A DNA stretch of 64,000 bases from a virus. Taxonomy: Duplodnaviria > Caudoviricetes. Both the position numbers and the translations under genes were made by a program. This document shows positions 1 through 64,000 of this stretch, piece after piece. A model generated the notes under the pieces. That model worked only from the letters and a program-made list of their open reading frames with translations, did not search any database and was not told the origin of the DNA. The stretch is taken from the IMG/VR virus record IMGVR_UViG_3300009082_000959; one strand, written 5' to 3'. Each line of letters opens with the position of its first letter. Position 1 is the stretch's first letter.

Positions 1-606
1 CTACAACCGCTTAAATTATTTTCTCATAAAGATGATGTAAGTGTAGAGAACATAAATTGTTTAAAGCAATTACCTGGCGACAAAATGTGTTCAACGGCAG
101 AATTTGAGGGAAAAGAATACGATATTAATATTTTAAAGAAAGAATGCCCGGCCGAAGTAGATTTATATTTCGGCAAAAATGCGCAGGTAATGATGCTAAC
201 CAATGATCCAAAAGGAAATTGGGTAAATGGAACTATGGGAATAATTAAAGATTTGTCCCCACTCGCAATAAAGTTTTCTTCTGGCGCGACATTTGAAATT
301 ACTCCTTTTACTTGGGAGAGGTCGGTTCCAAGAGTAAAGTTTGATAAATCAATATACAACGAAGTAGTAGCAAAGATGACACAATATCCATTTAGATTGA
401 GTTGGTCATCTACACTGCATAAATGTCAAGGTTTAACATTGGATTATGTAGAACTTGATTTATCAAGATCGTTTGCATGTGGCCAGTCATATGTGGGATT
501 GTCTCGGGTAAAAACAATCGAGGGTCTGACTTTGAGGTCTTGGAATAAAAGTAGTATAAAAACAGATAAAAAGGTTAGGGAATTTTATGGCATCACTAAT
601 AGTTAA
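1..606 (+). CDS. Pif1/RecD-like SF1B helicase, C-terminal part (5'-truncated by window edge)
   Basis: Frame is open from base 1. Contains QYPFRLSWSSTLHKCQGLTLD and GQSYVGLSRVKTIEGL, matching Pif1 motifs V/VI. Confidence 0.85.
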   Translation, partial: LQPLKLFSHKDDVSVENINCLKQLPGDKMCSTAEFEGKEYDINILKKECPAEVDLYFGKNAQVMMLTNDPKGNWVNGTMGIIKDLSPLAIKFSSGATFEITPFTWERSVPRVKFDKSIYNEVVAKMTQYPFRLSWSSTLHKCQGLTLDYVELDLSRSFACGQSYVGLSRVKTIEGLTLRSWNKSSIKTDKKVREFYGITNS

Positions 607-610
607 TGGT

Positions 611-793
611 ATGGATAAATTTGATCTTTCATTTGAAAGTATTAGTTTTATATACTTGAAAGTGTTTAAATATAATTTTCCAATAAAAATGAAAGATAAT
701 AATATTTGTATTGATTACCCAGCACTTGTAAAAGAGAAATATAGTTTATGGCGTAGGATTCGCCAGGAAATATTAGATTTTTTATGTATGTAG
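611..793 (+). CDS. Small protein, member of the 'YIxVFKYN' short-ORF family
   Basis: Contains FIYLKVFKYNFPIK. A 19-nt stretch (697-715) recurs at 817-835 (120-nt period), suggesting a second, decayed copy downstream. Confidence 0.55.
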   Translation: MDKFDLSFESISFIYLKVFKYNFPIKMKDNNICIDYPALVKEKYSLWRRIRQEILDFLCM

Positions 794-925
794 CAATATT
801 TATTAAAAATGGAAAGTAATAATATTTGTATTGATAAACCACGGAAACTATATAAGAGTAATAATGAGACTGTATAATACTATTATTACTACCAATGTTT
901 CCCTTGTCGCATGGTTCATAGTTTT

Positions 926-953
926 ACTATACACGATTTTTGGGTTTTGTCAA
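926..953 (-). promoter_or_regulatory. Sigma70-type promoter on minus strand
   Basis: Reverse strand reads TTGACA-N16-TATAGT. Confidence 0.5.
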
Positions 954-1033
954 GTTTTTTGGTCGATTTTTTTGAGGCTGTTACTCGGGCCTTTTAGACA
1001 TGCAAAGATTTTTTGCTCAAAGGAGAAGAAAAA

Positions 1034-1200
1034 ATGAATAAATTAGGCGGCAAAGAATTTGTATTAATTAATAGAAGGAAAGTGGATCGAAATATAAATG
1101 GAGCCTTGGATATTTTGTTCAGGGCAGCTGGAAATACATCCTATTTTAATGGTGATGTTCAAAATTGCACTGTTAATAAAAGTTAGCAGAAAGGTATCGG
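1034..1200 (+). mobile_element. Orphan remnant of IS607 3' end (tnpB C-terminus + omegaRNA/right end)
   Basis: Ungapped similarity to about 60975-61135 and identical terminal 18 nt TTAGCAGAAAGGTATCGG. ORF 1034-1186 (MNKLGGKEFVLINRRKVDRNINGALDIL...) aligns with TnpB KLGGKEYVLVGGKKVDRDINGALGIL. Confidence 0.85.
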
Positions 1201-1208
1201 CACGCAAC

Positions 1209-1625
1209 ATGAACCTCGGAAAAGTTATAAAAATATATGAAATCATTAAAAATAGATTACCTAAAACTTATCCTCACCCAAAACTCGCCTTCTTTGAGGA
1301 TGAGGATTGCATGTTAAGCAACACTAATTTAAAAAAAATAGAAAACGAAAATGTATATGCGGTATTTTCCCCAACCACAGAAACGATATGCTTGCCACTT
1401 AAAATGACCTTTGAGTATTATGGGAAAAATGGAAAGTATATAAACACAGTTAATTTAAATAAATTCACTGATGTAGAAATTGCTCATACTTTATTGCATG
1501 AGTGTTGTCATATGTATGCTGGCGAAAAGTATGGATATTTTTCAGAAAAATATCATGATGAAAAATATTGTGATACATTTGCGAGTAGGTGGGTAAAGGT
1601 TTTGGTTAAGGAAAAATTACTATGA
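1209..1625 (+). CDS. HExxH zinc metallopeptidase-like protein
   Basis: IAHTLLHECCHMY motif. Start at ATG 1209 preferred because the ORF-track extension lies inside the IS remnant. Confidence 0.55.
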   Translation: MNLGKVIKIYEIIKNRLPKTYPHPKLAFFEDEDCMLSNTNLKKIENENVYAVFSPTTETICLPLKMTFEYYGKNGKYINTVNLNKFTDVEIAHTLLHECCHMYAGEKYGYFSEKYHDEKYCDTFASRWVKVLVKEKLL

Positions 1626-1661
1626 CGCTTTTACATCGATGACAAAATAGTGGAATGGGTT

Positions 1662-1696
1662 GTCGCAACACCCAAAAATGTTGCGTGGATTGAAAC
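1662..1696 (+). CRISPR. Solitary type I-C-like CRISPR repeat unit (no array)
   Basis: GTCGCAACACCCAAAAATGTTGCGTGGATTGAAAC: 5' GTCGC, 7-bp stem CGCAACA/TGTTGCG and 11-nt 3' handle TGGATTGAAAC, as in type I-C repeats. Confidence 0.8.
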
Positions 1697-1758
1697 AACA
1701 GGGCAACAAAAAATAGAGTGAAGAGTAACATTATAATAAATAAAGAAAGGTGGTTTTT

Positions 1759-1923
1759 ATGTCTTTGGCACTTGTAAAATTATCAAAAAAGCGCAATGGA
1801 CGAATATATTATTTTTTGGATTACATTAGTTTAGATGTAGCAAGATTGGGCGTTCAAATACAAGGTGAGGAACACAATAAGAATGAGTGGGCCCTGGCTG
1901 AAATTGTAAGAGAATTTAAGTAA
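1759..1923 (+). CDS. Hypothetical 54-aa protein
   Basis: SD AAAGGTGG upstream; MSLALVKLSKKRNGRIYYFLDY...; followed by a terminator. Confidence 0.55.
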   Translation: MSLALVKLSKKRNGRIYYFLDYISLDVARLGVQIQGEEHNKNEWALAEIVREFK

Positions 1924-1934
1924 TATAATTTATG

Positions 1935-1968
1935 GGTTGCATATGCCTGAAAGCATATGCAGCCTTTT
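1935..1968 (+). terminator. Rho-independent terminator
   Basis: GGTTGCATATGC-CTGAAA-GCATATGCAGCC followed by TTTT. Confidence 0.75.
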
Positions 1969-1995
1969 AGGTATCGAATATATTTATGTTTTCCA

Positions 1996-2024
1996 TTGAC
2001 AATTGTTGACAAACGGTATATTAT
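1996..2024 (+). promoter_or_regulatory. Sigma70-type promoter for tnpB, probably giving a leaderless mRNA
   Basis: TTGACA-N17-TATTAT; ATG at 2032 is 7 nt after the -10 box with no SD between. Confidence 0.6.
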
Positions 2025-2031
2025 TATAATA

Positions 2032-3198
2032 ATGTTCAAATCCACGAAAACTACTTTACGGTTTGCTAATACTGGTAAACGAAATCACCTTGACAGTTTC
2101 CTCGACGAGTATCGTCGTGTGCTTGCGGTTTTCGTGGATTTGCTTTGGTCGCAAGAAAAGGTCCCAGTGTTGTTACCAGCTTCCGTCACGAAACCAATTC
2201 AAACTACTTCGTGGCTTTCCGCGAGAATACTACAAGCCGCAGGAAAACAGGCCAGCGGAATAGTTCGCGGAACTCGTAAAAAGCAACAACAACGAAAGTG
2301 GGTTTACGACAAACTCCAAACCGAAGGCAAATTTAAACAAGCACGAAAACTAAAACGAATTATAGACAAAGTCATTATAACCAAACCAAATATAAATCAA
2401 GTAGAACCAGAATTAGATTCGCGTTTTGTAAAACAGGACTGGACCAACTCAACTACTTTTGATGGGTTCGTGACTTTGTCTTCGTTGGGTAATCATTTAA
2501 AAATTGTGCTACCAGTAAAGCGTAATAAACATTTCAATAAATTGCTCACCGCTGGAACACTTAAAACCGGTGTCAGGATTTCACGTAATGCTTTGACTTT
2601 TTGTTTTGAATTACCTGACGTCAAACCGCGTTCCACAGGAACTACACTGGGAATAGACTTGGGAGTAAAAAATACTATCTCTACTTCCCAAGGATTTTCC
2701 AGTAAGCCCGACAACCACGGACATACACTGGATTCCATCAATACACGATTGACACGGAAAACAAAAGGTTCTAAAAACTTTAAACAGACACAAACACTAC
2801 GAACTAATTACATAAACTGGTCTGTGAATCAACTTAATTTAGACCAAGTTAAGACCGTAAAACTCGAAAACTTAAAACATTTTCGTAAAGGCGTAAAAAC
2901 TTCACGCAAACTAACCCACTTCACCTACACAGAGATTCAAAGTAAAGTAGTAAATTGTTGTAATTTACTTGGTGTCCAAGTAGAATACGTAAATCCTACT
3001 TATACTTCTCAAAGGTGTAGTTGTTGTGGTTGGGTTCGTAGTAGCAATAGGAAAGGCAAACAGTTTAAGTGCAAAGCCTGCGGCTTCGCTGTGGATGCGG
3101 ATTTAAATGCTGCCTTAAATATTGCCACTAACCTTCGGCCTATTGGCCGTGAGGAACGATTGCTCCACAAAAACCGCAAGGGTTTTTACTGGAAGTAA
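2032..3198 (+). CDS. tnpB: TnpB/Cas12f-like RNA-guided nuclease, no tnpA
   Basis: RuvC-I GIDLG, RuvC-II VKLENL, zinc finger CSCC...CKAC, RuvC-III DADLNAA; catalytic D/E/D intact. Start at 2032 (MFKSTK) preferred. Confidence 0.85.
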   Translation: MFKSTKTTLRFANTGKRNHLDSFLDEYRRVLAVFVDLLWSQEKVPVLLPASVTKPIQTTSWLSARILQAAGKQASGIVRGTRKKQQQRKWVYDKLQTEGKFKQARKLKRIIDKVIITKPNINQVEPELDSRFVKQDWTNSTTFDGFVTLSSLGNHLKIVLPVKRNKHFNKLLTAGTLKTGVRISRNALTFCFELPDVKPRSTGTTLGIDLGVKNTISTSQGFSSKPDNHGHTLDSINTRLTRKTKGSKNFKQTQTLRTNYINWSVNQLNLDQVKTVKLENLKHFRKGVKTSRKLTHFTYTEIQSKVVNCCNLLGVQVEYVNPTYTSQRCSCCGWVRSSNRKGKQFKCKACGFAVDADLNAALNIATNLRPIGREERLLHKNRKGFYWK

Positions 3199-3277
3199 GG
3201 AAGCAGTTTATAGTAGCTTCTACCCAAAAACTTAAAAGATGTCCATACTTTTAGGAACTATATTCATATATGTTTTC
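3100..3277 (+). ncRNA. Putative omegaRNA/right end of the stand-alone tnpB element
   Basis: TnpB guide RNAs usually overlap the gene 3' end. Small hairpin CTTAAAAG...CTTTTAGG at about 3230-3255. Boundaries uncertain. Confidence 0.35.
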
Positions 3278-3416
3278 TGTCACCGAGAGTAATGGAAAAG
3301 TTCATGAGTTTGCTGGAATTAGAAACCTTTGTGAAACCGAAAAGTCAGCATTAAAACGAGCTTGGTGGCGCGCAAAGTGGATATCTGATGGAACATTTTA
3401 TGATTATTATAAATAA
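3270..3416 (+). CDS. Hypothetical 48-aa protein
   Basis: MFSVTESNGKVHEFAGIRNLCETEKSALKRAWWRAKW...; open frame between tnpB and the MORN genes. Confidence 0.45.
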   Translation: MFSVTESNGKVHEFAGIRNLCETEKSALKRAWWRAKWISDGTFYDYYK

Positions 3417-3429
3417 AATTGGTGGTTAA

Positions 3430-3789
3430 ATGATAGTATTGCATGACATGATGGTTGCGTATTTGTCTGGTTTGGCGGAAGAAGTTGATGGAGAAATTTT
3501 TTGGGAGAATGTTTCTATTAAACTTTTGGACGCAGAAACAGAAACATATATTTACAGTGAATATGACAGCAATAAAATCAAACGCAGAGAAATGTTAAGG
3601 GTTGGTGAAACCGTAAGTGGTAAGGCTTGTTGGTGGGACAGTAGAGGTCGTTTAGTTGCAGAGTCACTATACAAAGATGGCCTATTAAACGGAACATCAA
3701 TTAGTTTTAATACCGATGGAACTATTAGAAAAAAATCTATTTATAAAGATGGAAAGTTATTGGATATAATCTATGACAGTTTTGCATGA
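3430..3789 (+). CDS. MORN-variant repeat / YwqK-like protein (LHD..AYLSGL leader family)
   Basis: N-terminus MIVLHDMMVAYLSGL; repeats of the type YKDGLLNG...FNTDG. Confidence 0.7.
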   Translation: MIVLHDMMVAYLSGLAEEVDGEIFWENVSIKLLDAETETYIYSEYDSNKIKRREMLRVGETVSGKACWWDSRGRLVAESLYKDGLLNGTSISFNTDGTIRKKSIYKDGKLLDIIYDSFA

Positions 3790-4132
3790 TGCGATGACAG
3801 CCTACTTGTCTGGCTTGACTGCCAAAAAGAATAAAAAAGAAATCTGGTGGCAAGACAAAAATGGATATAAAATTACCGTAGAATTAGTAGATGCTGATTT
3901 AGAGACATATATAGTAAGAGAATACTATGACAATGGAAAACTATGGTTTGAAATGAATTATTGCAAAGACCAATTGCATGGTTTGCTTAAATGCTATAAT
4001 GATAATGGTAATTTAGCGTGGGAATACAATTATTTAAAAAGCCAGCGTCATGGTTTGTGCAAACATTACTATGACAATGGTAATTTGCGGACACAATATA
4101 ATTACAATAACGGAAAACGAACACAAATATGA
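3773..4132 (+). CDS. MORN-variant repeat / YwqK-like protein
   Basis: MTVLHDAMTAYLSGL leader; YYDNGKL...Y.KDQLHG repeats. Confidence 0.75.
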   Translation: MTVLHDAMTAYLSGLTAKKNKKEIWWQDKNGYKITVELVDADLETYIVREYYDNGKLWFEMNYCKDQLHGLLKCYNDNGNLAWEYNYLKSQRHGLCKHYYDNGNLRTQYNYNNGKRTQI

Positions 4133-4560
4133 TACTTTTGTATGATGCACTGACAGCCTATTTGGCAGGACTTACTACTAAACTCAACGAAAAAGAAATT
4201 TGGTGGAAAAATGAATTGGGTAAAAAGATTACTATTGAGTTGGTAAGTTTGCGTTGGAAAAAATACACAGTGAGATATTATTATGACAATGGTAATTTGT
4301 GCTGTGAGTTAAATTATAATAAAGACGACCAACGGCACGGTATGTGTAAATGGTATTACGAAGATGGTAATTTGCACCATGAATTTAATTACTATAAAAA
4401 TCAATTACATGGTTTGTGTAAATCTTATTATGAATACGGTAATATTTCAGAAGAATTTAATTACCATAAAGGCTACCGACATGGATTAAATAAATGGTAT
4501 AATTTAAATAGTAACATAATTTTAGAGGAAAATTACAAACACGGAATACCACATGATTGA
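4129..4560 (+). CDS. MORN-variant repeat / YwqK-like protein
   Basis: MILLYDALTAYLAGL leader; several YYxxGN...HG repeats. Confidence 0.75.
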   Translation: MILLYDALTAYLAGLTTKLNEKEIWWKNELGKKITIELVSLRWKKYTVRYYYDNGNLCCELNYNKDDQRHGMCKWYYEDGNLHHEFNYYKNQLHGLCKSYYEYGNISEEFNYHKGYRHGLNKWYNLNSNIILEENYKHGIPHD

Positions 4561-5353
4561 ATTACTTTTTAGAAACACACTGGCGGAAGAAAACGAATTA
4601 CAAATAGCAAAAAAATATTTTGATATAAAACAGTATCGTTCAGAAATTACTCCGGGAGCGTTGATTATAGGCAGATATTCTGTTCTACCTTACTATAATG
4701 AACTGGAAAAAGATATACTAAAATTAGGCGGCAAACTAATTAACTCCTACGAAGATCATCTTTATATTGCTGACATAAAAAATTGGTATCCTGATTACCG
4801 AGACATAACGCCTATGACTTGGTTCGACCCATCAGAAGCAATACGGTCCGACTTTAACGGTTCCTTTGTTTTAAAAGGCAATGTGAATTCTCGAAAGCAA
4901 TTGTTTAACACACATATGTTTGCTGCGAATAAATCTAATATAATGAAAGTTTATTGCAAATTATTAGACGACACTCTTATTCAATATCAGGGAATTTGTG
5001 TCAGAGAGTTTGTGAATTTAATCAACTACGGCAAAGACCAAGTAACCGGTTGCCCAATATCAAAAGAGTTTAGGCTTTTTATTTTAGACGGCAAAGTTCT
5101 TTCAAAGGGATATTACTGGTCAAATTTTGTTGAAGAAGCAGAAAATCCGGACCCAAACGAAATACCAGAAGACTTCATACAAGACGCAATCAAAAGATGC
5201 CCAGTAAGATTTTTTGCTATTGACTTGGCCCAGAAAACTAACGGTGATTGGATGGTAGTTGAATTAGGAGATGCACAGATGGCTGGTCCATCTTGTAATG
5301 ATTTAGATAGTTTATATAAAAACTTAAAGGAAAATCTATGCAAAAAAGTATGA
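4553..5353 (+). CDS. ATP-grasp protein (R2K-like clade)
   Basis: SFVLKG, ICVREFV, KEFRLFILDGKV, YYWS, FFAIDLAQ...WMVVELGDAQMAG. Confidence 0.7.
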   Translation: MIELLFRNTLAEENELQIAKKYFDIKQYRSEITPGALIIGRYSVLPYYNELEKDILKLGGKLINSYEDHLYIADIKNWYPDYRDITPMTWFDPSEAIRSDFNGSFVLKGNVNSRKQLFNTHMFAANKSNIMKVYCKLLDDTLIQYQGICVREFVNLINYGKDQVTGCPISKEFRLFILDGKVLSKGYYWSNFVEEAENPDPNEIPEDFIQDAIKRCPVRFFAIDLAQKTNGDWMVVELGDAQMAGPSCNDLDSLYKNLKENLCKKV

Positions 5354-6609
5354 CAGATGTATATTTGAGTGTTTTAAAACACAAATGGCATTTAAGTGTG
5401 GCAAGAATGCAATTGTTACCAGAAGAAGAAATTAGATTATATTTAATGCCAACGATTAATGGCTATTATTGGCGCTCCATAGTTATAGTTAGTGGAAGTC
5501 AATGCAAGTATCAATGACATACATTTATATTTATGCACTCAAACATAAATGGTGTCTTAATTTATGTGGTTCAGTATTTAAGAACGAAATTTGTTTAAGT
5601 ATGAGACCGGCAAGGAGCAGTAATTGTTATATTTTTCGTGTAAAGGAAATCTATGCAAGCAACAATGATGTATGTATATTTAAGTGTCCTAAAATATGAG
5701 TGGGGATTAAGGTTGGGGCAAAAAAATCCAATATTACAAAACAACAACATTTGTGTATGCTTGACTCAACCAACAATGTCTGGCGGTTATGGTTATCGTG
5801 AGTATAATTATTTAATTAAGGCAAAACAATGAGACCGATTATAAAGTATACATATTTATATGTATTTAAACACAATTTTGGTTTATCCGTTGATGTTCTT
5901 ACAAAAAATGAATTAGTGTTACTTGCAACACCTCTAAATAACAATGATTATTGTCCCTTTCGAATATTTATTAAGCAGGTAAGATTATGCAAGCAAATAT
6001 GATGAGTTTGTATTTTTATACATTAAAATATAATTGGCATTTAGAGAATACCCATATATCGGTGAAAATAAAATTTACATCGACATTAGACCAAGCGTAA
6101 ATGGTTTTCATTGCTTCCATATTATAATTGAGGGAAACACATGCAACCTAAAATGAAAACCGTATATATTCTTAATTTGAAGCACAACTATTGTGTGGAC
6201 AGCGCAGAAATAATCGATAGCGAAATTACAATATATTTAAGGTCATCCATTAATAGTTTTAAACGGCATACTATTACGATATACGAGGATCAAGCAGCAT
6301 GCAATTAGATATGGTAGATTTATATGTTTATGTGTTGAAATCTAAATGGAGTTTGGAGCGTGAAACAATTATATACGAAAATATGCTTTGGATATATATG
6401 AGACCAAAACTTAATAGTTTTTACCGTTATCGTATTACAATTAAAGGAAATTTATGCAAGAGTCTATGAAAGCCATATATATTCTTAATTTAAAATATAA
6501 TTACCAAATATTTAAAGATAAGATAGTAATAAACAATAATAAAATTAGATTAACTGTTGGTGGAATTCAAGTTGAGATGCATTTAAAATGGAGGAACAAA
6601 GATGATTAA
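5338..6609 (+). repeat. Array A: 8 tandem overlapping short ORFs of the 'MQxxM..YI.VLK' family (starts 5338, 5502, 5653, 5829, 5987, 6141, 6299, 6454)
   Basis: Manual translation, e.g. MQKSMTDVYLSVLKHKW, MQVSMTYIYIYALKHKW, MQATMMYVYLSVLKYEW, MQPKMKTVYILNLKHNY, MQLDMVDLYVYVLKSKW, MQESMKAIYILNLKYNY. About 160-nt period; several have AAGGA SDs. Confidence 0.8.
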
Positions 6610-7201
6610 TAAAGAGTTTGCAAATATAATGAACAATGCAAAAGATTTAACAATTGGGCAAGTATTTAAAATAATTACTCATCTTAAATTCAAAACAGTG
6701 GCCGCCGTTGTTGCTTTTTTTGTGGCGATCGTATCAGGTTCTTTTGTGATAGGTAGATATTCCTATCAAGAAAAAACGGCACTTACCCTCGATAGTCCAT
6801 TTGGTATGAGGTTGCTGATAAGTGAAAAACAATACGAATTCAAAAACCTAATCTTAATGGAAGACCCAATTAATTTGGCAGACAATAGTGTAATACTAAC
6901 TATACGAGAAATACAAAATGCCTTTGATATAGTTCCGATAGGAAAAATAGTTGCACGAAAAGAAAAAATTGAGTTGCCAGGAGTTTTTGGGTTGTTCAAT
7001 TTTAAGTCAATCGGAGTGGCCAAAGCATCAGAAGAGTTTAATTGGAACGGCCACGAGAACGATATGAATTTTAAGGAAGTATTTATTGATAGCAACACTA
7101 TAAACAGATACTACGAAGACGGTTGTATTTTAGAGTATAAAGTTTGCGAGGATAGAAAATCTAACAAAGGTTCTTTTAGATGGATACAACAAAATCATTA
7201 A
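6602..7201 (+). CDS. Hypothetical membrane protein
   Basis: Hydrophobic segment VAAVVAFFVAIVSGSFVIG; SD GGAGG upstream. Confidence 0.6.
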   Translation: MINKEFANIMNNAKDLTIGQVFKIITHLKFKTVAAVVAFFVAIVSGSFVIGRYSYQEKTALTLDSPFGMRLLISEKQYEFKNLILMEDPINLADNSVILTIREIQNAFDIVPIGKIVARKEKIELPGVFGLFNFKSIGVAKASEEFNWNGHENDMNFKEVFIDSNTINRYYEDGCILEYKVCEDRKSNKGSFRWIQQNH

Positions 7202-8629
7202 TGCAGGGTAGTATGAAAAATTTATACCGCGATGTATTTAAACATAATTTTTATGCAAAGGAAGTATATATTATTGAATGTTATACTTTAATTCGGTGTT
7301 TAAATAACCATCACGAATATGAAGTTTATCACTGTTACTTTAAATAAAGGACATTATTAATGCAATCAGAAATGATGAATGTATTTAAATGTGGAAATAG
7401 AATAAATGCTATTTGGATTATGGAAGGATATGTTGATATTTATTTTAAAGATTCTTTTTGGTATTCTTATTTTTTAGGTGCGCTTATTTTGAATAACGGA
7501 GTCACAAATGCAATCAGATATGATAGCTTTATACTGTGATGTATTTAAATGTAATTGTAAGATATCAAGTTATAAAATATTACCAAAATTTCGCGCAAGT
7601 TATGGAACACACAGAAACCACATTAGAGTAAGTTGCGAGGGATCATCACAACATGATTTTTATATTATTTGGTATAAAAAATGATGCAACCAGAAATGAT
7701 AAGATTATATAAAAATATGTTTAAATGTCATTACAAAATAGTAGAGCATTACTTTATAGAAAACAACAGTGATAATAAAAAATGGGTAGTTGTAAGGGCT
7801 AATGGTGGGTTTCCATATTATACTGCTCACTTTATTGAGTGTGCAAATGAATAATATACAATCATTGATGGGAAATAATATGAAAATGCTGTATGCCGAT
7901 GTATTGAATCGTGGCCTTAAAATTGTGAAAGCGCCCATTTTTCGTGGCAAATTTATGTATATTTTCGTCGAGGTTGGTCCGGGAAGAAATGTATGTAGTA
8001 TATTTCGCTGCACAATTTAGGTGAGAAGACAATGCAATTTTATATGAAACAATTATATTGCGATATTTTTATGAGAAAATATAAAATAATAAGTTATAGT
8101 GATGAATTAAGATATGTTAATTCTAATGAAAAAATTATTGAAATAGTTTGCGGTGAGAATGGGTATATTTATCATTATTCTATCCATCACAAATAAGGAA
8201 ATCTACTAATGCAATTTTATATGAAAGTGTTATATCGGGATTATTTTAAATATGGATATAAAATAAACAATGTATATATCGATGATTTATCTAATGATAT
8301 TTTAAATATTTATTGTCATACATGTGAGTATCAAACATATACCATTAGAATTGGCTTTAATTATATATATGACATATGAAAAGTATATAATTAAAGCCAA
8401 TTGATATTTATAAAAGTTTAAATTTATGTATGTTTGTTTTAAAGATTTAATGTAGCTTACTCATATACTATAAGGTTTAATAAAAATGCAATATAGTATG
8501 AGACAATTATATATAGATATATTTAAATATGGAGAAAAGCCAAAAAGTGCTACTATATCACATAAAAAAATTGTGATATTTAGTTCATATGGTGATTCGC
8601 TACTTAGATATACGATAGATTTAGTTTGA
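7201..8629 (+). repeat. Array B: 8 recognisable (+1 decayed) short ORFs of the same family (starts 7201, 7360, 7508, 7684, about 7844, 8032, 8209, 8486)
   Basis: MQGSMKNLYRDVFKHN, MQSDMIALYCDVFKCN, MQPEMIRLYKNMFKCH, MQFYMKQLYCDIF, MQFYMKVLYRDYFKYG, MQYSMRQLYIDIFKYG. Confidence 0.8.
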
Positions 8630-8653
8630 CACTTGTGTTTTTTTAACTATACT
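8626..8653 (+). promoter_or_regulatory. Sigma70-type promoter
   Basis: TTGACA-N16-TATACT upstream of SD AAGGAG and ATG 8671. Confidence 0.65.
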
Positions 8654-8670
8654 ACATATCAAGGAGACAA

Positions 8671-8889
8671 ATGAATAGAGAAATTTTAAGAAACAAAGCG
8701 AAGAAAATGTATAAAGAGAACATAAAAAATGTTGCAAAGAATCAAAGGATATCTTTCAATGAGTTTTTTAAACGATACCGCGAGTCTCTCAAAAATAAGA
8801 GTTCAGACATCGTTGAGACAGAAGGCCAAGAAGACTTTGACTTGGAACAAGTAGCGAATGTGAATGAAGTAACGGAAAAGAAAGGTTGA
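8671..8889 (+). CDS. Hypothetical protein
   Basis: ORF with strong SD and upstream promoter. Confidence 0.65.
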   Translation: MNREILRNKAKKMYKENIKNVAKNQRISFNEFFKRYRESLKNKSSDIVETEGQEDFDLEQVANVNEVTEKKG

Positions 8890-8919
8890 TAAAGTAAATA
8901 TAATACTCTTAACAATTAA

Positions 8920-11639
<2,720 letters not shown>

Positions 11640-11645
11640 ATTTTG

Positions 11646-11675
11646 AATAGTGGGTGGCGTTGGCTGCCCACTATT
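11646..11675 (+). terminator. Terminator hairpin after groEL
   Basis: AATAGTGGG...CCCACTATT stem. Confidence 0.7.
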
Positions 11676-11740
11676 TACTCAATTCTAATAATATTTTTAT
11701 TTAAGAAAGGAAACCAAAATCCAATAAAAAGTGAGCACCA

Positions 11741-12835
11741 ATGGCCAGAAGCACTACACTGAAAGTAAAAAATACTACCGGAACAACCATTCCAAGAAAT
11801 TCGGCGGTTTGTCTTTTGGGGTTTGATTCAGTCGATCAAGTCTCTTTGATAGGTCTCGCAAGCAATGAAAGCGAGGACACAATGCCGGCCATTGGTGTTT
11901 TGAGAGAAGATTTACTCAATAATGAAATCGGTGTTGTGAAAATTAGTGGGCCGCTTGCTGGTTTTGATACATTGTCGCAGGCCGTGAATGACTATGTTTT
12001 TGTTGGGGTTGATGGTGCTGTGACTTTTGAAAACCCAGCAACACTAAACTCTACCGCCGTGTCCCAACAAATAGGAACAGTGTCACTGGTTGCAGAATAT
12101 CCCAATGGTCAAATTTACTTTTTTCCTGCGGAGATTAAAAATAGAGTATCTCACGCTGAATTAGTTGATGTTACTTCTGACCAACATCATACTAAAAATC
12201 ATTCAGACCAACACGAAGCAGGAGGAAATGACGAAATAAGCCATAGTCAATTGATTGGTTTAGATGAAGATGTGCATCAGCAATACTCTTTGGTTGATGG
12301 AACTCGTGCTTTCACTGGAACTGTTGGAGGAATATCGCCAACCCACGATGCCGACCTTACCACAAGACTCTATGTAAATTTGGAAGACAATGCTATAAAA
12401 GAAGAATTAGATGGCTATGCCTTGGTTTCAATAGAGAACGTGCGGTGGTCCGAACTAAACGATCAGACACAAAACATAAGAGATGCAATAGACGGATATC
12501 ATACACCAGGAGCCAACAATCTTACTGTCTTAAATACTGGCGGATTTATAGGAAATTACAAATATATCAATGATGCATATACAACAATTACGGTAGATTA
12601 TATAATAGGAGCCTCACATGGCCGATCAGTAACCGTAACATTTGGATCAGATTGCGAGGTAGCAGGCAGAGTATTTTATGTTTTCGATAACGATGGTAGT
12701 GCATCTGCACTAAATAAAATAATATTTGCGTCACAGTCTGGTAAAAGTTTGGTTGGCGCATATTCGGGCGGAATAACAGTTGCTTATTTATCAGTAATGT
12801 GCATTTGTGATGGGACCAAATGGATTATAAATTAA
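11741..12835 (+). CDS. Probable virion structural / tail-fibre-associated protein
   Basis: Gly/Thr/Asp-rich beta-type composition, His-rich HHTKNHSDQH segment, and a C-terminal GRVFYVFDNDG...CDGTKWII pattern seen in phage fibre proteins. Confidence 0.5.
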   Translation: MARSTTLKVKNTTGTTIPRNSAVCLLGFDSVDQVSLIGLASNESEDTMPAIGVLREDLLNNEIGVVKISGPLAGFDTLSQAVNDYVFVGVDGAVTFENPATLNSTAVSQQIGTVSLVAEYPNGQIYFFPAEIKNRVSHAELVDVTSDQHHTKNHSDQHEAGGNDEISHSQLIGLDEDVHQQYSLVDGTRAFTGTVGGISPTHDADLTTRLYVNLEDNAIKEELDGYALVSIENVRWSELNDQTQNIRDAIDGYHTPGANNLTVLNTGGFIGNYKYINDAYTTITVDYIIGASHGRSVTVTFGSDCEVAGRVFYVFDNDGSASALNKIIFASQSGKSLVGAYSGGITVAYLSVMCICDGTKWIIN

Positions 12836-12842
12836 GGAAATT

Positions 12843-13106
12843 ATGGAAAATTACATTAACGAAATACTCAAAAAATTCAACGAAGATCAAAATCATCCAG
12901 AATTAAACGATACAGAAAAAACTCTTTTAAAAAAAATGTTGGAAGTAAATAGTGTTGTTTTAGAAACAATAGAAAAAATAAATCAATTAAATAAAGAAAT
13001 AGATGAAAGAAAACGGCATGGAGATGAATTAGTTCAACAGGTGATTAAACTTCAAGGGCAAAGCCAGGGTATTTTAGATTCATTGTTGTTGCTAAAATCT
13101 AAATAA
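12843..13106 (+). CDS. Hypothetical coiled-coil protein
   Basis: ORF with SD AAGGA; heptad-like pattern. Confidence 0.6.
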   Translation: MENYINEILKKFNEDQNHPELNDTEKTLLKKMLEVNSVVLETIEKINQLNKEIDERKRHGDELVQQVIKLQGQSQGILDSLLLLKSK

Positions 13107-13117
13107 CGAGGTTTAAA

Positions 13118-13411
13118 ATGAGCAACGAGAAAATTGCCGAAAGCCAAAAAGACAAAGCAATGCGGTTGATGTTTGCATTGTTTTGTGAAAGGGTAAGGGG
13201 AAAATGGGTTGTATCAGTTGGCCGTGTGTCATGGTGGCTATCATTTATTCCAGCATTATATATATGGCTGTTGTGTCCTGGCGAGGGTGTTGTTTCAGAT
13301 ATAACAGACCACCATATGACGTTGCTTATTACTCTGGCGGCATATAATTTAGGAAAGCATGGTCTCGAAGCAATGTTTAAAAAGAAGGAAGAAAAAGAAG
13401 AAGTAGCATAA
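13118..13411 (+). CDS. Small membrane protein, holin-like
   Basis: Two hydrophobic segments and a highly charged C-terminus (KKKEEKEEVA). Confidence 0.4.
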   Translation: MSNEKIAESQKDKAMRLMFALFCERVRGKWVVSVGRVSWWLSFIPALYIWLLCPGEGVVSDITDHHMTLLITLAAYNLGKHGLEAMFKKKEEKEEVA

Positions 13412-13434
13412 TAAACATTTATAGCTATAAAATT

Positions 13435-13460
13435 GGCCGACTTTTTGTCGGCCTTTTTAT
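13435..13460 (+). terminator. Rho-independent terminator
   Basis: GGCCGAC-TTTTT-GTCGGCC followed by TTTTTAT. Confidence 0.75.
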
Positions 13461-13472
13461 TTTGGGGCCGAC

Positions 13473-13697
13473 ATGATTTATAATACGATAAGTATAGAAG
13501 TATTTTCAAAACAATTAAAAGAATCATTGAGCGAGAGAGTGGAAAAATTTTCCAAACATATGGAAGAAAAATTTAAAAATAATCCGGAATCATCTACCCT
13601 AAAATCTAAACAAGATTGGATGGTAGAGTATCAAAAATGGATAGTAGCAGAGAGTATAAAGAAAAGTTGCATAGACTACATTGGAGAGACACAATGA
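13473..13697 (+). CDS. Hypothetical protein
   Basis: ORF track; ATGA-coupled to the next gene. Confidence 0.55.
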   Translation: MIYNTISIEVFSKQLKESLSERVEKFSKHMEEKFKNNPESSTLKSKQDWMVEYQKWIVAESIKKSCIDYIGETQ

Positions 13698-14317
13698 GAA
13701 TAGTTTGTATTTCTGATACACATAGAAATCACAGGAACATTAATGTTCCAGATGGTGACGTTCTGGTTCATGCTGGTGATATAGGATTAGAAAAATGTCA
13801 TCCGGGGTTAGTGTCCGACTTTAATGGTTGGCTTGGTAATTTGCCTCACAAGCATAAAATTATTATTCCAGGCAATCACGATTACTACATAGAAAGATTT
13901 CCAAAAGAAGTTAGAGAACAACTCACTAATTGTAATCTTTTAATAGACCAATCAATAATGGTAAAGGGTATTAAATTTTATGGTTCTCCTTGGCAACCAG
14001 AATTTTTTAATTGGTCTTTTAATCTGCCGCGGGGTGAAAGATTAAAAAAAGTGTGGGATAATATTCCAAGTAGCACTGATATACTAATTACGCATGGACC
14101 TCCTGCTGGAATTTTAGATAAAACTTACGATGGATTATCTGTTGGGTGCAAAGATTTGCTTGAAAGAATTGACGCCTTAAAATTGAAAGCGCATATATCA
14201 GGACATATTCATTTCTCGTATGGCTCTGTGAAAATTGGAGATACTACTTTTGTGAATGCCAGCCTGTGCGATGATAGAAATATTTTAATAAATGAACCAA
14301 TAGTAATAGATATTTAG
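13694..14317 (+). CDS. Calcineurin-like metallophosphoesterase
   Basis: ISDTH, HAGD, PGNHD, ITHGPP, GHIH motifs; start MRIVCISDTH at 13694. Confidence 0.9.
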   Translation: MRIVCISDTHRNHRNINVPDGDVLVHAGDIGLEKCHPGLVSDFNGWLGNLPHKHKIIIPGNHDYYIERFPKEVREQLTNCNLLIDQSIMVKGIKFYGSPWQPEFFNWSFNLPRGERLKKVWDNIPSSTDILITHGPPAGILDKTYDGLSVGCKDLLERIDALKLKAHISGHIHFSYGSVKIGDTTFVNASLCDDRNILINEPIVIDI

Positions 14318-14324
14318 GTAAAAA

Positions 14325-14678
14325 ATGATAGTTTTACACGATGTATATACTGCATATTTGTCTGGTTTGACTACCAAACTCAACGAAAAAGAAATTTGGT
14401 GGAAAACTCCTTACGGATTAAGTGTTACAGTAGAATTGGTTAATGTTCGGTGGGAAAAGTATATTGTTAGACGATATTGGAGCAATGGTAATGTATGCTG
14501 GGAAAGAAATTATTATAAAGATAAACAGCACGGTTCAGACAAAAGTTACTATGAAAATGGCAGTATATGGCTTGATGCCAACTGGTGTAAAAACCGTTTA
14601 AACGGTTGGATAAGTGAATATTGTAGCGACGGAACATTAATATACAAACAAAATTACAAACACGGAAAATTACTATGA
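14325..14678 (+). CDS. MORN-variant repeat / YwqK-like protein
   Basis: MIVLHDVYTAYLSGLTTKLNEKEIWWK leader plus repeats. Confidence 0.75.
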   Translation: MIVLHDVYTAYLSGLTTKLNEKEIWWKTPYGLSVTVELVNVRWEKYIVRRYWSNGNVCWERNYYKDKQHGSDKSYYENGSIWLDANWCKNRLNGWISEYCSDGTLIYKQNYKHGKLL

Positions 14679-15163
14679 CAGATTTACATATAATGATGAC
14701 TAATTATCTTGCCTTAGCAGCTAAACAAAAAACTGATATGACACTTTTGCACGATGCCTACGCAGCATATTTGTCTGGCCTTACCACTAAAAAAAATGAA
14801 AACGAAATTTGGTGGAAAACCAAGGATGGATATAAAATTACCGTAGAATTGGTAAATTTAAGATTGGAAAAATATATTGTAAGGGACTACTATGATGACG
14901 GTAGTTTGTGGAGCGAAGAAAATTATCGCAAAGGCCAATTACACGGTCGGCGTGTGAGTTATTTTAAAAATGGCAAGTTAAGATGTGAAGAAAATTATTA
15001 CAACAGTCAATTACACGGTTTGTATAAAGAATATTATGAAGATGGTAGTTTAATGTTCAAAATAAGTTATGACAAAGGTCAATTACATGGGCCAATAATA
15101 GAATACCGTGATGGCAATATATATAGTACAACCACGGACAAAGAATATGACACTTTTACATGA
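14675..15163 (+). CDS. MORN-variant repeat / YwqK-like protein with doubled leader
   Basis: Degenerate leader MTDLHIMMTNYLAL, then MTLLHDAYAAYLSGL at 14738; YYxDGSL...GQLHG repeats. Confidence 0.75.
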   Translation: MTDLHIMMTNYLALAAKQKTDMTLLHDAYAAYLSGLTTKKNENEIWWKTKDGYKITVELVNLRLEKYIVRDYYDDGSLWSEENYRKGQLHGRRVSYFKNGKLRCEENYYNSQLHGLYKEYYEDGSLMFKISYDKGQLHGPIIEYRDGNIYSTTTDKEYDTFT

Positions 15164-15743
15164 CGCCTACACTGCTTATTTGGCTGGTTTGACTACCGAA
15201 ATAAAAGCTGGAATATTATGGAAAGATGAACACGGAATAAATGTGGTCATTAAAATAATTGATGCTAAAAAAGAAACATATAGGGTTCGTTATTACCACA
15301 AAAATGGAACAGTCGTTAATGAAAAACACTACAAAGGTAATTTTTTACACGGGCAATCGATAGAAAGATATACATCGGGAAAAATAAAAAAGATAAGTAA
15401 TTTCAATAAAGGCATTGAATGCAAATTTTCCATAGTATATGATAAATTTGGCCAAAAAATAATAGAAGAAACCTTTAATAATAAGGGTGCGCCTATTGAT
15501 ATAAAAAGATACGCAGATGGTAAAATATATTTTCATATGGTAACTATTTCAAAAAATACTCGTGATGTAGAACATTATGATGAGAATGAAAACAAATGCC
15601 GTGTAGATAGATTTTGTGATGGGAACCTTATCTGCAAAACAGAATACCACATTAATGGCAAAATAAAGAGCATAAGACGTCACGGGGAATTCATTGCATA
15701 TGATACAGAGGGTAATATTATAGAAAGAAAAATTTATGAATGA
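15147..15743 (+). CDS. MORN-variant repeat / YwqK-like protein (divergent)
   Basis: MTLLHDAYTAYLAGL leader; YYHKNG, YTSGK, YHINGK repeats. Confidence 0.7.
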   Translation: MTLLHDAYTAYLAGLTTEIKAGILWKDEHGINVVIKIIDAKKETYRVRYYHKNGTVVNEKHYKGNFLHGQSIERYTSGKIKKISNFNKGIECKFSIVYDKFGQKIIEETFNNKGAPIDIKRYADGKIYFHMVTISKNTRDVEHYDENENKCRVDRFCDGNLICKTEYHINGKIKSIRRHGEFIAYDTEGNIIERKIYE

Positions 15744-16590
15744 TATTATTGTTGATATTTTTTGCAAACTTCGTGGTCATTTTTTTGACACCGCGCTAAA
15801 CCCAATACCGTTTCACTTGCGGCCTAAAATAAATACGCAAGATGACCCGCTTGACGAATACATAACAAAAGAGATATTATCAAAGTTGAGCGGTGGCATA
15901 AAGTGCGAGCGTAGTGGTTCTCTTACTTCACCGGATGCAGTGATTTATAGCCAAGATGCAAGTCAATTACATCCGATACAATTAGATAATAATATTAAAA
16001 AAATGGTTGGATTAGAAATTAAAAAAGTGGGAAGACGCAACAATGGGACACTTGCGAGATTAAATACAATAGATTTTAATTCTACCCCGCCGTGTGGAAC
16101 AATATTAGTTTATAGTAATTTAGATGAATCAATGCCCATCAGATGTTTTTATCTATTTGTTTGTTTAGAGAAATCAAAAAAGAATGTTTTTATTTCTTCA
16201 TTATCTTTGGTGGATGGTGACCTACTAAATGATGACTTTGATTTTTATTTAAGCATTGTTGGTGAGAGAGAAAAAACAATTAGCCTGGGCTCTTATGGTG
16301 ATGGAATTAATAGGTCAAGGCCAATGCTTGTGTTTCCTAATCCCTTGTCAATTTCTGTGTTCGATCGTAATGCTACACTAATACATTACGATACAAACAT
16401 TCACGGTATGTCAAAAATAGCGACAATAAATAGGTTAAATGTATCTGGCACAAACAAACAATTTACTTGTTATTGTGCAAAGGGTGATTCGAAATTAAGC
16501 GAAATCATAAATCTTGGAGACCCATTTACTGTTCCGAAAAATAGAAGCATAAGAACAAATCAACGAGGAAAGTTTAAAATATCATTTTAG
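15736..16590 (+). CDS. Putative PD-(D/E)XK nuclease, type II restriction-endonuclease-like
   Basis: SPDAVI...GLEIKK motif spacing typical of PD-(D/E)XK enzymes; size 284 aa. Confidence 0.45.
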   Translation: MNDIIVDIFCKLRGHFFDTALNPIPFHLRPKINTQDDPLDEYITKEILSKLSGGIKCERSGSLTSPDAVIYSQDASQLHPIQLDNNIKKMVGLEIKKVGRRNNGTLARLNTIDFNSTPPCGTILVYSNLDESMPIRCFYLFVCLEKSKKNVFISSLSLVDGDLLNDDFDFYLSIVGEREKTISLGSYGDGINRSRPMLVFPNPLSISVFDRNATLIHYDTNIHGMSKIATINRLNVSGTNKQFTCYCAKGDSKLSEIINLGDPFTVPKNRSIRTNQRGKFKISF

Positions 16591-16597
16591 GGAAAAC

Positions 16598-16915
16598 ATG
16601 AAAATTACAAAAAGATGGAATAATTTAATAAATATTAGCAAAATAAATTACGATATGGTTGAGATAGATGAATCGGTATATGCTTGCGCCCCAAGCGTTT
16701 TAGATAATAAAGAAATATTAAACAGTTTGAGCACTGGGAAATTATGTGACTTTTACACAGTAGAAAGTTTAAAAGATAAAAGGTCGAGTCATTTAAATTT
16801 ATCTATTATGTGGGAGGCCGTAGCAAGGTGGGTGTATAGGTGTCAGTGTGGTGCTGAAAAAACTAAAACAACTCATTCATTGTGGTGTCCAAAACATGAC
16901 AGTCACAGAAAATAA
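16598..16915 (+). CDS. Hypothetical protein with C-terminal CxC...HxxxC zinc motif
   Basis: CQCGAEKTKTTHSLWCPKH. Confidence 0.6.
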   Translation: MKITKRWNNLINISKINYDMVEIDESVYACAPSVLDNKEILNSLSTGKLCDFYTVESLKDKRSSHLNLSIMWEAVARWVYRCQCGAEKTKTTHSLWCPKHDSHRK

Positions 16916-17033
16916 TGCATTATATTTTATAGTTTTTGTGAAGGGTTATAAATTATCAAACGATGAAACAAAGATTTATATTCTTTCAAAAACGGATGGC
17001 CGGCAGTTATGCTGGTATCCAATACATGATTAA
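16896..17033 (+). CDS. Small protein, possible divergent member of the short-ORF family
   Basis: MTVTENNALYFIVFVKGYKL. Confidence 0.4.
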   Translation: MTVTENNALYFIVFVKGYKLSNDETKIYILSKTDGRQLCWYPIHD

Positions 17034-17053
17034 TTTAGATAGGAGATGATGCT

Positions 17054-17350
17054 ATGTCAAAGTGTTATGATGAATTGGTTAAAGAAAACCAATCATTGAA
17101 AAATTTTATTCACAAAGTAGAAACATCACAAATGAGTTTGGTTATTGCTGATTTAATAGCATCAAAAGAAAATATCCAATTATTAGTTTTAAAGTATAAA
17201 GAACTGTTGGATAAAAATAGCAACCAAGAATTAGAGTTAAAAGATTATAGAAGTCATGTGCTAATGCTAAAAAATAAAATACAATTACTTGAAGAAGAGT
17301 GCGTAGTTTTGCACAACCAAGTTTATAATTACGAAAAATGGAGACAGTAA
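17054..17350 (+). CDS. Hypothetical coiled-coil protein
   Basis: ORF with SD AGGAG. Confidence 0.6.
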   Translation: MSKCYDELVKENQSLKNFIHKVETSQMSLVIADLIASKENIQLLVLKYKELLDKNSNQELELKDYRSHVLMLKNKIQLLEEECVVLHNQVYNYEKWRQ

Positions 17351-17583
17351 TGAGTTCATATAATGTCGATGAGTCCCTAAAAATAATTGATGATCTGTTG
17401 GGCGTTGCAGGCGAAGTATATGAAGCGACAATGAATGACCTTGTTGAGGTCGAGCAAGGTGTATGCCCCGAAGAAATAGAAATTGCGCAAACAAAATTTA
17501 AAGAAGTGGTAGAAAAACTTCGCAGAAGGGTTTCTGATTTACATTACCACATAGAGTATTTGGAAGAAAAAGATTGTTGGTAA
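17350..17583 (+). CDS. Hypothetical acidic protein
   Basis: ORF track, TAATG coupling. Confidence 0.55.
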   Translation: MSSYNVDESLKIIDDLLGVAGEVYEATMNDLVEVEQGVCPEEIEIAQTKFKEVVEKLRRRVSDLHYHIEYLEEKDCW

Positions 17584-17936
17584 TCATAAGATTGGAGGAT
17601 AATGTGAGTTATACTGTCGAAGAAGCATTCAAAGAAATAGAAAATGACAAGAAAGTTTCAGAACAAAAAAAGATTAAGGAATTGGAAGAAAATTATAAAT
17701 GTATGATAAAGACTATGTGTGAGTCTTATACTGGTCTTCGTTCTGCGTTATTTGATATTAGTTGTGATGGTTTCAATTACAATGCTAATAGTAATATGGT
17801 GAAAGTCACTACAACGGAAAAATGGGCCAATACTTTAATAGACCAGTGGATAAATAATGATCCCGATTTAGTGTTTATTAGCGGGAATTTCGTTACATTG
17901 TTGTCTGAATTTGTTATCAGAAATAGAGAAACTTAA
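17574..17936 (+). CDS. Hypothetical protein
   Basis: ORF track. Confidence 0.5.
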   Translation: MLVIIRLEDNVSYTVEEAFKEIENDKKVSEQKKIKELEENYKCMIKTMCESYTGLRSALFDISCDGFNYNANSNMVKVTTTEKWANTLIDQWINNDPDLVFISGNFVTLLSEFVIRNRET

Positions 17937-17955
17937 TATTTTTTGCGGAGGCAGT

Positions 17956-18138
17956 ATGCCAATTTACGAATATAAATGCAAACATTGTGGTAAAAAAATA
18001 GAGTTATTTCAAAAATTAGATGAACTTCCCCCGATGTGTGAGTGCGGCGCAGGCGAAATGTCAAAAGAAATTAGCCTTTCGACATTCATATTAAAGGGAA
18101 CTGGGTGGTATAAAACCGACTACAAAAATAAAAAATAG
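17956..18138 (+). CDS. FmdB-family zinc-ribbon protein
   Basis: MPIYEYKCKHCG...CECG...FILKGTGWYKTDY; SD GGAGG. Confidence 0.85.
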   Translation: MPIYEYKCKHCGKKIELFQKLDELPPMCECGAGEMSKEISLSTFILKGTGWYKTDYKNKK

Positions 18139-18146
18139 GAAGTGTA

Positions 18147-18542
18147 ATGAAAACAATACTTATGTTTAAAGATTATAACAAATATAAAAATATACTTTTT
18201 GATGTCTCCACAAAAGAACAAGAGAAAAAAATATACGCTTATATTTTGAAAAAATTCTTAAATAAAAAGAAGATGATTAAAACCCAAAAAGAAAATATGG
18301 CGAGAGTTGATTTCAGTTGCAAGGCTTGTAAAAACAAACGCTTTATTATAGCAGACAATGAAAAATATCCGTGCCCAATTTGTAGGGCCGATGATTCGGA
18401 TTTTATGTATCATGCGGGAGTGATTAAAAACATAGATTTTCTTTATGATAAAGCCCTAAACGGTAATAGAAAATCATTTAGATATTTGATGGAATACTAT
18501 TACGACGGCTACATAGAATATTTAAATGTGAAAGAAATATGA
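18147..18542 (+). CDS. Hypothetical zinc-binding protein
   Basis: CKAC...CPIC. Confidence 0.6.
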   Translation: MKTILMFKDYNKYKNILFDVSTKEQEKKIYAYILKKFLNKKKMIKTQKENMARVDFSCKACKNKRFIIADNEKYPCPICRADDSDFMYHAGVIKNIDFLYDKALNGNRKSFRYLMEYYYDGYIEYLNVKEI

Positions 18543-19021
18543 TTATAACAAACGCCGCACAATTAAAAATTCCGTGCAAAAGGATATCAATTTTTGAGGC
18601 ATTTCCAGTAATTGATTTACTTAAAATAGAATTAGAGCGCCATAAGAATGGCGTAGGTCTCGCGGCCAATCAAATAGGTATAGATGCTTGTGTTTGTGTT
18701 GTGCAATCAAATGAACTAATAGCCTTAATTAATCCGGTCATTGTTGGTGCATACGACTTGGTTGAATTTAAAAACGAAGGTTGTTTAAGTTTTCCAAATC
18801 AATATATAACAACCAAACGACATAATGAAATTTTTGTGAAGGATGATTTACACCCATATGGTTTGATATTTTATGGGTTTGAGGCCGTTCAAGTTGAGCA
18901 TGAGGTAGGCCACTTAAACGGAGAAACTATGTTTGATTATGAAATAAAAATACCACAAAGAAACGAGAAATGTTGGTGTGGCAGTGGAATCAAGTATAAA
19001 AATTGCCATGGTAAAAAATAA
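18539..19021 (+). CDS. def: Peptide deformylase with C-terminal SEC-C motif
   Basis: GVGLAANQIG, EGCLS, HEVGHLNG; tail RNEKCWCGSGIKYKNCHG. Confidence 0.9.
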   Translation: MIITNAAQLKIPCKRISIFEAFPVIDLLKIELERHKNGVGLAANQIGIDACVCVVQSNELIALINPVIVGAYDLVEFKNEGCLSFPNQYITTKRHNEIFVKDDLHPYGLIFYGFEAVQVEHEVGHLNGETMFDYEIKIPQRNEKCWCGSGIKYKNCHGKK

Positions 19022-19037
19022 ATGGAGAGTATAGAAT

Positions 19038-19991
19038 ATGAATAGTGAATATTTTTACGACGAAATTTTAAAAAGCGCGGGCAATGAAAAACAATTTAAA
19101 CTATTGATAAGTGTGGTTCCACCAAAAAATATATCTGATTTTTTGTGTATAAAAAGAATGGTGGAAGCAAAAAGCTATAATCCAAAAATATTAAAAACAA
19201 CCATAAATGCTATGTTTGACGCACACATAAAAAAAATAATTAAGACAAAAAATAGCTACTATTATGATGGCGGAAGAGACAATGTTGTTACATTATATGC
19301 AATATTAAAACATATTCAAATTAACAAAAAAGTTATTAAAAGAGTAATAGATATTCTACCATTTATTCCACACAAAATAGACTATGCTCCAATGTTGATA
19401 GCAACTATTCTAAAATACAAAATAAGTTCTGATGAGGCATATAAAATTTTTAATTCACAATGGGAATCTTTATCTCAAAAAAACAGACAACTATTACTAT
19501 CAAAAATTGATGGCGGAATTGACAATAAAAACTTTTGTAAATCTACAAGTAAATCAGTTGCTTTATTTGTGTCTGGCAAAACTGACGAAGAAAAACCTTT
19601 AAAACTTATGAAGAAATACATATTAAAAGATATAAGGTTGTCAAGTTTCTTACCACGGAATAAAAAGATTAATTTTACAAAAAAAGATTTAGAGGAAATG
19701 AATCCTGAAAATAGATTTTATATTCTCGACGAACTTTTGCCACTATCATATAGCTCGACACTTAAAATGTCTGAATTACTTTATATTAAACATTTTTCTT
19801 ATAATTGGGGCAAAACTACCATCGATATATTGCCGGTAGAGTGTATGGAAAAACTATTGTTTTCCGTCGTAATAGACAACGACACAGACGCCGGTGACTG
19901 GTTGAAAAATTATAGAATATTTGTTAAACTTGCTCCAAGGTCACCAATAGCGAAATATTTTAATTTTATGAAAGAGGAAAGCAATGATTGA
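19038..19991 (+). CDS. Hypothetical helical protein (paralog of next gene)
   Basis: C-terminal IDILPVECMEKLLFSVV resembles MDIIPEEQMNELLFSVV of 19984-20913. Confidence 0.6.
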   Translation: MNSEYFYDEILKSAGNEKQFKLLISVVPPKNISDFLCIKRMVEAKSYNPKILKTTINAMFDAHIKKIIKTKNSYYYDGGRDNVVTLYAILKHIQINKKVIKRVIDILPFIPHKIDYAPMLIATILKYKISSDEAYKIFNSQWESLSQKNRQLLLSKIDGGIDNKNFCKSTSKSVALFVSGKTDEEKPLKLMKKYILKDIRLSSFLPRNKKINFTKKDLEEMNPENRFYILDELLPLSYSSTLKMSELLYIKHFSYNWGKTTIDILPVECMEKLLFSVVIDNDTDAGDWLKNYRIFVKLAPRSPIAKYFNFMKEESND

Positions 19992-20913
19992 TGATAATAC
20001 TTATGCCGAAATTTTAAACAAAATAAAAGACGACATATATTTGTTTGATGGGTTTTGTAAAAAAGTCCCACCAAGTAATCCAGAACAAGAAAAAATTTAT
20101 TCTGATATAAATTGTGCAATACAAGAATCTGAAACGGACAAAAGAATTAACAAACTGCTAAATAATAAAAGCAAATTTTATAAGTTCGGCAATGATTTGA
20201 GTAAGATTATATCTTCCAAAAGAATGCACATAGGCAGTAAAACTATGAATCATGTGATAAAGTTTTTTATTAATAATGGGCATAGGTTTTATCCGTATGC
20301 TTCAAGGGAGTTAATAAAAGAAATATCACCAGATATTACTGACGAAGACACAGCAATAAAAATTTTGACGGCGCACAGCGGACATCTGGATAATAAATCA
20401 TGCGAGTTATTGTTAAATAAAATTAATTTAGGAACAGATAATCCTAATCTCGCAAGTGTATCTAAACTTAAAGTTTTTGCCGGAATAAAGGTTGCTCGCG
20501 CAGATTTAAGTATTCCAGAAGAAAAGATAAAGGTATTGAATATCATAGCACAAAGGCCAACACTCATAAAATATTTAAAGAGCCAGGTTAATTTTACTTT
20601 TGAGGAATTGAAAACTTTGCCACCCGTAAGAAGGTTTAATTTTTTGGAAGCAATGTTTTCAGGAATGCCAAGACACAGTCGTTTTAGGACTGGAACACTT
20701 AAAAGAGTAAATGCTATTACGTCGTATGTAAATGGTTACTGGGGAAATTTTAGAATGGACATAATACCAGAAGAACAAATGAATGAGTTATTGTTTTCAG
20801 TTGTAATACAAAAAAATAATAGGGTTGTAGATTTGTTTGAGAATTATAAGGAATTTTTAGGCTTTGTTCAAGCGCATAAATCACATTTTAATGGAATTTT
20901 AACTATAAAGTGA
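19984..20913 (+). CDS. Hypothetical helical protein (paralog of previous gene)
   Basis: Shares the INFT...L...P..RF..L and LLFSVV blocks with the previous gene. Confidence 0.6.
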   Translation: MIDDNTYAEILNKIKDDIYLFDGFCKKVPPSNPEQEKIYSDINCAIQESETDKRINKLLNNKSKFYKFGNDLSKIISSKRMHIGSKTMNHVIKFFINNGHRFYPYASRELIKEISPDITDEDTAIKILTAHSGHLDNKSCELLLNKINLGTDNPNLASVSKLKVFAGIKVARADLSIPEEKIKVLNIIAQRPTLIKYLKSQVNFTFEELKTLPPVRRFNFLEAMFSGMPRHSRFRTGTLKRVNAITSYVNGYWGNFRMDIIPEEQMNELLFSVVIQKNNRVVDLFENYKEFLGFVQAHKSHFNGILTIK

Positions 20914-20978
20914 GTCCAAGTAAATACTAAAATTTATTTAGTTTATTAGGAAACATTAACAGAAAAGTGAGGTAAAAT

Positions 20979-21296
20979 ATGGAAAAGTTTAATAAGGGTG
21001 ATAAAATAATGTTCGAAGGTCATACACTATACTATATGGATAGTTTCACAGATAACGATGGCCAAAATATACTGACTTGCGGCGGTCTTGGCGGGTTTCC
21101 AATTTATGTCCCAGAAGAAATGGCTACAAGAATAGAGTCGAGTTTTGAGGAGAAAGCTTTGGCAATTCTCGCTGATATTTCTTTGTCTATAAAAGATTTG
21201 AATGAAAACTTTGAAGGTATTTTGGGCGCCGGGCAAGAAAATGTATGCCACTGTGGTGACGAAGACGACGAGGATATTCCAGAAGACCTAAATTAA
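20979..21296 (+). CDS. Hypothetical protein, acidic tail
   Basis: SD GAGG; ORF track. Confidence 0.6.
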   Translation: MEKFNKGDKIMFEGHTLYYMDSFTDNDGQNILTCGGLGGFPIYVPEEMATRIESSFEEKALAILADISLSIKDLNENFEGILGAGQENVCHCGDEDDEDIPEDLN

Positions 21297-21311
21297 TTTG
21301 CGGAGTAAAGT

Positions 21312-21830
21312 ATGGTAAAAATTCAACCAAAATTTAAAGTCGGAGACACAGTGTTCGCCACTAAAATTGATGAAGAAGTTAGTGTTATTGCCGTTAATGT
21401 TAATGAAGAAAACATAAATTATACTCTATCAAGACAATATGTAATGCCCGAAATTTACTTAGAAAAATCAAGAGAGAGCGCTTCATATAAAAACAGCATC
21501 GACTGTCTGATAGAGAAAAATAATATATGTTTTAATAATATAGAACAGGCGGAAAACGAAATTAAACGTCAAGAAGAAATATTAGAAAAATGTTCAGCAA
21601 AGTTAAACAATAAACGAGAATCTGTAAAACCCAGAAATATAATTGATGATTGGAGGGTAATCAGTTATATTAATGATTTATATCTCGAAATCTCCCAAGC
21701 AAAACATTATATTAAAAGAGGCAAAGCTCGCATTAAAAGTTTAAAAAATAATTTAAAAACAAACAATGAAAAAATAAAAGAACTAAAAAAAGAAATGTTG
21801 GTGTTAGAATTGTCAGGAATAATGAAATAA
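21312..21830 (+). CDS. KxKVGD / coiled-coil / LxG-tail family protein
   Basis: PKFKVGDTVF N-terminus; C-terminus KEMLVLELSGIMK. Confidence 0.65.
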   Translation: MVKIQPKFKVGDTVFATKIDEEVSVIAVNVNEENINYTLSRQYVMPEIYLEKSRESASYKNSIDCLIEKNNICFNNIEQAENEIKRQEEILEKCSAKLNNKRESVKPRNIIDDWRVISYINDLYLEISQAKHYIKRGKARIKSLKNNLKTNNEKIKELKKEMLVLELSGIMK

Positions 21831-21867
21831 AAGAATATCTGATTACGAAATTGTCTGGGATTGAAAA

Positions 21868-22071
21868 ATGATGAATAAAAGTGATACTGACCAAATTTAT
21901 GTTTCTGTGTTGAAATTTAATAGGTCAATTTGCCACGAAGGCGAACTGATTAAATTATTACTTCCAAATACCCCAGTGATTGTAAAGTTTATAAAAATAA
22001 CCGGCGGCCAAACTGCGTGGCTTCTTGATCGTCACGATAGAGACATATACAACTTTTACGGAGAACAATAA
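21868..22071 (+). CDS. Short-ORF family member
   Basis: DQIYVSVLKFNRSI. Confidence 0.6.
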   Translation: MMNKSDTDQIYVSVLKFNRSICHEGELIKLLLPNTPVIVKFIKITGGQTAWLLDRHDRDIYNFYGEQ

Positions 22072-22340
22072 TGATAAAACACACAATAGCCGGACTTAAA
22101 AAAGATATCTGTGAAAAATTTATTATAGAAGATGATGACATTACTTTTCATAATGGTGATTTTATAATAACATTTTCTCTTAAATATTTGGCAGAAGCGG
22201 CAGGTAAGTTTTTTGAAAGAGACATTTGGCATCACAAACAATCCAAATATCAAAAAGAACACTGGGAACTAAAAATTCCGGTAGAGAGGATGCGTTTGAA
22301 AAACTACTCAATTTGTGATAGGAGCCTGAATGAAATATAA
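22071..22340 (+). CDS. Hypothetical protein
   Basis: ORF track, coupled to neighbours. Confidence 0.55.
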   Translation: MIKHTIAGLKKDICEKFIIEDDDITFHNGDFIITFSLKYLAEAAGKFFERDIWHHKQSKYQKEHWELKIPVERMRLKNYSICDRSLNEI

Positions 22341-22650
22341 TTATAATTTGGTTGAAATGACTCCGGAAATATATAAAGAAATAGACTACCGAATACGTGA
22401 CGCAGAATATAAAGAGTATAATTATAATATTGAAAGTAACACAATTACCATAGAAATATGGAATGAATCGCATCATAATGGTAATATATATGACGATTAT
22501 AGATACGACATATTGGTTCCATGGTGGTTTAATGATGCAATTTTTAATATGCTGCGTAACACAGCAGAAAATAATTTAACTCAAATAAACAAAAACATTA
22601 AAAATGTGTTCTACGCTTTATTAGACACAAACAAAAAACTTGGAGTTTAA
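22330..22650 (+). CDS. Hypothetical protein
   Basis: SD AGGAG; ORF track. Confidence 0.55.
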   Translation: MKYNYNLVEMTPEIYKEIDYRIRDAEYKEYNYNIESNTITIEIWNESHHNGNIYDDYRYDILVPWWFNDAIFNMLRNTAENNLTQINKNIKNVFYALLDTNKKLGV

Positions 22651-22651
22651 A

Positions 22652-22903
22652 ATGAAAAACGAAGAAATGGAAACAATGTATGTGGAGTGCATGTGTGAAG
22701 ACCAATCACACACTTTAAGGTTTTCACAAATAGGTGAAGATGTTTGTGTATCAATGCACCTAACTATGTTTGGATTTTGCGTCCGACTTTGGAATGCTCT
22801 GAAATATATCTTTGGCCATCGATCGAAGTTTGGTGATTTCGAGGAAACCATTTTGGAAAGAAAAGATATAAAAAAGATAGTTGGGTTTCTGAAAAATGTC
22901 TGA
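22652..22903 (+). CDS. Hypothetical protein (CxC...H)
   Basis: MYVECMCEDQSHTLRF. Confidence 0.55.
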   Translation: MKNEEMETMYVECMCEDQSHTLRFSQIGEDVCVSMHLTMFGFCVRLWNALKYIFGHRSKFGDFEETILERKDIKKIVGFLKNV

Positions 22904-25900
22904 ATATATGCAAGATTTTTATAAATCTGTTTTTAAATACGGGACGAAAATTATAAAAAAATACGAATTATGTAGTAATAATTTGTCCATTGATTTAAAA
23001 AACAAGGGTGGGTATTCCGGGATTAGATATTATTTTTATTGCAGGATAAATAAATATGATATTGACTGACGAAGAAAGAATATTGTATATTAAAAGAATA
23101 TATATTTATCTTTTAAAAAAAAAGGAGTGATAGCAAAAAGCCATACACGTGATGCTTTTTATCATAGCGTAGTTACGATTGGTGTTCCGGGAGACATATT
23201 TTGTGCAGACAATTATTTATCTGAATGTAGGTGATTTGTGCAATACGGAATGATGAATGTTTATATTATGTATTTCAAACGCAAACATAGTATTTATGCC
23301 GGCGGTAAAATTAAAGAATTTAATAATATATATTTGCGTGTAGATTTTATAATTAATGGGTATGTTAGGGGCTACACTATACTGCAAAAATAATGTTGGA
23401 GTAAGTTATGCGCGAATCTATGAAAATGGTTTATGTTAAATTTCTAAAACACAAACAAATAATATACAAATATGAAATTTATCAATATTTTGGCAAAGAA
23501 TTTGTAGCGATAGAGTTTAATGGTTTTGGCGTTTGGCCTTACCGAGTTTCAATAGAGGTAATATAGGTGGCAGACTATGCAGCAACATATGAAAATAGTT
23601 TATATTAGATTTATGAAAAAACAACAACAAATATGTGCATATAAAATTAGACTCAATTATCTGACGGTAGATTTTAATATATTCGAAAGTATTTGGCATT
23701 ATTATATCAATTTTTAAGAAAGTTAAATCATGCAATACGAAATGATGCAAATATATACTAAAATTTTAAAACATGGTCGTAAAATTGATTCTTATAGTAT
23801 GTTGTTTGATTCTACTTGTTTAGAGGTTAATATTTTTCCTTCCACTTATTTTATATAATATCGGAGTAGTTTATGTGTGGTCTTATGAGGATAGCGTATA
23901 TATGTGTTTTAAAAAAGAATTGTGATATTTGTATATCCGATCGCATTCCAACTACATCTGGGTATGATAAAATTAAATCAAAACCACCATCGAACGACAT
24001 CTGCTTTTATATTTCGGATAAATTTTAATCATGCAATATGAAATGATTGACCTTTATATTGAAATCCTAAAATATGGTTCCAAAATTAATAAATATTATA
24101 TGGTTGGTAATGATTATTTGGGTTTAGATATTTATATTTTCCATTTTTATATTAAACAGAAAGAACAACAATGACTGATGCGATGAAGAAATTTTATATT
24201 TATGCTTTAAAATATGGATACGGGATTTACATAAATGAGTGGCGGTCAATTAGCCTCGGCGGCGATAGAATTTGTATTGAGCTTTATCCTCCCACGAAAA
24301 ATTCTTAATTTTGTTTTAAGGTAAAATAATGGACTGTATGATGCAAGTATTTTATATTAGTATATTAAAACAAAAATATATACCAGAAATAACAGAAAAG
24401 TTAATAACTTCTGATGGCCGTCATAGGGTTTTTATTAGATTAAAAGGCGTAGATTATTCTGAATTCTTTTTTACAAGCGAGTTTTGATTATGCAACAATC
24501 TATGGTAAATTTATATATTGATGTATTAAAATATAATTACCACATTGTGGGAGCATTTTCAGCAGAATATTATAATTTATATTTCACATTGCGTGAAGAC
24601 TACACACATTATTTTTTTATAGAGAAAACGTGAACACTCACTCAATATACATTGACTTTTTCAAAAACAAATTCCCAATTGTTTGGTATCACGTTTTTGA
24701 GAGCGGCGGAACTTGGTGGGTTGAAATCGAAACAGAATGGAATAAATATTTTATACGACAAGGCAAACAATGAGTATTCCAAATAGTATGCAGTCAATAT
24801 ATATTCAAATTTTAAAATATAAATGGTCAATAACAAAGTCTTATCCAGTAGTGAGATTTTGTGGCATTGATAGTGTGGCCATAGAAATAAATTGCCTGCC
24901 TTATATACTGGTGCAAAGGGCGCAAAATGACAGAATGTGGCATTAATTCTCTATATATTAGTTTATTTAAAAACAAACACACAATAAAAGATTATCGAAT
25001 ATTTAACCTTAATGGTTTTTCATTTATTATCATCTACACAAATGAAAACTTCAACAATAAATATTATGTTCTTTCAGGAGTCTAAATGTATAATTATATT
25101 GCACCAAATGGTTTTTGCAAAAATGCAATTTTTGGCATATATATTCAAATTTTCAAAAACAACTGGTCCGGCAGAGTGGTTGGAAGAGTAAATGAAAAAT
25201 TATGCACAAGTATAACAATAGAATTAACAGACCCAAAAAATAAATATAATTGTGAAACAATTTATAAAGAATTATTTGCCGGAGATTTACGGACACGATA
25301 ACAAAATGACAGAAAATATAAGACAAATTTATAGGCAAGTTTTTAGGAACAAATGCACCTTGTGGCAAAAAACAGACACTGAAATAATAGTGATGCATAA
25401 CACTTTACAATTATATAGACTTTATGTTTGTGAGGAGCCGGTGCCAGGAATTTATTTTTTCTAATGAGGTAAAAATGGATTGGAAAATAGCAAACATTTA
25501 TCGCGGTGTTTTTAAGTTTGGCGAAAAAATCGAAGTTATAAAAGCAAACAAAAACTTTTTAATGGCCAGCACGACAGATTGTGATGGTTATAAGACTTTA
25601 TATTATTTATATAGTCTTGAAAGCAAATAGGTAGAGGTATGACAATGCTACCATATCGAACAATTTATCGCAGAGTTTTAAAATATAACTATACTATGAC
25701 ACAAAGAAATATAAATAATTATGGGATACATAGTGAAATTTCTTTTTGGTTGGGGCAAACACTAGCAAGCTCATTTATTGTTTATGGTAATGGAGTTTAT
25801 TCTTGGAGAACTTAATGGCAATTCCAATAGCGTGTGAAATGACATATATAAAAGTTTTAAAATACGGCTACACGATGGAACAAACGAAAAAATGCTCACC

Positions 25901-28758
25901 GAAGCCAGAAACAGCGTAGAAAAAGCAAAGAGAAATTTTTTGATTATGAAATTAGCGGGGTTAAGTCGCAACACCTAAAATGTTGCGTGGATTGAAACAA
26001 ACAGAATTCTATGGCCCTCACTTTATTTGGACTGGAAACCGATGCAAGTAGAAATGAAATATTTATACATAAACATACTTAAATATAACAACAAAATATA
26101 TAAAATGAAGCTCTCCAATTACTGGCTAATATTACAAGCAAACGATGAAGCACAAAATTATCATAAAGTTTATATTATATACGACAAGGAAATAAATGAC
26201 TAATGGCATGAAAGATTTATATATCTATGTATTTAAAGAAAATTGCAAAATATATAAACCATTTTATTGGGGTGACTACCTTGTGATTAATTGTAAATCA
26301 TCATTTAGTGATCCTGTCTTTGATTGCTGGATTAAAACATGCAAGTAGATATGCAAAATGTTTATATAGATTTCTTTAAGCATAATTACACAATAAAACA
26401 AACATCACATTATAGTAAGTGGTGGAAACTTGTTATTAGAAATAGTAAGGGAACTTATTATTATAACTATTATTATCGAGTGAAACATAAATGACAGAAG
26501 AAATGCAAAGTTTATATACAAAGATAATTAAGTATAATTACAAAATATATGAGGTAGGATATTTGGACGCTTGGTGTATATTATATGTTAAAAGTAAAAG
26601 TGCTAATGGGTTTTACACACAAAATTGTTTTATTGAATGGAAACATGAATGACTACTGGTATGAAAGACATTTATAGATATTTCTATAAGCATAATTATA
26701 CAATAGAAAAAATTCCAACCCATTTAGGCAATACATTAGAGCTTCGCATAAAAGATAAGAACGATTTATCTTGCTCTTATTTTTTCTTTTATGGTGGAAG
26801 ATAAATGATTAAAGATATGCAAAATGTTTATATAAATTTCTTTAAGTATAATCACACAATAAAACAATATGGTAATTGGTGGCAACTTGTTATTGGAAAT
26901 AGTAGTGGAGGCTATTATTACAACTATTGTTGTCGGGTGGAAAAGTAAATGACTAATGGCATGAAAGACATTTATATCTATGTATTTAAGTTTGGTTTCA
27001 AAATATATCAAAATCACACTTACCGCGATTTTTGCGAGTTTTATGTGGTTGGCCCTCTTGAAACTTTGCGTCTTTGTGTAATTGATTAGTGGAGAAATAT
27101 TATGATACCGAGTGCAATGAAATTTGTATATATAAAATCATTTAAGGGTGGTGATAAAATTCATGCATATCACAATCATCACGAACTTGGTTTTCTTGAA
27201 ATTTGTTTTAAGCATTGGTTTGTTGGCAGTATAATAAGGCGTTTTATTCACTATGGAAAACGAAAATGCAAGTAGCAATGAAAGACATTTATATAAGTGT
27301 ATTTAAATACAATCATAAAATATATGATTATTATCCCTATGATGATTTATGCGTAATCTATATTAAAGATAAATACAACATTTTTACGGGGAGATATAAT
27401 GTCAGACATGCAATATGATATGAAAAAACTTTATATATCTATTCTTAAGCATAAAGCGCCCATACGCTCATGCACTAGACATACCAGTGGATTTTATGTG
27501 ATTAAGGCATATGTTAAAACAATTTATGTAGAAAAATTAAAGAGATACTATATTTTTAGATTACCGACGAGCAAAAAATGAAAGAGCACATAAGAGAAAT
27601 TTATATAAGTTTGCTCAAACGTAACTACACAGTATATGCATGTTTTAGGTCACCTGATGATTACGAATATATAATCGATCTTCGAGTAAGCTATTATTTT
27701 GCTTTCGATAGACATTTTCTTCGGCCACGGGAGTTGGAATGCAAAGAGATATGATAAAATTGTATGTTGATTTTTTTAAGTATAATGTTGCAATATATAA
27801 GATGGAAACGCCAGAATATTTGGAAGATACAGTTATGGTGTTTTGTGTGTCAAAATCTAATCTTTATTATTTTAATTATTGCACTATTAGAAAGTAATAT
27901 ATGATGCCACTTAATATAAAAAGCATTTATTTGAAATATTTTAAATTTAACCTTCCGATATTATCATTTTCTGAATCTGGATATGATGAGGGTGGATACA
28001 TAATTGATATTAAATCAACTCTTCCTACATATTTGGAGAGATATATTCTACTGCCAACATTATCTCGCCACACACTTGTTCGATTATAATATTTGGTGCC
28101 AAATGTCTTATGAAATAGCAACAATATATACCGAATTATTTAAGCACAAGGGAAGAATAATTGGTTTTAATCACTTAAACACTTACTATGACATAACAAT
28201 AAGTTTGTATGGTTCCTATGACGCGCATCACTTATATATTACTTAAAGGGAAAAATATGCCAGATAAAATTAGACATCTTTATATGTGTATGTTTGTTTG
28301 GGGCTGGACTATAAATAAAATAATTGAAAGAAATAACCATTATAGTATAGAAATTTTTTCTGATTCAATGAAGTATAAATATAATTATAGATTGGAAAAA
28401 TAATGATATTGCCATATAAAATTAATAATATTTATGTATTATTGTTTAAGCGTAATTGGATTGTGAATGAAGTAATTGAGAGAGATGAATGTTATGATAT
28501 TTATATATCTGCTTCACCTCGCATAATCAGCGCATGGAATTTATATAGATTGGACAAACAATGACTTGGGCAATGAACAGAATTTATTTTAGGTTGCTAA
28601 AACATAAAAATACAGTTGTTTCAGTAGATAAGCAAAATGAAATAAATGCATATGTTGTAAAATTACGCGACCAAACATCCCAGTGTGTTTATACTTACGT
28701 TCTTTATGACGATAATTCACCAGCAATAGTATTTAATAAAGGATCAAATAATGATTGA
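22896..28758 (+). repeat. Array C: about 36 tandem short ORFs of the 'M-x3-M..YI.VFKYN' family
   Basis: Manual translation, e.g. 22896 MSEYMQDFYKSVFKYG, 23730 MQYEMMQIYTKILKHG, 24031 MQYEMIDLYIEILKYG, 24490 MQQSMVNLYIDVLKYN, 26042 MQVEMKYLYINILKYN, 26196 MTNGMKDLYIYVFKEN, 26339 MQVDMQNVYIDFFKHN, 26805 MIKDMQNVYINFFKYN, 27739 MQRDMIKLYVDFFKYN, 28561 MTWAMNRIYFRLLKHK. About 160-nt period. Confidence 0.85.
25965..25998 (+). CRISPR. Second solitary type I-C-like CRISPR repeat unit, embedded in array C
   Basis: GTCGCAACACCTAAAATGTTGCGTGGATTGAAAC; differs from 1662-1696 only in the loop. Confidence 0.8.
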
Positions 28759-29335
28759 TATAAACATTTACTCTTATGGTTCTCGTGTTTATGGAACGCA
28801 CACAGAAAATTCAGATTTTGATTATATAGTTGTTTCAGATACACAAATTCCCCACCAGCAAATAGACAAAGAAAATACAAACTATACGATTTATAGTATG
28901 GAGGAATTTTATAAGCAAATACGGGAATATGAAATATCAGCCTTGGAGTGTTTGTTTTTGCCAGCCAATCAAATAATTAAAAACTCTCAACCAATTCAAC
29001 CACCGTCCGACTTTGACTTGGGAAAACTTCGGTCTTCCATTTCCGCAAAGGCGTCTAATAGTTTCGTAAAGGCCAAGAAAAAGTTTATAGTTGAAAAAGA
29101 CCGTAATATTTATGTTGGTAAAAAGAGTTTGTTTCATTCTTTGCGAATTCCTATTTTTGGTTGTCAGTTGGCTACCAGCGGAAAAATCACAAATTATGCA
29201 GCAGCTAATCATTACTGGCCGGATATACTAAATAATCCCAGTGAGAATTGGGAGGATTACCACAAAATTTACAAACCCATTCACAATAAAGAAATGACAG
29301 AATTCCGGAAACACTGCCCAAAGGAAAACACATGA
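28751..29335 (+). CDS. Nucleotidyltransferase (Pol beta superfamily)
   Basis: YGSRVYGTHTENSDFDYIVV motif. Confidence 0.8.
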   Translation: MIDINIYSYGSRVYGTHTENSDFDYIVVSDTQIPHQQIDKENTNYTIYSMEEFYKQIREYEISALECLFLPANQIIKNSQPIQPPSDFDLGKLRSSISAKASNSFVKAKKKFIVEKDRNIYVGKKSLFHSLRIPIFGCQLATSGKITNYAAANHYWPDILNNPSENWEDYHKIYKPIHNKEMTEFRKHCPKENT

Positions 29336-30012
29336 AAAAAGAATTAGAAGAAAAACTATTTAAAGACTTTCCGCTACTTTATGGCGATCGCAACAGACCA
29401 ATGACCGAAACTTGTATGTGCTGGGGGTGTTCGTGCGGCACAGGCTGGTTTGATTTGATTTATGAGTTGTCGTCTAAATTGGAACCACTCATTGAGGAAA
29501 TAAAATTAGCGAGCGATGGTGGTCCTTGTGAGCGCTGTGGGTGCTCAAAGGATAGTCACCACGGAGAATGTCAAACAATCGTAAATCATCCATTCTTACT
29601 GAAAGTTCCATATTCTTGTGAAGTTCCTAATTTAAGTGTTTCTCTTAAAAGAAATAAATCTTTTTTGAGGGGAATAAAAGATTATGTTCGTGTGTTGTGG
29701 AAAAAGCATAGAACATCAATGAGGAAAGCAATAAATCGTGTGTCGTATTTCCTTTTTAAGAAGTCAATTCTATCTTACAAAAAGAAATGTTTCTGTGATT
29801 GTTATAGCATTTCCCACCCACGCGCCTCGCAGGTAAAAGAAAAAATGGGTGAAATGAAAATGTATCTCACACACGGAACCGACGAAATGTTTGATTTAAT
29901 TGACAAAGCAACTGAAAAGTCTCTTACTATTTGTGAGAACTGCGGCCAACCAGGAAAGCCAAACGAATACGGTTGGATATCTGTTCTGTGCGAGGAATGT
30001 AGGAAAAAGTAA
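29332..30012 (+). CDS. Conserved phage hypothetical protein (QVKEK...CExCG type)
   Basis: GTGWFDLIYELS, QVKEKMGEMKMY, TICENCGQPG...LCEECR. Confidence 0.6.
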   Translation: MKKELEEKLFKDFPLLYGDRNRPMTETCMCWGCSCGTGWFDLIYELSSKLEPLIEEIKLASDGGPCERCGCSKDSHHGECQTIVNHPFLLKVPYSCEVPNLSVSLKRNKSFLRGIKDYVRVLWKKHRTSMRKAINRVSYFLFKKSILSYKKKCFCDCYSISHPRASQVKEKMGEMKMYLTHGTDEMFDLIDKATEKSLTICENCGQPGKPNEYGWISVLCEECRKK

Positions 30013-30765
30013 ATGGATCGTAATATTAGTAGCCTATACATAAATATATTTAAAAATAACTGTAAAGTTTATGAGTTTGTAAATGAAAAAAACTTGTATA
30101 TTATTAGAGTGGAATTACGCGGTTGGTATAAGCCATGTTTTTTGTGGAAATAATATAGAAAGCGGTTGAAATGTATTACCTTATGAGTGTTGTATATATT
30201 AGTGCATTAAAAGATAAATGTAAGATTAATATTGCAGAAGATGAATTCTCATATATTGTTTGGGTTGTTCCAAAAATTGGGTATAGTGTTCCCTATTATC
30301 TAAAAAGGTAATTGAATGAGATACGAAGTGTTTTATATGTATTTTTGGTTGTTTAAACATAATCTTAAAGTTATTGAGTTTATAGAAGAGGAAAATGAAT
30401 ATATAATTTATCTTGAACCAGGTCGTAGCTTGCGTCCATATGTTTTTAAAAAATAGAAAGAGAATTATAATGATTTATGGTATGCGTTATATTTACAAGA
30501 AGTTCTTTAAATATAATTACAAAATTATAGGATTTGAGTATAAAAATGAAAAATTATTAATTTATGTTAATGATATGTTTCCACGTGCCATATGAAATTC
30601 TTTGTTAAGGCGCCGGGCATGAGTTATTATATGTGTAGTATTTATATACAGTTGCTTAAATATAAATACAAAATTATAAAATTTAAAGAAACAAACGATA
30701 AATTAATATTTTATTTTGATGATAATATTATCGACCTATCTTTTCCCTACGAGGTTAAAAAATGA
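30013..30765 (+). repeat. Array D: 5 short-ORF family members (30013, 30171, 30316, 30470, 30619)
   Basis: MDRNISSLYINIFKNN, MYYLMSVVYISALKDK, MRYEVFYMYFWLFKHN, MIYGMRYIYKKFFKYN, MSYYMCSIYIQLLKYK. Confidence 0.75.
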
Positions 30766-31220
30766 ATATATTTGTTTTAGATTTAGAACCATCCAAAGCC
30801 GCTAAATTTCACGCAGACAAGCATGTAATAAAATTAATTCTGGAAACAGCGCAGCTGCTTTCTACGGCCGTTCGGTTAAGTGGTATTGATTTTGGATATC
30901 GCATTACACATCAAAATCATCCGTGTAGCCTTTGGACCAGAAAAACAAGAGCAAATTTTGAGTGGCTTAAAGAATTAGGTATCGCATTGTGCGAAGAATA
31001 TACTTATAGATATGGAAAAATTCACGCAAGCGAAAGTATTATTCGTGGAGCACCCAATCAAATAATTACCGCCGGCCCACTTACTCCTTTTGCACAAGCA
31101 ATGCCAGAAGAATATAAAAATAATGACCCAGTTGCGGCATACAGAAATTATTATTTAGCTGAAAAGAAAAACTTATTACACTACACAAAAAGGGAAAAAC
31201 CAGAATGGATAAAAATTTAG
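30762..31220 (+). CDS. Pyrimidine-dimer DNA glycosylase / endonuclease V family protein
   Basis: MNIFVLD...DKHVIKLILETAQLLST...HQNHPCSLW...AYRNYY. Confidence 0.8.
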   Translation: MNIFVLDLEPSKAAKFHADKHVIKLILETAQLLSTAVRLSGIDFGYRITHQNHPCSLWTRKTRANFEWLKELGIALCEEYTYRYGKIHASESIIRGAPNQIITAGPLTPFAQAMPEEYKNNDPVAAYRNYYLAEKKNLLHYTKREKPEWIKI

Positions 31221-31558
31221 CAGACGCTTTTATACAAGAACTATTAAATAAAAAACGTCTTGGCAAAGAGAAACTAAAATTAGTGTTAAATGAACTTTTC
31301 AAAAGAGGAAATTTGGACCAAGAGGACATAAAATACAATGAGTCAAAATTTCCCTTCACCAATAAAGAGTTTGCCGCTGCGTTTGAGCACTTGGTCGATG
31401 GCAAGAAACCATCGAACGCGACGAACGACAACGAAGTGTGGATTTTTGACCACAGGGGCCATATTTTTACGGCAGAAATAATCATGGGCCAAGGGTCATC
31501 ATATATTTTATCAATGGGTTCTCGTTACTCAAAGTTGCCAGTGATAAAATTAAAATGA
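31205..31558 (+). CDS. Hypothetical protein
   Basis: ORF track. Confidence 0.5.
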   Translation: MDKNLADAFIQELLNKKRLGKEKLKLVLNELFKRGNLDQEDIKYNESKFPFTNKEFAAAFEHLVDGKKPSNATNDNEVWIFDHRGHIFTAEIIMGQGSSYILSMGSRYSKLPVIKLK

Positions 31559-32243
31559 GTCCATCGATTTATAGATTATACGTGGATATATTTAAGCACA
31601 AAATAAAGGCAAAGTGGAAGACCCGTAAGGGTGAAAATTATTTTATGATTTATTCGAGCCAGGAAAATGGAATAAACCACTTTTATTTGTTGGTTGAAAC
31701 TAAAAATGGATAAGTCAGTTTATAGATTATATATAGATATTTTTAAAAACAATATTAAGGCCGACTGGACTGTTACCTATATGATTGATTATGTGTGGGT
31801 TGTTGCGGAAGAAGACAATTATGGGTTTCGTAGTTACTTTTACATATTACAGGAAATAAAATAATGGATTATTCTGTTCGTGAAATGTATATAAATATTT
31901 TAAAATCAAGATCAAAAATATACGATTATCATGTTTATTTTGATAATTCTGTCCGAATTTCTGTTATAGGTAATAATTTTAAAAGATATCACGTTATACT
32001 TGTTTCTTCTAATAAACTTAAAAATAAACATATAATTTGGTCGCGTTATGGACTTTATAATAATCCACGCAAGCATTGGGAATAAATATGAGTTCAAACA
32101 TTTATAGACTATACATTAATATTTTTAAATACGGCGGTCGAATACTAAATCAATTTACAGAACATAATGGAGATATAGTAATAAACTTATCAAATAGTTG
32201 GTTTTGTTCTGTTTTAAGGAGTAAGAATGATTTACCTGGATAA
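31555..32243 (+). repeat. Array E: 4 short-ORF family members (31555, 31707, 31864, 32088)
   Basis: MSPSIYRLYVDIFKHK, MDKSVYRLYIDIFKNN, MDYSVREMYINILKSR, MSSNIYRLYINIFKYG. Confidence 0.8.
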
Positions 32244-33390
32244 TCAATCATCTACTAAAATAGATAAGCGTGTTTTAAAAGCAATGGAACCCTATCTAAC
32301 AGAACATTTTGCAAACCCAGCAGCAGCCCATTTTGCGGCAGAGGAACCACGGCAAGCAATCGAAATGGCTCGCAATAATGTATCTTACTTGATTAAGGCA
32401 AAACCAGAAAATTTATATTTTACTAATTCAGCAACAGAATCGAATAATATAGTTTTACAGGGTCGTTTAGCGAATCATAGGAAAAATAGCAATAATGCCG
32501 CAATCATTATTACATCAAACATAGAACATTCTTCTGTTTCAAAAACGCTTCAAAATATGTGGTCGAAAGATAATCTTTTTTTCAATCAAACTTTAAAGAT
32601 AAATAGCAACGGTGAAATTGATTTAGACAAACTCAATCATACAATTAAAAATTATTTCAGCAATCGTGTTATTCTGGTTTCTATCATAGCGGCGAGCAAC
32701 GAAATAGGTGTAATAAATAATCTGTCCGACATAGGTGCGATTTGCAAGCGTCACAATGTTTTATTTCACACAGACGCAACACAGGCAATTGGAAAAGTTG
32801 ATATTGATGTCAATGCCATGAATATATTTGCTTTGACTTTCAACGCTCACAAAATTAATGGGCCAAAGGGAGTTGGTGCTTTGTTTGTTAGAAATCCTAA
32901 TTTAGTTGAGCCACTAATACACGGAGGATATCAGAACACTTTTTCATCAGGGACACAAAATGTTCCGGCAATAGTTGGGTTTGGAGAAGCATGTGATATA
33001 CTACGAAAAGAAGGGAAAAAAGAAAATGAAAGAATTAGTTATAGACGTGATTTGTTATGGAGAAATTTATCTTCCAGCATTCCTGATATTTTTATCAACG
33101 GCACAATGAAAAATCGTTTGCCAAACAACCTAAACATTACTATAAAAGGAGTTAAGGCAGAAATTTTGGTCAAGGGAATGAGTGATGTTGCGGTTTCCGG
33201 AGGTTCTGCGTGTAATTCTGGAAATCTGGAACCCTCGCTGGTAATATTGGCGCTCGGAACACCCTATCCTGATTGTGCTATAAGAATTAGTCTTGGAAGA
33301 TTCACCACAATGGCCGATTGTGAATATGCGGCAAAAAAGATTAAAGACATAGTAGAAAGTGTTAGGTGCAACAATGAAACCAAAATATAA
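32227..33390 (+). CDS. iscS: Cysteine desulfurase (IscS/NifS family)
   Basis: IYLDNQSST, HTDATQAIGK, PLP lysine in NAHKINGPKGVG, catalytic Cys in SGGSACNSG. Confidence 0.92.
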   Translation: MIYLDNQSSTKIDKRVLKAMEPYLTEHFANPAAAHFAAEEPRQAIEMARNNVSYLIKAKPENLYFTNSATESNNIVLQGRLANHRKNSNNAAIIITSNIEHSSVSKTLQNMWSKDNLFFNQTLKINSNGEIDLDKLNHTIKNYFSNRVILVSIIAASNEIGVINNLSDIGAICKRHNVLFHTDATQAIGKVDIDVNAMNIFALTFNAHKINGPKGVGALFVRNPNLVEPLIHGGYQNTFSSGTQNVPAIVGFGEACDILRKEGKKENERISYRRDLLWRNLSSSIPDIFINGTMKNRLPNNLNITIKGVKAEILVKGMSDVAVSGGSACNSGNLEPSLVILALGTPYPDCAIRISLGRFTTMADCEYAAKKIKDIVESVRCNNETKI

Positions 33391-33868
33391 AGTTGGAGAA
33401 ATAGTATTTGACAAAAACGGAGAGCAAGTAAAAGTAATTAAATTTAATCGCAATGAATATATCGTTGAGCCAATCAATAAGCGTTCAGAAAAAGAATCAG
33501 AGCTATTTGCTTCAAAATTAGAATCAGAAAATTATAGTAAAGTAAAAGATTTATTAATAGATAAAGAAAAAAAGTTAGATAAAATTAAATATAATAAGAT
33601 GGAAATAAATAAGTGTAAGAAATTAATAGAAAAATTTAATCGTAAATTAGAAACCGCGCAAAATAAAATATTAACATTAAAGTCTTTTCCAGATAGATTG
33701 ATAAACAGTATTTATAATTTAAGAGATGAAATATACGACAAAAAATCATATATTATAAATTGTAAAACTAATAGTCGCTACCTAAAAGAAAATATAAAAG
33801 ACATTGATAGAGATATAGAAGAACTTAAAAAAGAGCATTTAATTATTCAGTTGGCAGGTATTCAATGA
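33374..33868 (+). CDS. KxKVGD / coiled-coil / LxG-tail family protein
   Basis: MKPKYKVGEIVFD...KEHLIIQLAGIQ. Confidence 0.65.
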   Translation: MKPKYKVGEIVFDKNGEQVKVIKFNRNEYIVEPINKRSEKESELFASKLESENYSKVKDLLIDKEKKLDKIKYNKMEINKCKKLIEKFNRKLETAQNKILTLKSFPDRLINSIYNLRDEIYDKKSYIINCKTNSRYLKENIKDIDRDIEELKKEHLIIQLAGIQ

Positions 33869-34380
33869 AACCAAAATATAATGTTGGGGATATAGTGCTT
33901 GATAGGCACCAACACGCATTAAAAATAATTGATATACAAAAAACTAATGGAAGAATAAAATATTTTCTAAATTTTGCCGAGCCCATAGAAGCAGATGGTG
34001 AGAGTTTGTTTAAAACAAGAGATGATGTTATACGATTTAATAATATGGAATTTTTATTGGAAAGAAATTACGAAACAAAACGAACTATTAAGTATTACAA
34101 AAAACAAAAAAATAAGAACCAATCGATGCTGAAAAAGAATAAGGAAAAACTTCGTTGCATGAAAATAGAGTTGAAAAATAGAAAACGGCAGAATCTTGCA
34201 ATTTATGGGATATCTAAAAATATTGATAAGTTAGAGCAAACAATTCAACAAAGAATACGCAAAATTAGTGCAATTAATAGGATATTTAAAGATTGTGATG
34301 CCGAACAAAAAGAAATTAATGATAGTATTAAAGAACTTGAAAAAGAATACTTAATACTTTATTTAGCCGGAGTAAATTAG
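33865..34380 (+). CDS. KxKVGD / coiled-coil / LxG-tail family protein
   Basis: MKPKYNVGDIVLD...KEYLILYLAGVN. Confidence 0.65.
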   Translation: MKPKYNVGDIVLDRHQHALKIIDIQKTNGRIKYFLNFAEPIEADGESLFKTRDDVIRFNNMEFLLERNYETKRTIKYYKKQKNKNQSMLKKNKEKLRCMKIELKNRKRQNLAIYGISKNIDKLEQTIQQRIRKISAINRIFKDCDAEQKEINDSIKELEKEYLILYLAGVN

Positions 34381-34382
34381 AA

Positions 34383-34703
34383 ATGAACAGAAAACGAAAA
34401 ACATTGGAGAAACTCGCCAAGGATGTTGGCGTAGCAACCGCAAAGAGTTATTTTGAGATGTTTTATGACGAAAAAAATCGTGGCGAATATTTTCGTTGGG
34501 AATACTTACCAAATTTAGCATATAGAATGGCAATTGCACAAATGGGAACAAGTTGCTCTGAAAGAGAATATGAAAGACTTGGAAAACATTTAGTAATAAT
34601 TGCTGGTGACTCTGCATTTGAAGAAGCAAAAGGGTTAATTGAGCAAAAGTTTCCAGGAACAATAATAGTAGAAAAAGAGGAGAACTATGAAGAAAAATAT
34701 TGA
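34383..34703 (+). CDS. Hypothetical protein
   Basis: ORF track. Confidence 0.55.
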   Translation: MNRKRKTLEKLAKDVGVATAKSYFEMFYDEKNRGEYFRWEYLPNLAYRMAIAQMGTSCSEREYERLGKHLVIIAGDSAFEEAKGLIEQKFPGTIIVEKEENYEEKY

Positions 34704-34758
34704 TACAAAGAATCGTATAGTTGATTATTGGGATATTAGCACTCTAACTGTTTTATAA
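34687..34758 (+). pseudogene. Truncated duplicate 5' end of the 35740 gene
   Basis: MKKNIDTKNRIVDY... vs MKKNIDIANRVVEY...; 20 identical nt TATGAAGAAAAATATTGATA at 34686 and 35739. Confidence 0.7.
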
Positions 34759-34792
34759 TTTAAGTAATTATTAAAATTAGGTTATAATATAG

Positions 34793-35743
34793 ATGAAAAT
34801 TTGCACCAAATGTAAAGTTGTGAAAAATGAAAATGAATTTAGCAAAGATAAAAGAAATAAAGATGGACTACATTATAATTGCAGAGATTGCAATAGTGAA
34901 AGAAATAAACAATACTATGAAAAGAATAAGGGAAAAGTTATTAAACATGCAAAAAATTATTATGAAAATAATAAAGAAAAAATTGCCATAGCAAAAAATA
35001 AATATTACCTGAACAATAAGGAAAAATTTATAGAGTATCAAAAACAGTATCGGGAAAATAATGTAGAAAAGATATACACATATCAAAAAGAATATCGCGC
35101 AAAAAATAATGAGAAGGTAGTAAAATATTCCAAAGAATATTGTGCGGCAAATAAATATAAAATAGCAGAATATCAAAAAGAATACTATGTAAAAAATAAA
35201 GATACAGTAGAAAAATATCAAAAAGAATACTATGTAAAAAATAAAGATACAATTTTGATTAACATAAGACAATATTATAAAAACAATAAAGAAAAAATTT
35301 CGGGCAAGGCGAAACAATATCGTAAGAATAATCAAGAAAAGATTGCGATAATGAGAAAACACTATCGATCAAAGAATGTTGCGAAAATATCGGAAAGCTA
35401 CAGAAAAAGATTGAAAACCGATATTAATTATAAATTGTCTTGTAATCTTAGGTGCCGTTTAAATAGGGCAATTAAAAATAATCAAAAGGCTGGTTCTGCC
35501 GTTAAAGATTTGGGCTGTTCAATACCAGAATTGAAAATTTGGATAGAACAACAGTTTAAACCCGGAATGACTTGGGAAAATTACGGTGAGTGGCACATTG
35601 ATCATATAATACCTCTTTCAAAATTTGATTTAACGGATAGAAAGCAATTTTTGAAAGCTTGCCATTAGTTTAATTTACAGCCACTTTGGGCCAAAGACAA
35701 TTTAAAGAAATCTAATAAATATAAAAAAGGAGATAATTTATGA
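34793..35743 (+). pseudogene. HNH homing endonuclease with in-frame TAG at 35666-35668
   Basis: WENYGEWHIDHIIP...ACH*FNLQPLWAKDNLKKSNK; the frame continues to TGA 35743, which overlaps the next ATG. Confidence 0.85.
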
Positions 35744-35988
35744 AGAAAAATATTGATATTGCAAATAGAGTTGTTGAATATAGTAATGTAGAATCTACTT
35801 GTGCCATTGAAGATGAGGTGGTTGGTTATTTAAAACGCCAAATGAAGGTTGTATTTAGAGATGCGTTATTCAACAACAGAAAATTCGTGTTTATTAGAGG
35901 GCCAGGAGACCAGAGCAGTAATTCGATTATGGTAAGTTCTTATAGGCGTAAAAATCCTGGTGAAAAGGTATCTATCTCATTTCAATGA
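35740..35988 (+). CDS. Hypothetical protein
   Basis: SD AAGGAG; ORF track. Confidence 0.6.
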   Translation: MKKNIDIANRVVEYSNVESTCAIEDEVVGYLKRQMKVVFRDALFNNRKFVFIRGPGDQSSNSIMVSSYRRKNPGEKVSISFQ

Positions 35989-36185
35989 ATAAAGAATACA
36001 ATAATGTCAGCATAAATAATATAAAGCTTATTTATGTAAGTGTTTTTAAGCATCATCACAAAATTGCTGGGTTTGACTGGTCGGATTTGGATACAGATGT
36101 TTTATATATATCACTTACGGCACCAGATTATCTTGACATTAAATTTAGAACTGTTGATGTTCCCATTTGGATAACAAATAAATAG
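35985..36185 (+). CDS. Short-ORF family member
   Basis: IKLIYVSVFKHHHKI. Confidence 0.6.
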   Translation: MNKEYNNVSINNIKLIYVSVFKHHHKIAGFDWSDLDTDVLYISLTAPDYLDIKFRTVDVPIWITNK

Positions 36186-36215
36186 AGGCACCTCTCTAAA
36201 TACAAAGGAGTAAAA

Positions 36216-36812
36216 ATGATTAGTCAAATGAATATGAGCGAATTGTTTCGTAGAATAATAATTTCCGGTTCAATTAGAGAAGATACTGCCTCTCAATTTT
36301 TGGAGCAAATTACTGCTCTTGAATGTATGGATGTAACTAAACCAATTAGTGTTTATATAGATACTTATGGCGGCAGTTTGGATGCTGCAATTACAATATA
36401 TGATGCTATGAAGTCGTGTTGTTGCCCCATTAACACAATTGGAATAGGCAAAGTAATGTCGGCTGGGGTTTTGTTGTTGGCCGCAGGAGATAAAGGAAGC
36501 AGATTTATAACCGACAATACAAGGGTAATGATACACGAAGTTTCCGCCGGCGCAATTGGATCTGTAAGCGAAATGGAAGCATCATTGGAAGAAATAAGAC
36601 ATCAGCAAGAAAAATATATAGAGTTGCTATCAAAAAATTGTGGTGCAAAGAAAGATGAATTATTGGAGGACATGCAGTGTGAAACATTTATGTCAGCAGC
36701 AGAAGCAGTCAAATATGGGATTGCAGACAGAATCGTTCCAATCAGACAACACACCCAAAAAACATACCCAAAACAAAAGAAGAAAGTATCAGCCAAGAAA
36801 ACAAAGAAGTAA
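36216..36812 (+). CDS. clpP: ClpP-family protease
   Basis: YIDTYGGS, GKVMSAG (Ser), MIHEVS (His), FMSAAEAVKYGIADRI; third triad position is Glu. Confidence 0.9.
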   Translation: MISQMNMSELFRRIIISGSIREDTASQFLEQITALECMDVTKPISVYIDTYGGSLDAAITIYDAMKSCCCPINTIGIGKVMSAGVLLLAAGDKGSRFITDNTRVMIHEVSAGAIGSVSEMEASLEEIRHQQEKYIELLSKNCGAKKDELLEDMQCETFMSAAEAVKYGIADRIVPIRQHTQKTYPKQKKKVSAKKTKK

Positions 36813-36827
36813 GATGGAGATATAATT

Positions 36828-37664
36828 ATGAAAGTCAAGGAATTCTTTAAGCAAGCAAGATTATACGTAAATGTTCATCCATTTCATATTGTAATGACTG
36901 TTGCAATGATTACAATGTTTGTTATGCATATTTCTCACTATATGATGACTGGCACCATGTATAATTGGGTTGCTAAAAATAGCAATGATATAGCAACAAG
37001 TAATATCAAAAATATGCTTAATCGCAATTCAGATAGAAAAGAATTCCTTGACGTGGTGGAGTTAAAAGGAAGCGAATGTGCTAAAAATTTGGCAGCAGTT
37101 AAAGAAGAAACTAATTCAAAGATTGATATTCTCAATAGCTCCATAGACCCAGAAAACAAAAAGAGAAAGTTAATAGAAAAGGTGAGGATAGCAATATCAG
37201 AAAACACTAATACTAAATTAGAAATAAGAGAGTTAAATAATATATCGATAGCAGTTGTTGATTATAGCTATCATTATAATTTGTCAATAGCAAAAGTTTT
37301 AGCACAAATAAGACAAGAAAGCAATTTTGTAATCACAGCACGTTCCCCGGCTAATGCGCAAGGATTAATGCAAGTTATACCAGAAACATGGGAATATGTT
37401 TCCTTGAAAGAATTTGAACGGAAAAATGCAAGCCCGGACAATGTTTATCATAATATAAAAGCAGGATGTTTTTATATGTCGGAACAACTTTTTAAATTCA
37501 ATAATTTTGACGATGCCTTGCGGGCATATAATTGGGGTCCTGATAAAGTCAGGAAATTGCGTGCAGGAGAAATTGATGAAAAACATATTCCGCAAGAAAC
37601 CATTGAGTATGTTGTTAGCATAAATAAATGGATTAAAGTTTTTGAAAGATATGGTTTGGAGTAA
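36828..37664 (+). CDS. Lytic transglycosylase (SLT) with N-terminal transmembrane anchor
   Basis: QIRQESNF, AQGLMQVIPET, ALRAYNWG; N-terminal hydrophobic helix. Confidence 0.85.
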   Translation: MKVKEFFKQARLYVNVHPFHIVMTVAMITMFVMHISHYMMTGTMYNWVAKNSNDIATSNIKNMLNRNSDRKEFLDVVELKGSECAKNLAAVKEETNSKIDILNSSIDPENKKRKLIEKVRIAISENTNTKLEIRELNNISIAVVDYSYHYNLSIAKVLAQIRQESNFVITARSPANAQGLMQVIPETWEYVSLKEFERKNASPDNVYHNIKAGCFYMSEQLFKFNNFDDALRAYNWGPDKVRKLRAGEIDEKHIPQETIEYVVSINKWIKVFERYGLE

Positions 37665-38257
37665 TGAACAAATTAGAAATTTGGGAAAATATTGCAAAAG
37701 AAGTTCAGTGTTGTGAAAAATGCGATTTAGGGTGTCAAAAAGAATTGGACGGGCACGATGTTCATGTTATGGGTCAGGGAAATTTAGACGCTGACGTAAT
37801 GTTTATTGCAGAGGCTGCCGGTCTTCAAGAGACCATACATAAACGCCCGCTTACGCCGCCAGGAACATCTGGTAAAATTTTTGAAAAGTTATTGGCTAAT
37901 TTGGGTCTAAACAGAGAGCAAGTATATACAACCAATGTTTGTTTGTGCAGGCCAGAAAAAAATAGAGACCCGGAGCCTTGGGAAATTTTAAAATGCAAAC
38001 CATTTTTAAAGAGACAATTAGAATTAGTTGGCCCAAAAATCATTGTCACATTTGGAAGATTTGCTGCTCAAATATTTTTAAATGATGTAAAAATAACGAG
38101 AGACCATGGGCAATTAAAAAAGTCCAGTAATTTTGATTTTAATGTTTTCCCATTATATCATCCGGCATACATAGGGGCTTATGCTCCGGAAGAAAAAAGA
38201 GTAGAATTTAAAAACGATGTAATTACTTTGAAAAAAATATTAGAGAACACGAGGTAA
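37664..38257 (+). CDS. Uracil-DNA glycosylase, family 4 (Fe-S)
   Basis: CEKCDLGC, FIAEAAG, TNVCLCRP, LYHPAY. Confidence 0.88.
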   Translation: MNKLEIWENIAKEVQCCEKCDLGCQKELDGHDVHVMGQGNLDADVMFIAEAAGLQETIHKRPLTPPGTSGKIFEKLLANLGLNREQVYTTNVCLCRPEKNRDPEPWEILKCKPFLKRQLELVGPKIIVTFGRFAAQIFLNDVKITRDHGQLKKSSNFDFNVFPLYHPAYIGAYAPEEKRVEFKNDVITLKKILENTR

Positions 38258-38259
38258 GT

Positions 38260-38763
38260 ATGTTAGGTCCGCGTAAAGATTTTTTGTGCTGGGACGATAC
38301 CTGGATGTCCATAGCGCAGGTAATGGCCATGAGAAGCAAAGACCCATCAACGCAGGTTGCCGCCGTTGTTGTTAGTCAATCAAATAGAATGGTTGGAATA
38401 GGTTATAATGGCTTTCCATCTGGGTGCAATAGCAATGCTCTTCCGTGGGATAAGGTAGGAGACCCGCTTAATACGAAATATCTATATGTTTCTCATGCAG
38501 AGGCAAATGCTCTTGACAAAAGCATACAAGATACAAATGGTTGTAAATTATACACAACTCTTTATCCGTGTAATCAATGCGCCATAAGGATAATCCAACG
38601 TGGAATCACAGAAGTAATTTATTTGTCAGACAAGTATCATGACACAGATGAGGCGCAGGCGGCAAGAAAGATGTTTGATTTAGCAAATATTAAGACAAGA
38701 AAATTTGAACCAAAGATAGATAGTTTTGTAATCAATTTAAAAGACCCAGTAAGGTCCGGCTAA
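38260..38763 (+). CDS. dCMP deaminase
   Basis: RSKDPSTQV, GYNGFP, HAEANAL, YPCNQCA. Confidence 0.92.
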   Translation: MLGPRKDFLCWDDTWMSIAQVMAMRSKDPSTQVAAVVVSQSNRMVGIGYNGFPSGCNSNALPWDKVGDPLNTKYLYVSHAEANALDKSIQDTNGCKLYTTLYPCNQCAIRIIQRGITEVIYLSDKYHDTDEAQAARKMFDLANIKTRKFEPKIDSFVINLKDPVRSG

Positions 38764-39074
38764 TGAAGGCAATTATAACGCTTGGGTGCGAGGGATATCA
38801 AGACCAGGGATTTATTTTTTGCCCAAAAGTAGAGAACAAACTCATTGACTTGGAAAAAATTGTTGGGTCTAAAAATTATTTTCAAGTCATTCAATATTTG
38901 GATTCGGTAGCAAAAATATTTGACGGGCCTTGTAATAATCTTAATATAATAACAAACGTAATGTATAAATTATATACACTTGAATATCTCACAGAAAAAC
39001 AATATTATGATTTAGCATATTTTTATAATATGCACAGAAAGTGTGGATTAATATTAGAATCAAAACTTAAATAA
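38763..39074 (+). CDS. Hypothetical protein
   Basis: ORF track, coupled. Confidence 0.6.
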   Translation: MKAIITLGCEGYQDQGFIFCPKVENKLIDLEKIVGSKNYFQVIQYLDSVAKIFDGPCNNLNIITNVMYKLYTLEYLTEKQYYDLAYFYNMHRKCGLILESKLK

Positions 39075-39083
39075 AGGAGCAAA

Positions 39084-39455
39084 ATGGCAAAACCAGACAA
39101 CGCACAGATTCAACCACCACAAGCATCTTTTGATGTTCAGCAAGACTATGAAAGAAGAAAGAAAGAATTAGAAAGATCGTTTAAAGAGTTTCACAGGTTA
39201 GTTGGTAAAAAAGTATTAGACACAAATAAGTCACCGGAAGTTAAAAAAGCAGAACTCGCAGTAGTAAATGATTTAGTTAAAGCAGCACAATCACTTGATA
39301 ATGTGAATGTTGGAGAAGGTATTTTGGCTCTGGCATCAATAGCAATTAGAGAACAATTAATTGTTAGAGATAGAGTAAATCAGCTCGAATACGAATTATG
39401 TAAAGCCTTAAAAGATATTTCTGATTTAAAGGCAGCCAATGTCAAACCGAAGTAA
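39084..39455 (+). CDS. Hypothetical coiled-coil protein
   Basis: SD AAGGAG. Confidence 0.65.
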   Translation: MAKPDNAQIQPPQASFDVQQDYERRKKELERSFKEFHRLVGKKVLDTNKSPEVKKAELAVVNDLVKAAQSLDNVNVGEGILALASIAIREQLIVRDRVNQLEYELCKALKDISDLKAANVKPK

Positions 39456-39657
39456 AGAATTAGAAGAAATAAGATTATATATAGAGACACTTGATACGGA
39501 GGAGCAAAATGCTCACTCCCATTTATTAAATACTCTCCAAAACACAATAGGTAGAACTTTTGAATTTGAAAATGTTGCAAAAGTTTTGAGAGAAGTATTG
39601 AATGCCAAATTAGGCATACTTGAAAAAATACGAAAGAAAATTCAAACATATGGGTAA
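39439..39657 (+). CDS. Hypothetical protein
   Basis: ORF track. Confidence 0.55.
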   Translation: MSNRSKELEEIRLYIETLDTEEQNAHSHLLNTLQNTIGRTFEFENVAKVLREVLNAKLGILEKIRKKIQTYG

Positions 39658-40699
39658 TCAAGCCGAAGAAATGGCAGAGATTTTGTTGCAATTAAAAATA
39701 AATGCAGACATAATAAGTATAGATAACAGTGGAACTCTAACAAAATATTATCTTAAATTAAATCCAGGGGCCAAAGTATCTAAAATAGAAAATTGTTCTA
39801 CGGAGATAGCGCTTGGTATAAAATCTTATAGTAAGCCAATAATAAAAGTGGTATTAGAGCAGGGACTGGTTGTTCTTGAAGTATTGTCCAAACCAATAAA
39901 TTTTGTTGGCTTTTCAGAGTTGGCATGTGATATTTTGGCAGATAATAATTTGCCAATCCTATTAGGCAGGACACACGACGGAAAAGACCTAACAATTGAT
40001 TTAACAAAAATGCCACACTTGCTTGTGGCAGGAACAACCGGTTCTGGTAAATCTGTGCTGCTTCACTCAATGATAGCAAGCATTTTAACATTTAGTAATG
40101 CTAATTTAGTTTTGATAGACCCCAAGAAAGTAGAGTTTTCACATTACGCAAATATTAAAGAGTTGTTGTTTCCAATTATAACCGAAACCGAAGAAGCAGG
40201 AAAAGTTTTGTCCGACTTAATCAGCGAAATGGAAAACCGCTTTAAGTTTATGTCCAAGCATAGGATGAACAATATATCTATGGCAAAGGGTCAATTTAAG
40301 TATATTGTCCTCGTGATAGATGAATTTTCTGACCTGAACCAAACATCTAAAAAAGAGTTTCAGAATGACCTTTGTCGTTTAGCGCAAAAATCAAGAGCGT
40401 GCGGAATTCATATAATCATGGCAACACAAAGGCCATCCGTCGATGTGGTGACTGGTCTAATAAAAGCCAACTTTCCAACAAGAATAAGTTGTCGTGTCCC
40501 AACTTTGGTGGATAGTAGGGTTATATTGGGTTGCTCTGGCGCAGAAAAATTACTTGGAAACGGAGACTCACTAATCAATGTTGGAAGTGATTTAATAAGA
40601 TTTCAGGGTGCGTTCTTGTCTCAATCTGATATAATACAATTATCAAAAGCACATGAGATGAGCTGGCACTCGAAAATTTTTAATATGATTGGAATTTAA
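39650..40699 (+). CDS. FtsK/SpoIIIE-family ATPase (motor domain only)
   Basis: PHLLVAGTTGSGKS, LIDPKKVE, IVLVIDEFSDL, ATQRPSVDV, GAEKLLGNGD. Confidence 0.92.
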   Translation: MGNQAEEMAEILLQLKINADIISIDNSGTLTKYYLKLNPGAKVSKIENCSTEIALGIKSYSKPIIKVVLEQGLVVLEVLSKPINFVGFSELACDILADNNLPILLGRTHDGKDLTIDLTKMPHLLVAGTTGSGKSVLLHSMIASILTFSNANLVLIDPKKVEFSHYANIKELLFPIITETEEAGKVLSDLISEMENRFKFMSKHRMNNISMAKGQFKYIVLVIDEFSDLNQTSKKEFQNDLCRLAQKSRACGIHIIMATQRPSVDVVTGLIKANFPTRISCRVPTLVDSRVILGCSGAEKLLGNGDSLINVGSDLIRFQGAFLSQSDIIQLSKAHEMSWHSKIFNMIGI

Positions 40700-41302
40700 A
40701 TGTCGTGGATAGATAAAGATGATCCAGTTGTTGAATATGATAATTTTATAGATATCATTGTAGAAAAAGTTCCAATTTTACAAGTTTTGGATAAATTTGG
40801 AATTGAATATTCGGAGTGCAAGAGTGGAAATTTTACACATAGGGCGAAATGTCCTCTACCACTTCACAGCAATGGTTGCGAAAGAACTGCGTCTTTTTAT
40901 ATTTCTGATATAAATAATAGTTTTTGTTGTTTTGGCTGCAATTCAAACTCTAATTCAATAGGGTTCGTGGAATTATATACTGGAAAACCATACAATGTTG
41001 CTGCAAGATGGTTGGCAGAACAGTTTGGTGTGTGCGGAGATGGAAATGAAGATATTACCATTAAACGAAGGTCACCGGAAGAAATTCCAATCACCCATAT
41101 ACATAAATCTGGCGTTGTTATAAGAGATTTTCTTACGACAATGAAAGACACAGAAGACTATAATAAATGGTGTAAGTGGGCTGATAAAAGATTCGATACA
41201 CTTGATAAATACATAGATACACTAAAAGATGACGAGTGGGAGACAGCCAAAAAATATTACGATAAGGTTGTTTCATTTTTAAACAAAGGTGGTAGTAAAT
41301 GA
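40700..41302 (+). CDS. Stand-alone CHC2 zinc-finger (DnaG zinc-binding domain) protein
   Basis: KCPLPLH...ERTASFYI...FCCFGC; no TOPRIM domain. Confidence 0.8.
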   Translation: MSWIDKDDPVVEYDNFIDIIVEKVPILQVLDKFGIEYSECKSGNFTHRAKCPLPLHSNGCERTASFYISDINNSFCCFGCNSNSNSIGFVELYTGKPYNVAARWLAEQFGVCGDGNEDITIKRRSPEEIPITHIHKSGVVIRDFLTTMKDTEDYNKWCKWADKRFDTLDKYIDTLKDDEWETAKKYYDKVVSFLNKGGSK

Positions 41303-42501
41303 AAATAGGAATCGTTGGTGATACTCACGTCGGAAGTGGCTATAATTTTGGCAAAACAGATGGAGCAACCCAGCTAAATACAAGGTTATTGGATTTGGTT
41401 GAAACTTTTGACAACACAATAGATGAATTTAAAAAGAGAGATGTAAAGTTAGTTGTTATTACTGGTGATGTTTTTGATAGCAAACATCCTTCTTCGTCTC
41501 AACTTAATGCTTTTTCAAAGTGTGTCCAACGCGCCATAAAAGAAAAAATGGAAATTGCGATAGTGGTAGGAAATCACGATCAGCAAAGGGCGATATCAAC
41601 GACAACGGTTGATATATTTGAGGTTTTGGAAATACCAGAAATATCAGTATATGCCCATGCCGGTTCAAAAATAATTAAAGATGAAGATGGTCAAGAGTTT
41701 GGTTTAATTTTTTTGCCATATCGTGACAGGAGAATGATTGGAGAAAAAACTAATACAGATGCAATTGCCGTTATAAAGAAAAACTTAAATGACATATGCG
41801 CTTCTCTTCCGCAAAAGAGAATTGTTGTAGGGCATTTCATGGTTGATAAGCCGGTTTCAGGAGAGAATCCAGACTCTTTCAGTATAAACGAGTTAGTTTT
41901 GCCAATAGATACATTTGATTGTGTTGATTTGGTTGTTATGGGCCATGTTCATAGACACTCGATAGTATCAAACAAAAAACCAAAGATAATAAATATCGGC
42001 TCAATGGATAGAGTTTCTTTTGGTGAAAAAGACCATACAAAGGTTTCCTTGGTAATAGACACAAAAACACTTGAAACAGAAATAATAAAAAGTAAAGTTA
42101 GAAATTTTATAGAAATTTCTCTGGATTATTCTCCAAAAGATAAATATTATAAAAACCAAATTAATGATAAAATTATCGCAGACATAGACAAATTCAATGC
42201 GCAAACAAATTTGTCAGGTTCTATATTGAAATTTTCTGTGAAAGTAAGACCAGATGATTTATGTTTTGTTGATAATGAGAAAATATTAAGTAGTCTTGCG
42301 GCAAAAAATGTAAAATATATAATGCCCATACATGTTGCTGCATCAAATCCAAGACAAATGAGGAACAAAAAAATAACAGAGGATATAAAATGCCAAGATG
42401 CTATGTTGGCCTACATAAATGGGCTAATAGAACCAGAGAACATAAAAAAGAAATTAATAAAAATTGCCACGCATATTATTGATGAGGTAGATTCTAAATG
42501 A
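41299..42501 (+). CDS. sbcD: SbcD/Mre11-like nuclease
   Basis: GDTH, TGDVFD, GNHD, GHF, GHVH, IGSMDRVSFGE. Confidence 0.9.
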   Translation: MKIGIVGDTHVGSGYNFGKTDGATQLNTRLLDLVETFDNTIDEFKKRDVKLVVITGDVFDSKHPSSSQLNAFSKCVQRAIKEKMEIAIVVGNHDQQRAISTTTVDIFEVLEIPEISVYAHAGSKIIKDEDGQEFGLIFLPYRDRRMIGEKTNTDAIAVIKKNLNDICASLPQKRIVVGHFMVDKPVSGENPDSFSINELVLPIDTFDCVDLVVMGHVHRHSIVSNKKPKIINIGSMDRVSFGEKDHTKVSLVIDTKTLETEIIKSKVRNFIEISLDYSPKDKYYKNQINDKIIADIDKFNAQTNLSGSILKFSVKVRPDDLCFVDNEKILSSLAAKNVKYIMPIHVAASNPRQMRNKKITEDIKCQDAMLAYINGLIEPENIKKKLIKIATHIIDEVDSK

Positions 42502-44579
42502 CACCAGATTATTTAAAAATTGAAAACTTCTTGTCCCACGATCAATCAGAGGTGGATTTTAAAAAATTCGACCTCGCTCTGATACTTGGGTCATTTGACG
42601 GAGAAACAGACCAATCAAACGGTTCAGGTAAAACCGCCATCATGGCCGCTATTTTGTGGGCTCTTTTTGGAAAATCCAGGCATAAGAAAAAGGATGGAGT
42701 TGTAAAGTGGGACAAACGATCGTGTAGGGTTGAGTTTTCATTCTGGATGAATAATGATTTATACAGAATTACACGGACACGAGATAAGATTGTTGGAGAA
42801 TCTGATGTTGTATTTGAAAAATGGAATGGTTCTCAATACGATAGCATAAGCTGTGATACAAATTCTGCGACAGATAATAAAATAGAAGAAACAATAAATA
42901 TTAATTATGAAGTTTTCATAAATTCTATTTATTTTAAACAAAATGATATATCTATGTTCGCTACTTCTGCTCCCGGAAAAAGAAAAGATATATTAAAAGC
43001 GTTGCTAAAAATGTCCAAGTGGGACCAATATCAGAAAAAATCAAAAGACCGCGCAAAGATTTTATCTACCAAAATAGAAGAAAAATCAAAATTATTGATA
43101 CCATTTGATGGATTGCAACTTGCTTTAAACACTTGCGTTAGTGATATAGAAAATTTAGAAGTATTGTTGGCAAAGAACACAAAAGAATATGATGAAAACA
43201 ATAGTAAGTTTGTTGGTTTGTCATCACAGTATCACACATTATATTCTGATTCAGTTGATGATAATGAGGTAAAATTATCGAAACTTCAAAAAGAGTATAG
43301 CGTGGCGGTTAGTAGAAAGAATAAATTATCCGCCGATATAATTGAAAATAATACATCTATAAGCAACAGCAATGATAGTGTTGCATCTATAAAACAAAGG
43401 GCCAGTGTTTTAAGAGAGAAAGTAAAAGCAAAGAAAGATATAAATTTACAATTTTTGCGTTCAAAGCTAATAGAAGGAAAATCAAAAGATGCATCTATGT
43501 CTGATAAAATATTGGAATTAAACAAAGATGTAGAATTATCAGGTGAGTGCGACCTTTGTGGAAAACAAATAACTAAATCAGAGGCCGATGCCATAAAGGA
43601 ATCAAGAATACAAAAATTATCAGATTTAAAACAAAAACAATCTGAAATAAAATCAAAAATTTCAAAGCTATCAAAACTATTAAAGGAACAAGAGAAAATA
43701 GTTGAGGACGGTAATTCGGCTGAATTAGAAATAAGCAAATTAGAAACAAAGATATCAAAACTTCAATCTGATATAAATAACAAAATTACAGAAAATGAAA
43801 GAATTTCTATTGAATTATCAAAAATAGATGAGAAAAAATTTGAAAGAGAAATTGATTTACTCAAAATAAAGGCAGACGCAAATGGTAGAAAATTATTAAA
43901 AAAAGAAATTGATGATTTGGAATTACTATTAAAATCAACAAAATTATCTGGAAGTAATTTGAGCAAAGAATATGGCCATAAGCTTGGCAAAAAGGAAGAA
44001 TTTGTTGCAAGTATATCTGCCCAAAAAGAAATACAATCTCAAATAGAAAGACTTAAATCCGAGTTTATTATATATGACAAATTAAAGAGTTATTTTGGCA
44101 AAGATGGAATTCAGTCAATTATAATAGAGAATGTTATAGGTGAGCTTGAAAACTATACAAATGAAACTCTTGAAAAGATTTGCAATGAACCCACATCTAT
44201 TTCAATAAAGACGCAAAGACAAAATGAAAATGGGTCTTGGGCGGAAACCATTGAAATATCTACGAAAGTTGGACAAAGAACAGATGATTTTGAATCTTTG
44301 TGTGGCGGAGAGCAGTTTAGGATATCATTGGCAATAAGATTGGCTTTAAGTAGTATTTTGTCGAGTAGAATGGGCGGAAAGATTAAGTTTTTACTTTTAG
44401 ATGAAGTAAGTTCAAGCCTTGATAATAAGGGATTGAGAATGTTTATGGACACAATAAAAGGATTGAGTAATGAGATGAAGGTTTTAGTAATAACCCATGA
44501 TGACCGATTAAAAGATATGTTTGAGCATGTAATAATGGTTGATAAGGGACCAAGCGGCAGCAGAGTAACTATGTCGTAA
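42498..44579 (+). CDS. sbcC: SbcC/Rad50-like ATPase
   Basis: NGSGKT Walker A, coiled coils, CDLC hook, LCGGE signature, LLLDE, ITHD. Confidence 0.92.
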   Translation: MTPDYLKIENFLSHDQSEVDFKKFDLALILGSFDGETDQSNGSGKTAIMAAILWALFGKSRHKKKDGVVKWDKRSCRVEFSFWMNNDLYRITRTRDKIVGESDVVFEKWNGSQYDSISCDTNSATDNKIEETININYEVFINSIYFKQNDISMFATSAPGKRKDILKALLKMSKWDQYQKKSKDRAKILSTKIEEKSKLLIPFDGLQLALNTCVSDIENLEVLLAKNTKEYDENNSKFVGLSSQYHTLYSDSVDDNEVKLSKLQKEYSVAVSRKNKLSADIIENNTSISNSNDSVASIKQRASVLREKVKAKKDINLQFLRSKLIEGKSKDASMSDKILELNKDVELSGECDLCGKQITKSEADAIKESRIQKLSDLKQKQSEIKSKISKLSKLLKEQEKIVEDGNSAELEISKLETKISKLQSDINNKITENERISIELSKIDEKKFEREIDLLKIKADANGRKLLKKEIDDLELLLKSTKLSGSNLSKEYGHKLGKKEEFVASISAQKEIQSQIERLKSEFIIYDKLKSYFGKDGIQSIIIENVIGELENYTNETLEKICNEPTSISIKTQRQNENGSWAETIEISTKVGQRTDDFESLCGGEQFRISLAIRLALSSILSSRMGGKIKFLLLDEVSSSLDNKGLRMFMDTIKGLSNEMKVLVITHDDRLKDMFEHVIMVDKGPSGSRVTMS

Positions 44580-44602
44580 ATCTACTAATAAAGGATGATA
44601 AT

Positions 44603-45244
44603 ATGGGCATTCTATATCCATTTAAAAGAGTGTATGGGTTGATTGGCGCACCAAGAAGTGGCAAGGATTTGATAGCAAATTTTTTAGTGGAAACAAGAGG
44701 TTTCACCAAAATTGCCTTTGCTGACCAGATAAAGTTGGAGTTCGGTATTAGCGATGCCGACTTTGATGCAGCCAAATCAACTGGGTCCGACTTGGAATTA
44801 AGAAATAAGTTGTGGGATTTTAGTGCAGAAAAGAAAAAGAATGACCCAGAGTATTTTATAAGAACAGTTATTAATAAAATAAATGCCTTACAAGAGTCGG
44901 TGGTAGTTACAGATATAAGGACACAGGATGAATTGCGTGCATTTTACGGTGTCCCATTAGTAAGGCAAACAAGTGCTGGTAAATTATTTTTAGTCACAAA
45001 GAATGGGCAATATGTGGCAAGTTCTGGTCACATAGCGGGGTCAAAGATATTAGAAAGTGATTTGCAGGATTATTTTGACACTGGTAAATGCCAGCGTATA
45101 GTAAATAATGATAGCGGTTTGTGTGATTTTTACCAGCATCTTGATGAATTTTTCTTTATGCAGGATATTGTAAATTTATCAAACAAATTACAACTATTAA
45201 ATTATTTGCGACAATTTAATATTACAAGAAAGACACAACAATGA
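44603..45244 (+). CDS. Deoxynucleoside monophosphate kinase
   Basis: GLIGAPRSGKD, IAFADQIK, VVTDIR. Confidence 0.8.
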   Translation: MGILYPFKRVYGLIGAPRSGKDLIANFLVETRGFTKIAFADQIKLEFGISDADFDAAKSTGSDLELRNKLWDFSAEKKKNDPEYFIRTVINKINALQESVVVTDIRTQDELRAFYGVPLVRQTSAGKLFLVTKNGQYVASSGHIAGSKILESDLQDYFDTGKCQRIVNNDSGLCDFYQHLDEFFFMQDIVNLSNKLQLLNYLRQFNITRKTQQ

Positions 45245-45852
45245 AAAACATACTTTTAGACATAGATGGTGTCATTGCTGATTTTTATGTTGGGTTTGCA
45301 CAACACTTAAATGAAAATCATGGTTGTTCTCTTGATTTAAATTCTGACCCATCAAGTTATTCTATTTCAGACTGGGGACGTGGTGTTTGTGACATCGGCA
45401 ATATAGAAGAAACAATATTGGAATGGATTATGTCTGATGGAATGAGAAAATTACCAACAATTGGAGAAGCAAAAGAGTTCTTTGATAAACTTGAAAAATT
45501 GGGAAATGTTCATATAGTTACGGCCAGAGTGGGTGATTGGAAGCTTAAATTCAATGATAGTGTCGTCAATAAAATAAAAGACAACACTATTGGTTGGTTG
45601 AATGACAAGGGGATTTCAACAAAGAATTTAAATTTTGAACACGATAAAATTTCCTTTTGCAAAAATAACAAAATAAACATTATGATAGAGGATAAACTTT
45701 CCACGGCAATCGATGCAGCAAGGAACGGAATCAAATCTATTATAGTGGATAGAAAATATAATAAAAGCACAGTCAAAGAAGACGGAATGTATAGAGCGTT
45801 TTCCTTTGATGATATTTTAAGAAAAGTTGGTAAATCTAATGGCATCTGGTAA
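45241..45852 (+). CDS. HAD-family 5'(3')-deoxyribonucleotidase
   Basis: LLDIDGVIADF, IVTAR, IMIEDK. Confidence 0.8.
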   Translation: MKNILLDIDGVIADFYVGFAQHLNENHGCSLDLNSDPSSYSISDWGRGVCDIGNIEETILEWIMSDGMRKLPTIGEAKEFFDKLEKLGNVHIVTARVGDWKLKFNDSVVNKIKDNTIGWLNDKGISTKNLNFEHDKISFCKNNKINIMIEDKLSTAIDAARNGIKSIIVDRKYNKSTVKEDGMYRAFSFDDILRKVGKSNGIW

Positions 45853-46165
45853 GTATATTTTAAAAGAAGATGAATTAATTTCGCTTGTAAATGAAGTTAA
45901 AAATAATGGCCCAGAAAAAACCTACGATAAACTAAAAGAAAAAATTAATTTGGTTGTGGATTTTGATGATAATCTTGATAGTATGCTAATGGATATGCAT
46001 GATTCAGTATTGCAAAGGGCAAGAATATGCGCAGAGGATGATAAAAACATTGATACTTTATATTCAATTACGGTAATATTGAGAAGACTTGCGCACCAGA
46101 TACATAGGGCCTACATAAAACGTGGTAAAGACAAAAGTAATAATAATTTTTTGCATGTAGCATAG
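45839..46165 (+). CDS. Hypothetical protein
   Basis: ORF track. Confidence 0.55.
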   Translation: MASGKYILKEDELISLVNEVKNNGPEKTYDKLKEKINLVVDFDDNLDSMLMDMHDSVLQRARICAEDDKNIDTLYSITVILRRLAHQIHRAYIKRGKDKSNNNFLHVA

Positions 46166-46174
46166 GAAACTAAA

Positions 46175-47059
46175 ATGGCAGTAGTCACACTAACATTTCA
46201 AGGGTCTGATGACGAGATAGTCTCTGGAATACCAAGATACATTTCCATAGAATCAAATGTCACTGCCACAATTTATTTTACAATTGATGGTTCAACGCCA
46301 ACCACTAATTCACCAATATATACAGACACAATTAATGTTCCAACTAATCAAAACTCAATTACATTAAGTGCATTTGGGGTTGGGCTGGATGATGTTAGTG
46401 GTCCAATATTGACACAAGTATTTGCAACAGATGTTTCCAGAATTTCAATTACCAGAATGATTGGGATTGAAGGAATTATGTTAAATAGAGCAGATACTGG
46501 CGCTGACATACCAAATGATTATGATGCCGATGGATTACCTGGAAGATTTTTAGACATAGACCCCAGCAATTTAGATTTTTCGCCAGGAGATCGTGGGTTT
46601 AATGGAATAGCACCAGGAACACGAATAGAGGTCGGATTTCAAGATCCCACATCTACGCCGTCATTACTTGATGATGATATGGAAATTTCATCATCACCGG
46701 AAATAGGTGAATTCTTTAATCCAAATGCCAGAGTTATTTATATAGATAATAGAATACCAAATGATATTTTAATCATTCTTCGGCCATATGGATCACTGCA
46801 CGACCCATATATAGAGTTTGGCGGCAAAAGAATATTAGAGTCATCAGAAGACGCAAATTATGTCAGCGGTGGATTTGTAAAAAGATTTTATAATCCTGTT
46901 AATAATACTATGGTATCGTATTATTTTGATCATAATGAAGCACGATATGTTAGAAATATACAGAATTTACCAAGCAATATTCCTAATAGAGAACAATACT
47001 CGCCCGGCAATCCACTGGTATTTAAGTGGGTTTATGGTGGAAGGCAGTCTAGCTTGTAA
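46175..47059 (+). CDS. Protein with Fn3-associated/chitobiase-C-like domain, possibly virion-associated
   Basis: ATIYFTIDGSTPTTNSPIYT...ITLSAFGV. Confidence 0.6.
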   Translation: MAVVTLTFQGSDDEIVSGIPRYISIESNVTATIYFTIDGSTPTTNSPIYTDTINVPTNQNSITLSAFGVGLDDVSGPILTQVFATDVSRISITRMIGIEGIMLNRADTGADIPNDYDADGLPGRFLDIDPSNLDFSPGDRGFNGIAPGTRIEVGFQDPTSTPSLLDDDMEISSSPEIGEFFNPNARVIYIDNRIPNDILIILRPYGSLHDPYIEFGGKRILESSEDANYVSGGFVKRFYNPVNNTMVSYYFDHNEARYVRNIQNLPSNIPNREQYSPGNPLVFKWVYGGRQSSL

Positions 47060-47067
47060 GGAAAACA

Positions 47068-47826
47068 ATGGAAATTAATAAAGAAGAAGAAAATCCGTTA
47101 CTAATAAAGTTATCAGCAAGTTCAAAGAAAACCTATCAACAATGTCCCCGAAAATATTTTTTCAACTATATAGAAAAAGCACCCAAGAAAACTTGGTTAC
47201 ACTTTGACATTGGGAATCTATGTCACAAAACACTTGAATTATTTCATTACAATTATATTAAAAATGGAACACACAAAATGTCCTTATCTGAAATGATGGG
47301 CGTGTCGTTCGCAGAGGCAAGGAAATCGTATCTGGATATGAGTAATGATAATTTAGAAGAAGTAAAGTCAATGTTATCAGATTATCTTGCATCAGTAAAA
47401 GAAAATGGAATGCCAAATGTTAAGGGAACTGAAATTGGTTTCAGCTTTAATATAGATAAAGATGTTTTAATGAGAGGGTTCATAGATAGGTTGGACATTA
47501 TGAAGGATGGCAGGTTTCATATAGTTGATTACAAAACAACAAAAAATACTCAATATCTTGATGATTTTCAGTTGCTGGTTTATGGAATTTGGCTCAAAAA
47601 AGAGTATCCGACCATAGAGTCATTTAGAGGATCATATGTTTTATTAAAGCACAAATCCGCACTTAAAAGTTTTGATTTTAATTTGAGTGATGTTGATATA
47701 GTTCAAAATGAATTAATAGAATATGCATCAAAAATAAGAGAAGAAAATTCGTGGGTTCCAATTCCAAGCAGACTTTGTAATTGGTGCGATTTTTATGATA
47801 TTTGCCCGGCTCAACAGCAGTGGTAG
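47068..47826 (+). CDS. PD-(D/E)XK exonuclease, RecB/AddB/Cas4-like with Fe-S cysteines
   Basis: LSASS...CPRKY, GFIDRLD, IVDYKT, QLLVY, LCNWCDFYDICP. Confidence 0.88.
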   Translation: MEINKEEENPLLIKLSASSKKTYQQCPRKYFFNYIEKAPKKTWLHFDIGNLCHKTLELFHYNYIKNGTHKMSLSEMMGVSFAEARKSYLDMSNDNLEEVKSMLSDYLASVKENGMPNVKGTEIGFSFNIDKDVLMRGFIDRLDIMKDGRFHIVDYKTTKNTQYLDDFQLLVYGIWLKKEYPTIESFRGSYVLLKHKSALKSFDFNLSDVDIVQNELIEYASKIREENSWVPIPSRLCNWCDFYDICPAQQQW

Positions 47827-47841
47827 CCAGATTGGAAAAGT

Positions 47842-48636
47842 ATGAAAGATTTTGAAATATTTAAGAACGATGATAATTGTCAAATTGGGTTTTCTGGTGT
47901 TGTTGCGGTTTATGATAGTGAAATTTATGTAGATACAAGAAGTGGAGTTGGATACGACGAAGTTATAAAAAAACTAAATCCACTTATATATAAATTTACA
48001 AAAAAATATTATATGAGTAAGAAAGATCTTGTAGAGGACATAAAACAAGATATAGTGTTAATTATTCTTGATGGAATAAAGAAATTTAATCCAGAAAAGG
48101 AAACAAAGTTATCTACATTTATAGAAATGTATGTTAATCAAAAATTAATAAAAAAGGTTAGGGATAATAATAGGGATTTTAGAAGTGCAACATCACTTAA
48201 TATTAGTAAATATAAAATAATATGTAGGTGTGGTTTTAGGGATACTGTTAGTTTATCTCCGCAAGATATAAAAGATTATTGTTGTAGTGTTTGCGGGAAA
48301 AAGATTGAAAAAATTCCAAGGCGGATATCCGTTGGTGATATCAATGCATCAGATTTATCAAGCCCACTTTCATCTGATCAATCCTCTAATCCGCCACTGG
48401 ATATGGATATATTTCAGGAGAAAAAAGACGACAGTGATATTTGTTTTGCAAATGATTTACAAAATTGGGTTAGTGATAAAGATGAAAAGTTAGCAAAAAT
48501 TATATCTCTTTATTGTTTTAATGATTACTCAATTACTGCTGCGTCTAAATTAGTTGGAATAACAAGTCAAGGTGGAAACGGCAAGCTTAAAGATTTAAAG
48601 AAAAATAAAAAATTATTAGAAATTCTTGGTAGGTGA
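47842..48636 (+). CDS. Sigma70-family RNA polymerase sigma factor with internal Cys motif
   Basis: Region 2-like GIKKFNPEKETKLSTFIEMYV; region 4-like HTH YSITAASKLVGITSQ; CRC...CSVC between them. Confidence 0.7.
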   Translation: MKDFEIFKNDDNCQIGFSGVVAVYDSEIYVDTRSGVGYDEVIKKLNPLIYKFTKKYYMSKKDLVEDIKQDIVLIILDGIKKFNPEKETKLSTFIEMYVNQKLIKKVRDNNRDFRSATSLNISKYKIICRCGFRDTVSLSPQDIKDYCCSVCGKKIEKIPRRISVGDINASDLSSPLSSDQSSNPPLDMDIFQEKKDDSDICFANDLQNWVSDKDEKLAKIISLYCFNDYSITAASKLVGITSQGGNGKLKDLKKNKKLLEILGR

Positions 48637-48638
48637 AA

Positions 48639-49397
48639 ATGTCTAATTTGGTGAAAATTCTTATTAAGCAACAAAAAACTGATGCAAGAAAATCTATAGC
48701 AGCACAAAATAGAGAGATATCAAAAAGCAAAACATGTGCCCAATACATAATGTTTAAAGTAATTGCTGATGAGAAAAAATTTCTTGAGTATGATTTCTCC
48801 TCGGCAAAAAAAATAGAAGATGTAATGGATATAATACATTCCATTAGACATGCATCGGTAAATAGAAATTCTCATTACTTTAAGTGTGAATTATGTAAAA
48901 AAATATTGGCGCAGGTATCAACGCCACTGCCCGGAACTAATAAAGAATTAACAAAAGTTGATGACGATAAAATAAAAATACGATACGGTAATTTAATTGC
49001 AATATTAAGCAAAAATGTTGCAGACGAAATATCAAAGATGCAAGGCAAAAAAATGCCAAGCCAAAATGATATTACCAGGTGGGCACTAAAAGACGCAGTA
49101 TTAGAATTTTACAAAGATTTTAATGAAGAAGAAAGTGCGATTGTCGTAAAAAATGTTGGAGACGATCGTCTTGATTTGAAATTCGAAGCCGATTTTGATG
49201 TTATTTATAAAAAATGGTTCGATCGGCTTGACAAGTTGCAGCGCCGAAACGATAAATACACATTGCAGATCGAGGAATTTGATCGGGCCCAAGAAGATTT
49301 GGAACAAGGAATGCGTGGTTCAAATTTTGAAAAACAATTGGATAGGTATAGAAAAGAGTTTATGGAACAATTAAATGCAATAAATGGAACTAATTAA
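48639..49397 (+). CDS. Hypothetical protein
   Basis: ORF track; CELC motif. Confidence 0.6.
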   Translation: MSNLVKILIKQQKTDARKSIAAQNREISKSKTCAQYIMFKVIADEKKFLEYDFSSAKKIEDVMDIIHSIRHASVNRNSHYFKCELCKKILAQVSTPLPGTNKELTKVDDDKIKIRYGNLIAILSKNVADEISKMQGKKMPSQNDITRWALKDAVLEFYKDFNEEESAIVVKNVGDDRLDLKFEADFDVIYKKWFDRLDKLQRRNDKYTLQIEEFDRAQEDLEQGMRGSNFEKQLDRYRKEFMEQLNAINGTN

Positions 49398-49413
49398 TAA
49401 AGGAAAGGATCGT

Positions 49414-50697
49414 ATGACTAATTGTGTTGAGGTTGAAAAATTAAGTGAAATAAAGTATAAGATTAATATTTCTGTTCCATCCCAAGAGGTGGATAAAAAA
49501 TTCGATGATTTTTTTAAGATAGCTGGAAAGAGTGCGCAAGTTCCTGGTTTTAGAAAAGGGAAAGCCCCATTGTCTTTTTTGAAGCAAACTTTCTATGAAA
49601 AGGCAAAACCAACTGTTGCGCAAGCCTTGGTTGGTGAATATTTTACCAAAGCAATACAAGAGAATTCCATTAATCCCGTTGGGAAGCCGGAAATGGATAG
49701 TAAATTTAACAACGGCAAATACCCAGGATTATTTGGATTTGATAATTCTTTTAGTGCAAGTCTTATTGTGGAAGTTTTACCAAAAATTGATCCAGCTGGT
49801 TATTTAGGAATGGAATTAGATTTGCCAAACATTGATTTAAATAAGATGGTAGAAGCAAAGGTATTGGAAAGCAGAGAGCAGTTTGCAGAGAGAAAGCAAA
49901 TTTCTGATAGACCTGCCCAAACTGGAGACTCCGTAGTAATAGATTTTACCGGAATGATTGATGGAAAGCCGTTTGGTGGAGGGTCTGCGTCTGGCCATGT
50001 GATTAATTCGCTTGGTTCTGGAAGTTTGGTGTTTGGATTGGAGGCAGGAATAGTGGGAATGTCTTTAAATGAAACCAAAAATATCCCAGTGAAATTTCCT
50101 GATGATTATAGAATGAAGAATTTGGCTGGTCAGAATACAACATTTGATGTTACTCTGAAAAGCATAGTGGAAAAAAAGTTGTCAGAAGTAAATGTTGATT
50201 TAGCACTAATGTTGGGATTTACCTCTATTGAAGAAATGATGGAAAAATTTAAGTCTGATGCGCAGGAAAACAAAAGCGCTATGGAGCGGCAAGCACTTGA
50301 CAAGACAATTGTAAATATGCTCATAGCAAAGAATGTTTTTGATGTTCCTTCGGCTCTTATAGATGATGAATTTAGGCGCATAATGACTATATCAAAAAAT
50401 AAAGTTGAAGACTTGCAAAGCGATGTTATTGCAAGTATCAAGAAAATAGCAGAGACAAATGTTAAGCGTGCGGTGTTGTTTGATGCAATATACGAAAAAG
50501 AAAAGTCACTTGAGGTGACTCCAGAAGAATTAAACAAACTATTAGAACAACACTCAAAGGCAAACAATATGTCGAAGGATGATTTGGTTAGTAATTTATA
50601 CAACTCAAATCAAATGGATAATTTTGTGGGTATTTTAAGAACATCAAAAGTTGTTGATTTTATTATCTCACAAGCAAAAAGAAAGGAAAATGTTTAA
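49414..50697 (+). CDS. tig: Trigger factor
   Basis: Ribosome-binding signature VPGFRKGKAP; FKBP-like GDSVVIDFTG...FGG...GLEAGIVGM...VKFPDDY; C-terminal domain present. Confidence 0.92.
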   Translation: MTNCVEVEKLSEIKYKINISVPSQEVDKKFDDFFKIAGKSAQVPGFRKGKAPLSFLKQTFYEKAKPTVAQALVGEYFTKAIQENSINPVGKPEMDSKFNNGKYPGLFGFDNSFSASLIVEVLPKIDPAGYLGMELDLPNIDLNKMVEAKVLESREQFAERKQISDRPAQTGDSVVIDFTGMIDGKPFGGGSASGHVINSLGSGSLVFGLEAGIVGMSLNETKNIPVKFPDDYRMKNLAGQNTTFDVTLKSIVEKKLSEVNVDLALMLGFTSIEEMMEKFKSDAQENKSAMERQALDKTIVNMLIAKNVFDVPSALIDDEFRRIMTISKNKVEDLQSDVIASIKKIAETNVKRAVLFDAIYEKEKSLEVTPEELNKLLEQHSKANNMSKDDLVSNLYNSNQMDNFVGILRTSKVVDFIISQAKRKENV

Positions 50698-50942
50698 TGG
50701 AAACAGCAAGTAAGCAATCGGTAACTGGATTTAAGGTAATCAATTTTCAAAGCAAAACAAGCAAGGATACAGAGAAGGTTCGTTTGGTTTTGGAGGCAGA
50801 AGTAGATACAATGGGAGCCGGCACATATGATGTTGGCGATATACTAAAGGCTTTGCTCCATCATCAAACCGGACAAATAGATGTTGGCCTATCCGTGTTT
50901 GTAAATTCTGCACTTCCATCATCGGAAGAAGACACCCCATAA
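50697..50942 (+). CDS. Hypothetical protein
   Basis: ORF with SD AAGGA. Confidence 0.6.
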   Translation: METASKQSVTGFKVINFQSKTSKDTEKVRLVLEAEVDTMGAGTYDVGDILKALLHHQTGQIDVGLSVFVNSALPSSEEDTP

Positions 50943-50971
50943 TATAATAGCATTAGTGTTTCGGCAGAGCA

Positions 50972-51340
50972 ATGCTATTTGCCATTGCTCTGCACCCCAC
51001 ATACATGACAAAATTTTCAGACATCATTACACAAAAAACAACAAGCTGCTCAAAGTGTTTCTCGATGTTGTATGGCTTGCCGTGCCAAATAGACGCAGAC
51101 ATTGCAAACTTTTTAAAATCATTTGGTGGTCCAATTTATCCTTTGCAATCAGTGTCTTTGCTAAAAATAGACTCGACCGACGGATTTCATATAGAGGGAA
51201 GGCTTGGAGCAAAAGTTATAAAATTTGGAATGCCAAAAAAATACGAAAACAGTGATTTGGCAAAGCTTAAAAGAAAAATAGAATTTGAATTACAATTAAA
51301 AAAGTGGTTGGAAAAGAAATTAAATATAAAGATTGGATAG
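50972..51340 (+). CDS. Hypothetical protein
   Basis: ORF track; start uncertain. Confidence 0.5.
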   Translation: MLFAIALHPTYMTKFSDIITQKTTSCSKCFSMLYGLPCQIDADIANFLKSFGGPIYPLQSVSLLKIDSTDGFHIEGRLGAKVIKFGMPKKYENSDLAKLKRKIEFELQLKKWLEKKLNIKIG

Positions 51341-51344
51341 AAAA

Positions 51345-54300
51345 ATGAAAGATTTGTTTGTTAATCTGCATTCGCATTCGGCGCAGGGAAGTTTGGCGGA
51401 TAGCATGGTTACCGTTGATCAACTTTTCAATAGAGTAAAAGAATTAGGGCAAGAAGCAATTGCTCTGACAGACCATGGAACAATGGCAAGCGTTTTTGAT
51501 GCACGAAAAGCTTCCAAGAAAACTGGAGTAAAATATATACCAGGATGCGAAATTTACTTTGTTAATGATGTATCAGATAAAAAAGGCAAAAGATATCACT
51601 TGGTTCTTTTAGCTAAAAATGAAACAGGATACAGAAATTTACTAAAATTAAATTATCTTGGGTTCAAGTCTGCTCATTATGTTCCTGTTATAAATAAAAT
51701 ATTTTCCGTTGTTGATTGGAATATGCTTGAAGAATATCATAATGGAATTATTTGTCTTACTGCTTGCAGCTCTGGACCAATTGCTCGTGCGTTGTTGGCA
51801 ATTAAAGATAATAATCCAATCAATGAAGTAGAAAATTACTCTAATGCATTGGAAATAACAAAGAGACTCCAAAAAATATTTGGAGAAGATTTGTATCTTG
51901 AAATACAGCCACACGACCTAAAGGCTTATAGTAGAGACAGAAAAACAGGAGATGCATTACTGGACGCAAGTGGCAACCCAATAGTAAGTGTCGACCAACC
52001 ATATATTAATAAAAAAATAATTCAAATATCAAAAGAATTAAATATACCATTAACTGCAACTTGTGATGTTCATTACTTAAACAAAGAAGATGCCAAGGCA
52101 CACGATATGCTCATGGCGATAAATGAAAAGAAGCCACTTAATGATAAAAATAGACACCGATATGAGGTCGAAGAGTTTTACCTTAAGAGTAGCAGCGAAA
52201 TATTAAATTACTTTACAAGTCGTTTTGATGAAAACATTGCACTCGAAGTATGCAACAATAGCATTATAATAGCAAATAAGTGCGAGGACTCTAAATACAT
52301 AGACTCCGACAAAATAAGATTTCCTATTTTTGATGCATCAAAAGAAAAAGATTATGACAAGTTTTTGAGTTGGAATAAAAATCAATCTAATAAAACTTTG
52401 TCAGAGGACAAAGCATATATGAGATTTAAGTGCATAAATGCTTTTGGGAAAATGTATAGACACTTGAGCGAAGATGATAGGAAAATATACAAAGAAAGAC
52501 TCACAGAAGAAATAAAGGTTTTTGAGGAAAAGAACTTTTGTTCTTACATGCTTATAACGTCCGACTTTATAAATAAGGCCAAAGAACACGGTGTCAGAAT
52601 CGGTCCGGGTAGGGGATCGGTCGGAGGATCTCTTGTCGGTAATTTACTTGGCATTCATGAATTAGATCCAATACAATATGGTTTATTGTTTGAGAGATTC
52701 ATTAATAGAGAGAAGGTTGCATTTCCTGACATAGACACTGACTTTAGCCCGGACGGAAGAGAATGGGTAGAGCAATATGTTATAAAGAAATATGGAGAAT
52801 TGAATGTCGCTCATGTTTCAAATTTTTCAAAAATTACTCCAAAGGTTGTATTAAAAGATATAGCTCGCTCATTGGAAATAGGCGGCGGCAAGAGTGAAGC
52901 ATTTAAAATTGCAAATGATATCACTGACTCTATTTCAATTGATTCAAAAACATTTGATAATGCTTTGCAGGAATCAGCGAGCTTGAGGAAAATTTGCGTT
53001 GAATACCCAGACATAGAAAAATATGGCAGAAAATTAGTTGGATTGGAAAAAACATTTGCAACTCATGCTGCTGGAATTGTCATAAGTGATATAGATTTAT
53101 CAACTTATATTCCGTTACGATATGATAAAGATGGGATATTGGCAACGCAATATGAAAAGGAAAGATGCGAAAAGGTTGGTTTGATAAAAATGGATTTCCT
53201 TGGATTAGAGCATCTTAAAATAATTGATGGCGTTATAGCTAATTCCAAGAAATTAGGTCTTGATTGTCCGGACACAGTTGATTTGGCTCCTTTCGACGAT
53301 AAGGGCGTTTGGGATATGATTTCAAGAGGAAAGACATCTTGCGTTTTTCAAATGGGTTCAACTCATATGCAGGCAATGTGCAAGAGAATTAGACCAAGGA
53401 ATATAGAAGATTTAAGTTTAGTTAATGCCTTGGGTCGTCCATCAGCAGCAAAGAGTAGAGACTTATATATAGCAAGAAGAGATGGAAATAAAAAAGTATC
53501 ATATAAATATGATTTTTTGGAAAAAGCATTTAAAGAAACACTTGGTATTTGCGTGTATGAAGAACAGCTGCTTAAATTAGCAAGATACGCTGCTGGTTGG
53601 AGCTTAAATAAGGCCGATGGTTTGAGAAAACTAACAAAGCTAAAAGGCAAAGACCCAAAAATGGCAGCACAATTAGAGGGTGATTTTATAAATGATACTG
53701 TTGCTAATAGTGGATTAACCAATGAACAAGCCAAAGAAATTTGGAAAGATATAATAGAACCATTTGCCGGATATGGGTTTAATAAAGCACATGGAATATT
53801 TTATAGTTTAAATGGATATCATACGGCGTATTATAAACATCATTATCCAGCTCCATTTATGGCTGCTGTTCTAAAATCAGAGGTAGAGAAAACATCTTCA
53901 AATGCAGAAAAAATGAAAGAGTATAAGCAAGAAGCACAAAGAATGGGTATAAAGATTATAGCTCCTGATATAAATTTTAGCGAACATTCTTTTTCAGTGC
54001 GCGACCAAAAAACAATAGTCATGGGTTTTGGAACAGTTAAGGGCGTAGGAGATAAAGCAATTGAGAATATTTTAGAGGTAAGGTCTGTTGGTCCATTTAC
54101 ATCATTTGCCGATTTCTTGCATAGAACAAATTCAAGAGTTGTTCAAAAGAAGGTAATACAATCACTTGCGCAGGCCGGATGTTTTGATTCACTTGGTGTT
54201 TCTCGCCGTGGAGCATTTTTATATTACGCCGAAATAAGAACAAAGACAGCAAAACATATAGAAAAATTGGCAGATAAAAATAATGTTTTGGATGTTCTTA

Positions 54301-54743
54301 AAAACTTGAAAATTGAAAACACTATTTCGGATTTTCATGACGAGTGGAATAAGAAAGAAATTTTGAATGGAGAAATGTTGTCCTTGGGAGAATATTTATC
54401 TGGCGGAATAAATGACATATATAATGAATTTTTTACTAATCAGGGAACAGCTTTAAGTAGAATAAAAAATATGGCTGATGGCGCATCTGTAAGGATTGAA
54501 GTAGTTGTTGATGGTATATCTGAACAAAAAACAAAAACAGGCAAAAGTAAAGGACAAAGTTATGGTAATTGTTCAATTGTAGATAAAAATGGAGATGCAT
54601 CAACTATGAAAATTTGGTCAAATGTATGGAACAAAGTAAGAGATGAAATTAAAGTAGGAAGACCAATAAGAGCTGTTTGTAAAATAAACTCTTATAATGG
54701 AAATAATACACTTGTATTAAATTCGTTAGAAAAGGTAGGTTAA
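51345..54743 (+). CDS. dnaE: DNA polymerase III alpha subunit
   Basis: PHP domain LHSHS, LTDHG, CDVHY; GPGRGS; FERFINREKVAFPDIDTDF; YGFNKAHG; OB fold. Confidence 0.97.
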   Translation: MKDLFVNLHSHSAQGSLADSMVTVDQLFNRVKELGQEAIALTDHGTMASVFDARKASKKTGVKYIPGCEIYFVNDVSDKKGKRYHLVLLAKNETGYRNLLKLNYLGFKSAHYVPVINKIFSVVDWNMLEEYHNGIICLTACSSGPIARALLAIKDNNPINEVENYSNALEITKRLQKIFGEDLYLEIQPHDLKAYSRDRKTGDALLDASGNPIVSVDQPYINKKIIQISKELNIPLTATCDVHYLNKEDAKAHDMLMAINEKKPLNDKNRHRYEVEEFYLKSSSEILNYFTSRFDENIALEVCNNSIIIANKCEDSKYIDSDKIRFPIFDASKEKDYDKFLSWNKNQSNKTLSEDKAYMRFKCINAFGKMYRHLSEDDRKIYKERLTEEIKVFEEKNFCSYMLITSDFINKAKEHGVRIGPGRGSVGGSLVGNLLGIHELDPIQYGLLFERFINREKVAFPDIDTDFSPDGREWVEQYVIKKYGELNVAHVSNFSKITPKVVLKDIARSLEIGGGKSEAFKIANDITDSISIDSKTFDNALQESASLRKICVEYPDIEKYGRKLVGLEKTFATHAAGIVISDIDLSTYIPLRYDKDGILATQYEKERCEKVGLIKMDFLGLEHLKIIDGVIANSKKLGLDCPDTVDLAPFDDKGVWDMISRGKTSCVFQMGSTHMQAMCKRIRPRNIEDLSLVNALGRPSAAKSRDLYIARRDGNKKVSYKYDFLEKAFKETLGICVYEEQLLKLARYAAGWSLNKADGLRKLTKLKGKDPKMAAQLEGDFINDTVANSGLTNEQAKEIWKDIIEPFAGYGFNKAHGIFYSLNGYHTAYYKHHYPAPFMAAVLKSEVEKTSSNAEKMKEYKQEAQRMGIKIIAPDINFSEHSFSVRDQKTIVMGFGTVKGVGDKAIENILEVRSVGPFTSFADFLHRTNSRVVQKKVIQSLAQAGCFDSLGVSRRGAFLYYAEIRTKTAKHIEKLADKNNVLDVLKNLKIENTISDFHDEWNKKEILNGEMLSLGEYLSGGINDIYNEFFTNQGTALSRIKNMADGASVRIEVVVDGISEQKTKTGKSKGQSYGNCSIVDKNGDASTMKIWSNVWNKVRDEIKVGRPIRAVCKINSYNGNNTLVLNSLEKVG

Positions 54744-54745
54744 TC

Positions 54746-55279
54746 ATGAAGTGTGAAAATTGCGGAGTTTTAATTAATCCAGATTTTGGGTTTGCGATAA
54801 AAAATAATCAATGTCCTGCGTGTGGCAAAAACATTATGAGCAAAGAAAAGGCCATTGCGGTTTCTGACTTAAAGAGCCTTCTTGCGGAAAATATAAAAGG
54901 AATTGACATAGACCCCATTGTTTCGCTGGTGGTGGCCAATTTCGACATCAAACTAATTTCAAAAAACGGGTTGCAAAAGCCGGTCGCGCAGGATAAGATT
55001 GACGATGCCGGTTCGCCACCAGAAAAAGACGACCCGGATGCCGAATTCAAACAAAAACAAAAAAAGGAAGCGCAGGCAATATTAAGGAAATTGAGAGACG
55101 AAGCACTCAACGGCGCTCTACACGACAGATATGGGTTTGAAGAAGATGGAGCTGGTGTTTCAATTGATATAGGCGTGAATGACGGAGAAAGCACATTTGA
55201 GGTGGCAGAAAGAATTAAGAAAGAACAAAAAAGAGATGCAGTTCTTAGTGGCGGCGGTTCATTTAAGAGGTCCGAGTGA
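54746..55279 (+). CDS. Hypothetical zinc-ribbon protein
   Basis: CENC...CPACG. Confidence 0.65.
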   Translation: MKCENCGVLINPDFGFAIKNNQCPACGKNIMSKEKAIAVSDLKSLLAENIKGIDIDPIVSLVVANFDIKLISKNGLQKPVAQDKIDDAGSPPEKDDPDAEFKQKQKKEAQAILRKLRDEALNGALHDRYGFEEDGAGVSIDIGVNDGESTFEVAERIKKEQKRDAVLSGGGSFKRSE

Positions 55280-55560
55280 TTAAGGGAATAGGCCATAAAA
55301 AAGTAGAAATCACTAACGAAGAGTATTTGTATTACTTGGAATTGGTGAAAAGATACTCTAATGAAACACATAGTGGTGAGGATTATTTTGTTGATTTGTT
55401 TCAAACCGATAAATCAAATAATATATCTGTTATTACACCAACAAATAATGTTCCTTGGGTTATTTTATTCTTTGTCCAAAATCTTATGATTAATCAGCGT
55501 TTAAGAATAAATGACTCAAAGATTGATGAACTTGAAAGGAAAATTGATGGCAGGAAATAG
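55276..55560 (+). CDS. Hypothetical protein
   Basis: ORF track. Confidence 0.6.
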   Translation: MIKGIGHKKVEITNEEYLYYLELVKRYSNETHSGEDYFVDLFQTDKSNNISVITPTNNVPWVILFFVQNLMINQRLRINDSKIDELERKIDGRK

Positions 55561-56137
55561 TTTAACAGTAAAAGAATTACTTAATCCTGGTGAAAAATTC
55601 GATCCCATGAATATAGACACCAGCGAAATAAAGGCATTATCTAATGCGTTGCCACAAGATGGAAATATAGATACCAATAACGCAGAAGTGATGGCAACAA
55701 AATACTTACGCGGCGCCGATATCTGCGCGGAGCTAACAGCAATTGCTCTTGCTTATGTCCAAAAGACCAGCTCAAATATGAAGATGGAATATAGTCAAGC
55801 AGCTTTGGTGAGGTCAGAGGATTATTTTACTACAAAAAATGGTGGTAAAAAACCAGCAAAAATAACAGATAAAATGAGAACACTTTATGCGGAAATGGAC
55901 GAAGAGTATCTTGCCGCTTGCCAAAAGCATGACGAGGCCATGGCGTTTGCAAAATGGGTGAATGGAAAATATGATAGTTTCAATAAAATGCACTATCACT
56001 GCAAACAAGCTCTTTCTCGCGGGTATGATCATGAACGAATATCGGGCTGGGAAAGAGATATAACGGGAAATCAGGAAAGCGGAGAGTGTAGTTTATCGGT
56101 AAATAAAAGCACAGACGACGATGATTCTGGTTGGTAA
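55547..56137 (+). CDS. Helical protein, possibly a UvsY-like recombination mediator
   Basis: Helical pattern (MDEEYLAA...KWVNGKYDSF) and position next to the SSB gene; weak. Confidence 0.35.
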   Translation: MAGNSLTVKELLNPGEKFDPMNIDTSEIKALSNALPQDGNIDTNNAEVMATKYLRGADICAELTAIALAYVQKTSSNMKMEYSQAALVRSEDYFTTKNGGKKPAKITDKMRTLYAEMDEEYLAACQKHDEAMAFAKWVNGKYDSFNKMHYHCKQALSRGYDHERISGWERDITGNQESGECSLSVNKSTDDDDSGW

Positions 56138-56140
56138 TAC

Positions 56141-56168
56141 TTGACTTTTTTGTAAAATCAAGTATAAT
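56141..56168 (+). promoter_or_regulatory. Sigma70-type promoter for the SSB gene
   Basis: TTGACT-N16-TATAAT. Confidence 0.7.
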
Positions 56169-56236
56169 AATAAATGTCCGCCGGCAATTTTTAGTTTAGA
56201 TAAAGCCAAAGGACAATTAACAAAGGAGTATTAAAA

Positions 56237-56869
56237 ATGAGTACAAAGGTAGTCGGAAAATTGGATGATTGGAATGACGCGGATTTAGGTGGCAGCGACT
56301 TTATGAATCTCGAAGAAGGTTCAAATCAGGTTCGTATTGTTGGCAAGGCACATCAGTTTTATATACACTGGACAAAGGATGAGACTGGTGCAAATCGTAA
56401 GGTTCACTGCGCCCTTGATGGTTGCCCTCTCTGCCAGAAGGGAGAGCGAGCACAACCACGATGGTTTGTGACAGTCATTAATCGTAAAACCAATAAGTGT
56501 GCTATATTAGAAATTGGTTCTCAAATCTATAAGAGTATTCTCAATTTGTTTAAAAAGGAAAAGTGGGGTGATCCAAGACAGTATGATTTGGATATTGAGC
56601 GCCAACCAAAGGGCTCACAACCATTATATGTTGTTTCCCCCAATCCAAAGGAAGCACTCTCAGATGATGAGAAGGGGCTTGTTAAGGAGTTCAATACAAG
56701 AGTTGATTTGGTTAAGATGGCCGTTCCAGCAACTGTAGAGGAAATTTGTGAGAAGCTGGGATTATCTGCGCCAAAGGCAAAGCCAGCAGTAAGCAATAGT
56801 TTTGATGAGGCTGAGCCAGTCGCAACAGAAGAAAGCGGCAGCGATGACGACTTCAATTTTGATGGTTAA
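56237..56869 (+). CDS. gp32-like single-stranded DNA-binding protein
   Basis: HC...CPLC zinc site, aromatic OB-fold pattern, acidic tail DDDFNFDG. Confidence 0.75.
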   Translation: MSTKVVGKLDDWNDADLGGSDFMNLEEGSNQVRIVGKAHQFYIHWTKDETGANRKVHCALDGCPLCQKGERAQPRWFVTVINRKTNKCAILEIGSQIYKSILNLFKKEKWGDPRQYDLDIERQPKGSQPLYVVSPNPKEALSDDEKGLVKEFNTRVDLVKMAVPATVEEICEKLGLSAPKAKPAVSNSFDEAEPVATEESGSDDDFNFDG

Positions 56870-56887
56870 TATGTAATTAGCGTGAGT

Positions 56888-56930
56888 AATAAAATCCAGG
56901 ATGACTTAATTGTTATTCCTGGATTTTATT
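56888..56930 (+). terminator. Terminator hairpin after SSB
   Basis: AATAAAATCCAGGA...TCCTGGATTTTATT 14-bp stem, then GTTTT. Confidence 0.8.
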
Positions 56931-56951
56931 GTTTTATAGTCATTTCAAACA

Positions 56952-57533
56952 ATGTTAATTCTTGCCTTAGATGTTAGTAGTAAATCAACCGGATGGTCCG
57001 TCATTCTGGATGGTAAATTGACAGACGGATACGGACTTATTTCCCCAAACAAAAAATTTTCTCAGGGGGCCAAGTTATCGTTTTTTAGAGAACAAATTAA
57101 AACACTGTATTATAAATATAATCCAGATTTGGTAATCGTTGAAAACATATTTTGCGGAATTAATAAAATATCCTTTCGTTGTTTGGCAGAATTTCGCGGA
57201 GTTGCATTCCAAACATTATTTGAGATAACTGGACGTGACCCATACAGCATAATGGCAGTCGAGGCAAGAAAAATTATGGGAGTTGGGACAAAAAAAGAAG
57301 ATGCGTTTAGTGGTATCGTAAATAAATATAACTTGATTGGTTTTGATTTTGAGAAAGACAATGACATAGTGGATTCATTTTGTCTTGGTCTCGCGTACCA
57401 AAAAATACTCGACGGCGCTCAAATAATGCCAGTAATAAGGTCTAAAAAGAGAAGAACAAAACAATCTACCCGCAGAGATAAGAGTGTTTTGGGTGGAAGA
57501 AAAACTAAGAAAAAAAGAAAGACAAAGAAATGA
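56952..57533 (+). CDS. ruvC: RuvC-like Holliday junction resolvase
   Basis: LALDVSSKSTGW, VIVENIF, NDIVDSFCLG. Confidence 0.85.
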   Translation: MLILALDVSSKSTGWSVILDGKLTDGYGLISPNKKFSQGAKLSFFREQIKTLYYKYNPDLVIVENIFCGINKISFRCLAEFRGVAFQTLFEITGRDPYSIMAVEARKIMGVGTKKEDAFSGIVNKYNLIGFDFEKDNDIVDSFCLGLAYQKILDGAQIMPVIRSKKRRTKQSTRRDKSVLGGRKTKKKRKTKK

Positions 57534-58528
57534 ATAATCCTTATGAAGTTCTTGGGGTTGAAAAAGACGCGAGCCAAGCCGACATAAAAAAGGCTTACAG
57601 GACTCTCGCAAAACAAACACACCCCGACGTAAACCAAAATGATCCGGTAGCGGAAGAAAAATTTAAAGATATTTCGGCCGCATATGATATTTTGGGTGAT
57701 CCAGAAAAAAGAAAAAACTTTGATACCTTTGGCAGCGTTGATGGCCGAGGCCCAGACAATGGATTTAATCCGTTTGATTTTGTTATGAATGATATTTTTG
57801 GTGGCAGGAAAAGATCAACAACCGGACAGCACATTACAAAGAAAATATCAATTAGTTTTATGGAATCAGCTCTTGGGTGTGAGAAAAAAATTTCAGTAGA
57901 ATATCCGCATCAATGCAAATCATGTAAAGGAAATGGATCAAAGGACGGGACTAATACTAAAACATGTGTAACTTGCAATGGATTTGGAAAAATAGAACAA
58001 AGTCATGGGTTTATGCAAATAATAAATAGGTGTCCGACTTGCAATGGTTCTGGAAACATGATTACAGAAAAGTGCTTAGATTGTTCTGGCAAAGGCATAG
58101 TATTTAACACGGAGACACTTAAAGTAAAGTTTCCGGCCGGAATCAGTACTGGAAACTCAATAAGGTTGGCAAAAAAAGGTATGCCAAGTGATGTGGGTGG
58201 AACTAACGGAGATTTGTTTTTAAATGTGTTTGTTGAGCCTCACCCGAAGTTTAAACATGACGGAGCTAATGTTTTTTCTTTTGAGAACATTAGCTATTTG
58301 CAGGCAATTTTGGGTGAAAAAATAGATATTCAAACAATACACGGTGACATAAAATTAACAATTCCCTCATACACTCAGCCAAATAGTGTATTGAGGGTTG
58401 CTGGTAAGGGAATTATAAATGGAAATAATTGTGGAGATCATATTGTTGTTATTAATATAACTATACCAAAAAATATTTCACAGGAAGAGGAAAATCTTTT
58501 AAAACAATTAAAAGAAATAAAAAATTAA
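57530..58528 (+). CDS. dnaJ: DnaJ chaperone
   Basis: J domain with HPD; four CxxCxGxG repeats; C-terminal domains. Confidence 0.95.
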   Translation: MNNPYEVLGVEKDASQADIKKAYRTLAKQTHPDVNQNDPVAEEKFKDISAAYDILGDPEKRKNFDTFGSVDGRGPDNGFNPFDFVMNDIFGGRKRSTTGQHITKKISISFMESALGCEKKISVEYPHQCKSCKGNGSKDGTNTKTCVTCNGFGKIEQSHGFMQIINRCPTCNGSGNMITEKCLDCSGKGIVFNTETLKVKFPAGISTGNSIRLAKKGMPSDVGGTNGDLFLNVFVEPHPKFKHDGANVFSFENISYLQAILGEKIDIQTIHGDIKLTIPSYTQPNSVLRVAGKGIINGNNCGDHIVVINITIPKNISQEEENLLKQLKEIKN

Positions 58529-58538
58529 CGAGGCACAC

Positions 58539-59384
58539 ATGCACAAAAAGTTTCTTGCACTGATTATGCTAATTTCTGCTTTTTCTTGGTCTTGTCAGGA
58601 TAAAAATAAATTGACAGTTGGAGAACAGATTTCAGAAACCATTGTGTATGTGAATCAATCATCAGGAGTCATTGTATATTCCGATGAAGAACGATCATTG
58701 GTTTTAACAGCATATCATGTAATAGCAGATAATTGCGATTCAAGCGGTAGTTGCAATACAGACGAAATAAAAGTATCCATAGTGTATCCAATTTTTTTGG
58801 ACAAAGAAACAAAAATAAGAGCAAGAGAGATAATGGAGAAAAATGGAACCAGTGAAGATATTATTAATTTAATATTGGATAATGAGTTTATTCAAATACC
58901 AGAGTTTTTTAGTGTTGTTCAATCCGAAGTAGACCCATCCCACGACTTGGCTATATTGGAAATAAAAACTTCGTTAAATTTTCGTTTCTCTAATCTTTCC
59001 AAAAAAGAATGCAAGGTTGGAGACGATGTTTATCTTGCTGGTAATCCAAATAGATTATTCAGAACAATATTAAAGGGAACCGTTGGGTCTATTGATAGGT
59101 TTATAGATAATACCGAGTCAATACAAATCAGTGGCGGAACAATATTCGGTAGCAGTGGCGGTGGAGTTTTTAATCTTGATGGGGAATTAATTGGAATAAT
59201 TCAATCCGTAAGGGCATTGGTTACGCCTTATTGTTATGGCGAGTGGAATGAAGATGGAGATTTTGTTAAAAGGACGTGCGTTGAGTTGCCAGTTGAGTTT
59301 TTGGGTTTTGCTGCAAAAGAAAAAGTAATTATCGACTTTCTATCTGAAAGTCGATTTTGTTTGTATTTTAAAATTTGTAAATAA
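58539..59384 (+). CDS. Trypsin-like serine protease with signal/lipoprotein-like N-terminus
   Basis: LTAYHV (His), HDLAIL (Asp), GSSGGG (Ser); MHKKFLALIMLISAFSWSC. Confidence 0.85.
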   Translation: MHKKFLALIMLISAFSWSCQDKNKLTVGEQISETIVYVNQSSGVIVYSDEERSLVLTAYHVIADNCDSSGSCNTDEIKVSIVYPIFLDKETKIRAREIMEKNGTSEDIINLILDNEFIQIPEFFSVVQSEVDPSHDLAILEIKTSLNFRFSNLSKKECKVGDDVYLAGNPNRLFRTILKGTVGSIDRFIDNTESIQISGGTIFGSSGGGVFNLDGELIGIIQSVRALVTPYCYGEWNEDGDFVKRTCVELPVEFLGFAAKEKVIIDFLSESRFCLYFKICK

Positions 59385-59461
59385 AAAAGAAAGGTTAGCT
59401 AACTGCACATAATCTGCTAATATCTTCCAACATAGTATGCCACTACATAGGAGGTATTTTC

Positions 59462-60055
59462 ATGTTCGTGCCGCTTAGAAAAGCGGTTGAATTAACGGGT
59501 CTACACCCAAACACTTTAAGGAAATATGCAGACCAAAACAAAATCAAAGCAGTCAGAACTCCCTGCGGGAACCGGTTGTTCGACACCGATTCACTTCCGG
59601 GCCAACAGGCTCAGCGATCAGCCACAGTCTGCTATTGTAGAGTTAGTTCAACCAAACAAAAATCAGGTCTCGCTAGACAAGTTGTTGAACTTAGAACCCA
59701 ATTCCCCCAAGCAGACATCATCCAAGATGTGGGATCCGAGCTCAACTTCAAAAGAAAAGGGCTTAGGTCCTTATTGGACCGATTGCTTCAAGGAGATCGT
59801 ATCACACTTATCGTGGCTCGCAGAGACCGGCTCTGCCGGTTTGGATTCGAGTTGCTTGAGTATTTGGTCACCAAAAACGGTGGAGAAATCATGGTTCTCG
59901 ACCAACCTGAAACAAGTCCGCAATCAGAATTGGTTCAAGACTTGTTGTCAATCATACTTGAGTTCTCTCGCAGAGTCCCAGGACTCCACAGATACTACGA
60001 TGATATCAAAAAAGATACGACTGTTACCAACTCAACAACAGAAACAGCAACTTAA
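59462..60055 (+). CDS. tnpA: IS607 serine recombinase/transposase (MerR-HTH + resolvase)
   Basis: GLHPNTLRKY, YCRVSS, DVGSELNFKRKGL, RDRLCRFGF, ELVQDLL. Confidence 0.95.
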   Translation: MFVPLRKAVELTGLHPNTLRKYADQNKIKAVRTPCGNRLFDTDSLPGQQAQRSATVCYCRVSSTKQKSGLARQVVELRTQFPQADIIQDVGSELNFKRKGLRSLLDRLLQGDRITLIVARRDRLCRFGFELLEYLVTKNGGEIMVLDQPETSPQSELVQDLLSIILEFSRRVPGLHRYYDDIKKDTTVTNSTTETAT

Positions 60056-61121
60056 TTCGTGGATAAACGGTTTTCGTTTTGTTTATAATCAGTCTTTGGA
60101 GTATGCACAGAAGCAAACAACTACTCCATCGTGGTTTAAAACTAAAAAGCAGTTGTTAGATCAGTTACCCTCTTGGACTAAACAAATTCCCTATCAAATT
60201 AAATCAATTGCTATAAAGGAAGCATTTGATAACCTAAGACAACGGAAAAAACAAGCAAAATTTAAACACACTAAATTTAAGATGCACTTTAAGTCTAAGA
60301 AGGAACCACAACAATCGTGTTATTTGCCTAAGTCTGCGGTTTTGACAAAGGGAATTTATCCAAGGTTGCTGGGGAAACTTAAATACACAGAATCACTGCC
60401 ATCCAATATTGGTGACTCTCGTTTAGTTTACGTTTACGGGAAATTTTACTTAACTATACCAACAACAAAGCAACGGTCTTTAACCGAGAACCAAGGCAGA
60501 ATCGTTGCTCTCGATCCAGGTATAAGAAAGTTTATTACTTTCGTAAGTCATGACAGTGCGGGTTGCTTGGCAACCCATGACATAGGTAGGATTTATAGAT
60601 TATGTTTTTATTTAGACCAATTAGTTTCCAAGACAAGCAAGGCCAAGTCTAAACAAAAACATAATTTACGAAAAGCAGCAAACCGTATTCGTGAAAAAAT
60701 TAAAAACTTAATAGATGAACTACACAACAAAGTTGCCTATTTTCTTGTTAATAATTTTGACCTAATTTTACTACCAACTTTTGAAACACAACAAATGGTT
60801 TCCAAAGCACATCGTAAAATAGGATCAAAATCAGCCAGGGCCATGATGACTTTCAGTCACTATAAATTTAAGCAGAAACTAAAACACAAAGCCTTTGAAT
60901 ACGGGAAAGTAGTAGTTGATGTTTGTGAAGCCTATACTAGTAAAACCAATAATTTTACTGGCGTGGTGGATAAAAAATTAGGCGGAAAAGAATACGTATT
61001 AGTTGGTGGGAAAAAAGTGGATCGAGATATAAATGGAGCCTTGGGTATTTTACTTATGGCATTGGGAGATACACCCTATTTGGACAATTCAGTCCACAAT
61101 TGCACTGCTAATCATTATTAG
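60000..61121 (+). CDS. tnpB: IS607 TnpB with Fanzor-like rearranged RuvC site
   Basis: KIRLLPT start; VALDPG; ILLPTF at the canonical RuvC-II position; VCEAYTSK; DRDINGA. Frame is open from 59526, overlapping tnpA. Confidence 0.9.
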   Translation: MISKKIRLLPTQQQKQQLNSWINGFRFVYNQSLEYAQKQTTTPSWFKTKKQLLDQLPSWTKQIPYQIKSIAIKEAFDNLRQRKKQAKFKHTKFKMHFKSKKEPQQSCYLPKSAVLTKGIYPRLLGKLKYTESLPSNIGDSRLVYVYGKFYLTIPTTKQRSLTENQGRIVALDPGIRKFITFVSHDSAGCLATHDIGRIYRLCFYLDQLVSKTSKAKSKQKHNLRKAANRIREKIKNLIDELHNKVAYFLVNNFDLILLPTFETQQMVSKAHRKIGSKSARAMMTFSHYKFKQKLKHKAFEYGKVVVDVCEAYTSKTNNFTGVVDKKLGGKEYVLVGGKKVDRDINGALGILLMALGDTPYLDNSVHNCTANHY

Positions 61122-61143
61122 CAGAAAGGTATCGGAATAATTA

Positions 61144-62304
61144 ATGAGTAAAAGTATGGCAGATATTTGGAAGACTATAGAAAAGCAACATGGTCCTGAG
61201 GGATTGTATGTTGGCAATACGGACATGACAACATATTCTGGGGCCATTCCTACCGGCAGTTATGGTTTGGACGACGCCCTGGGTATTTGGGGTCTTCCAA
61301 AAGGACACATGGTTCAGTTTGCGGGGTTTGAGCAATCCGGGAAAACACTGATGGCTCTTTCTGCTATCGCACAGTGGCAAAAACAAGGTTCATCTAACTG
61401 GGCCATGTTTATCGACGCAGAATTTACCTACACAAAAGAGTGGGCAGAGATGCTGGGAGTTGATACTTCCAGACTTTATGTTTATAGAGAAAATAAGGGA
61501 CCAGAAATTTTTGCTCGTTTGACTGGTATTCCCGGTAAACCAAATTTGCAAGGCGTGATTAAAAAGGTTAAGCCCGGCATTTTGGATCTTGAAATAGAAA
61601 ACGGCGGAACTGGATTAGGTATTATTGTTCTTGACAGCGTTCCAGCCGTATTAGTGCCCATGGAAGAAGCCAGTGCGCCTGGAAAACAAAATATGGCTCT
61701 AATGGCTCGTTTTCTTCCGCCTGAGCTACGAAAGCTTACACCACTATTGACAAAAACCGGTGTGTTGTTTATTGCAATAAACCAATTACGTTTTACGCCT
61801 GGGGTTATGTATGGAGATCCTACTATGTCTCCTGGTGGTCAAGCATTAAAACATGCTTGTGCACAGATTATTAATTTTGGACGTATGAAAGGAAAAGACT
61901 CGAAGATTGAAGAGGGAGAGGAACAAACAGGTCATCACATCATGGCCAAAATCGATAAGAACAAAAAAGCTCCGCCGTTTCGTAAAGCAACTTTTGGTAT
62001 TAAATACACAGAAGGTGTGGTAGAGCAAAACATAGAAATTCGTGACCTCGGAGCAAAATATGGTGTAATTCTTCGTCCCAACAATAGAATTTGGGAGCTG
62101 GATGGCATAAAATATAGTGGTAAAGATGATATTGCCGAAGCCCTGAAAGAGGAAACCTTACAGCAGTCTGTGTTGGAACGAGTTAAAGAAGCTAAGAAAA
62201 ACTGTATTCATCTAGTTAATGTTGATGACGAAACCGAAACCGAAGAAGAGATGGACCAAGAACAAGAATTGTTGGATGCGGAATCTACACAAGAATTGGA
62301 ATGA
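61144..62304 (+). CDS. recA: RecA recombinase
   Basis: IPTGSYGLD, GFEQSGKT, FIDAE, VLDSV, INQLR, PGGQALKH, NKKAPP. Confidence 0.95.
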   Translation: MSKSMADIWKTIEKQHGPEGLYVGNTDMTTYSGAIPTGSYGLDDALGIWGLPKGHMVQFAGFEQSGKTLMALSAIAQWQKQGSSNWAMFIDAEFTYTKEWAEMLGVDTSRLYVYRENKGPEIFARLTGIPGKPNLQGVIKKVKPGILDLEIENGGTGLGIIVLDSVPAVLVPMEEASAPGKQNMALMARFLPPELRKLTPLLTKTGVLFIAINQLRFTPGVMYGDPTMSPGGQALKHACAQIINFGRMKGKDSKIEEGEEQTGHHIMAKIDKNKKAPPFRKATFGIKYTEGVVEQNIEIRDLGAKYGVILRPNNRIWELDGIKYSGKDDIAEALKEETLQQSVLERVKEAKKNCIHLVNVDDETETEEEMDQEQELLDAESTQELE

Positions 62305-62334
62305 TGTTGGGAATATTATTGCATGTGGGATAAA

Positions 62335-63174
62335 ATGAAAATTTGTGGACATTGTAAATTTGAAAAACCAAACTGTGAGTTTAATAAAAACAAACGCACA
62401 AAAGATAAATTAAGTAGTTGGTGTAAATCTTGCACAAAACAGTATCAAGTAAATAACAAAGATAAGATTGTGGCAAGAAAAAAACTATACTATAAAAACA
62501 ATAGAGAAACGATATTGGAAAAAGATAAATATTATAGAGAAAACAATAAAGAAAAAACTGCAGCATGTCGCAGTAAATATTATGAAAACAATAAAAAAGA
62601 AATATTAATTAATAAAAAACAATATTATGAAAATAATAAAGAATCGCTTTTAGAACAAGCTGCGGAATATTATGAAAATAATAAAGACAAAGTTCTAGAA
62701 AAAAGAAAACAAGATTATAAAGATACCAAAGACGAGACGCTTATAGAAAGAAAACTATATTACGAAAACAATAAGGAAAAAATATTAGAAGATGTTAAAA
62801 AATATAGTAATACGCCAGATGGCAGAGAAAAAATAAAACAGCGCCGAAAAAAGCGTCGTTCAACAGATATCAAACATAAATTGTCTCGTAGTCTAATACA
62901 TCGTTTATATAAAGCACTCAAAGGAAACTATAAATCTGGCTCCGCTGTTCGCGACTTAGGGTGTTCCATTGGCGAACTAAAAATGCGTTTAGAAAGACAG
63001 TTTGAGCCAGGAATGACTTGGGAGAATTATGGAGAGTGGCACATAGATCATATAATACCGATTTCTAGTTTCAACCTAACCGATAGAATGGAGTTTTTGG
63101 AAGCTTGCAATTGGTGCAACCTGCAGCCGCTTTGGGCTGCCGATAATATAAAGAAATCTAATAAATTAATATAA
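62335..63174 (+). CDS. HNH homing endonuclease (paralog of 34793)
   Basis: CGHC...CKSC, YYENNKE repeats, WHIDHIIP...NLQPLWAADNIKKSNK. Confidence 0.9.
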   Translation: MKICGHCKFEKPNCEFNKNKRTKDKLSSWCKSCTKQYQVNNKDKIVARKKLYYKNNRETILEKDKYYRENNKEKTAACRSKYYENNKKEILINKKQYYENNKESLLEQAAEYYENNKDKVLEKRKQDYKDTKDETLIERKLYYENNKEKILEDVKKYSNTPDGREKIKQRRKKRRSTDIKHKLSRSLIHRLYKALKGNYKSGSAVRDLGCSIGELKMRLERQFEPGMTWENYGEWHIDHIIPISSFNLTDRMEFLEACNWCNLQPLWAADNIKKSNKLI

Positions 63175-63186
63175 AGGATAAATAAT

Positions 63187-63534
63187 ATGCTAATTACGTG
63201 TAATAATCGTGGATGTTTAAAAAGCTCTGATGCACTTTTGGATGTAAAGACAGATAAGGTTATTTGTGGGGAATGTAAGAGAGAAATAACCAATGTATCT
63301 GTCATGATGAAGAAAACACTAAAAAGTTTTGGACAAATTATTAGAGAGACAAAAAAGGCTTTTATGCTTGCGTGTAAGAGCTGCAATGCCAATAGGGAAA
63401 TAGTTCTTGATCAGAAGGGAAATACTTTATGCAAGACTTGTCATAGTCCAATAAAAATTCATCCAGCATTTAAGATCGCAATAGAAGAGTCTGGTGGACT
63501 TGAGAAAATAATACTAGAGGACGATAAAAAATAA
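63187..63534 (+). CDS. Hypothetical multi-zinc-ribbon protein
   Basis: Four Cys pairs (C..RGC, CGEC, CKSC, CKTC). Confidence 0.65.
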   Translation: MLITCNNRGCLKSSDALLDVKTDKVICGECKREITNVSVMMKKTLKSFGQIIRETKKAFMLACKSCNANREIVLDQKGNTLCKTCHSPIKIHPAFKIAIEESGGLEKIILEDDKK

Positions 63535-63551
63535 GAAAGAAATATCAAACA

Positions 63552-64000
63552 ATGAGCGAATTTTATAAGAAATTAGCCGACGTTTGTCATAATATACTGC
63601 TTGATGACATTGGGTTGTGGTCGTATTTAAAGAAAGAAAGAAAAATGACAAACAAAACAATAAAAGAATTTGGAATTGGTGCATTTCCATCGGACCTAAG
63701 AAGATTGTTTAATGAGTTTTCCCTTGATCCAGTGGAATTGAGAGAGAATGGAATAATTTGGAATGCAGAACATAGTCAGTTTAAACTGTATCCAATAGTG
63801 ATTCCAATCACCGATATACATGGTTCTCCGATAGCGATAGGTTGCAGAACACTAATTAGTGAAAGTGAAAGAAAAGACATAGGATTGCCAAAGTATAAAA
63901 ATAGTGTTTATAAAAAAACATCTAATCTTTTTGCGCTAAATAAATCATATCAAAGTATAAGAAAAAACAATCTAGCAATTGTTGTTGAGGGATATTTTGA
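63552..64000 (+). CDS. dnaG: DnaG-type primase catalytic core without zinc-binding domain (3'-truncated by window edge)
   Basis: YLKKERKMTNKTIKEFGIG, IVIPITD, IGCRT, PKYKNS, LFALN, IVVEGYFD (TOPRIM). Confidence 0.85.
   Translation, partial: MSEFYKKLADVCHNILLDDIGLWSYLKKERKMTNKTIKEFGIGAFPSDLRRLFNEFSLDPVELRENGIIWNAEHSQFKLYPIVIPITDIHGSPIAIGCRTLISESERKDIGLPKYKNSVYKKTSNLFALNKSYQSIRKNNLAIVVEGYF

Follow-up and report, generated by a model that had tools for sequence, protein, structure and literature searches.

The right end of an IS607-family transposon, left without its genes near one end of a huge-phage sequence, raises the question of whether such a remnant is a working guide RNA, the source of a small peptide, a regulatory leader or a scar. 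It lies in a stretch of 64,000 nt (the window) belonging to the 105-kb record of an uncultivated huge phage. The original prediction described positions 1034-1200 as an orphan omegaRNA/right-end module of the IS607 family, collinear over 167 nt with the 3' end of an intact element and identical to it at the terminus, with no tnpA, left end or TnpB body. All of these features were borne out. The segment aligned with 60969-61135 without a gap and with 127/167 identical positions (76%), whereas the runner-up 167-nt match to the partner segment in the whole window reached 75/167, which rules out chance similarity. The terminal TTAGCAGAAAGGTATCGG was the same in both copies and the final 18 nt were identical. 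The right end of the orphan, ...GTTAGCAGAAAGGTATCGG, was that of the intact copy, with the terminal GG and the subterminal sequence of the family, and it fitted about 80 family right ends. The nhmmer alignment of the orphan covered 1034-1200 with an envelope from 1013, and the protein-profile and nhmmer envelopes extended the homology by ~12-20 nt leftward, to 1013-1022; the putative Shine-Dalgarno (SD) sequence AAAGGAG thus falls inside the relic homology.

Of the TnpB profile, positions 340-394 of 395 alone were present in the orphan, with the RuvC-III Asp changed to Asn; tnpA, the left end and ~320 tnpB codons have been lost from its parent. No tnpA or other TnpB fragment of the IS607 family was detected near the orphan (tblastn with TnpA and TnpB, positions 1-3000), neither nhmmer nor the protein profile, run in three frames, detected further degraded tnpB upstream of 1013, and blastn and blastn-short with the intact left end found no left end nearby. 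Upstream of the orphan, the left-end weight matrix scored at most 7.4, versus 16.9 at the true left end (59393). A MITE- or PATE-like reading was rejected because the upstream left end was absent by blastn and the weight matrix. Judged from its sequence, the orphan is a one-ended IS607-family right-end/omegaRNA module and not an autonomous insertion sequence. Sequence and covariance-model searches of the 105-kb record found two copies only. The nearest relative of the orphan was the intact copy (75.9%), itself just as similar to its counterpart in another phage, L007 (75.7%), and the orphan branch was only ~1.4 times as long as that of the intact copy relative to outgroups. Since the intact copy is as far from the L007 element as from the orphan, the relic represents an old separate lineage and not a recent copy. 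The features of both loci are collected in Table 1.

Table 1. Positions of the relic, the intact element and their neighbours, counted from the first nucleotide of the window.
Feature	Position	Strand	Remarks
IS607-family orphan relic	1019..1200	+	Last ~55 tnpB codons and right end, ending ATCGG
AAAGGAG, putative SD	1019..1025	+	tnpB Thr-Gly-Glu codons and/or old peptidase SD joined at GG
50-codon relic frame	1034..1186	+	RuvC-III DRD changed to DRN; stop inside stem D
Stem A	1103..1125	+	10 bp, 3-nt loop; fully paired (10/10) in the orphan
Stem B and pseudoknot loop	1127..1141	+	Loop AAUAC at 1133-1137; from model alignment
Variable hairpin C	1142..1165	+	A-U only and bulged in the orphan
Stem D (UGUUAAU/GUUAGCA)	1168..1189	+	7/7 pairs kept in the orphan
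Tail GAAAGGUAUCGG	1190..1200	+	Pseudoknot 3' strand at 1194-1198; GG crossover at the terminus
Putative guide flank of the orphan, CACGCAACATGAACCTCGGA	1201..1220	+	Spans the peptidase start codon; inferred from position
SprT/U49-like metallopeptidase gene, 138 aa	1209..1625	+	Start 8 nt past the relic, as set by 139-141-aa homologues
Second TnpB gene, 413 aa	1957-3198	+	Cas12f1-like_TNB, CxxC...CxxC zinc finger; 330 nt downstream of the peptidase gene
Intact IS607-family element	59395..61135	+	Left end after AAAGG; right end ATCGG 8 nt before recA
tnpA	59462-60055	+	Resolvase and MerR domains; within the intact IS607
tnpB	60000-61121	+	HTH_OrfB, OrfB_IS605 and Cas12f1-like_TNB domains; within the intact IS607
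omegaRNA scaffold of the intact IS607	60995-61135	+	From the family covariance model
Putative guide flank of the intact element, AATAATTAATGAGT...	61136..61155	+	Overlaps the recA start at 61144

The RNA of the orphan was judged against a model of its family. More than 2000 relatives of the intact TnpB were found; seven loci with 62-70% identity, mostly from related phages, were fetched, along with 80 metagenomic and 80 genomic loci at ~50% identity, the latter level being represented mainly by cyanobacteria, large sulfur bacteria and Latescibacteria. The clade lacks cysteines at the usual zinc-finger place (…YTSKTNNFTG…KKVDRD…; alignment A2), and in the intact copy all family-invariant acidic residues of TnpB are in place. 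The nearest cellular relatives of this clade were cyanobacterial, reminiscent of the Fanzor2-linked lineage (PMC13565253). Approximately 90 related elements shared a conserved omegaRNA, all ending in AUCGG. The family right end consisted of ...UUGG-N-AGAUAC-N-CCC, a variable hairpin and then UGCAUUGUUAAC-nnnn-GUUAGCAAAAAAGUAUCGG, beyond which the flanks diverged. The consensus structure, derived from a 135-nt alignment of 41 sequences with the orphan left out (alignment A3), comprised stem A (10 bp), stem B (3 bp), the variable hairpin C, stem D (7 bp) and a pseudoknot, in which the stem-B loop GAUAC pairs with GUAUC in the tail, immediately ahead of the terminal GG. This family secondary structure is strongly supported: across the 41 sequences 94.4% of cells were paired, compared with 83.4% in shuffles and 39-55% with slid partners, and both-sided changes were present in 15/25 pairs, including pseudoknot variants such as GAUUC with GAAUC and GACCU with AGGUC. 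No Rfam family matched the window at gathering score, and over 60850-61200 nothing matched even at E up to 10; thus, the family scaffold differs from the RAGATH-18 reRNA of other IS607 TnpBs.

The covariance model built without the orphan (R1) matched it over its full length with 79.4 bits (E 1.7e-17), within the 50-133 bits of TnpB-carrying elements. The orphan hence contains the entire omegaRNA scaffold of its TnpB clade, in agreement with the predicted module. Folding of both copies, which had been proposed as a check for compensatory changes, gave a mixed outcome. In stem A, the five differences from the intact copy keep or improve pairing, and they include a G-C to A-U double change, the first half of which destroys a near-invariant glycine; the stem energy was -10.8 kcal/mol in the orphan, -7.1 in the intact copy and -2.8 on average in neutral simulations (P 0.007). 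Stem D carries two wobble-preserving changes, with three of its four loop bases changed (P 0.08). Every pair of stems A and D was kept despite seven substitutions at paired positions. The remaining helices are damaged. Pair 79-90 of stem B is broken and the stem pairs in a shifted register only, the pseudoknot retains 4/5 pairs, its first pair G83-C173 (G-C in 41/41 members) having become A.C through a G to A change, and hairpin C has an energy of 0 kcal/mol versus -6.3 in the intact copy.

Among the columns conserved at 90% or more, the orphan differed at 7/47 (15%), a rough estimate of its divergence since the loss of constraint. Since 4/27 paired and 3/20 unpaired columns were changed, RNA positions were not spared. 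Under neutral decay, the chance that none of the 18 pairs in stems A and D would be broken was ~0.005-0.11 depending on the post-truncation divergence assumed, and 0.11-0.035 at 10-15% divergence. By a rough hand estimate over all helices, two pairs were broken against 3-5 expected, which is not significant, and the pattern was indistinguishable from 10-15% neutral decay. With regard to the refuting outcome named beforehand, stems disrupted as in neutral decay, the all-helix pattern was compatible with it and stems A and D were undisrupted. Given that A and D are kept, that the pseudoknot, B and C are damaged and that paired positions are not spared, ongoing selection on the orphan RNA is at most suggested. 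The compensated stems can also have been inherited from a functional parent.

The kept stems bear on the reading of the relic as a functional stand-alone omegaRNA. The TnpB encoded at 60000-61121 would take up the processed transcript of the relic in trans, and the resulting RNP would cut uninterrupted alleles of the peptidase ribosome-binding site (RRAGG + CACGCAACATGAACC...) in co-infecting related phages. The outcome would be either insertion of the relic through recombinational repair or simple damage to the rival genome. Taken as a whole, this chain is possible, if somewhat unlikely. The scaffold is complete, stems A and D have been preserved through wobble and compensatory changes, the identical terminal 18 nt include the 3' strand of the pseudoknot and UCGG, and an intact TnpB of the same clade is encoded in the same genome. 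By analogy with CboTnpB (10.1101/2023.11.20.567912), the C at position -3 of ATCGG would prevent self-cutting. Gene-less omegaRNA elements acted on in trans have already been proposed (10.1101/2023.03.14.532601), and 36% of RAGATH-18 RNAs do not adjoin a TnpB (PMC11061315). Against this stand the loss of an invariant pseudoknot pair, the shifted stem B and the unstable hairpin C, conserved paired positions that changed as often as unpaired ones, and a scaffold 24% diverged from the one that co-evolved with the resident TnpB. Furthermore, the truncated scar in L011, incapable of a meaningful guide, likewise keeps its stems. A scan of 500-2100 for sigma-70-type promoters and terminators gave no signal above shuffles. 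The TnpB of the intact copy may be able to load the relic RNA, which describes a capacity only.

The flank of the orphan bears on the same reading. The original prediction spoke of a new guide. Judging by the IS607 TnpBs studied so far, a guide would indeed begin at CACGCAAC..., but this is the native flank of an old insertion at the ribosome-binding site of the peptidase gene and not a reprogrammed sequence. The 20 nt at 1201-1220 were unique within the window at up to three mismatches, and the searches found no TAM-flanked target or empty allele for the orphan guide. In the viral_contigs set, there were neither relatives of the peptidase gene nor exact occurrences of the peptidase-start word, and a degenerate right-end word gave one chance match, inside a terminase-region gene. 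The sequencing runs listed for this DNA included no RNA run, and two DNA sequencing runs searched as contigs contained no joint skipping the relic and no informative variant.

The AAAGGAG motif lies 8 nt before the relic ATG and had been taken for a strong SD. The motif and its spacing stood, but selection is not needed to account for them. The relic residues LLKGEeKMNKLGG align with sFTGE..KLGG of the family in the TnpB profile, and L006, L007 and L009 have ACA GGA GAA where the orphan has AAA GGA GAA; consequently, AAAGGAG is either a relic of conserved codons or an insertion junction. The predicted 50-aa frame with DRN for DRD was confirmed as open. It has 29/50 residues in common with the TnpB C-terminus, including VDRNINGAL versus VDRDINGAL of the intact copy. 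With its SD, its ATG and the kept DR-N-INGAL, the frame could be thought to yield a 50-residue decoy or dominant-negative TnpB fragment (RuvC-III Asp to Asn), as had been suggested for the peptide. We consider such a product hardly credible. The differences were spread evenly over codon positions (14/11/15), 22 codon changes were non-synonymous and 3 synonymous, and 6/14 family-invariant residues were lost (D343N, which is catalytic, G349D, L352F, L355A, D357N and P359S). There were no small-protein homologues among 5.8 billion clusters and no Pfam match for the product, and in neutral simulations a frame of this length remained open by chance with P 0.38-0.62. The even codon spread, the lost residues, the chance-open frame and the lack of small-protein relatives together make a decoy peptide unlikely.

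The positions of both copies are explained by the insertion preference of the clade. The left-end flanks of the family read RR[A/G]GG, and in 21/65 distinct right ends (32%) an ATG followed at a distance of 4-14 nt and opened an ORF with a minimum length of 50 codons (30 for ORFs running off the contig), compared with 5% of random positions. Because the clade inserts at SD-like RRAGG, both copies end 8 nt before an ATG. Previously published IS607 TnpB TAMs are AGGAG, GAGGG and TGGG (PMC11061315; 10.1101/2023.11.20.567912). IS607 integrates at GG, with the right-end UCGG distinguished from the TAM at position -3 (PMC11061315; 10.1101/2023.11.20.567912; PMC13565253), and a scaffold end UCGG has been described (10.1101/2023.11.20.567912). 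Excision of the intact element in silico restored GAAAGG followed by 8 nt and the recA ATG. When AAAGG at 1019-1023 was joined to CACGCAAC-ATG, the same geometry was obtained, and the product resembled the native peptidase site of L099, GGAGG-CACTGGGGC-ATG. Insertion replaced AAAGG by ATCGG before recA and, probably, before the peptidase gene (GG at 59393-59394 and 61134-61135 for the intact element). Five related contigs carried peptidase homologues without an upstream omegaRNA, and the peptidase relatives had no insert and showed GGAG(G) 6-10 nt before the ATG.

We lean towards the reading that the orphan is a decaying one-ended scar, read through as a leader of the peptidase gene. An older, second IS607-family element would have inserted at the GG of the peptidase SD (AAAGG, 1019-1023), and a deletion would then have joined its left-end GG to an internal GG at the tnpB Thr-Gly-Glu codons, perhaps through aberrant recombination by TnpA. 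The relic would now form the 5' leader of the peptidase mRNA by read-through and would decay slowly, with no selected guide function of its own. The 50-codon open frame, together with its SD and ATG, would be a by-product. The sharp left edge of homology, the changes at 6/14 invariant residues and the damage to the pseudoknot, B and C argue for this sequence of events. The full set of A and D pairs and the last 18 nt, identical despite 76% overall, argue against it, and both fit continuing RNA selection.

The same leader position could also have been turned to use in cis. Translation of the 50-codon frame would melt stems C and D and let ribosomes reach the weak ATCGG by translational coupling, the relic being kept because the insertion displaced the peptidase SD. 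In both copies, 22 nt separate the stop of the upstream frame, and 8 nt the right end, from the next ATG, and a canonical arrangement of SD, spacer and ATG precedes the relic frame, which is open throughout. Nevertheless, such an arrangement under selection is improbable, as neutral simulations left the frame open in 38-62% of cases, relic codons account for the SD, and protein-level constraint was absent.

One-ended scars are not confined to the window, and right-end scars at varied stages of decay were seen in L011 (2320-2405) and L006 (~865-888). In L011, positions 2320-2420 hold stems A-D followed by AAATAGG and then GTTACC, abutting the left end of another element; in L006, ~865-895 reads ...GGAAGTATCGG, AGG and then the left end of another element. 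The two scars suggest repeated insertion at or into older right ends. At 2360-2642, L009 has a right end with three tandem TATCGG units. Immediately downstream comes the 3' portion of another TnpB gene, of the zinc-finger type, which has an omegaRNA-like fold of its own (60.8 bits). Positions 2490-2642 of L009 were rejected as another orphan because they belong to this gene, which was apparently interrupted by the IS607 insertion.

Two further candidates, found as C-terminal fragments in cellular genomes, were L184 in Anabaenopsis elenkinii (G001:C1:260400-261300; omegaRNA 120.6 bits) and L186 in a Latescibacteria genome (G002:C1:5245800-5247000; omegaRNA 92.6 bits). They were rejected as right-end-only relics, being internal-deletion derivatives with both ends kept and tnpB mostly deleted. 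Both sides are retained with 96-97% identity to full copies, so these derivatives are MITE-like and young. They belong to the same TnpB/omegaRNA family as the window relic, with most of the nuclease gene deleted and the omegaRNA at full model score, but they keep the left-end side at that high identity, whereas the relic is right-end only and 24% diverged.

The surroundings of the relic contain other elements. The second TnpB, downstream of the peptidase gene and absent from the original prediction, is unrelated to the IS607 TnpB at the tblastn level; its presence beside the relic shows that the spacer region has gathered two different TnpB-type elements. In the spacer between the helicase and peptidase genes, an exact 15-nt core, AATATTTGTATTGAT, occurs at 701-720 and 821-840 on the plus strand (0.19 matches expected), and a GTTTTGTCAA motif near 948 is also present ahead of the peptidase gene of the relatives L097 and L099; the repeats and the motif are possibly phage regulatory sites. 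The 120-bp-spaced repeat at 701/821 bears a faint likeness to a left end, but it was rejected as the left end of the relic on account of its low matrix score and the lack of a preceding GG. Further downstream, also on the plus strand, 3430-4560 comprises three tandem paralogous genes (119, 119 and 143 aa) starting with MI/TVLHD...AYLSGL and rich in YxxNGxL repeats, and ~5300-6100 holds tandem mini-genes, back-to-back frames of ~55-65 codons beginning MQxxMxxxY...LKxxW.

Among known systems, the PATE-like minimal IS200/IS605 elements are gene-less carriers of an omegaRNA that need TnpB in trans (Meers et al., 10.1101/2023.03.14.532601). They share with the relic an omegaRNA scaffold with its native flank, no adjacent nuclease gene and a putative dependence on a TnpB elsewhere in the genome. 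PATE-like elements retain their two transposon ends and are mobilisable by TnpA, whereas the relic has no left end, belongs to IS607 and not IS605, and resides in a huge phage. ISFba1/RAGATH-18 (PMC11061315) and the CboIStron TnpB (10.1101/2023.11.20.567912) resemble the relic family in being serine-recombinase IS607 systems with a UCGG end at the GG crossover, in the position -3 that separates donor from empty site, and in a pseudoknot beside the guide; their G-rich, SD-like TAM or target sequences AGGAG, GAGGG and TGGG parallel the RRAGG flanks of the relic family. Unlike these systems, the relic family has no Rfam match and the zinc-finger cysteines are missing from its TnpB clade. The RAGATH-18 reRNA does not overlap coding sequence, whereas the scaffold of the relic family, as in the intact copy, overlaps the last ~45 tnpB codons. 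Solo ends and truncated IS remnants are likewise immobile, decaying leftovers of one-ended deletion; unlike ordinary IS remnants, the relic spans a complete guide-scaffold RNA gene and so could retain activity.

As the evidence stands, the relic is an ordinary truncated IS copy, and elements of such kind are already known. A bolder proposal is that it serves as a working guide-only cassette of ~180 bp without transposon ends, relying on the TnpB encoded by the intact IS607, at a distance of 58 kb, to cut the uninterrupted peptidase ribosome-binding site of co-infecting relatives, either for self-spread by recombination or as an extra weapon against competing phages. We regard this proposal as unlikely. 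Were it true, a transposon nuclease with a single guide would have moved, within a phage, some way toward a multi-guide system. If the relic is active, a single phage-borne TnpB would have two guides, the second supplied by an immobile scar, which would be a simple route for a transposon nuclease to gain extra targets. For the family as a whole, the analysis provides a covariation-supported omegaRNA model with a pseudoknot for a widespread clade of zinc-finger-less IS607 TnpBs that is absent from Rfam, as well as evidence from across the family that the insertion sites of this clade are Shine-Dalgarno sequences directly ahead of start codons.

Follow-up and report, generated by a model that had tools for sequence, protein, structure and literature searches.

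Solitary repeat units (SRUs) are CRISPR repeat copies that lie outside any array, and 2,103 viral SRUs were catalogued from IMG/VR3 and GTDB proviruses (PMC10651486). For 83% of them, the subtype agreed with that of the system in the host itself (PMC10651486). Some SRUs act as RNA anti-CRISPRs (Racrs). RacrIF1 acts by locking Cas6f together with Cas7f into an aberrant complex (Camara-Wilpert et al. 2023, PMC10651486). RacrIC1, from a Bifidobacterium pseudocatenulatum prophage, lies 11 nt downstream of acrIC5, is co-transcribed, and restores plaquing against type I-C (PMC10651486). The Racrs that were tested had been selected for a promoter within 250 bp and were highly expressed (PMC10651486). 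The type I-C processing protein Cas5c (Cas5d) acts on a hairpin with a 7-nt stem and a pentaloop, preceded by a 2-nt overhang and followed by an 11-nt 3′ overhang starting with UGG (PMC8524198). Cas5c recognizes the cut site and the UGG and tolerates altered loops and 5′ overhangs (PMC8524198). Two repeats of this kind are described here from a huge phage, and their sequence places them among the type I-C viral SRUs.

The window is the 64,000-nt stretch of DNA that was analyzed, part of a 105,248-bp record (IMGVR_UViG_3300009082_000959). The genome is that of the published huge phage PPR-W_PHAGE_36_0, 223 kb in length, from prairie-pothole wetland sediment (Al-Shayeb et al. 2020, PMC7162821). 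This identity was assigned because a 54-aa protein and a TnpB-like protein of the window exactly match its GenBank supplement, and a 138-aa protein encoded upstream of the 54-aa gene is also encoded on the 223,498-bp NCBI contig. Window coordinates equal contig coordinates minus 32,001. Table S1 of the original publication scores the genome N for CRISPR-Cas, Cas1, Cas2, and host spacer match, and assigns 3.7% of its taxonomic profile to Proteobacteria, with 92.5% unknown (PMC7162821). No mention of the two repeats was found. A homolog of ribosomal protein S21 is encoded by the phage some 5.6 kb before the window begins (L178 4408–4734), and the rpS21 phylogeny gave no host confirmation for PPR-W_PHAGE_36_0 (PMC7162821, table).

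The two repeat copies and their parts are as follows:

1662–1696, + strand: solitary repeat unit 1, 35 nt, GTCGCAACACCCAAAAATGTTGCGTGGATTGAAAC, exact match
1662–1663, + strand: GU overhang of unit 1
1664–1670, + strand: 5′ stem arm of unit 1
1671–1678, + strand: loop of unit 1, CCCAAAAA
1679–1685, + strand: 3′ stem arm of unit 1
1686–1696, + strand: 11-nt handle of unit 1, UGGAUUGAAAC
25965–25998, + strand: solitary repeat unit 2, 34 nt, GTCGCAACACCTAAAATGTTGCGTGGATTGAAAC
25967–25973 and 25981–25987, + strand: stem arms of unit 2
25974–25980, + strand: loop of unit 2, CCTAAAA
25988–25998, + strand: handle of unit 2

Unit 1 had been reported in a first-pass annotation made from the sequence alone, and it is present exactly as written there, in both sequence and position. 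None of 100 shuffled sequences contained a match to its string. Across the 105,248-bp record, a scan that allowed mismatches detected two copies only. As RNA, both form a 7-bp stem (CGCAACA/UGUUGCG) with an 8- or 7-nt loop, preceded by a 2-nt overhang and followed by the 11-nt tail, with fold energies of −8.4 kcal/mol for unit 1 and −7.9 kcal/mol for unit 2. Unit 2 differs from unit 1 by one substitution and one missing A, both within the loop, and the stem and handle are identical. When unit 1 was folded in a 133-nt context, the hairpin was absent from the minimum-energy fold. The Cas5d/Cas5c cut of unit 1 is predicted between G1685 and U1686, after PMC8524198; the I-C anatomy and the 11-nt handle that the annotation had proposed agree with this source.

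The units lie 24.3 kb apart in unrelated surroundings. Likeness ends at the repeat borders, and flank alignment scores equal chance. A larger mobile element or duplicated block was considered and rejected, as flank similarity is at chance. The window is about 32% GC, all sizeable genes are on the + strand, and both repeats are oriented in the sense of transcription (crRNA sense).

Membership in the type I-C repeat family was examined with covariance models. Rfam detected no family at gathering score in the window, and loose thresholds returned only CRISPR-DR5 and CRISPR-DR9 at E values of 1–5. These matches were uninformative, so real I-C arrays were collected for a dedicated model. Scanning species genomes, metagenomes, and viral contigs for the repeat pattern yielded 47 distinct I-C repeats, each present at least three times per array. 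In their alignment the 7-bp stem is 99.7% paired, and 31 cells are changed on both sides. The model built from these repeats scored unit 1 at 36.3 bits (E 6e-6) and unit 2 at 36.5 bits (E 5e-6), and both matches are full length with all 7 pairs formed. Over the 64-kb window the model found only the two units, with the next best match at 10 bits. The 5′ GUCGC and 3′ GCGUGGAUUGAAA(C/U), which are invariant columns across the 47 array repeats, are present exactly in both units, an end match that is partly circular because GTCGC and GCGTGGATTGAAA were fixed in the pattern used to gather the training set. What the model tests independently is therefore the hairpin and its spacing.

Both units carry the 2-nt 5′ overhang, 7-bp stem, 11-nt 3′ overhang, and cut-site context G|UGG of a Cas5c substrate. 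They depart from the pentaloop and the total length of 32–33 nt, with loops of 8 and 7 nt and lengths of 35 and 34 nt. Genuine arrays with 7–9-nt loops exist (L003, L004, and L079). The fold and the covariance model together bear out the type I-C form first proposed for unit 1. The closest described arrays are those with 36-nt long-loop repeats (L004, L003, and L079/L087). Like the units, these have the form GTCGC...GCGTGGATTGAAAC, a GCAAC/GTTGC stem start, and 7–9-nt loops. They differ in being arrayed with 36–40-nt spacers beside cas genes, in having GC-rich stems, and in overall sequence, with about 80% identity. Relative to the nearest array repeats (L003 and L004), the seventh stem pair is changed on both sides, from G-C to A-U, and pairing is kept.

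The subtype label rests on locus L004, where the closest-class repeats (GTCGCAACGC...GCGTTGCGTGGATTGAAAC) flank Pfam-identified Cas3, Cas5d, Csd1, and Cas7. This locus (4685–11044 of Ga0209656_10002939) encodes cas3, cas5d, csd1, and cas7, with no cas4, cas1, or cas2 between cas7 and the next array. Its two flanking arrays have different 36-nt repeat variants, and the second starts 168 nt after cas7. Two further loci contain lone copies. In a Sporosarcina MAG (L010 3400–3434, + strand), a lone repeat of variant sequence, GTCGCATCACCTAGCAAGGTATGCGTGGATTGAAAC, lies about 415 nt past an 8-repeat I-C array and on the opposite strand; it is followed about 30 nt later by a terminator-like hairpin and T-run and may be a host crRNA-like regulatory RNA. 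The 188-kb virus IMGVR_UViG_3300023257_000008 (L087, L108, and L122) has a 13-repeat array of a 36-nt I-C-type repeat plus two lone diverged copies, with stems unlike the array repeat and each other.

The solitary state of the units was examined by searching for partner repeats and cas genes. No partner repeat, even degenerate, was found above chance within 150 nt on either side of the units by an unfiltered model and local alignment. A handle-like TGGACTGGAAAC about 30 nt after unit 2 was considered and rejected as weak, having no model score and not exceeding chance. Six-frame searches of the 105-kb record returned no match to Cas5d, Cas7, or Csd1 (Cas8c). The absence of a neighboring repeat at spacer distance and of a cas operon, both reported in the first-pass annotation, was thereby upheld, the latter also by the authors' own table. 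The units do not form a CRISPR array or CRISPR-Cas locus, that is, at least two repeats at spacer distance with cas genes. They are intergenic, belong to a known repeat family, lie on a mobile element, and have neither partner repeats nor cas genes. With no array and no cas genes, they fit the published SRU class and its Racr candidates (PMC10651486), as had been suggested for unit 1. Like other viral SRUs they match a repeat family and lie on a virus; they differ in having no identical or near-identical known array repeat. Their repeat was not found in the portion of the PMC10651486 supplementary text that was available.

The lone repeats could instead belong, as orphan or regulatory units, to a CRISPR-Cas system that the phage itself encodes on the unsequenced remainder. 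Some huge phages bear a I-C variant without Cas1 and Cas2 (PMC7162821), and the record is estimated to be 26% complete. The effector genes Cas5d, Cas7, and Csd1 are nevertheless missing from 105 kb, and the 223-kb contig is scored N for CRISPR-Cas with no effector (PMC7162821), which makes this explanation extremely improbable.

Unit 1 lies between two genes that are neighbors in related phages. The features of this region are as follows:

1209–1625, + strand: upstream gene, 138-aa putative zinc metallopeptidase with HExxH, weakly SprT-like or Peptidase_U49-like
1626–1734, + strand: insert specific to this lineage, about 109 nt in all (36 nt, then unit 1 with 35 nt, then about 38 nt), from alignment with L180 and L183, ends uncertain by a few bases
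1759–1923, + strand: downstream gene, conserved 54-aa ORF, CDS 33760..33924 in the published GenBank file
1934–1965, + strand: hairpin, 13-bp stem followed by UUUU, −22 kcal/mol, z −3.9
2032–3198, + strand: TnpB-like gene with a Cas12f1-like TNB domain, E 2e-18

The 138-aa protein matches the Pfam SprT-like family at E 1.4e-4, below the curated cut-off. Contigs of related phages encode homologs of it that are 51–62% identical, and some of these homologs match PF10463 weakly. The 54-aa ORF has 80% and 67% amino acid identity to the ORFs at the same position in L180 and L183. In several related phages (L180–L184), the peptidase-like gene (weakly Lit-like) is consistently paired with a highly conserved small ORF of 54–63 aa, and the pair sits downstream of a PIF1 helicase where that stretch is covered. 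The small protein is better kept (67–80%) than its peptidase-like neighbor (51–62%).

The spacing within the gene pair is 133 nt in PPR-W_PHAGE_36_0 versus 10–27 nt in related phages, with values of 10 and 25 nt in L180–L184. The covariance model detected no I-C repeat in the relatives' loci (L180–L184). Unit 1 is thus a lineage-specific insertion between conserved genes, acquired and not left over from ancestral sequence. The first-pass annotation had named as a refuting case that the unit proves to be the tail of a full array in close relatives; the relatives have neither array nor repeat at the syntenic site. The insert, at 36 + 35 + about 38 nt, has the size of a spacer-repeat-spacer segment of long-repeat I-C arrays (L004 spacers are 36–40 nt), which may hint at its origin or be a coincidence.

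The insert size bears on the possibility that both units are neutral relics, fragments of host or phage CRISPR arrays picked up by recombination that are functionless and have not yet decayed. This is consistent with the spacer-repeat-spacer dimensions, with the lack of a promoter or acr neighbor, and with the frequency of solitary I-C repeats on viral contigs, where singletons make up 75 of 108 strand-loci among the IMG/VR matches listed. Several properties of the units argue against it. Every functional position is intact in two dispersed copies whose flanks share nothing, and both copies are sense-oriented. The AT-rich stem is fully paired, which suggests long residence under constraint. 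The 24-mers of the flanks match no viral contig and so give no sign of spacers. Neutral relics are accordingly judged unlikely, though they deserve some weight.

Unit 2 lies within a tandem array of micro-ORFs:

25921–26041, + strand: intergenic gap around unit 2, about 121 nt, inside the micro-ORF array

Neighboring gaps in this array are mostly −50 to +20 nt. The gap is similarly symmetric around the repeat, with 44 + 34 + 43 nt. Three other unusually long gaps of about 120–170 nt, by a rough ORF list, are found at 23070–23237, 27276–27398, and 28090–28208 and contain no I-C repeat.

Both units are placed in leaders, 62 and 43 nt before the next start codon, in sense orientation, and the insertion of unit 1 falls exactly between the two members of a conserved gene pair. 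Such a placement would suit a Cas-dependent switch, in which host Cas5d cuts the phage mRNA between the peptidase-like and 54-aa genes and inside the micro-ORF array, and so alters downstream stability or translation only in CRISPR hosts. A switch of this kind is without precedent, the downstream genes of the two units are mutually unrelated, and relatives keep the same gene pair without the element. It is therefore given little credence.

The region downstream of unit 1 was also compared with relatives. Unit 1 had been described as part of a short unit ending at a terminator at 1935–1968. The hairpin is real, but the conserved 54-aa gene (1759–1923) lies between it and the repeat; the stretch up to the hairpin therefore reads as an mRNA segment and not a dedicated RNA gene. 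The hairpin either terminates the small gene or is a left-end structure of the TnpB insertion, and it is probably outside the repeat unit. The relatives have no TnpB here, and the gene that follows their small ORF overlaps it. Because related phages lack TnpB at this site, the TnpB-like gene looks like a separate insertion that adjoins the repeat insert. A link between the repeat and the adjacent TnpB was rejected, as unit 2 has no nearby TnpB and a conserved gene separates unit 1 from TnpB. A near-consensus promoter-like site, TTGACA-17-TATTAT, is located at 1996–2024 just upstream of the TnpB-like gene. A second, longer TnpB/OrfB_IS605-like gene (59526–61121, 531 aa) has an HTH_OrfB_IS605 domain.

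Promoters and neighbors of the units were searched for signs of anti-CRISPR organization. No convincing promoter was found directly upstream of unit 1; the nearest sigma-70-like site, at 1392–1421, is 240 nt away and inside the upstream gene. None was convincing near unit 2 either. For both units, the sigma-70 consensus that was searched may not be the host's. Racrs frequently neighbor acr genes; the neighboring genes here had no Pfam or PHROG match to Acr or Aca. The gene at 1209–1625 is the probable co-transcription partner of unit 1.

RacrIC1 is the nearest functional precedent. As in that case, a protein gene is followed closely by a lone phage I-C repeat, which is predicted to offer Cas5 the same hairpin-plus-handle substrate. 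RacrIC1 differs in that it follows acrIC5 and its inhibition was demonstrated, whereas the neighbor here is a peptidase-like gene without an Acr link. The present phage also differs in having two dispersed copies, a longer loop, an AT-rich stem, and a huge-phage genome.

The preferred reading, held with a little more confidence than doubt, is that the units are co-transcribed RNA mimics that would bind host I-C Cas5 and Cas7. It was chosen because the Cas5c features are intact, variation between the dispersed copies is confined to the loop, and the AT-rich stem is still paired, and because both units are sense-oriented and unit 1 was acquired. The loop, the sole site of difference between the copies, is irrelevant to Cas5c (PMC8524198). 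The host is presumed to carry a type I-C system. As the genes of the region are all on the + strand and both repeats are in crRNA sense, the repeats would be transcribed within phage polycistronic mRNAs. Host Cas5d (Cas5c) would recognize the 7-bp hairpin and the following UGG and cut, and the mRNA leader of the 54-aa gene would bear a repeat-derived 5′ handle if Cas5d cuts. Cas7 would then load on the adjoining phage RNA. Cas5 and Cas7 would be drawn off real crRNAs and interference weakened, as in the Racr mechanism demonstrated for RacrIF1 and RacrIC1.

Against RNA mimicry stand the lack of a promoter, of acr neighbors, of a known host, and of any array that shares this stem. For a sponge, a copy number of two is low; moreover, the loop is longer than usual, and the hairpin is lost in the 133-nt fold.

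Other repeat-derived RNAs were compared. Phage Cracr RNAs and host CreA/CreR mini-arrays are likewise CRISPR-repeat-derived RNAs, and phage Cracrs would load host Cas proteins. They differ in consisting of a repeat-spacer(-repeat) with a spacer matching a host promoter, where a Cracr is expected to show at least 9 PAM-proximal matches to a host cas or creT promoter; here no second repeat or target was found. If the units were Cracrs, the repeat would give the 5′ handle, and the 30–40 nt downstream would be a partial guide sending Cascade to repress the host's own promoter of cas genes or of a CRISPR-guarding toxin. Cracrs aimed at I-C have been published (bioRxiv 10.1101/2024.10.29.618823). 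Cas5 of type I-C occupies the 5′ handle, so that one repeat placed upstream could in principle prime assembly on the RNA that follows (PMC8524198). This assignment is nonetheless distinctly unlikely. No second repeat lies downstream, even a degenerate one, and the sequences that follow the two repeats are unrelated to each other. They had no match above chance to the fetched I-C loci, a set that gives the comparison little power. For unit 2, TTC plus 16 nt gave 5 genome matches, which is the chance level, and none is near an I-C repeat. Two seed matches of TTC plus 9 nt in L017 and L041 were rejected as targets, being outside cas context and at chance. The flanks had no match within their own genome beyond 11–13-mers.

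A broader variant is that a lone repeat turns the phage mRNA leader into a guide-like RNA programming host Cascade, beyond simply absorbing Cas proteins, which would silence a host locus or gate translation of the downstream phage gene in CRISPR-bearing hosts only. As Cas5 of type I-C cuts the repeat itself and remains bound to the 5′ handle, one repeat upstream may suffice for Cas7 loading. On that account the 36 + 35 + about 38-nt insert would mark a working module captured from an array. This proposal is speculative and considered very unlikely.

Arrays that could name the host of the putative mimics were sought in three collections. No array with the stem GCAACA/TGTTGC was found in 185,579 species genomes (GTDB), JGI metagenomes, or IMG/VR. 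Scans for exact or near-exact copies of the repeat likewise returned nothing from the GTDB species genomes or IMG/VR. The proposal that the repeat be matched to databases to identify the host thus did not succeed, and the metagenome scan returned related arrays only. Contigs of the nearest arrays are 54–59% GC versus 32% for the phage, and their repeats are the long-loop class noted above, about 80% identical to the units. Searches for close relatives of the TnpB and peptidase-like proteins in genome or viral contigs, also made to find the host, returned none. The region had no match among GenBank phages, and the two intergenic segments that hold the units gave low-complexity matches only (E at least 0.009). 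Among sequencing runs, none from RNA was listed as containing the sequence, and the DNA is contained in the probable source sample alone.

Overall, the two units are most likely a fresh example of a published phage counter-defense and change no principle. They are distinguished by the huge-phage setting, the with/without comparison in relatives, and the divergent AT-rich long-loop repeat. Together they constitute a natural experiment, in which the same gene pair occurs with and without the repeat insert and the copies vary only in the loop that Cas5c ignores. If active, the units would be RNA anti-CRISPRs in a huge phage listed by its authors as having no CRISPR-related feature. They would then add a means of counter-defense for huge phages and point to a type I-C-bearing host.

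Follow-up and report, generated by a model that had tools for sequence, protein, structure and literature searches.

The DNA analyzed here comes from a very large, uncultivated phage of freshwater sediment and is part of a record of 105 kb, estimated to be 26% complete. The analysis indicated that this fragment carries about 64 real, translationally coupled genes, which on the sequence evidence encode diverged copies of one domain of about 50 residues. These paralogous genes, each 34 to 73 codons long, are distributed over five arrays and three singletons, all of them on the plus strand of the window, i.e., the whole 64,000-nucleotide stretch of DNA analyzed here. An additional copy is located upstream of the window, and all features are listed in Table 1.

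Arrangement and coding potential of the arrays

The paralogues are placed back to back and occupy about 10 kb of the record (9.6 kb of measured unit coverage). The start-to-start spacing of the units has a median of 158 nt, and 47 of the 48 close junctions between units either overlap or are no more than 25 nt apart. The arrays overlap flanking enzyme genes at both ends, and the genes around them encode replication and repair enzymes, not head proteins. The original prediction was reproduced almost exactly upon recounting, both in the numbers and coordinates of arrays A to E and the singletons and in its description of abutting or overlapping units that repeat every 160 nt or so over roughly 10 kb.

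Table 1. Coordinates of the arrays, of individual units and of the CRISPR-like hairpin
Feature	Coordinates	Strand	Description
Array A	5338..6609	+	8 units, one frameshifted; first unit overlaps the end of an ATP-grasp gene (4553-5353), last unit overlaps the start of gene 6602-7201
Frameshifted unit, array A	5987..6156	+	N-terminal half at 5987-6100, C-terminal half at 6034-6156 in a different frame
Array B	7201..8629	+	8 units, including a degenerate one
Degenerate unit, array B	7360-7539	+	Without the invariant Tyr
Array C	22896..28758	+	34 intact units plus one weak and one decayed; last unit overlaps the start of a nucleotidyltransferase gene (28751-29335)
Decayed copy, array C	23050..23235	+	Recognizable helix motif followed by in-frame stop codons
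Weak unit, array C	~28257-28403	+	
Modeled representative unit	26196..26348	+	Array C; mean pLDDT 83.7
Youngest duplicate pair	26339-26494 and 26805-26948 (span 26339..26948)	+	Array C
CRISPR-repeat-like hairpin	25965..25998	+	34 nt; solitary, in the 122-nt gap within array C; does not belong to the protein family
Array D	30013..30765	+	5 units; begins one base past gene 29332-30012, last unit overlaps the start (30762) of a DenV-like (Pyr_excise) gene
Array E	31555..32243	+	4 units; last unit overlaps the start of a class-V aminotransferase gene (32227-33390)
Singleton	611..793	+	Atypical; modeled as helix, beta-hairpin and C-terminal helix, pLDDT 71.5
Singleton, weak	21868..22071	+	Helix motif present; family HMM E ~1e-3 in a small search
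Singleton	35985..36185	+	11-residue N-terminal extension
Additional copy	G000 7662-7811		Upstream of the window

An iterated family HMM matched the plus strand 62 times and the minus strand only once (E < 0.01), and it yielded no match in the negative controls, which comprised 1.17 Mb of other viral loci and 0.87 Mb of metagenome loci. The regular-expression motif was found 43 times, in all three plus-strand frames and never on the minus strand. One hundred second-order Markov shuffles contained on average 0.29 motifs and at most 3, and the motif therefore passed the shuffled-control check that had been proposed for it. Open reading frames in the size range given above are kept by 60 units on one strand of a genome of 30% GC. 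Conservation among the units sits at codon positions 1 and 2, leaving third positions free; the codon usage of 59 of the 60 units is like that of the long genes of the phage; and a Shine-Dalgarno-like site is present ahead of 63% of the family starts versus 21% of other ATGs. We reasoned from the codon-periodic conservation, the phage-like codon usage, the Shine-Dalgarno sites and the overlapping stop/start junctions that the units are real, translationally coupled genes, and the earlier claim of a coding family of very small paralogous proteins was borne out. In a search of sequencing runs, the sequence was present in one DNA run and in no RNA run.

The regular unit spacing of about 158 nt would also suit a repeat that acts as DNA or RNA (a recombination handle, a promoter array or a structured RNA), with reading frames open by chance. 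We regard this explanation as scarcely credible, since Tandem Repeats Finder detects no DNA repeat in the arrays, DNA similarity between units is limited to scattered stretches of about 45 nt with about 80% identity, scans for sigma-70 promoters and terminators gave no enrichment, no Rfam family matched, and conservation follows codon positions. The suggestion that the shared N-terminal segment serves as a DNA-level recombination handle was rejected on the codon-position pattern, the absence of a Tandem Repeats Finder repeat and the near lack of DNA identity between units.

Predicted fold of the domain and its look-alikes

In the AlphaFold2 model of the representative unit, a helix spans residues 3 to 14 and strands span residues 18 to 25, 28 to 34 and 41 to 47 (mean pLDDT, 83.7; pTM, 0.56 only). 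The model thus showed a predicted domain in which an amphipathic N-terminal helix packs on a three-stranded, antiparallel, tyrosine-rich sheet. The motif has an invariant Y9, a K14 conserved to 95% and hydrophobic residues at positions 1, 5, 8, 12, 13 and 19; positions 1, 5, 8, 9, 12 and 13 form a single hydrophobic helix face. Body positions 30, 32, 34 and 41 to 46 correspond to strands with alternating hydrophobic and aromatic residues, as expected from the original description of a hypervariable body that keeps an aromatic-rich beta-strand pattern. A homodimer prediction by ESMFold2 scored 0.01, and the chain itself was not confidently folded by this program. Family members have a median pI of 8.8, a net charge mostly between +1 and +5 and a Tyr content of 10.8%, Tyr being enriched 2.9-fold and Trp 1.7-fold. 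Such a basic, Tyr-rich composition would fit a binder of nucleic acids as much as a binder of proteins.

The conserved N-terminal segment had been envisaged as a docking or targeting tag joined to an unrelated body. This view did not hold up, as the AlphaFold2 model places the helix against the sheet in one domain, and a tag-only HMM matched the family alone: its 62 matches in the 105-kb record are 61 family members and one decayed copy. A portable signal of the T4 capsid-targeting-sequence type finds no place here either, for the helix was found on no larger or otherwise unrelated protein of that record. Some foreign homologues have a conserved extension ahead of the helix, so the helix is not obligatorily N-terminal; one foreign homologue is a tandem fusion of two domains; and no conserved protease-type cleavage motif follows the helix. 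According to the model, the conserved segment is the core helix of a compact domain, neither a separable tag nor a DNA handle. Its conservation would reflect its contribution of the helix cap (Y9, K14 and N/G16) and of most of the hydrophobic core, and the strands would drift because an alternation of hydrophobic residues is all that they require.

When 58 window members and 61 foreign members were scanned against Pfam and PHROG, only scattered single chance matches were returned, and a profile search of the PDB revealed no supported relative of the family. Foldseek searches against the PDB, BFVD and the AlphaFold DB clusters gave nothing below an E value of 0.04. By these searches the family is undescribed, without a Pfam, PHROG or solved relative, in line with the original prediction, in which no family was recognized. 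Foldseek also names Sso7d/Sac7d for the sheet, an ESM Atlas shape search returned half-glyoxalase modules only, and a language-model look-alike search reached 0.77 to HigB_toxin, which is under any useful level. BtpiA, a T6SS immunity protein (9jdi_C), was marginally matched at an E value of 0.04 with a mixed profile; the match was not reproduced with a window-only profile, a literature search on it turned up nothing of relevance, and it was treated as chance.

The best compact (full-length, low-rmsd) structural matches of the modeled unit were HicA toxins. VIA-align superimposed it on HicA 4p78_D with a Z score of 5.0 and an rmsd of 1.9 Å over 46 of 50 residues, where Z scores below 8 may be due to chance, and on the HicA chains 6g26_E, 1whz_A and 5yrz_D with Z scores of 4.0 to 4.7, also within the possible chance range. 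The modeled domain resembles the HicA/dsRBD-like fold (PF07927) in size, in the order of its elements (an N-terminal helix, then three antiparallel strands) and in basic character; half-glyoxalase modules reach Z scores just as high. However, it differs from HicA in having no sequence-profile similarity, catalytic His, C-terminal helix or HicB partner. Searched across the 105-kb record at E ≤ 10, the HicA_toxin Pfam model (PF07927) had no match; among individual proteins, it matched none of the 58 window members and one of the 61 foreign members (E 0.06), and hhalign of the family against a narrow, E. coli-type HicA alignment gave a probability of 0.1. No conserved His is present at the turn between strands 1 and 2, whose positions 26 to 28 are N, D, G or E; typical members are without a second helix in the AlphaFold2 model; and the units adjoin other family members or enzyme genes, with no HicB-like gene among them. 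HicA homology was rejected, the Pfam model, the HicA alignment and hhalign all being negative. Membership in the VOC/glyoxalase superfamily, in which beta-alpha-beta-beta-beta modules are paired and carry metal-binding His/Glu, was likewise rejected: only the alpha-beta-beta-beta part of one module aligns with Z scores of 5.3 to 5.9 at an rmsd of about 3 Å, but the domain has 50 residues, no first strand, no conserved His/Glu and no Pfam Glyoxalase match. Thus, the predicted fold only weakly resembles HicA toxins or half of a glyoxalase module, and sequence profiles lend neither resemblance any support.

Duplication history and occurrence in phages

The best-matching paralogue of a unit tends to be a neighbor (median rank distance of 3 versus 18 expected at random), in agreement with the proposed divergence by tandem duplication. 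All pairs but one are at most 50% identical and saturated at synonymous sites. In the youngest pair, the proteins share 67% identity, and the genes differ by about 20.5 nonsynonymous versus 3.5 synonymous changes, giving a dN/dS of about 1.1, a value obtained from 24 substitutions in one pair; other pairs range from 0.14 to 0.7 with saturated dS. Decay is represented by one stop-containing copy in array C and by the frameshifted copy in array A, which represents either a pseudogene or an assembly error of one base. As read from the sequences, these data showed that the copies derive from old local tandem duplications with occasional decay, i.e., from birth and death.

Independent homologous arrays of 30, 21 and 10 copies were found in an unrelated group of uncultivated phages; by sequence homology, then, the family is present in two unrelated phage lineages. 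When array content was compared between two related phages of the second group, only about three members proved to be syntenic orthologues (62, 49 and 43% identity); the flanking genes are 61 to 65% identical. The only other copy found of the phage studied here is 100% identical. The family profile had no match in phage G (JN638751) or 121Q (KM507819) versus 50 in its own record, the positive control, and the family is likewise absent from the other huge phages searched. No match was obtained by tblastn of one member against GenBank phages, and IMG/VR contained no relatives of the neighbor genes 6602-7201 and 32227-33390. No family member was present in the 80 loci found with gene 29332-30012 or in those of a GroEL metagenome scan, which were mostly at only 51 to 56% identity.

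Phages G and 121Q are known to carry arrays in which over 30 similar genes follow one another, a pattern that was explained by tandem duplication enlarging the genome (Hua et al. 2017, mBio, PMC5646251). The arrays studied here are like them in being long, head-to-tail series of paralogues produced by tandem duplication in a very large phage. They are unlike them in that neither genome contains a match to the family profile, the copies are far more diverged (mostly at most 50% identical), enzyme genes separate the five arrays and a second, unrelated group of phages has the family as well. The family is new, and of a type for which jumbo phages already provide examples.

"Blocks of short genes" are reportedly also present in crAss-like phages, and the arrays share with these the tiling of tiny, lineage-restricted, moderately conserved genes that standard annotation overlooks. 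Genes of fewer than 60 codons are routinely missed.

Possible functions of the proteins

As an explanation of the whole, we tentatively favor, with less than even confidence, a birth-and-death repertoire of small host-directed binders encoded by tandem-duplicated single-domain genes. The domain genes lie in operons, translationally coupled with enzyme genes of the early/replication region of a huge phage, and their products would be soluble cytoplasmic binders. Paralogues may have diverged on the exposed sheet and loops and thereby engage different targets of the host or of competing elements, such that the members together would constitute a host-takeover, counter-defense or immunity-like repertoire. 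Rebuilding of this repertoire lineage by lineage would account for the few orthologous members shared by related phages. The dN/dS of about 1.1 in the youngest pair, the independent arrays elsewhere, the scarcity of syntenic orthologues and the CRISPR-like hairpin in the array gap are all consistent with it. Known host-takeover and anti-defense factors come mainly from among small phage proteins. In the multigene families of large eukaryotic DNA viruses (ASFV MGF, poxvirus gene "accordions") and in the bacterial poly-immunity loci of polymorphic toxin systems, genes for small binder-type proteins have been duplicated in tandem and have diverged; they turn over in a lineage-specific manner and are linked to host range or toxin neutralization. 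The comparison is one of analogy only, with no homology and no toxin gene near the phage arrays.

The CRISPR-repeat mimic predicted inside array C was confirmed in sequence, and a second copy of it is located at 1662-1696. The 34-nt repeat matched no Rfam model, and no exact copy of it turned up when 185,579 species genomes were scanned twice for the host. An anti-defense or host-takeover library as envisaged originally is a plausible reading, on which the repeat bears only circumstantially. A bolder form of that reading is a poly-immunity or decoy repertoire, continually rebuilt by tandem duplication, in which each 50-residue domain would neutralize a different host defense effector or toxin, or the toxin of a rival element, and the hairpin would mark a combined protein-and-RNA counter-defense island. 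We consider this form unlikely; if true, it would be the largest single-family anti-defense repertoire known in a phage.

Other functions have to be weighed against the host-directed repertoire. A basic, Tyr-rich HicA/dsRBD-like sheet could bind RNA or single-stranded DNA, and the paralogues could then be regulators, chaperones or catalytically dead toxin-like RNA binders. The high pI, the positive charge and the Tyr and Trp enrichment argue for such small nucleic-acid binders, as do the HicA toxins (4p78_D, Z 5.0) as best full-length, low-rmsd matches and the naming of Sso7d/Sac7d by Foldseek. Yet a Z score of about 5 falls within the chance range of the aligner, the HicA Pfam model is silent on the record and touches a single foreign member, the hhalign probability is 0.1, the strand 1-2 turn His and the second helix are missing, and a generic binder would hardly call for sixty diverged copies; we therefore hold this possibility to be improbable. 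More remote is the idea that the products are packaged or injected internal proteins, whose N-terminal helix would be a capsid-targeting signal and whose variable bodies would be cargo against host defenses. T4 internal proteins IPI, IPII and IPIII do combine a conserved N-terminal capsid-targeting sequence with a variable remainder and polymorphic loci. The conserved segment of the present family, unlike theirs, is packed into the fold as an integral element according to the model, has no cleavage motif after it and is absent from all other, larger proteins of the record. The extensions before the helix and the two-domain fusion among foreign homologues, and the location of the arrays among replication and repair genes and away from head genes, also speak against packaging.

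Largely neutral, runaway tandem duplication would leave copies that are tolerated, or serve as filler in a huge genome packaged by the headful mechanism, with little individual function. This is how Hua et al. 2017 (PMC5646251) read the phage G and 121Q arrays, simply as genome expansion, and the decayed copies and the dN/dS near 1 of the youngest pair fit it. However, about 60 of the roughly 64 copies keep open frames, starts, Shine-Dalgarno sites and fold-defining residues despite saturated synonymous divergence, older pairs stay at dN/dS values of 0.14 to 0.7, and the family persists in two unrelated phage lineages, so that a neutral origin also appears to be a fairly poor prospect.

Taken together, an undescribed 50-residue domain present in about 64 copies in one phage and in 10 to 30 copies in unrelated phages represents a natural variant library on one scaffold. 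If its members bind different targets, they would form a ready-made screening set for inhibitors of defense systems as well as a compact binder scaffold; if they do not, the arrays would be a record of the growth of a huge phage genome by tandem duplication. Either way, the family model allows such genes to be annotated.

Counting and coding capacity of the units

A loose regular expression of the motif recovered 39 ATG-started ORFs, all on the plus strand and all but one family members, and an HMM iterated over the stop-to-stop frames of the record converged on 62 plus-strand matches versus 1 on the minus strand (E < 0.01). A start codon was present where expected in 61 of the matches, and 60 of those fall inside the window. 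The numbers of units per array and of singletons agreed exactly with the original prediction, with one further copy upstream of the window, while its periodicity of about 160 nt and coverage of roughly 10 kb were measured as a median start-to-start spacing of 158 nt and a total coverage of 9.6 kb. The motif is not a chance product of AT-rich DNA, since the real sequence contains it 43 times (17, 14, and 12 across the three plus-strand frames and 0 on the minus strand) versus a mean of 0.29 and a maximum of 3 in 100 second-order Markov shuffles. Unrelated viral and metagenome loci totaling 2 Mb contained no match to the family HMM. The frameshifted unit represents a pseudogene or else a misassembly; the site carries no long homopolymer.

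Coordinates of the family units and of other features, as window positions
Feature	Position	Description
Array A	5338-6609	8 units
Array B	7201-8629	8 units
Array C	22896-28758	36 units
Array D	30013-30765	5 units
Array E	31555-32243	4 units
Singletons	611, 21868, 35985	21868 weak (gap inspection)
Weak unit	~28257-28403	gap inspection
Degenerate unit	7360	gap inspection
Copy with in-frame stops	near 23050-23235	gap inspection
Frameshifted unit	5987-6156	gap inspection; halves from 5987/6034; single frameshift just past the helix motif
Hairpin	1662-1696	
Hairpin	25965-25998	34 nt; in the single sizeable gap within array C
TnpB/Cas12f-like gene	1957-3198	TNB domain; 260 nt downstream of hairpin 1662-1696
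TnpB/Cas12f-like gene	59526-61121	TNB, HTH_OrfB_IS605, and OrfB_IS605 domains
72-nt internal tandem repeat	4328-4484	upstream of the ATP-grasp neighbor of array A
R2K-clade ATP-grasp gene	4553-5353	directly overlaps unit 1 of array A
GroEL-type chaperonin	10041-11639	full-length
Trigger factor	49384-50697	N-terminal, FKBP, and C-terminal domains, complete
45/90-nt tandem repeat	35080-35253	within ORF 34793-35668, which encodes a K-, E-, and Y-rich repeat protein

Four independent lines of evidence indicated that the units are real genes. With the units aligned at the codon of the invariant Tyr, information content was high in the first two codon positions but low in the third (for example, 1.25 versus 0.38, 0.90 versus 0.10, and 1.21 versus 0.16 bits); the constraint is therefore on protein, not on DNA. 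A codon-usage log-likelihood trained on 33 long genes of the window was positive and frame-correct in 59/60 units, with a mean of 8.0 versus 12.5 for same-length pieces of bona fide genes. A Shine-Dalgarno-like tetramer lies 4 to 17 nt upstream of 63% of the family starts versus 21% of the region's other 670 ATGs. Finally, 47 of 48 close junctions overlap (usually by 1, 4, 8, 10, or 16 nt) or are at most 25 nt apart, and the arrays overlap flanking enzyme genes at both ends, indicating translational coupling within longer operons. Tandem Repeats Finder detected no DNA-level repeat within the arrays, and a 1-kb piece of array C yielded, in the rest of the record, just three matches, each about 45 nt long and about 80% identical. 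Thus, the suggestion that the tag is a recombination handle at the DNA level did not hold, and a noncoding repeat is a highly improbable reading of the units.

Genomic setting of the arrays

The window corresponds to bases 23668-87667 of a 105,248-bp IMG/VR virus record, which CheckV estimated to be 26% complete and which therefore covers part of a very large phage genome. The DNA has a G+C content of about 30%, with all long ORFs on the plus strand, and a Logan contig carries 100% identical DNA, the sole run holding the sequence being a freshwater-sediment metagenome. Recognizable genes of the window encode GroEL, trigger factor, a DnaE-type polymerase, RecA, SbcCD, two TnpB-like proteins, an R2K ATP-grasp enzyme, a nucleotidyltransferase, a DenV-like glycosylase, and a class-V aminotransferase. 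Carriage of a trigger factor by a phage is unusual.

The two hairpins (34 to 35 nt) are nearly identical, sharing stem and 3' tail and differing in the loop, and we take both to resemble a type I-C CRISPR repeat. Each is solitary, without an array. The mimic noted inside array C is present as a hairpin. Rfam contained no match to the hairpins, and the exact pattern was absent from 185,579 species genomes.

Predicted fold and known families

With the 55 paralogues as input alignment, AlphaFold2 modeled the unit at 26196-26348 (mean pLDDT, 83.7; pTM, 0.56) as a helix at residues 3-14 followed by antiparallel strands at 18-25, 28-34, and 41-47, and for an atypical singleton the helix and hairpin were again predicted, though less confidently. 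Column statistics fit this model: positions 1, 5, 8, 9, 12, and 13 are 93 to 100% hydrophobic on one helix face, the helix is closed by K14 and N/K/G16, strand 1 begins at positions 17 and 19, and positions 26-28 form a polar N/D/G turn. The aromatic-rich strand pattern foreseen for the body was recovered as alternating positions 30, 32, and 34 in strand 2 and aromatic, chiefly Tyr, positions 41-46; Tyr makes up 10.8% of the family proteins, a 2.9-fold enrichment over the remaining proteome. The proteins are mainly basic (median pI, 8.8), and none has a hydrophobic segment of sufficient length to span a membrane. Most simply, then, the "conserved tag" would be the core helix and the "hypervariable body" the sheet of a single small domain. 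A separable tag on unrelated bodies is disfavored by this model and by two further tests: an HMM restricted to the first 20 positions matched family members alone, with no match on a larger or unrelated protein of the record, and in foreign homologues the domain may be tandem-fused or preceded by a conserved N-terminal extension.

As originally predicted, no family could be named: Pfam and PHROGs gave no consistent match, and Foldseek against PDB, BFVD, and AlphaFold DB clusters returned nothing below E 0.04. An exhaustive structure aligner, by whose own calibration a Z below 8 may reflect merely a common arrangement, ranked at the top halves of glyoxalase/VOC modules (Z 5.3 to 5.9; rmsd about 3 Å) and four HicA toxins (Z 4.0 to 5.0; 4p78_D at 1.9 Å over 46 residues). 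Homology to HicA was not supported: the Pfam model had no match in the record, hhalign against an E. coli-type HicA alignment gave a probability of 0.1, and the conserved His, second helix, and HicB neighbor are lacking. A marginal profile match to BtpiA, a T6SS immunity protein, could not be reproduced. The fold is therefore a simple alpha-plus-three-beta unit without demonstrable relative.

Distribution, divergence, and candidate functions

Searching 1.84 billion representative proteins with the family profile gave 53 matches, 41 of them the window's own and 12 foreign; none carried a name or Pfam domain in any database, and tblastn found the family in no GenBank phage. The foreign contigs L005 (30 members in 9 kb), L007 (21), and L009 (10) bear their own arrays and are mutually related, having nothing else in common with the window's phage, while L008, with a single member, is a 60 to 73% relative of the record's portion upstream of the window. 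The family therefore occurs in at least two phage lineages. L005 and L007 share about three clear syntenic orthologues (62, 49, and 43% identity) versus 61 to 65% identity in larger flanking genes, indicating that array content turns over faster than its neighborhood. On a 911-bp ENA contig (P0024), a 104-residue protein consists of two family domains head-to-tail; the domain thus works as a self-contained unit. At L007:6734-7150 and L009:9953-10264, about 40 conserved residues (motif W-G-I...M-H-P-D-T-W) precede the domain, which makes these proteins a subfamily with an additional module at the N terminus.

Within the window, the best paralogue is usually a neighbor (median rank distance, 3 versus 18 for random pairing), and synonymous sites are saturated in most pairs. 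The only pair above 61% identity (26339 and 26805; 67%) has about 20.5 nonsynonymous versus 3.5 synonymous differences, and its dN/dS of about 1.1 rests on too few changes for a claim of positive selection; older pairs range from 0.14 to 0.7. These values fit old tandem duplication, early relaxed or diversifying change, later purifying selection, and occasional loss.

We tentatively favor a repertoire of putative small host-directed binders, possibly serving takeover, counter-defense, or immunity-like roles. Many diverged copies of one scaffold, the duplication-and-decay pattern, independent expansions with poor orthology among related phages, presumed co-expression with early/replication-type genes, and the 34-nt hairpin in the array C gap with its second copy would all be in keeping with it. 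A nucleic-acid-binding role is unlikely, and packaging as internal proteins is more doubtful still. Neutral or filler duplication, the explanation offered for phage G and 121Q, seems improbable for units whose older pairs appear to have come under purifying selection; the arrays of those phages are likewise long tandem paralogues, but a profile search with a working positive control found the window's family in neither genome, nor in two IMG/VR phages of 345 to 364 kb.

Long tandem arrays of paralogous genes have been published for jumbo phages (Hua et al. 2017, PMC5646251), so the array type is known, whereas the family is new and undescribed. It is distinctive in its copy number, its confidently predicted fold, and its occurrence in two unrelated phage lineages.

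Follow-up and report, generated by a model that had tools for sequence, protein, structure and literature searches.

In the 64,000-nt stretch of phage DNA analysed here (the window), a complete 34-nt type I-C CRISPR repeat stands alone inside an array of micro-ORFs, and a near-identical copy of it lies 24,303 nt upstream. By analogy with RacrIC1, for which such a function has been shown, we consider it probable, at roughly 0.55, that the two elements are co-transcribed solitary repeat units (SRUs) that act as RNA anti-CRISPRs. The coordinates of both copies and of the genes around them are collected in Table 1; the repeat inside the array is referred to as copy 2 and the upstream one as copy 1.

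Copy 2, GTCGCAACACCTAAAATGTTGCGTGGATTGAAAC, can be assigned by sequence class to the type I-C CRISPR repeats. Its computed fold, ..(((((((.......)))))))..........., is made up, like that of copy 1 (GTCGCAACACCCAAAAATGTTGCGTGGATTGAAAC), of a 2-nt overhang, a 7-bp stem, a loop and an 11-nt tail, and its GC content is 44% against a background of 28-30%. The 14-mer common to both copies, GCGTGGATTGAAAC, has no third occurrence, either in the window or in the full record of 105,248 nt. A search of the window and the record together with an alignment of the copies confirmed what a preliminary description of this DNA had reported, namely a near-identical second copy 24.3 kb away in which stem and handle are invariant: the loop, CCTAAAA in copy 2 versus CCCAAAAA in copy 1, is the sole variation, and stem, cleavage site and tail show no change in either copy, 24 kb apart in a genome of 29% GC. 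The same description read this pattern as selection on RNA structure, which the data do not bear out, because the copies differ at only two places, one of them an indel in an A-run, and the chance of both differences landing in the loop is about 0.05.

At each of the 18 columns that do not vary among 31 repeats from natural I-C arrays, copy 2 has the conserved nucleotide, although part of this invariance is a retrieval artefact because the arrays were fetched by search patterns containing GCGTGGATTGAAA. It also keeps all seven pairs of the stem, a helix that covaries strongly in the natural repeats (98% of cells paired; observed score reached by 0 of 500 shuffles), and I-C repeats have the same 5' GTCGC and the same 14-nt GCGTGGATTGAAAC. 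Rfam models returned nothing at gathering thresholds, the only matches being to generic CRISPR-DR models with E-values of 2-4. The closest natural repeat found, GTCGCAGCGCCTAAAAAACGCTGCGTGGATTGAAAC, comes from a metagenome locus (L131), where it adjoins cas3 and cas5d-csd1-cas7 (Pfam E-values 4e-35, 1e-143 and 4e-99). It resembles copy 2 in the 5' GTCGCA, the large A-rich loop of CCTAAAA type and TGCGTGGATTGAAAC, but differs from it in two compensatory stem pairs (A-U to G-C) and two extra loop A residues, is 36 nt long and forms arrays next to cas genes with spacers of 35 nt, on a contig whose GC content of 54% makes the L131 organism an unlikely host. The phage loops measure 7-8 nt versus the usual 4-5 nt, and the natural L131 loops 8-9 nt. 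The layout of 2 nt, 7-bp stem, loop and 11-nt 3' overhang has been described for the I-C repeats of four species, in which cleavage by Cas5c needs the stem base, the UGG and the 3' overhang and tolerates variation of the loop (PMC8524198). Both phage copies keep the stem base, the UGG and the tail and differ only in the loop that Cas5c tolerates.

The isolation of the repeats was observed directly. No second or degenerate repeat lies within 200 nt on either side of either copy, and no match to Cas5d or Cas7 was found in the 105-kb record. A CRISPR array or mini-array has at least two repeats with regular spacers, and the phage has only its two distant copies; what it carries are intergenic, virus-borne repeat matches without other repeats or cas genes, which is how an SRU or Racr candidate is defined. 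Fold, conserved columns and the absence of neighbouring repeats uphold the view that this is a genuine solitary I-C repeat. The probable source genome, a 223-kb record, is given in Table S1 of PMC7162821 without CRISPR-Cas and without a host spacer match.

Table 1. Repeat copies and neighbouring features (window coordinates)
Feature	Position	Strand	Remarks
SprT/metalloprotease-like gene	1209..1625	+	stops 36 nt before copy 1
Repeat copy 1	1662..1696	+	stem and tail same as copy 2
Small ORF, 54 aa	1759..1923	+	starts 62 nt 3' of copy 1
TnpB-like gene	1957-3198		after the small ORF
Tandem array of about 36 paralogous micro-ORFs, 42-71 aa	22896..28758	+	contains copy 2
Truncated family member, 34 aa	25815..25919	+	directly 5' of copy 2
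Repeat copy 2	25965..25998	+	5' GU; stem 25967-25973 with 25981-25987; loop CCTAAAA; tail TGGATTGAAAC at 25988-25998
Unique sequence, 35 nt	25999..26033	+	from copy 2 to the ribosome-binding site of the next gene; where a spacer would sit
TGGACTGGAAAC	26028..26039	+	Shine-Dalgarno context (GGAAAC) of the next micro-ORF
Full family member, 53 aa (MQVEMKYLYINILKYNNKI...)	26042..26203	+	ATG 43 nt 3' of copy 2

Copy 2 is embedded in the micro-ORF array, as had been noted from the start, with a truncated family member on its 5' side and a full member on its 3' side. The truncated gene is frameshifted or chimeric: another frame (25892-25978), following an A6 run, reaches the normal family length, its TAA stop falls inside the repeat loop, and the first 14 nt of copy 2 overlap the tail of this frame. 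Both copies lie between genes or at their very end and in sense orientation, and the surrounding block is wholly on the plus strand, so that co-transcription of copy 2 with the gene block is plausible. No convincing sigma-70-type promoter was seen upstream of either copy, no terminator was called at the repeats and no T-run follows the element. The Shine-Dalgarno position is occupied by GGA, GAG or AGG in 37 of 45 members of the micro-ORF family, several of which have TGGAAA(A/C). The neighbouring genes gave no Pfam or PHROG match and no recognisable acr gene lies nearby, and the proposal that the array is an anti-defence locus finds no support in them. At copy 1 the ATG at 1209 is the likelier start of the preceding gene, because the ORF listed from 1098 begins inside an orphan copy of a TnpB right end. 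The flanks of the two copies have no significant similarity and are unrelated past about 5 nt, in agreement with the differing downstream sequences reported before, and for this reason a common leader or promoter could not be defined.

The source of the DNA is a huge phage from wetland sediment. A PolIII-alpha profile identified relatives in 22 viral records, identity reaching 56-62% in the closest, and scans for close relatives with three proteins gave almost nothing. In the 22 records the I-C tail (at most one mismatch) was absent save for one chance-like match, the micro-ORF family was absent and the flanking genes were mostly missing; the 226-aa neighbour has its nearest homologue at only 48% identity, in a different gene context. 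None of these relatives has the element, but as they also lack the micro-ORF family this does not refute conservation of its position. None of the arrays in 185,579 species genomes contained the exact repeat, and the 17-mer gave 65 single matches there, about the number expected by chance. The strict repeat pattern was absent from JGI metagenomes, and a looser pattern found many I-C arrays in metagenomes, none identical to the phage repeat. The probable source DNA sample is the only run that contains the stretch, and its contigs showed no variant of the locus. This sample also yielded a 104-nt unitig with a 36-nt variant of the repeat at its end, behind unrelated sequence; since it looks like a fragment of a real array, it provides a hint of a matching host array. 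The 30 nt before this variant repeat had no match in the phage record or in IMG/VR.

If the repeats act as decoys, both copies would be viral SRUs mimicking the repeats of a type I-C host. We infer that they would be transcribed within plus-strand early polycistronic phage RNA, where the Cas5c (Cas5d) of the host would bind and cleave them, recognising each by the base of its hairpin and by the UGGAUUGAAAC tail. The next step would be assembly of Cas7 and Cas8c on an RNA without a useful guide, and the diversion of Cas subunits from genuine crRNAs would weaken interference, which is the Racr mechanism. The mechanism of RacrIF1 relies on Cas6f being retained on the hairpin, whereas the type I-C nuclease is retained on the handle; in view of this difference the route sketched here for an I-C SRU is a proposed one. 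The decoy reading is supported by the I-C architecture, the solitary state, the sense orientation, the loop-only variation, the GC contrast and the source-sample hint, as well as by the precedent of SRUs and RacrIC1, and it is weakened because no host array, promoter, nearby acr gene or relative with the element was found in the searches described above.

The repeats could instead be inert relics, carried over without any function when recombination or illegitimate insertion moved them out of a host CRISPR array. The lack of the repeats in relatives and of a promoter of their own would fit such an origin, as would the scar-like position of copy 2 at the junction of a broken or chimeric gene, and the argument from conservation is weak when it rests on two copies (p of about 0.05). 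We nevertheless hold this to be unlikely, given that both copies are intact and, at 24 kb from each other, have kept stem, cleavage site and tail unchanged between unrelated flanks, and that both are sense-oriented between genes, copy 2 touching only the tail of the broken frame. A more doubtful account makes the element a guide-bearing, crRNA-like RNA, of Cracr type or with one guide, whose 35 nt would guide Cascade to a cas or toxin promoter of the host or to a rival phage. Viral crRNA-like regulators of I-C loci have been described (bioRxiv 10.1101/2024.10.29.618823), the continued hold of Cas5c on the handle could allow RNA 3' of a lone repeat to be loaded, and the sequences downstream of both copies start with (A)AACAG. 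Against this, no second or pseudo-repeat closes a guide. The candidate guide sequences begin AACAGGGCAAC... or AAACAGAATTC..., and the 35-mers gave nothing above shuffled controls in 74 I-C-bearing loci when a TTC PAM was required and had no target in the phage's own record or in phage or plasmid collections. A 23-nt match in locus L085 was rejected as a target, as it falls in a coding region and not in a spacer. The sites have neither the flanking pseudo-repeats of Cracrs nor, in these 74 loci, a counterpart of their 9 or more PAM-proximal matches. The downstream sequence is directly followed by the ribosome-binding site of a gene. The handle-like TGGACTGGAAAC noted earlier about 30 nt downstream does exist, but it resembles the repeat no more than expected by chance (score 7 versus a shuffle mean of 7.8, equalled or beaten by 270 of 300 shuffles).

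It is also improbable, and more so than a guide function, that the repeats serve as Cas5c-dependent processing sites, at which a cut in the early RNA would make the stability or translation of the downstream micro-ORF depend on a host I-C system. The sense orientation within a polycistron would suit this role, and one spacer length, 35 nt, separates the handle from the following Shine-Dalgarno sequence; the products of Cas5c have 5'-OH and 2',3'-cyclic phosphate ends (PMC8524198), and 5'-OH ends are more stable according to the Racr paper (PMC10651486). Copy 1 does not repeat this geometry, being 48 nt from the Shine-Dalgarno box of an unrelated gene, no Pfam or PHROG match links the micro-ORFs to defence, and such a switch has no precedent. 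The processing role is compatible with the decoy reading and does not exclude it. We would give just as slender a chance to a combination of the two, in which the repeats would be both decoys and Cas5c-dependent processing sites and the expression of the downstream gene and the stability of the fragments would report on host CRISPR. A cut at 25987/25988 would free an mRNA headed by an 11-nt crRNA handle, and Cascade subunits would load the next 35 nt, ending exactly at the ribosome-binding site of the full family member 3' of copy 2; expression of that micro-ORF would then signal the presence of the host CRISPR system. The earlier proposal of a Cas5 switch that ties expression of the array to host CRISPR was purely inferential and gained no support here. 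An element outside CRISPR altogether, whether a generic hairpin that serves as terminator or RNase site or an end of the neighbouring TnpB/IS element, is effectively refuted. A TnpB gene does lie 260 nt 3' of copy 1, and an orphan TnpB right end is present at 1037-1200, but GTCGC and GCGTGGATTGAAAC are identical to I-C repeats, there is no T-run or called terminator, and the nearest TnpB is 33 kb from copy 2. The link to TnpB/IS was rejected, since the two TnpB loci have only a 164-nt right end in common and not the repeat.

The decoy reading places the phage repeats among known counter-defence elements. SRUs are widespread in viruses, SRUFinder having detected 2,103 of them in viral sequences (PMC10651486), and RacrIC1, an I-C SRU on one RNA with acrIC5, inhibits I-C immunity (Camara-Wilpert et al. 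2023, PMC10651486). Like our elements, RacrIC1, from a Bifidobacterium pseudocatenulatum prophage, is a lone phage-borne mimic of an I-C repeat without nearby cas genes; it lies on an RNA with protein-coding genes, as we presume for the repeats described here, and Cas5c is the expected partner of both. It differs in lying 11 nt behind an acrIC5 homologue in a temperate phage and in having a demonstrated function, whereas our phage is a huge and apparently lytic one with two copies, no known acr adjacent and one copy in a micro-gene array. The SRUs found by SRUFinder are likewise essentially intergenic, close to a known repeat class and without an adjacent full or partial repeat, but they are often preceded immediately by a predicted promoter (PMC10651486), which is not evident at the phage repeats. 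The portion of the supplementary tables of PMC10651486 used for comparison does not contain the phage repeat sequence. If active, the phage elements would extend type I-C RNA anti-CRISPRs to huge environmental phages and would represent a multi-copy form of Racr that has no promoter of its own and is embedded in polycistronic early transcripts. They also offer a handle for finding the host, whose I-C array would be expected to carry a repeat resembling GTCGCAACA...TGTTGCGTGGATTGAAAC and could be sought in these wetland samples. Cracr RNAs and arrays (Liu et al., bioRxiv 10.1101/2024.10.29.618823) are also phage-borne repeat derivatives directed against host Cas, with I-C examples among them; they have a pseudo-spacer with at least 9 PAM-proximal matches to the host cas or creT promoter and flanking pseudo-repeats, unlike the phage, which has a single repeat per site and no target found. 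Virus-borne mini-CRISPR arrays and the compact arrays of huge phages (Al-Shayeb et al. 2020, PMC7162821) offer a further comparison. The latter come from the same class of sediment huge phages, have a host-type repeat without phage cas genes and may use host Cas proteins, but they carry spacers and a median of six repeats, in contrast to the lone repeats here, which have no spacer-repeat unit. Set beside these systems, the phage repeats are most likely a new example of a known form of counter-defence rather than a new principle.

The 34-nt element within the micro-ORF array is a real, well-formed and truly solitary mimic of a type I-C repeat. The phage has two such elements, of which this is the second, and the claim of a second copy in the preliminary description is confirmed. 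The 14-mer GCGTGGATTGAAAC, common to both copies, has no other occurrence in the window or in the rest of the 105,248-nt viral record, and a looser search (up to 3 tail mismatches plus an upstream hairpin) gave no further credible copy. No degenerate repeat was found within 200 nt of either copy on either strand, and the flanks of the two copies show no significant similarity beyond about 5 nt. In each copy, folding leaves 2 nucleotides unpaired before a 7-bp stem with its loop and 11 unpaired after it. Published I-C repeats have overhangs of 2 nt (5') and 11 nt (3') on a 7-nt stem closed by a pentaloop (PMC8524198), and the phage element reproduces this layout exactly except for a longer loop.

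Coordinates of the two repeat copies and of the micro-ORFs (small paralogous genes) surrounding copy 2
Feature	Position	Strand	Description
Repeat copy 1	1662-1696	+	35 nt; stem and tail as in copy 2; loop CCCAAAAA vs CCTAAAA in copy 2
Repeat copy 2	25965-25998	+	34 nt, GTCGCAACACCTAAAATGTTGCGTGGATTGAAAC
Micro-ORF array	22896-28758	+	tiled by paralogues of 42-71 aa with the motif MxxxMxxLYIxxFKYNxKI
Micro-ORF upstream of copy 2	25815-25919	+	stops after 34 aa
Micro-ORF downstream of copy 2	26042-26203	+	family member

Both phage copies match 18 of the 18 columns that are invariant among consensus repeats from 31 natural arrays, an invariance that is partly ascertainment because the arrays were retrieved with patterns containing part of the conserved tail, and both keep all 7 helix pairs. 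Across this set the helix covaries strongly (98% of cells paired, 31 cells changed on both sides), and the covariation score was reached by none of 500 shuffles. The closest natural repeat, GTCGCAGCGCCTAAAAAACGCTGCGTGGATTGAAAC, comes from the metagenome locus L131; it has the large CCTAAAA-type loop of the phage element and differs from it by two compensatory A-U to G-C changes in the stem. L131 encodes Cas3, and because Cas5d, Csd1 (Cas8c) and Cas7 adjoin the array with this repeat, the repeat class is tied to type I-C. The sequence identity of the phage element to I-C repeats all but rules out a non-CRISPR hairpin or an IS end. With a GC content of 54%, L131 itself is unlikely to belong to the host. 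The locus (Ga0209656_10002939, 4685-11044) has cas3 divergent from cas5d-csd1-cas7, lacks cas4/cas1/cas2 before the downstream array, and holds two arrays with unusual 36-nt repeats, the loop in one of them being CCTAAAAAA.

The best-supported reading of these comparisons is that the repeats are solitary repeat units (SRUs) acting as a putative RNA anti-CRISPR (Racr). In a type I-C host, Cas5c (Cas5d, the crRNA-processing nuclease) would engage the repeat in the presumed phage transcript, and immunity would be inhibited. Cas5c reads the 3' overhang, the cut site and the UGG that follows it, and neither the loop nor the 5' overhang (PMC8524198); judged by that work, every known Cas5c determinant is kept in both phage copies, and variation is found only where Cas5c is tolerant. 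Neither Cas5d nor Cas7 had a match in the 105-kb record. The preliminary description had taken the invariant stem and tail, with differences confined to the loop, as consistent with selection on RNA structure; the pattern is there, and its statistical weight is small (p ~0.05 for both differences falling in the loop, one of them an indel in an A-run).

The micro-ORFs number about 60 and lie in tight tandem arrays (5338-8629, 22896-28758, 30013-30765 and 31555-32085); the shared motif of their proteins is N-terminal, the C-terminus is variable and aromatic-rich, and the family has no Pfam or PHROG match. Upstream of copy 2, a second frame (25892-25978) that follows an A6 run at about 25884-25890 reaches the usual family length and has its TAA inside the repeat loop, and 25815-25978 is thus a frameshifted or chimeric gene; a pseudogene, an indel in the assembly or a slippage site may explain the frame change. 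On the downstream side, the sequence TGGACTGGAAAC (26028-26039), earlier described as weakly handle-like, ends 2 nt before the ATG of the next micro-ORF. Since it resembles the repeat less than shuffled controls do on average and the same TGGA..AAAC context precedes many members (a GGA/GAG/AGG core is in the Shine-Dalgarno window of 37/45), it represents the ribosome-binding context of that gene rather than a second repeat.

Copy 1 starts 36 nt after a SprT/metalloprotease-like gene; 62 nt beyond the copy begins an unrelated 54-aa ORF, with a TnpB-like gene next in line. Comparing the TnpB loci did not connect the repeat with these elements: all that the two loci have in common is a 164-nt right-end segment (1037-1200 vs 60972-61135, 77% identical), and the repeat is outside it. 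The segment at 1037-1200, upstream of the SprT-like gene, is an orphan copy of the 3'/right end of the TnpB gene at 59526-61121. The 10 nt that follow this orphan end, CACGCAACAT (1201-1210), form a complement of the 3' arm of each repeat. This is probably coincidence, since the window holds 20 other 10-mer matches of this kind to the repeats where about 6 would be expected.

An inert relic is an unlikely but serious alternative, favored by a scar-like junction, by the absence of the repeats from relatives and by the lack of a promoter, there being no sigma-70-type promoter of any quality before either copy; no terminator follows either copy. Both copies are intact, their flanks are unrelated, and both are sense-oriented, since all credible genes in the window are on the + strand; this argues against pure decay. 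For the small proteins next to the repeats, Pfam and PHROG gave no match; none of these neighbors is therefore a known anti-CRISPR protein.

That the repeats belong to a Cracr-type RNA, a viral crRNA-like regulator that bears a guide, is doubtful to a greater degree, as there is no pseudo-repeat, and the 35 nt after each copy gave no TTC-flanked match above shuffled controls among 74 I-C loci, the phage itself, and phage and plasmid collections. Less probable still is the switch suggested in the preliminary description, whereby Cas5c cutting might link expression of the array to the presence of host CRISPR. It is mechanistically possible, and the distance from the copy 2 handle to the next Shine-Dalgarno box is 35 nt, one spacer length; however, this geometry is missing at copy 1, and nothing links the micro-ORFs to defence or marks their array as an anti-defence locus.

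The sole public run containing the stretch is a freshwater-sediment metagenome. A neighboring 226-aa gene is also found on CACVHS010000001.1 (GCA_902730985.1), a record identical to the window across the 12.7 kb compared. For PPR-W_PHAGE_36_0 (Prairie Pothole wetland sediment), which we infer to be the same phage, a table of huge phages gives N for both 'Host Spacer Match' and 'CRISPR-Cas', and assigns 92.5% of genes to unknown taxonomy, the largest named share being Proteobacteria at 3.7% (PMC7162821). The DnaE-type polymerase has at most 33% identity to any phage-collection entry. A profile search gave 22 related viral records (closest 56-62% identity); none has the I-C tail or the micro-ORF family, the array-flanking genes are largely missing, and the position of copy 2 itself does not exist in these available relatives. 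Besides this polymerase, a PolIII-alpha, the phage encodes an SbcCD pair and a GroEL-type chaperonin that has an HNH endonuclease beside it (all within 8920-11639, 41299-44579 and 51333-54743). Two further genes (34907-35344 and 62437-62829) contain 45-nt (15-aa) tandem repeat runs rich in K, Y, N and E, such as KQYYENNKEKI, and the same two loci have 300 nt in common at 73% identity (35416-35715 vs 62862-63161).

The most useful outcome is a concrete search image for the host of this phage. The 3' 17-mer of the repeat gave only chance-level single matches in 185,579 species genomes, and the strict repeat pattern was absent from JGI metagenomes. A low-depth 104-nt unitig from the probable source sample, aligning to 25963-25998, ends in a 36-nt repeat variant, which carries two substitutions and an extra GC in its loop and is preceded by 66 nt of unrelated sequence. 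This layout is what a fragment of a genuine array would show, a hint that the unitig may derive from the type I-C array of the host; the 30 nt preceding the variant match neither the phage record nor IMG/VR.

A looser pattern returned many I-C arrays and, on environmental contigs, several further I-C units that stand alone; lone units are therefore common. On the minus strand of Ga0315284_10033725, two lone I-C-type units, GTCGCAACTTATTA(T)GTTGCGTGGATTGAAAC, are 964 nt apart with a 1-nt loop difference, each immediately downstream of a -10 box (...ACTATAATGTCA); here, too, an I-C SRU is present in more than one copy, in this case with promoters of its own. The kind of element is already known, SRUs being widespread across viral genomes (PMC10651486), and this phage adds another case. 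Cas6f binds and cuts RacrIF1, which seeds an aberrant filament of Cas7f, and RacrIC1, a type I-C SRU that shares its transcript with acrIC5, rescues a phage against which type I-C immunity is directed (PMC10651486). Because the nuclease of I-C remains on the handle rather than on the hairpin, inhibition by an I-C SRU may differ from that by RacrIF1.

Follow-up and report, generated by a model that had tools for sequence, protein, structure and literature searches.

An uncultured huge phage carries, within the ribosome-binding site of its recA gene, an IS607-family element that encodes an RNA-guided nuclease. The landing of this element in a ribosome-binding site is probably a by-product of its target motif, two purines followed by GG (RRGG), combined with the survival of certain insertions, and not the outcome of a dedicated recognition of such sites.

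The element at recA and an orphan right end

The window (the whole stretch of DNA analysed, 64,000 nucleotides) contains one full element and one solo right end, and the right flanks of the two differ; the coordinates of these copies and of the neighbouring genes are given in Table 1.

Table 1. Features of the IS607-family copies and adjoining genes, with positions in the window
Feature	Position	Strand	Evidence or remark
Solo right end, remnant of an older copy	1037..1200	+	164 bp; 77% identity to the right end of the full element
8-nt spacer CACGCAAC and SprT-like ORF (ATG 1209)	1201..1625	+	
Gene of a trypsin-like protease, preceding the insertion	58539..59384	+	Pfam PF13365
Left flank AAAAGAAAGG	59385..59394	+	5' half of recA's interrupted ribosome-binding site
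IS607-family insertion sequence, intact, 1,741 bp	59395..61135	+	Domain, junction and end-model evidence
Element left end with TTAGC/GCTAA repeats and, for tnpA, a ribosome-binding site of its own (AGGAGG)	59395..59461	+	Left-end nhmmer model, E=1.5e-6
tnpA, serine recombinase, CRVSSTKQ motif	59462..60055	+	Pfam PF00376 and PF00239
tnpB, canonical 374-aa form	59997..61121	+	Pfam PF12323, PF01385, PF07282
Element right end, presumed to contain the scaffold of the guide RNA (omega RNA)	60972..61135	+	Clade-wide conservation with compensatory pairs
Right flank: spacer AATAATTA (61136-61143) and recA start	61136..61155	+	
recA, 386 aa, downstream of the insertion	61144..62304	+	Pfam PF00154, E=2.8e-49

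The first-pass annotation had assigned the element to the IS607 family and proposed that it recombined at GG, and both statements were borne out by the domains of TnpA and TnpB and by the GG found at the junctions. TnpA comprises an N-terminal MerR-type HTH (residues 8-40) and a C-terminal resolvase catalytic domain (residues 56-171), and its closest solved structures are those of the IS607-family transposases ISC1904, ISC1926 and IS1535. The two genes overlap, with tnpB downstream and its start inside tnpA. The tnpB frame is, however, already open from 59526, which corresponds to a 531-aa form, the nuclease frame being open across tnpA; AlphaFold predicted no fold for residues 1-153 of this longer form. 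A search of PDB sequences with TnpB returned the mimivirus Fanzor2 L79 (9b0l) as the closest solved structure (E=7e-25), as well as a Cas12f. The closest sequence relatives share approximately 50-55% identity, most of the named homologues being cyanobacterial; an identical TnpB is also encoded on a 289-kb contig, other homologues being 61-70% identical. In alignments the glutamate of EAYTSKT was invariant, no CxxC zinc-finger motif was visible in the C-terminal region, and the invariant positions suggest that the RuvC motif residues are retained.

The element starts with TTAGCTAACTG and finishes with TTAGCAGAAAGGTATCGG. A GG core is present at both junctions, the left flank closing with AAAGG and the right end with TATCGG, and there is no target duplication beyond this GG. 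Terminal inverted repeats are absent, as neither extremity (TTAGCTAAC at the start and GTATCGG at the finish) is the inverted copy of the other. The right end is made up of an 8-bp hairpin (61105-61124), the linker AAAGG (61125-61129) and the terminal TATCGG (61130-61135), and its tip, TTAGCAAAAAAGTATCGG, is kept in 72 relatives.

Excision of the element at the GG had been proposed to restore the recA site, and with all coordinates verified in the sequence this does rejoin AAAGAAAGG (59386-59394, the close of the left flank), the spacer AATAATTA and the ATG at 61144. The rejoined arrangement, with its 8-nt spacing, is that of a Shine-Dalgarno sequence when judged by the spacing of the window's own genes, and the same 9-mer is the ribosome-binding site of two other genes, 8 and 10 nt upstream of their starts. 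Within the left flank, AAAGG would be the TAM and target motif, with the crossover GG at 59393-59394. On the basis of the published omega-RNA architecture, 61136-61155 is the predicted guide and target sequence of TnpB; it occurs once in the 105-kb contig, where a search for second genomic targets of both predicted guides returned none.

In the viral contig L086 a homologue of the protease gene directly adjoins a 58%-identical recA with no element between them, AGGAG lies 9 nt before the recA ATG, and the MSKS start is common to both RecA proteins. This contig is a distant syntenic relative without the element; a true empty allele of the site was not found, nor did scans of viral contigs and metagenomes reveal any close relative with another filled site. 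The exact right-end 18-mer had no match in viral contigs, and protein scans of these contigs with TnpB and TnpA detected no close relative. The relatives obtained from the metagenome scan are all at most 57% identical, and few of them share the same right-end motif.

The orphan near 1.2 kb matches the last 161-164 nt of the full element, with the final 18 nt identical. Its similarity ends exactly after TATCGG, and both right-end junctions, that of the full copy and that of the orphan, break exactly after GG. The first-pass annotation had placed the orphan 8 nt short of an ATG, which is what the sequence shows (CACGCAAC, 1201-1208, followed by ATG 1209); no counterpart of the SprT-like protein turned up in the phage collection, which leaves this ATG without homologue support. 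An AAAGG that had been pointed out to the left of the remnant (1019-1023) is present, but it does not qualify as the original left junction, since 13-16 nt separate it from where the remnant starts and no left end accompanies it: neither the nhmmer left-end model nor shuffled local alignment detected one upstream of the orphan. As both left-end searches were negative, we rejected the possibility that the orphan is a mini-element.

Target motif and placement of insertions

Related elements provided about 33 unique insertions, whose left flanks conform to RRGG. At position -4 there were 23 A, 10 G and neither C nor T, and at position -3 there were 20 A, 10 G, one C and two T. The flanks are thus of the AAGG, GAGG or AGGG type and overlap the ribosome-binding-site core, in agreement with what had been anticipated from the phage copy. 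The element's own end, TATCGG, carries pyrimidines at both positions where the left flanks carry purines. Published IS607 right ends break the TAM and thereby avoid self-cutting (TGGG vs TCGG; GGG vs CGG; bioRxiv 10.1101/2023.11.20.567912; 10.1101/2023.08.09.552727; PMC6188088), and the combination of RRGG flanks with pyrimidines at the own end fits this published correspondence between the target motif and the TAM of TnpB. From the flanks only, and as published for other IS607 elements, we infer that RRGG serves both as the preferred target of TnpA and as the TAM of TnpB.

With such a double role, TnpB and its guide RNA would, after excision, cut the sequence formed by AAAGG and the recA start while sparing the element's own end. 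Insertions inside genes would be lost and intergenic RRGG insertions would survive; because RRGG is the ribosome-binding-site core, a sizeable minority of the survivors would lie 6-10 nt before start codons. In bacterial relatives this share amounts to about 12%, and in this AT-rich, gene-dense phage it would be around half of the tolerated RRGG sites. Orientation would also be forced, with the element co-directed with the downstream gene, and read-through transcription would then reach recA. Motif overlap and survival would together make landing in ribosome-binding sites a by-product.

The survey of distances to start codons that the first-pass annotation had called for was run on the relatives, a subset of the roughly 900 loci detected. 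Bacterial relatives contributed 66 unique right-end junctions, of which eight (12%) lie 6-10 nt before the start of a long ORF (at least 80 aa), and zero ORF starts were found at 1-5 or 11-15 nt downstream. The motif-matched controls gave 3.3% (p=0.002), where both the observed and the control rates are approximate, as gene starts were taken from a crude longest-ORF rule, and internal in-frame starts make the right-end-only control too high; the control based on reconstructed empty sites is cleaner and smaller. In the set with both ends, insertions lay before starts in 3/30 cases and control sites in 13/2440 (p=8e-4), and 40% of the relatives' insertions were intragenic as compared to 79% of the control sites. 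Against intergenic RRGG sites the observed rate was 3-4 times higher (2/18 vs 11/509), a difference that was not significant (p=0.07) and that leaves room for some extra preference for the ribosome-binding-site context. The expected enrichment is therefore seen against motif-matched controls, but it is not significant against intergenic RRGG sites. Likewise, the earlier claim that the element targets Shine-Dalgarno sequences holds as a peak at 6-10 nt in the relatives, but not as dedicated targeting, since about 88% of the insertions are elsewhere and the intergenic excess is not significant.

The phage does employ ribosome-binding sites: RRGG peaks 3-11 nt before the starts of all other genes in the window. 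Counting both orientations, 24/66 intergenic RRGG sites are located 3-14 nt ahead of a start, and on the plus strand the same is true of 15/25 intergenic AAGG and 8/12 intergenic AAAGG sites; overall, ribosome-binding sites make up 36-60% of the window's intergenic RRGG or AAGG sites. The probability that both insertions fall in ribosome-binding sites is approximately 0.13-0.36, and the same spacing in both adds a further factor of approximately 0.17. Two such insertions are unsurprising, because the target motif and the intergenic constraint already favour these sites.

Alternative readings

A wider reading, which we regard as possible although doubtful, is that several IS607/TnpB lineages (the ISFba1 type with AGGAG and the present one with RRGG) converged on targets or TAMs that mimic ribosome-binding sites, which would constitute an adaptive safe harbour: such sites are intergenic, abundant, co-directed with transcription and located beside conserved gene starts, and the linker of the phage copies may drift to AAAGG. 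If this were true, read-through would express TnpB and the guide RNA, conserved gene starts would be good targets for homing between phages, and the drift of the right-end linker would keep the downstream gene translated.

It is unlikely that the element itself has been selected to target ribosome-binding sites as safe harbours and to rescue the downstream gene with the AGAAAGG of its right end as a replacement. Such a capacity would agree with the position of both copies 8 nt before an ATG, with the retention of the linker AAAGG in both despite their 77% overall identity, and with the sharp peak among relatives. AGAAAGG would pair with a 16S 3' end of the type ...CCUUUCU, and for an extended ribosome-binding site a distance of 14 nt would be long yet still conceivable. 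However, the right-end consensus at the linker spot is AAAAAAG, with GG there in only about 6/72 right ends and in 0/8 of the relatives whose insertion lies 6-10 nt ahead of a start. The first G of GAAAGG serves the hairpin as a compensatory base, and the G of GCAG is likewise explained by compensatory pairing with a C of the conserved 8-bp hairpin. Moreover, the 14 nt between the right-end AAAGG and the recA ATG fall outside the 3-11 nt range of every other gene in the window, and the scarcity of the relatives' insertions at ribosome-binding sites and the non-significant intergenic excess weigh in the same direction. Given the family consensus, the hairpin role of the G and the spacing, the earlier proposal that the right end supplies a replacement Shine-Dalgarno sequence is weak.

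Homing between phages would explain the placement in another way: TnpA would insert at almost any GG, and persistence would require a good TAM and a conserved right flank. TnpB would then cut the empty alleles of co-infecting relatives, and recombination would copy the element in. We consider both the requirement and this mechanism improbable as accounts of the pattern. Published IS607 work suggests that, once TnpA has inserted promiscuously, the insertion profile may be shaped by TnpB, and TnpB-driven retention has been shown (bioRxiv 10.1101/2023.11.20.567912; 10.1101/2023.08.09.552727; PMC6188088). The apparent retention of the RuvC motif residues, a predicted guide that spans the recA start, and the conservation of MSKS and of a nearby ribosome-binding site in the 58%-identical relative are consistent with homing, but the same RRGG flank is found in bacterial chromosomal copies, where homing between genomes is less obvious. 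Homing would in any case supplement the motif-and-survival explanation instead of excluding it.

Pure coincidence, that is, two unrelated insertions 8 nt before ATGs with no preference beyond GG, is very improbable: there are only two events and, with GG alone, 53/210 intergenic sites on the plus strand are already located 3-14 nt ahead of a start, but purines are required at -3 and -4 in about 33 independent insertions and the relatives show the 6-10 nt peak.

Relation to known IS607 elements and implications

IS607 of H. pylori, ISXfa1 and CboIStron, the intron-bearing element of C. botulinum, encode, like the phage element, an HTH serine-recombinase TnpA together with TnpB, and the published scaffold of the C. 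botulinum element ends in UCGG (bioRxiv 10.1101/2023.11.20.567912; 10.1101/2023.08.09.552727; PMC6188088). The family and the phage element also have in common a GG crossover at both junctions, the lack of inverted terminal repeats and of a target duplication, a right end or guide scaffold ending in ...TCGG, and a left flank that acts as the TAM (putatively so in the phage) and is broken at -3 in the right end. In contrast to known IS607 elements, the phage copy has an RRGG flank (AAAGG) and not GGG or TGGG, resides in a huge-phage genome and encodes a TnpB that probably belongs to the Fanzor-related clade.

A cyanobacterial clade of IS607 TnpB has been proposed as the source of Fanzors, and the TAM of the mimivirus Fanzor2 L79 is NGGG (PDB 9b0l; PMC10530073). 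The phage TnpB resembles this cyanobacterial and Fanzor2 clade in its closest structure, its cyanobacterial relatives, the lack of a visible CxxC and the frame open across tnpA. Another trait of the clade is a rearranged RuvC glutamate, for which the invariant glutamate of EAYTSKT would be the candidate in the phage TnpB. It differs from L79 in being bacteriophage-borne and in its putative TAM, which would take A or G at -3 and not a strict G. The literature searched contained no measured TAM for this Fanzor-related clade.

ISFba1-type IS607 elements use a guide RNA derived from RAGATH-18 and have AGGAG or GAGGG as TAM (Ren et al. 2024, PMC11061315). They resemble the phage element in a purine-rich TAM (putative in the phage) equal to the ribosome-binding-site consensus, the phage motif being shorter and looser. 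We rejected an ISFba1-type identity, as no Rfam family, including RAGATH-18, reached the gathering score in the window, and no sequence match to the ISFba1 structure was obtained at E<=1e-3. Although TAMs are reported, a link between purine-rich TAMs and ribosome-binding sites was not found in the literature searched.

These results call for caution, as patterns of insertion sites are not proof of targeting when the coincidence of a motif and purifying selection suffice to produce them. For annotation, they mean that the ribosome-binding site of a gene behind such an insertion is displaced by about 1.7 kb. RRGG represents a testable TAM prediction for the TnpB clade nearest to the eukaryotic Fanzors and would be usable in genome editing. 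Furthermore, the target motif together with survival would account for the presence of IS607/TnpB elements between ribosome-binding site and start codon in compact phage genomes.

The element between the protease gene and recA

The source record is a 105-kb IMG/VR virus contig, of which the window is part (CheckV completeness 26%). All of its genes lie on the plus strand, GC content is about 32% and the closest RecA is that of Bacillus phage G (36%); the source virus is a huge bacteriophage.

Features of the IS607-family element, its neighbours and its remnant (window coordinates)
Feature	Position	Strand	Remarks
Solo right end	1037-1200	+	77% identity to the element's last 161-164 nt
Trypsin-like protease gene	58539-59384	+	Upstream neighbour of the element
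IS607-family element	59395-61135	+	1,741 bp; tnpA, tnpB and conserved right end
tnpA	59462-60055	+	MerR-type HTH and resolvase catalytic domain
tnpB	59997-61121	+	HTH_OrfB_IS605, OrfB_IS605 and Cas12f1-like TNB domains
recA	61144-62304	+	Downstream neighbour of the element

As the first-pass annotation had proposed, an intact IS607 element lies between a split ribosome-binding site and the recA ATG. The left flank terminates in AAAGAAAGG (59386-59394), with the junction at 59394/59395, and the element ends in TTAGCAGAAAGGTATCGG (61118-61135), followed by AATAATTA and the recA ATG. No true empty allele was found in scans of viral contigs and metagenome. A related, element-free viral contig, encoding a RecA 58% identical, carries a protease homologue (29% identity) that ends 1 nt before recA, and AGGAG 9 nt before an ATG opening the same MSKS start; this supports the rejoined arrangement, short of proving the junction.

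The nearest solved chains for TnpA are IS607-family transposases. For TnpB the closest structure is mimivirus Fanzor2 L79 (9b0l, E=7e-25), rather than ISFba1, and named homologues are for the most part cyanobacterial (~50-55% identity). This fits the cyanobacterial IS607 TnpB clade from which, a preprint proposes, Fanzors stem.

A terminator-like 10-bp hairpin with a T-rich tail is located at 59331-59355, in the last protease codons and ~40 nt before the insertion point; none was found on the plus strand inside the element.

The tnpB frame and the right-end linker

The tnpB frame runs open for ~158 codons through nearly the whole of tnpA (59526-59996), and likewise in 92 of 95 relatives (loci carrying related elements). 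Sixty of 63 relatives have no stop codon in it, where synonymous shuffles of tnpA predict 3.3, and four-fold sites of tnpA in the overlap are unusually conserved (0.64 identity vs 0.40-0.43 elsewhere). Together these data point to selection on the tnpB frame and suggest a dual-coded N-terminal extension of TnpB within tnpA, for which AlphaFold returned no fold, the stretch being predicted as disordered.

The AGAAAGG of the right end had been regarded as a replacement Shine-Dalgarno sequence for recA, a reading that the comparison of right ends does not sustain. An alignment of 25 of them revealed a conserved 8-bp hairpin directly before the tip, whose first pair is changed on both sides in the phage copies, from U-A to C-G, a change that explains the leading G of GAAAGG. 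The only remaining change, AAAAG to AAAGG in the single-stranded linker, is common to ~6 of 72 relatives and to none of the eight inserted 6-10 nt before a start; furthermore, the linker AAAGG lies 14 nt from the recA ATG, whereas the spacing is 3-11 nt for all other genes of the window. This AAAGG may nevertheless help recA translation; alternatively, translation of recA could be coupled to termination at tnpB, whose stop codon is 22 nt before the recA ATG.

A solo right end before an SprT-like gene

The final 18 nt of the remnant are identical to those of the full copy. Similarity ends precisely with TATCGG, and CACGCAAC and ATG 1209 of an SprT-like ORF come next; an orphan right end does stop 8 nt before this start. 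Profile models of left and right ends, built from relatives and run against the 105 kb, found two right ends, one left end and nothing more, identifying the remnant as a solo right end. An AAAGG previously noted just left of the remnant (1019-1023) is 13-16 nt from the remnant start and cannot be tied to an original junction.

AAAGGAG (from 1019), 8 nt and then ATG 1034 open a 50-codon ORF (within 1019-1186), the C-terminal TnpB piece (RuvC-III region) within the solo right end, whose frame is still open despite 23% divergence. The SprT-like gene is followed ~330 nt later by a second, unrelated TnpB gene (1957-3198; 413 aa, Pfam TNB domain only, no adjacent tnpA).

Target motif and insertion at ribosome-binding sites

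The right-end tip is strongly conserved (consensus TTAGCAAAAAAGTATCGG, 72 loci), so exact junctions could be read in relatives. Among 33-34 unique insertions with both ends placed, where the GG at left-flank positions -1 and -2 is given by construction, only purines occur at -4 (A 23, G 10) and 30 of 33 have a purine at -3, while -5 shows a leaning towards G. In published IS607 systems the TnpA target equals the TnpB target-adjacent motif (TAM), and the right end disrupts it at -3: TGGG vs TCGG in a C. botulinum element, GGG vs CGG in ISXfa1. Similarly, the element's own end, TATCGG, breaks the purine motif with C at -3, and also with T at -4. From the flanks we infer that RRGG (R, purine) is the target and TAM of this clade; published TAMs are AGGAG or GAGGG for ISFba1-type elements (PMC11061315) and NGGG for mimivirus Fanzor2 (PMC10530073).

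In a sub-lineage (L055, L100, L142) the left end begins TTTAGCTAGTT, preceded by GAGGGAG, AAGGAG or GAGGAAA, and the flank motif may be AGGAG-like instead of GG-ending. In the right flanks of ~34 relatives the first base is G only once (1/34) and the following bases are A/T-rich, which may further constrain the target or the start of the guide.

In relatives, eight of 66 unique right-end junctions lie 6-10 nt before the start of an ORF of at least 80 aa, and no junction lies 1-5 or 11-15 nt before one; the rate at motif-matched control sites is 3.3% (p=0.002). Under a stricter gene-start rule, and with the empty sites reconstructed, the counts were 3/30 vs 13/2440 (p=8e-4), or 2/18 vs 11/509 (p=0.07) with intergenic RRGG sites alone as control. 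Insertions also avoided genes, 40% being intragenic vs 79% of control sites. Three copies ~3.5 kb apart on one cyanobacterial chromosome (L034, L035, L038) have identical left and right flanks, indicating that the element sits within a tandemly repeated unit, and were entered once. The peak at ribosome-binding-site spacing is real, yet comprises a minority of insertions, and is explained by the RRGG motif together with the survival of intergenic insertions.

In the phage, the use of ribosome-binding sites is clear, RRGG being enriched 3-11 nt before gene starts. Counting both orientations, 24 of 66 intergenic RRGG sites are found 3-14 nt upstream of a start, as are 15 of 25 AAGG and 8 of 12 AAAGG sites on the plus strand; given these shares, two hits out of two, even equally spaced, are within expectation. 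The 9-mer AAAGAAAGG recurs 8 and 10 nt before the ATGs of two other genes, in unoccupied copies (1742-1761 and 50678-50699) that are potential further target sites. Of the proposal that IS607 targets Shine-Dalgarno sequences, the position of both events 8 nt before an ATG and the peak in relatives hold, while dedicated targeting is not needed, as motif and survival suffice and the excess over intergenic RRGG sites is not significant.

In summary, the element is a further member of the known IS607 family, positioned as the family's rules predict. The literature searched does not connect IS607 TAMs with ribosome-binding sites; the tendency to insert at ribosome-binding-site spacing is shown here for a probably Fanzor-related lineage, distinct from the RAGATH-18-linked ISFba1-type.
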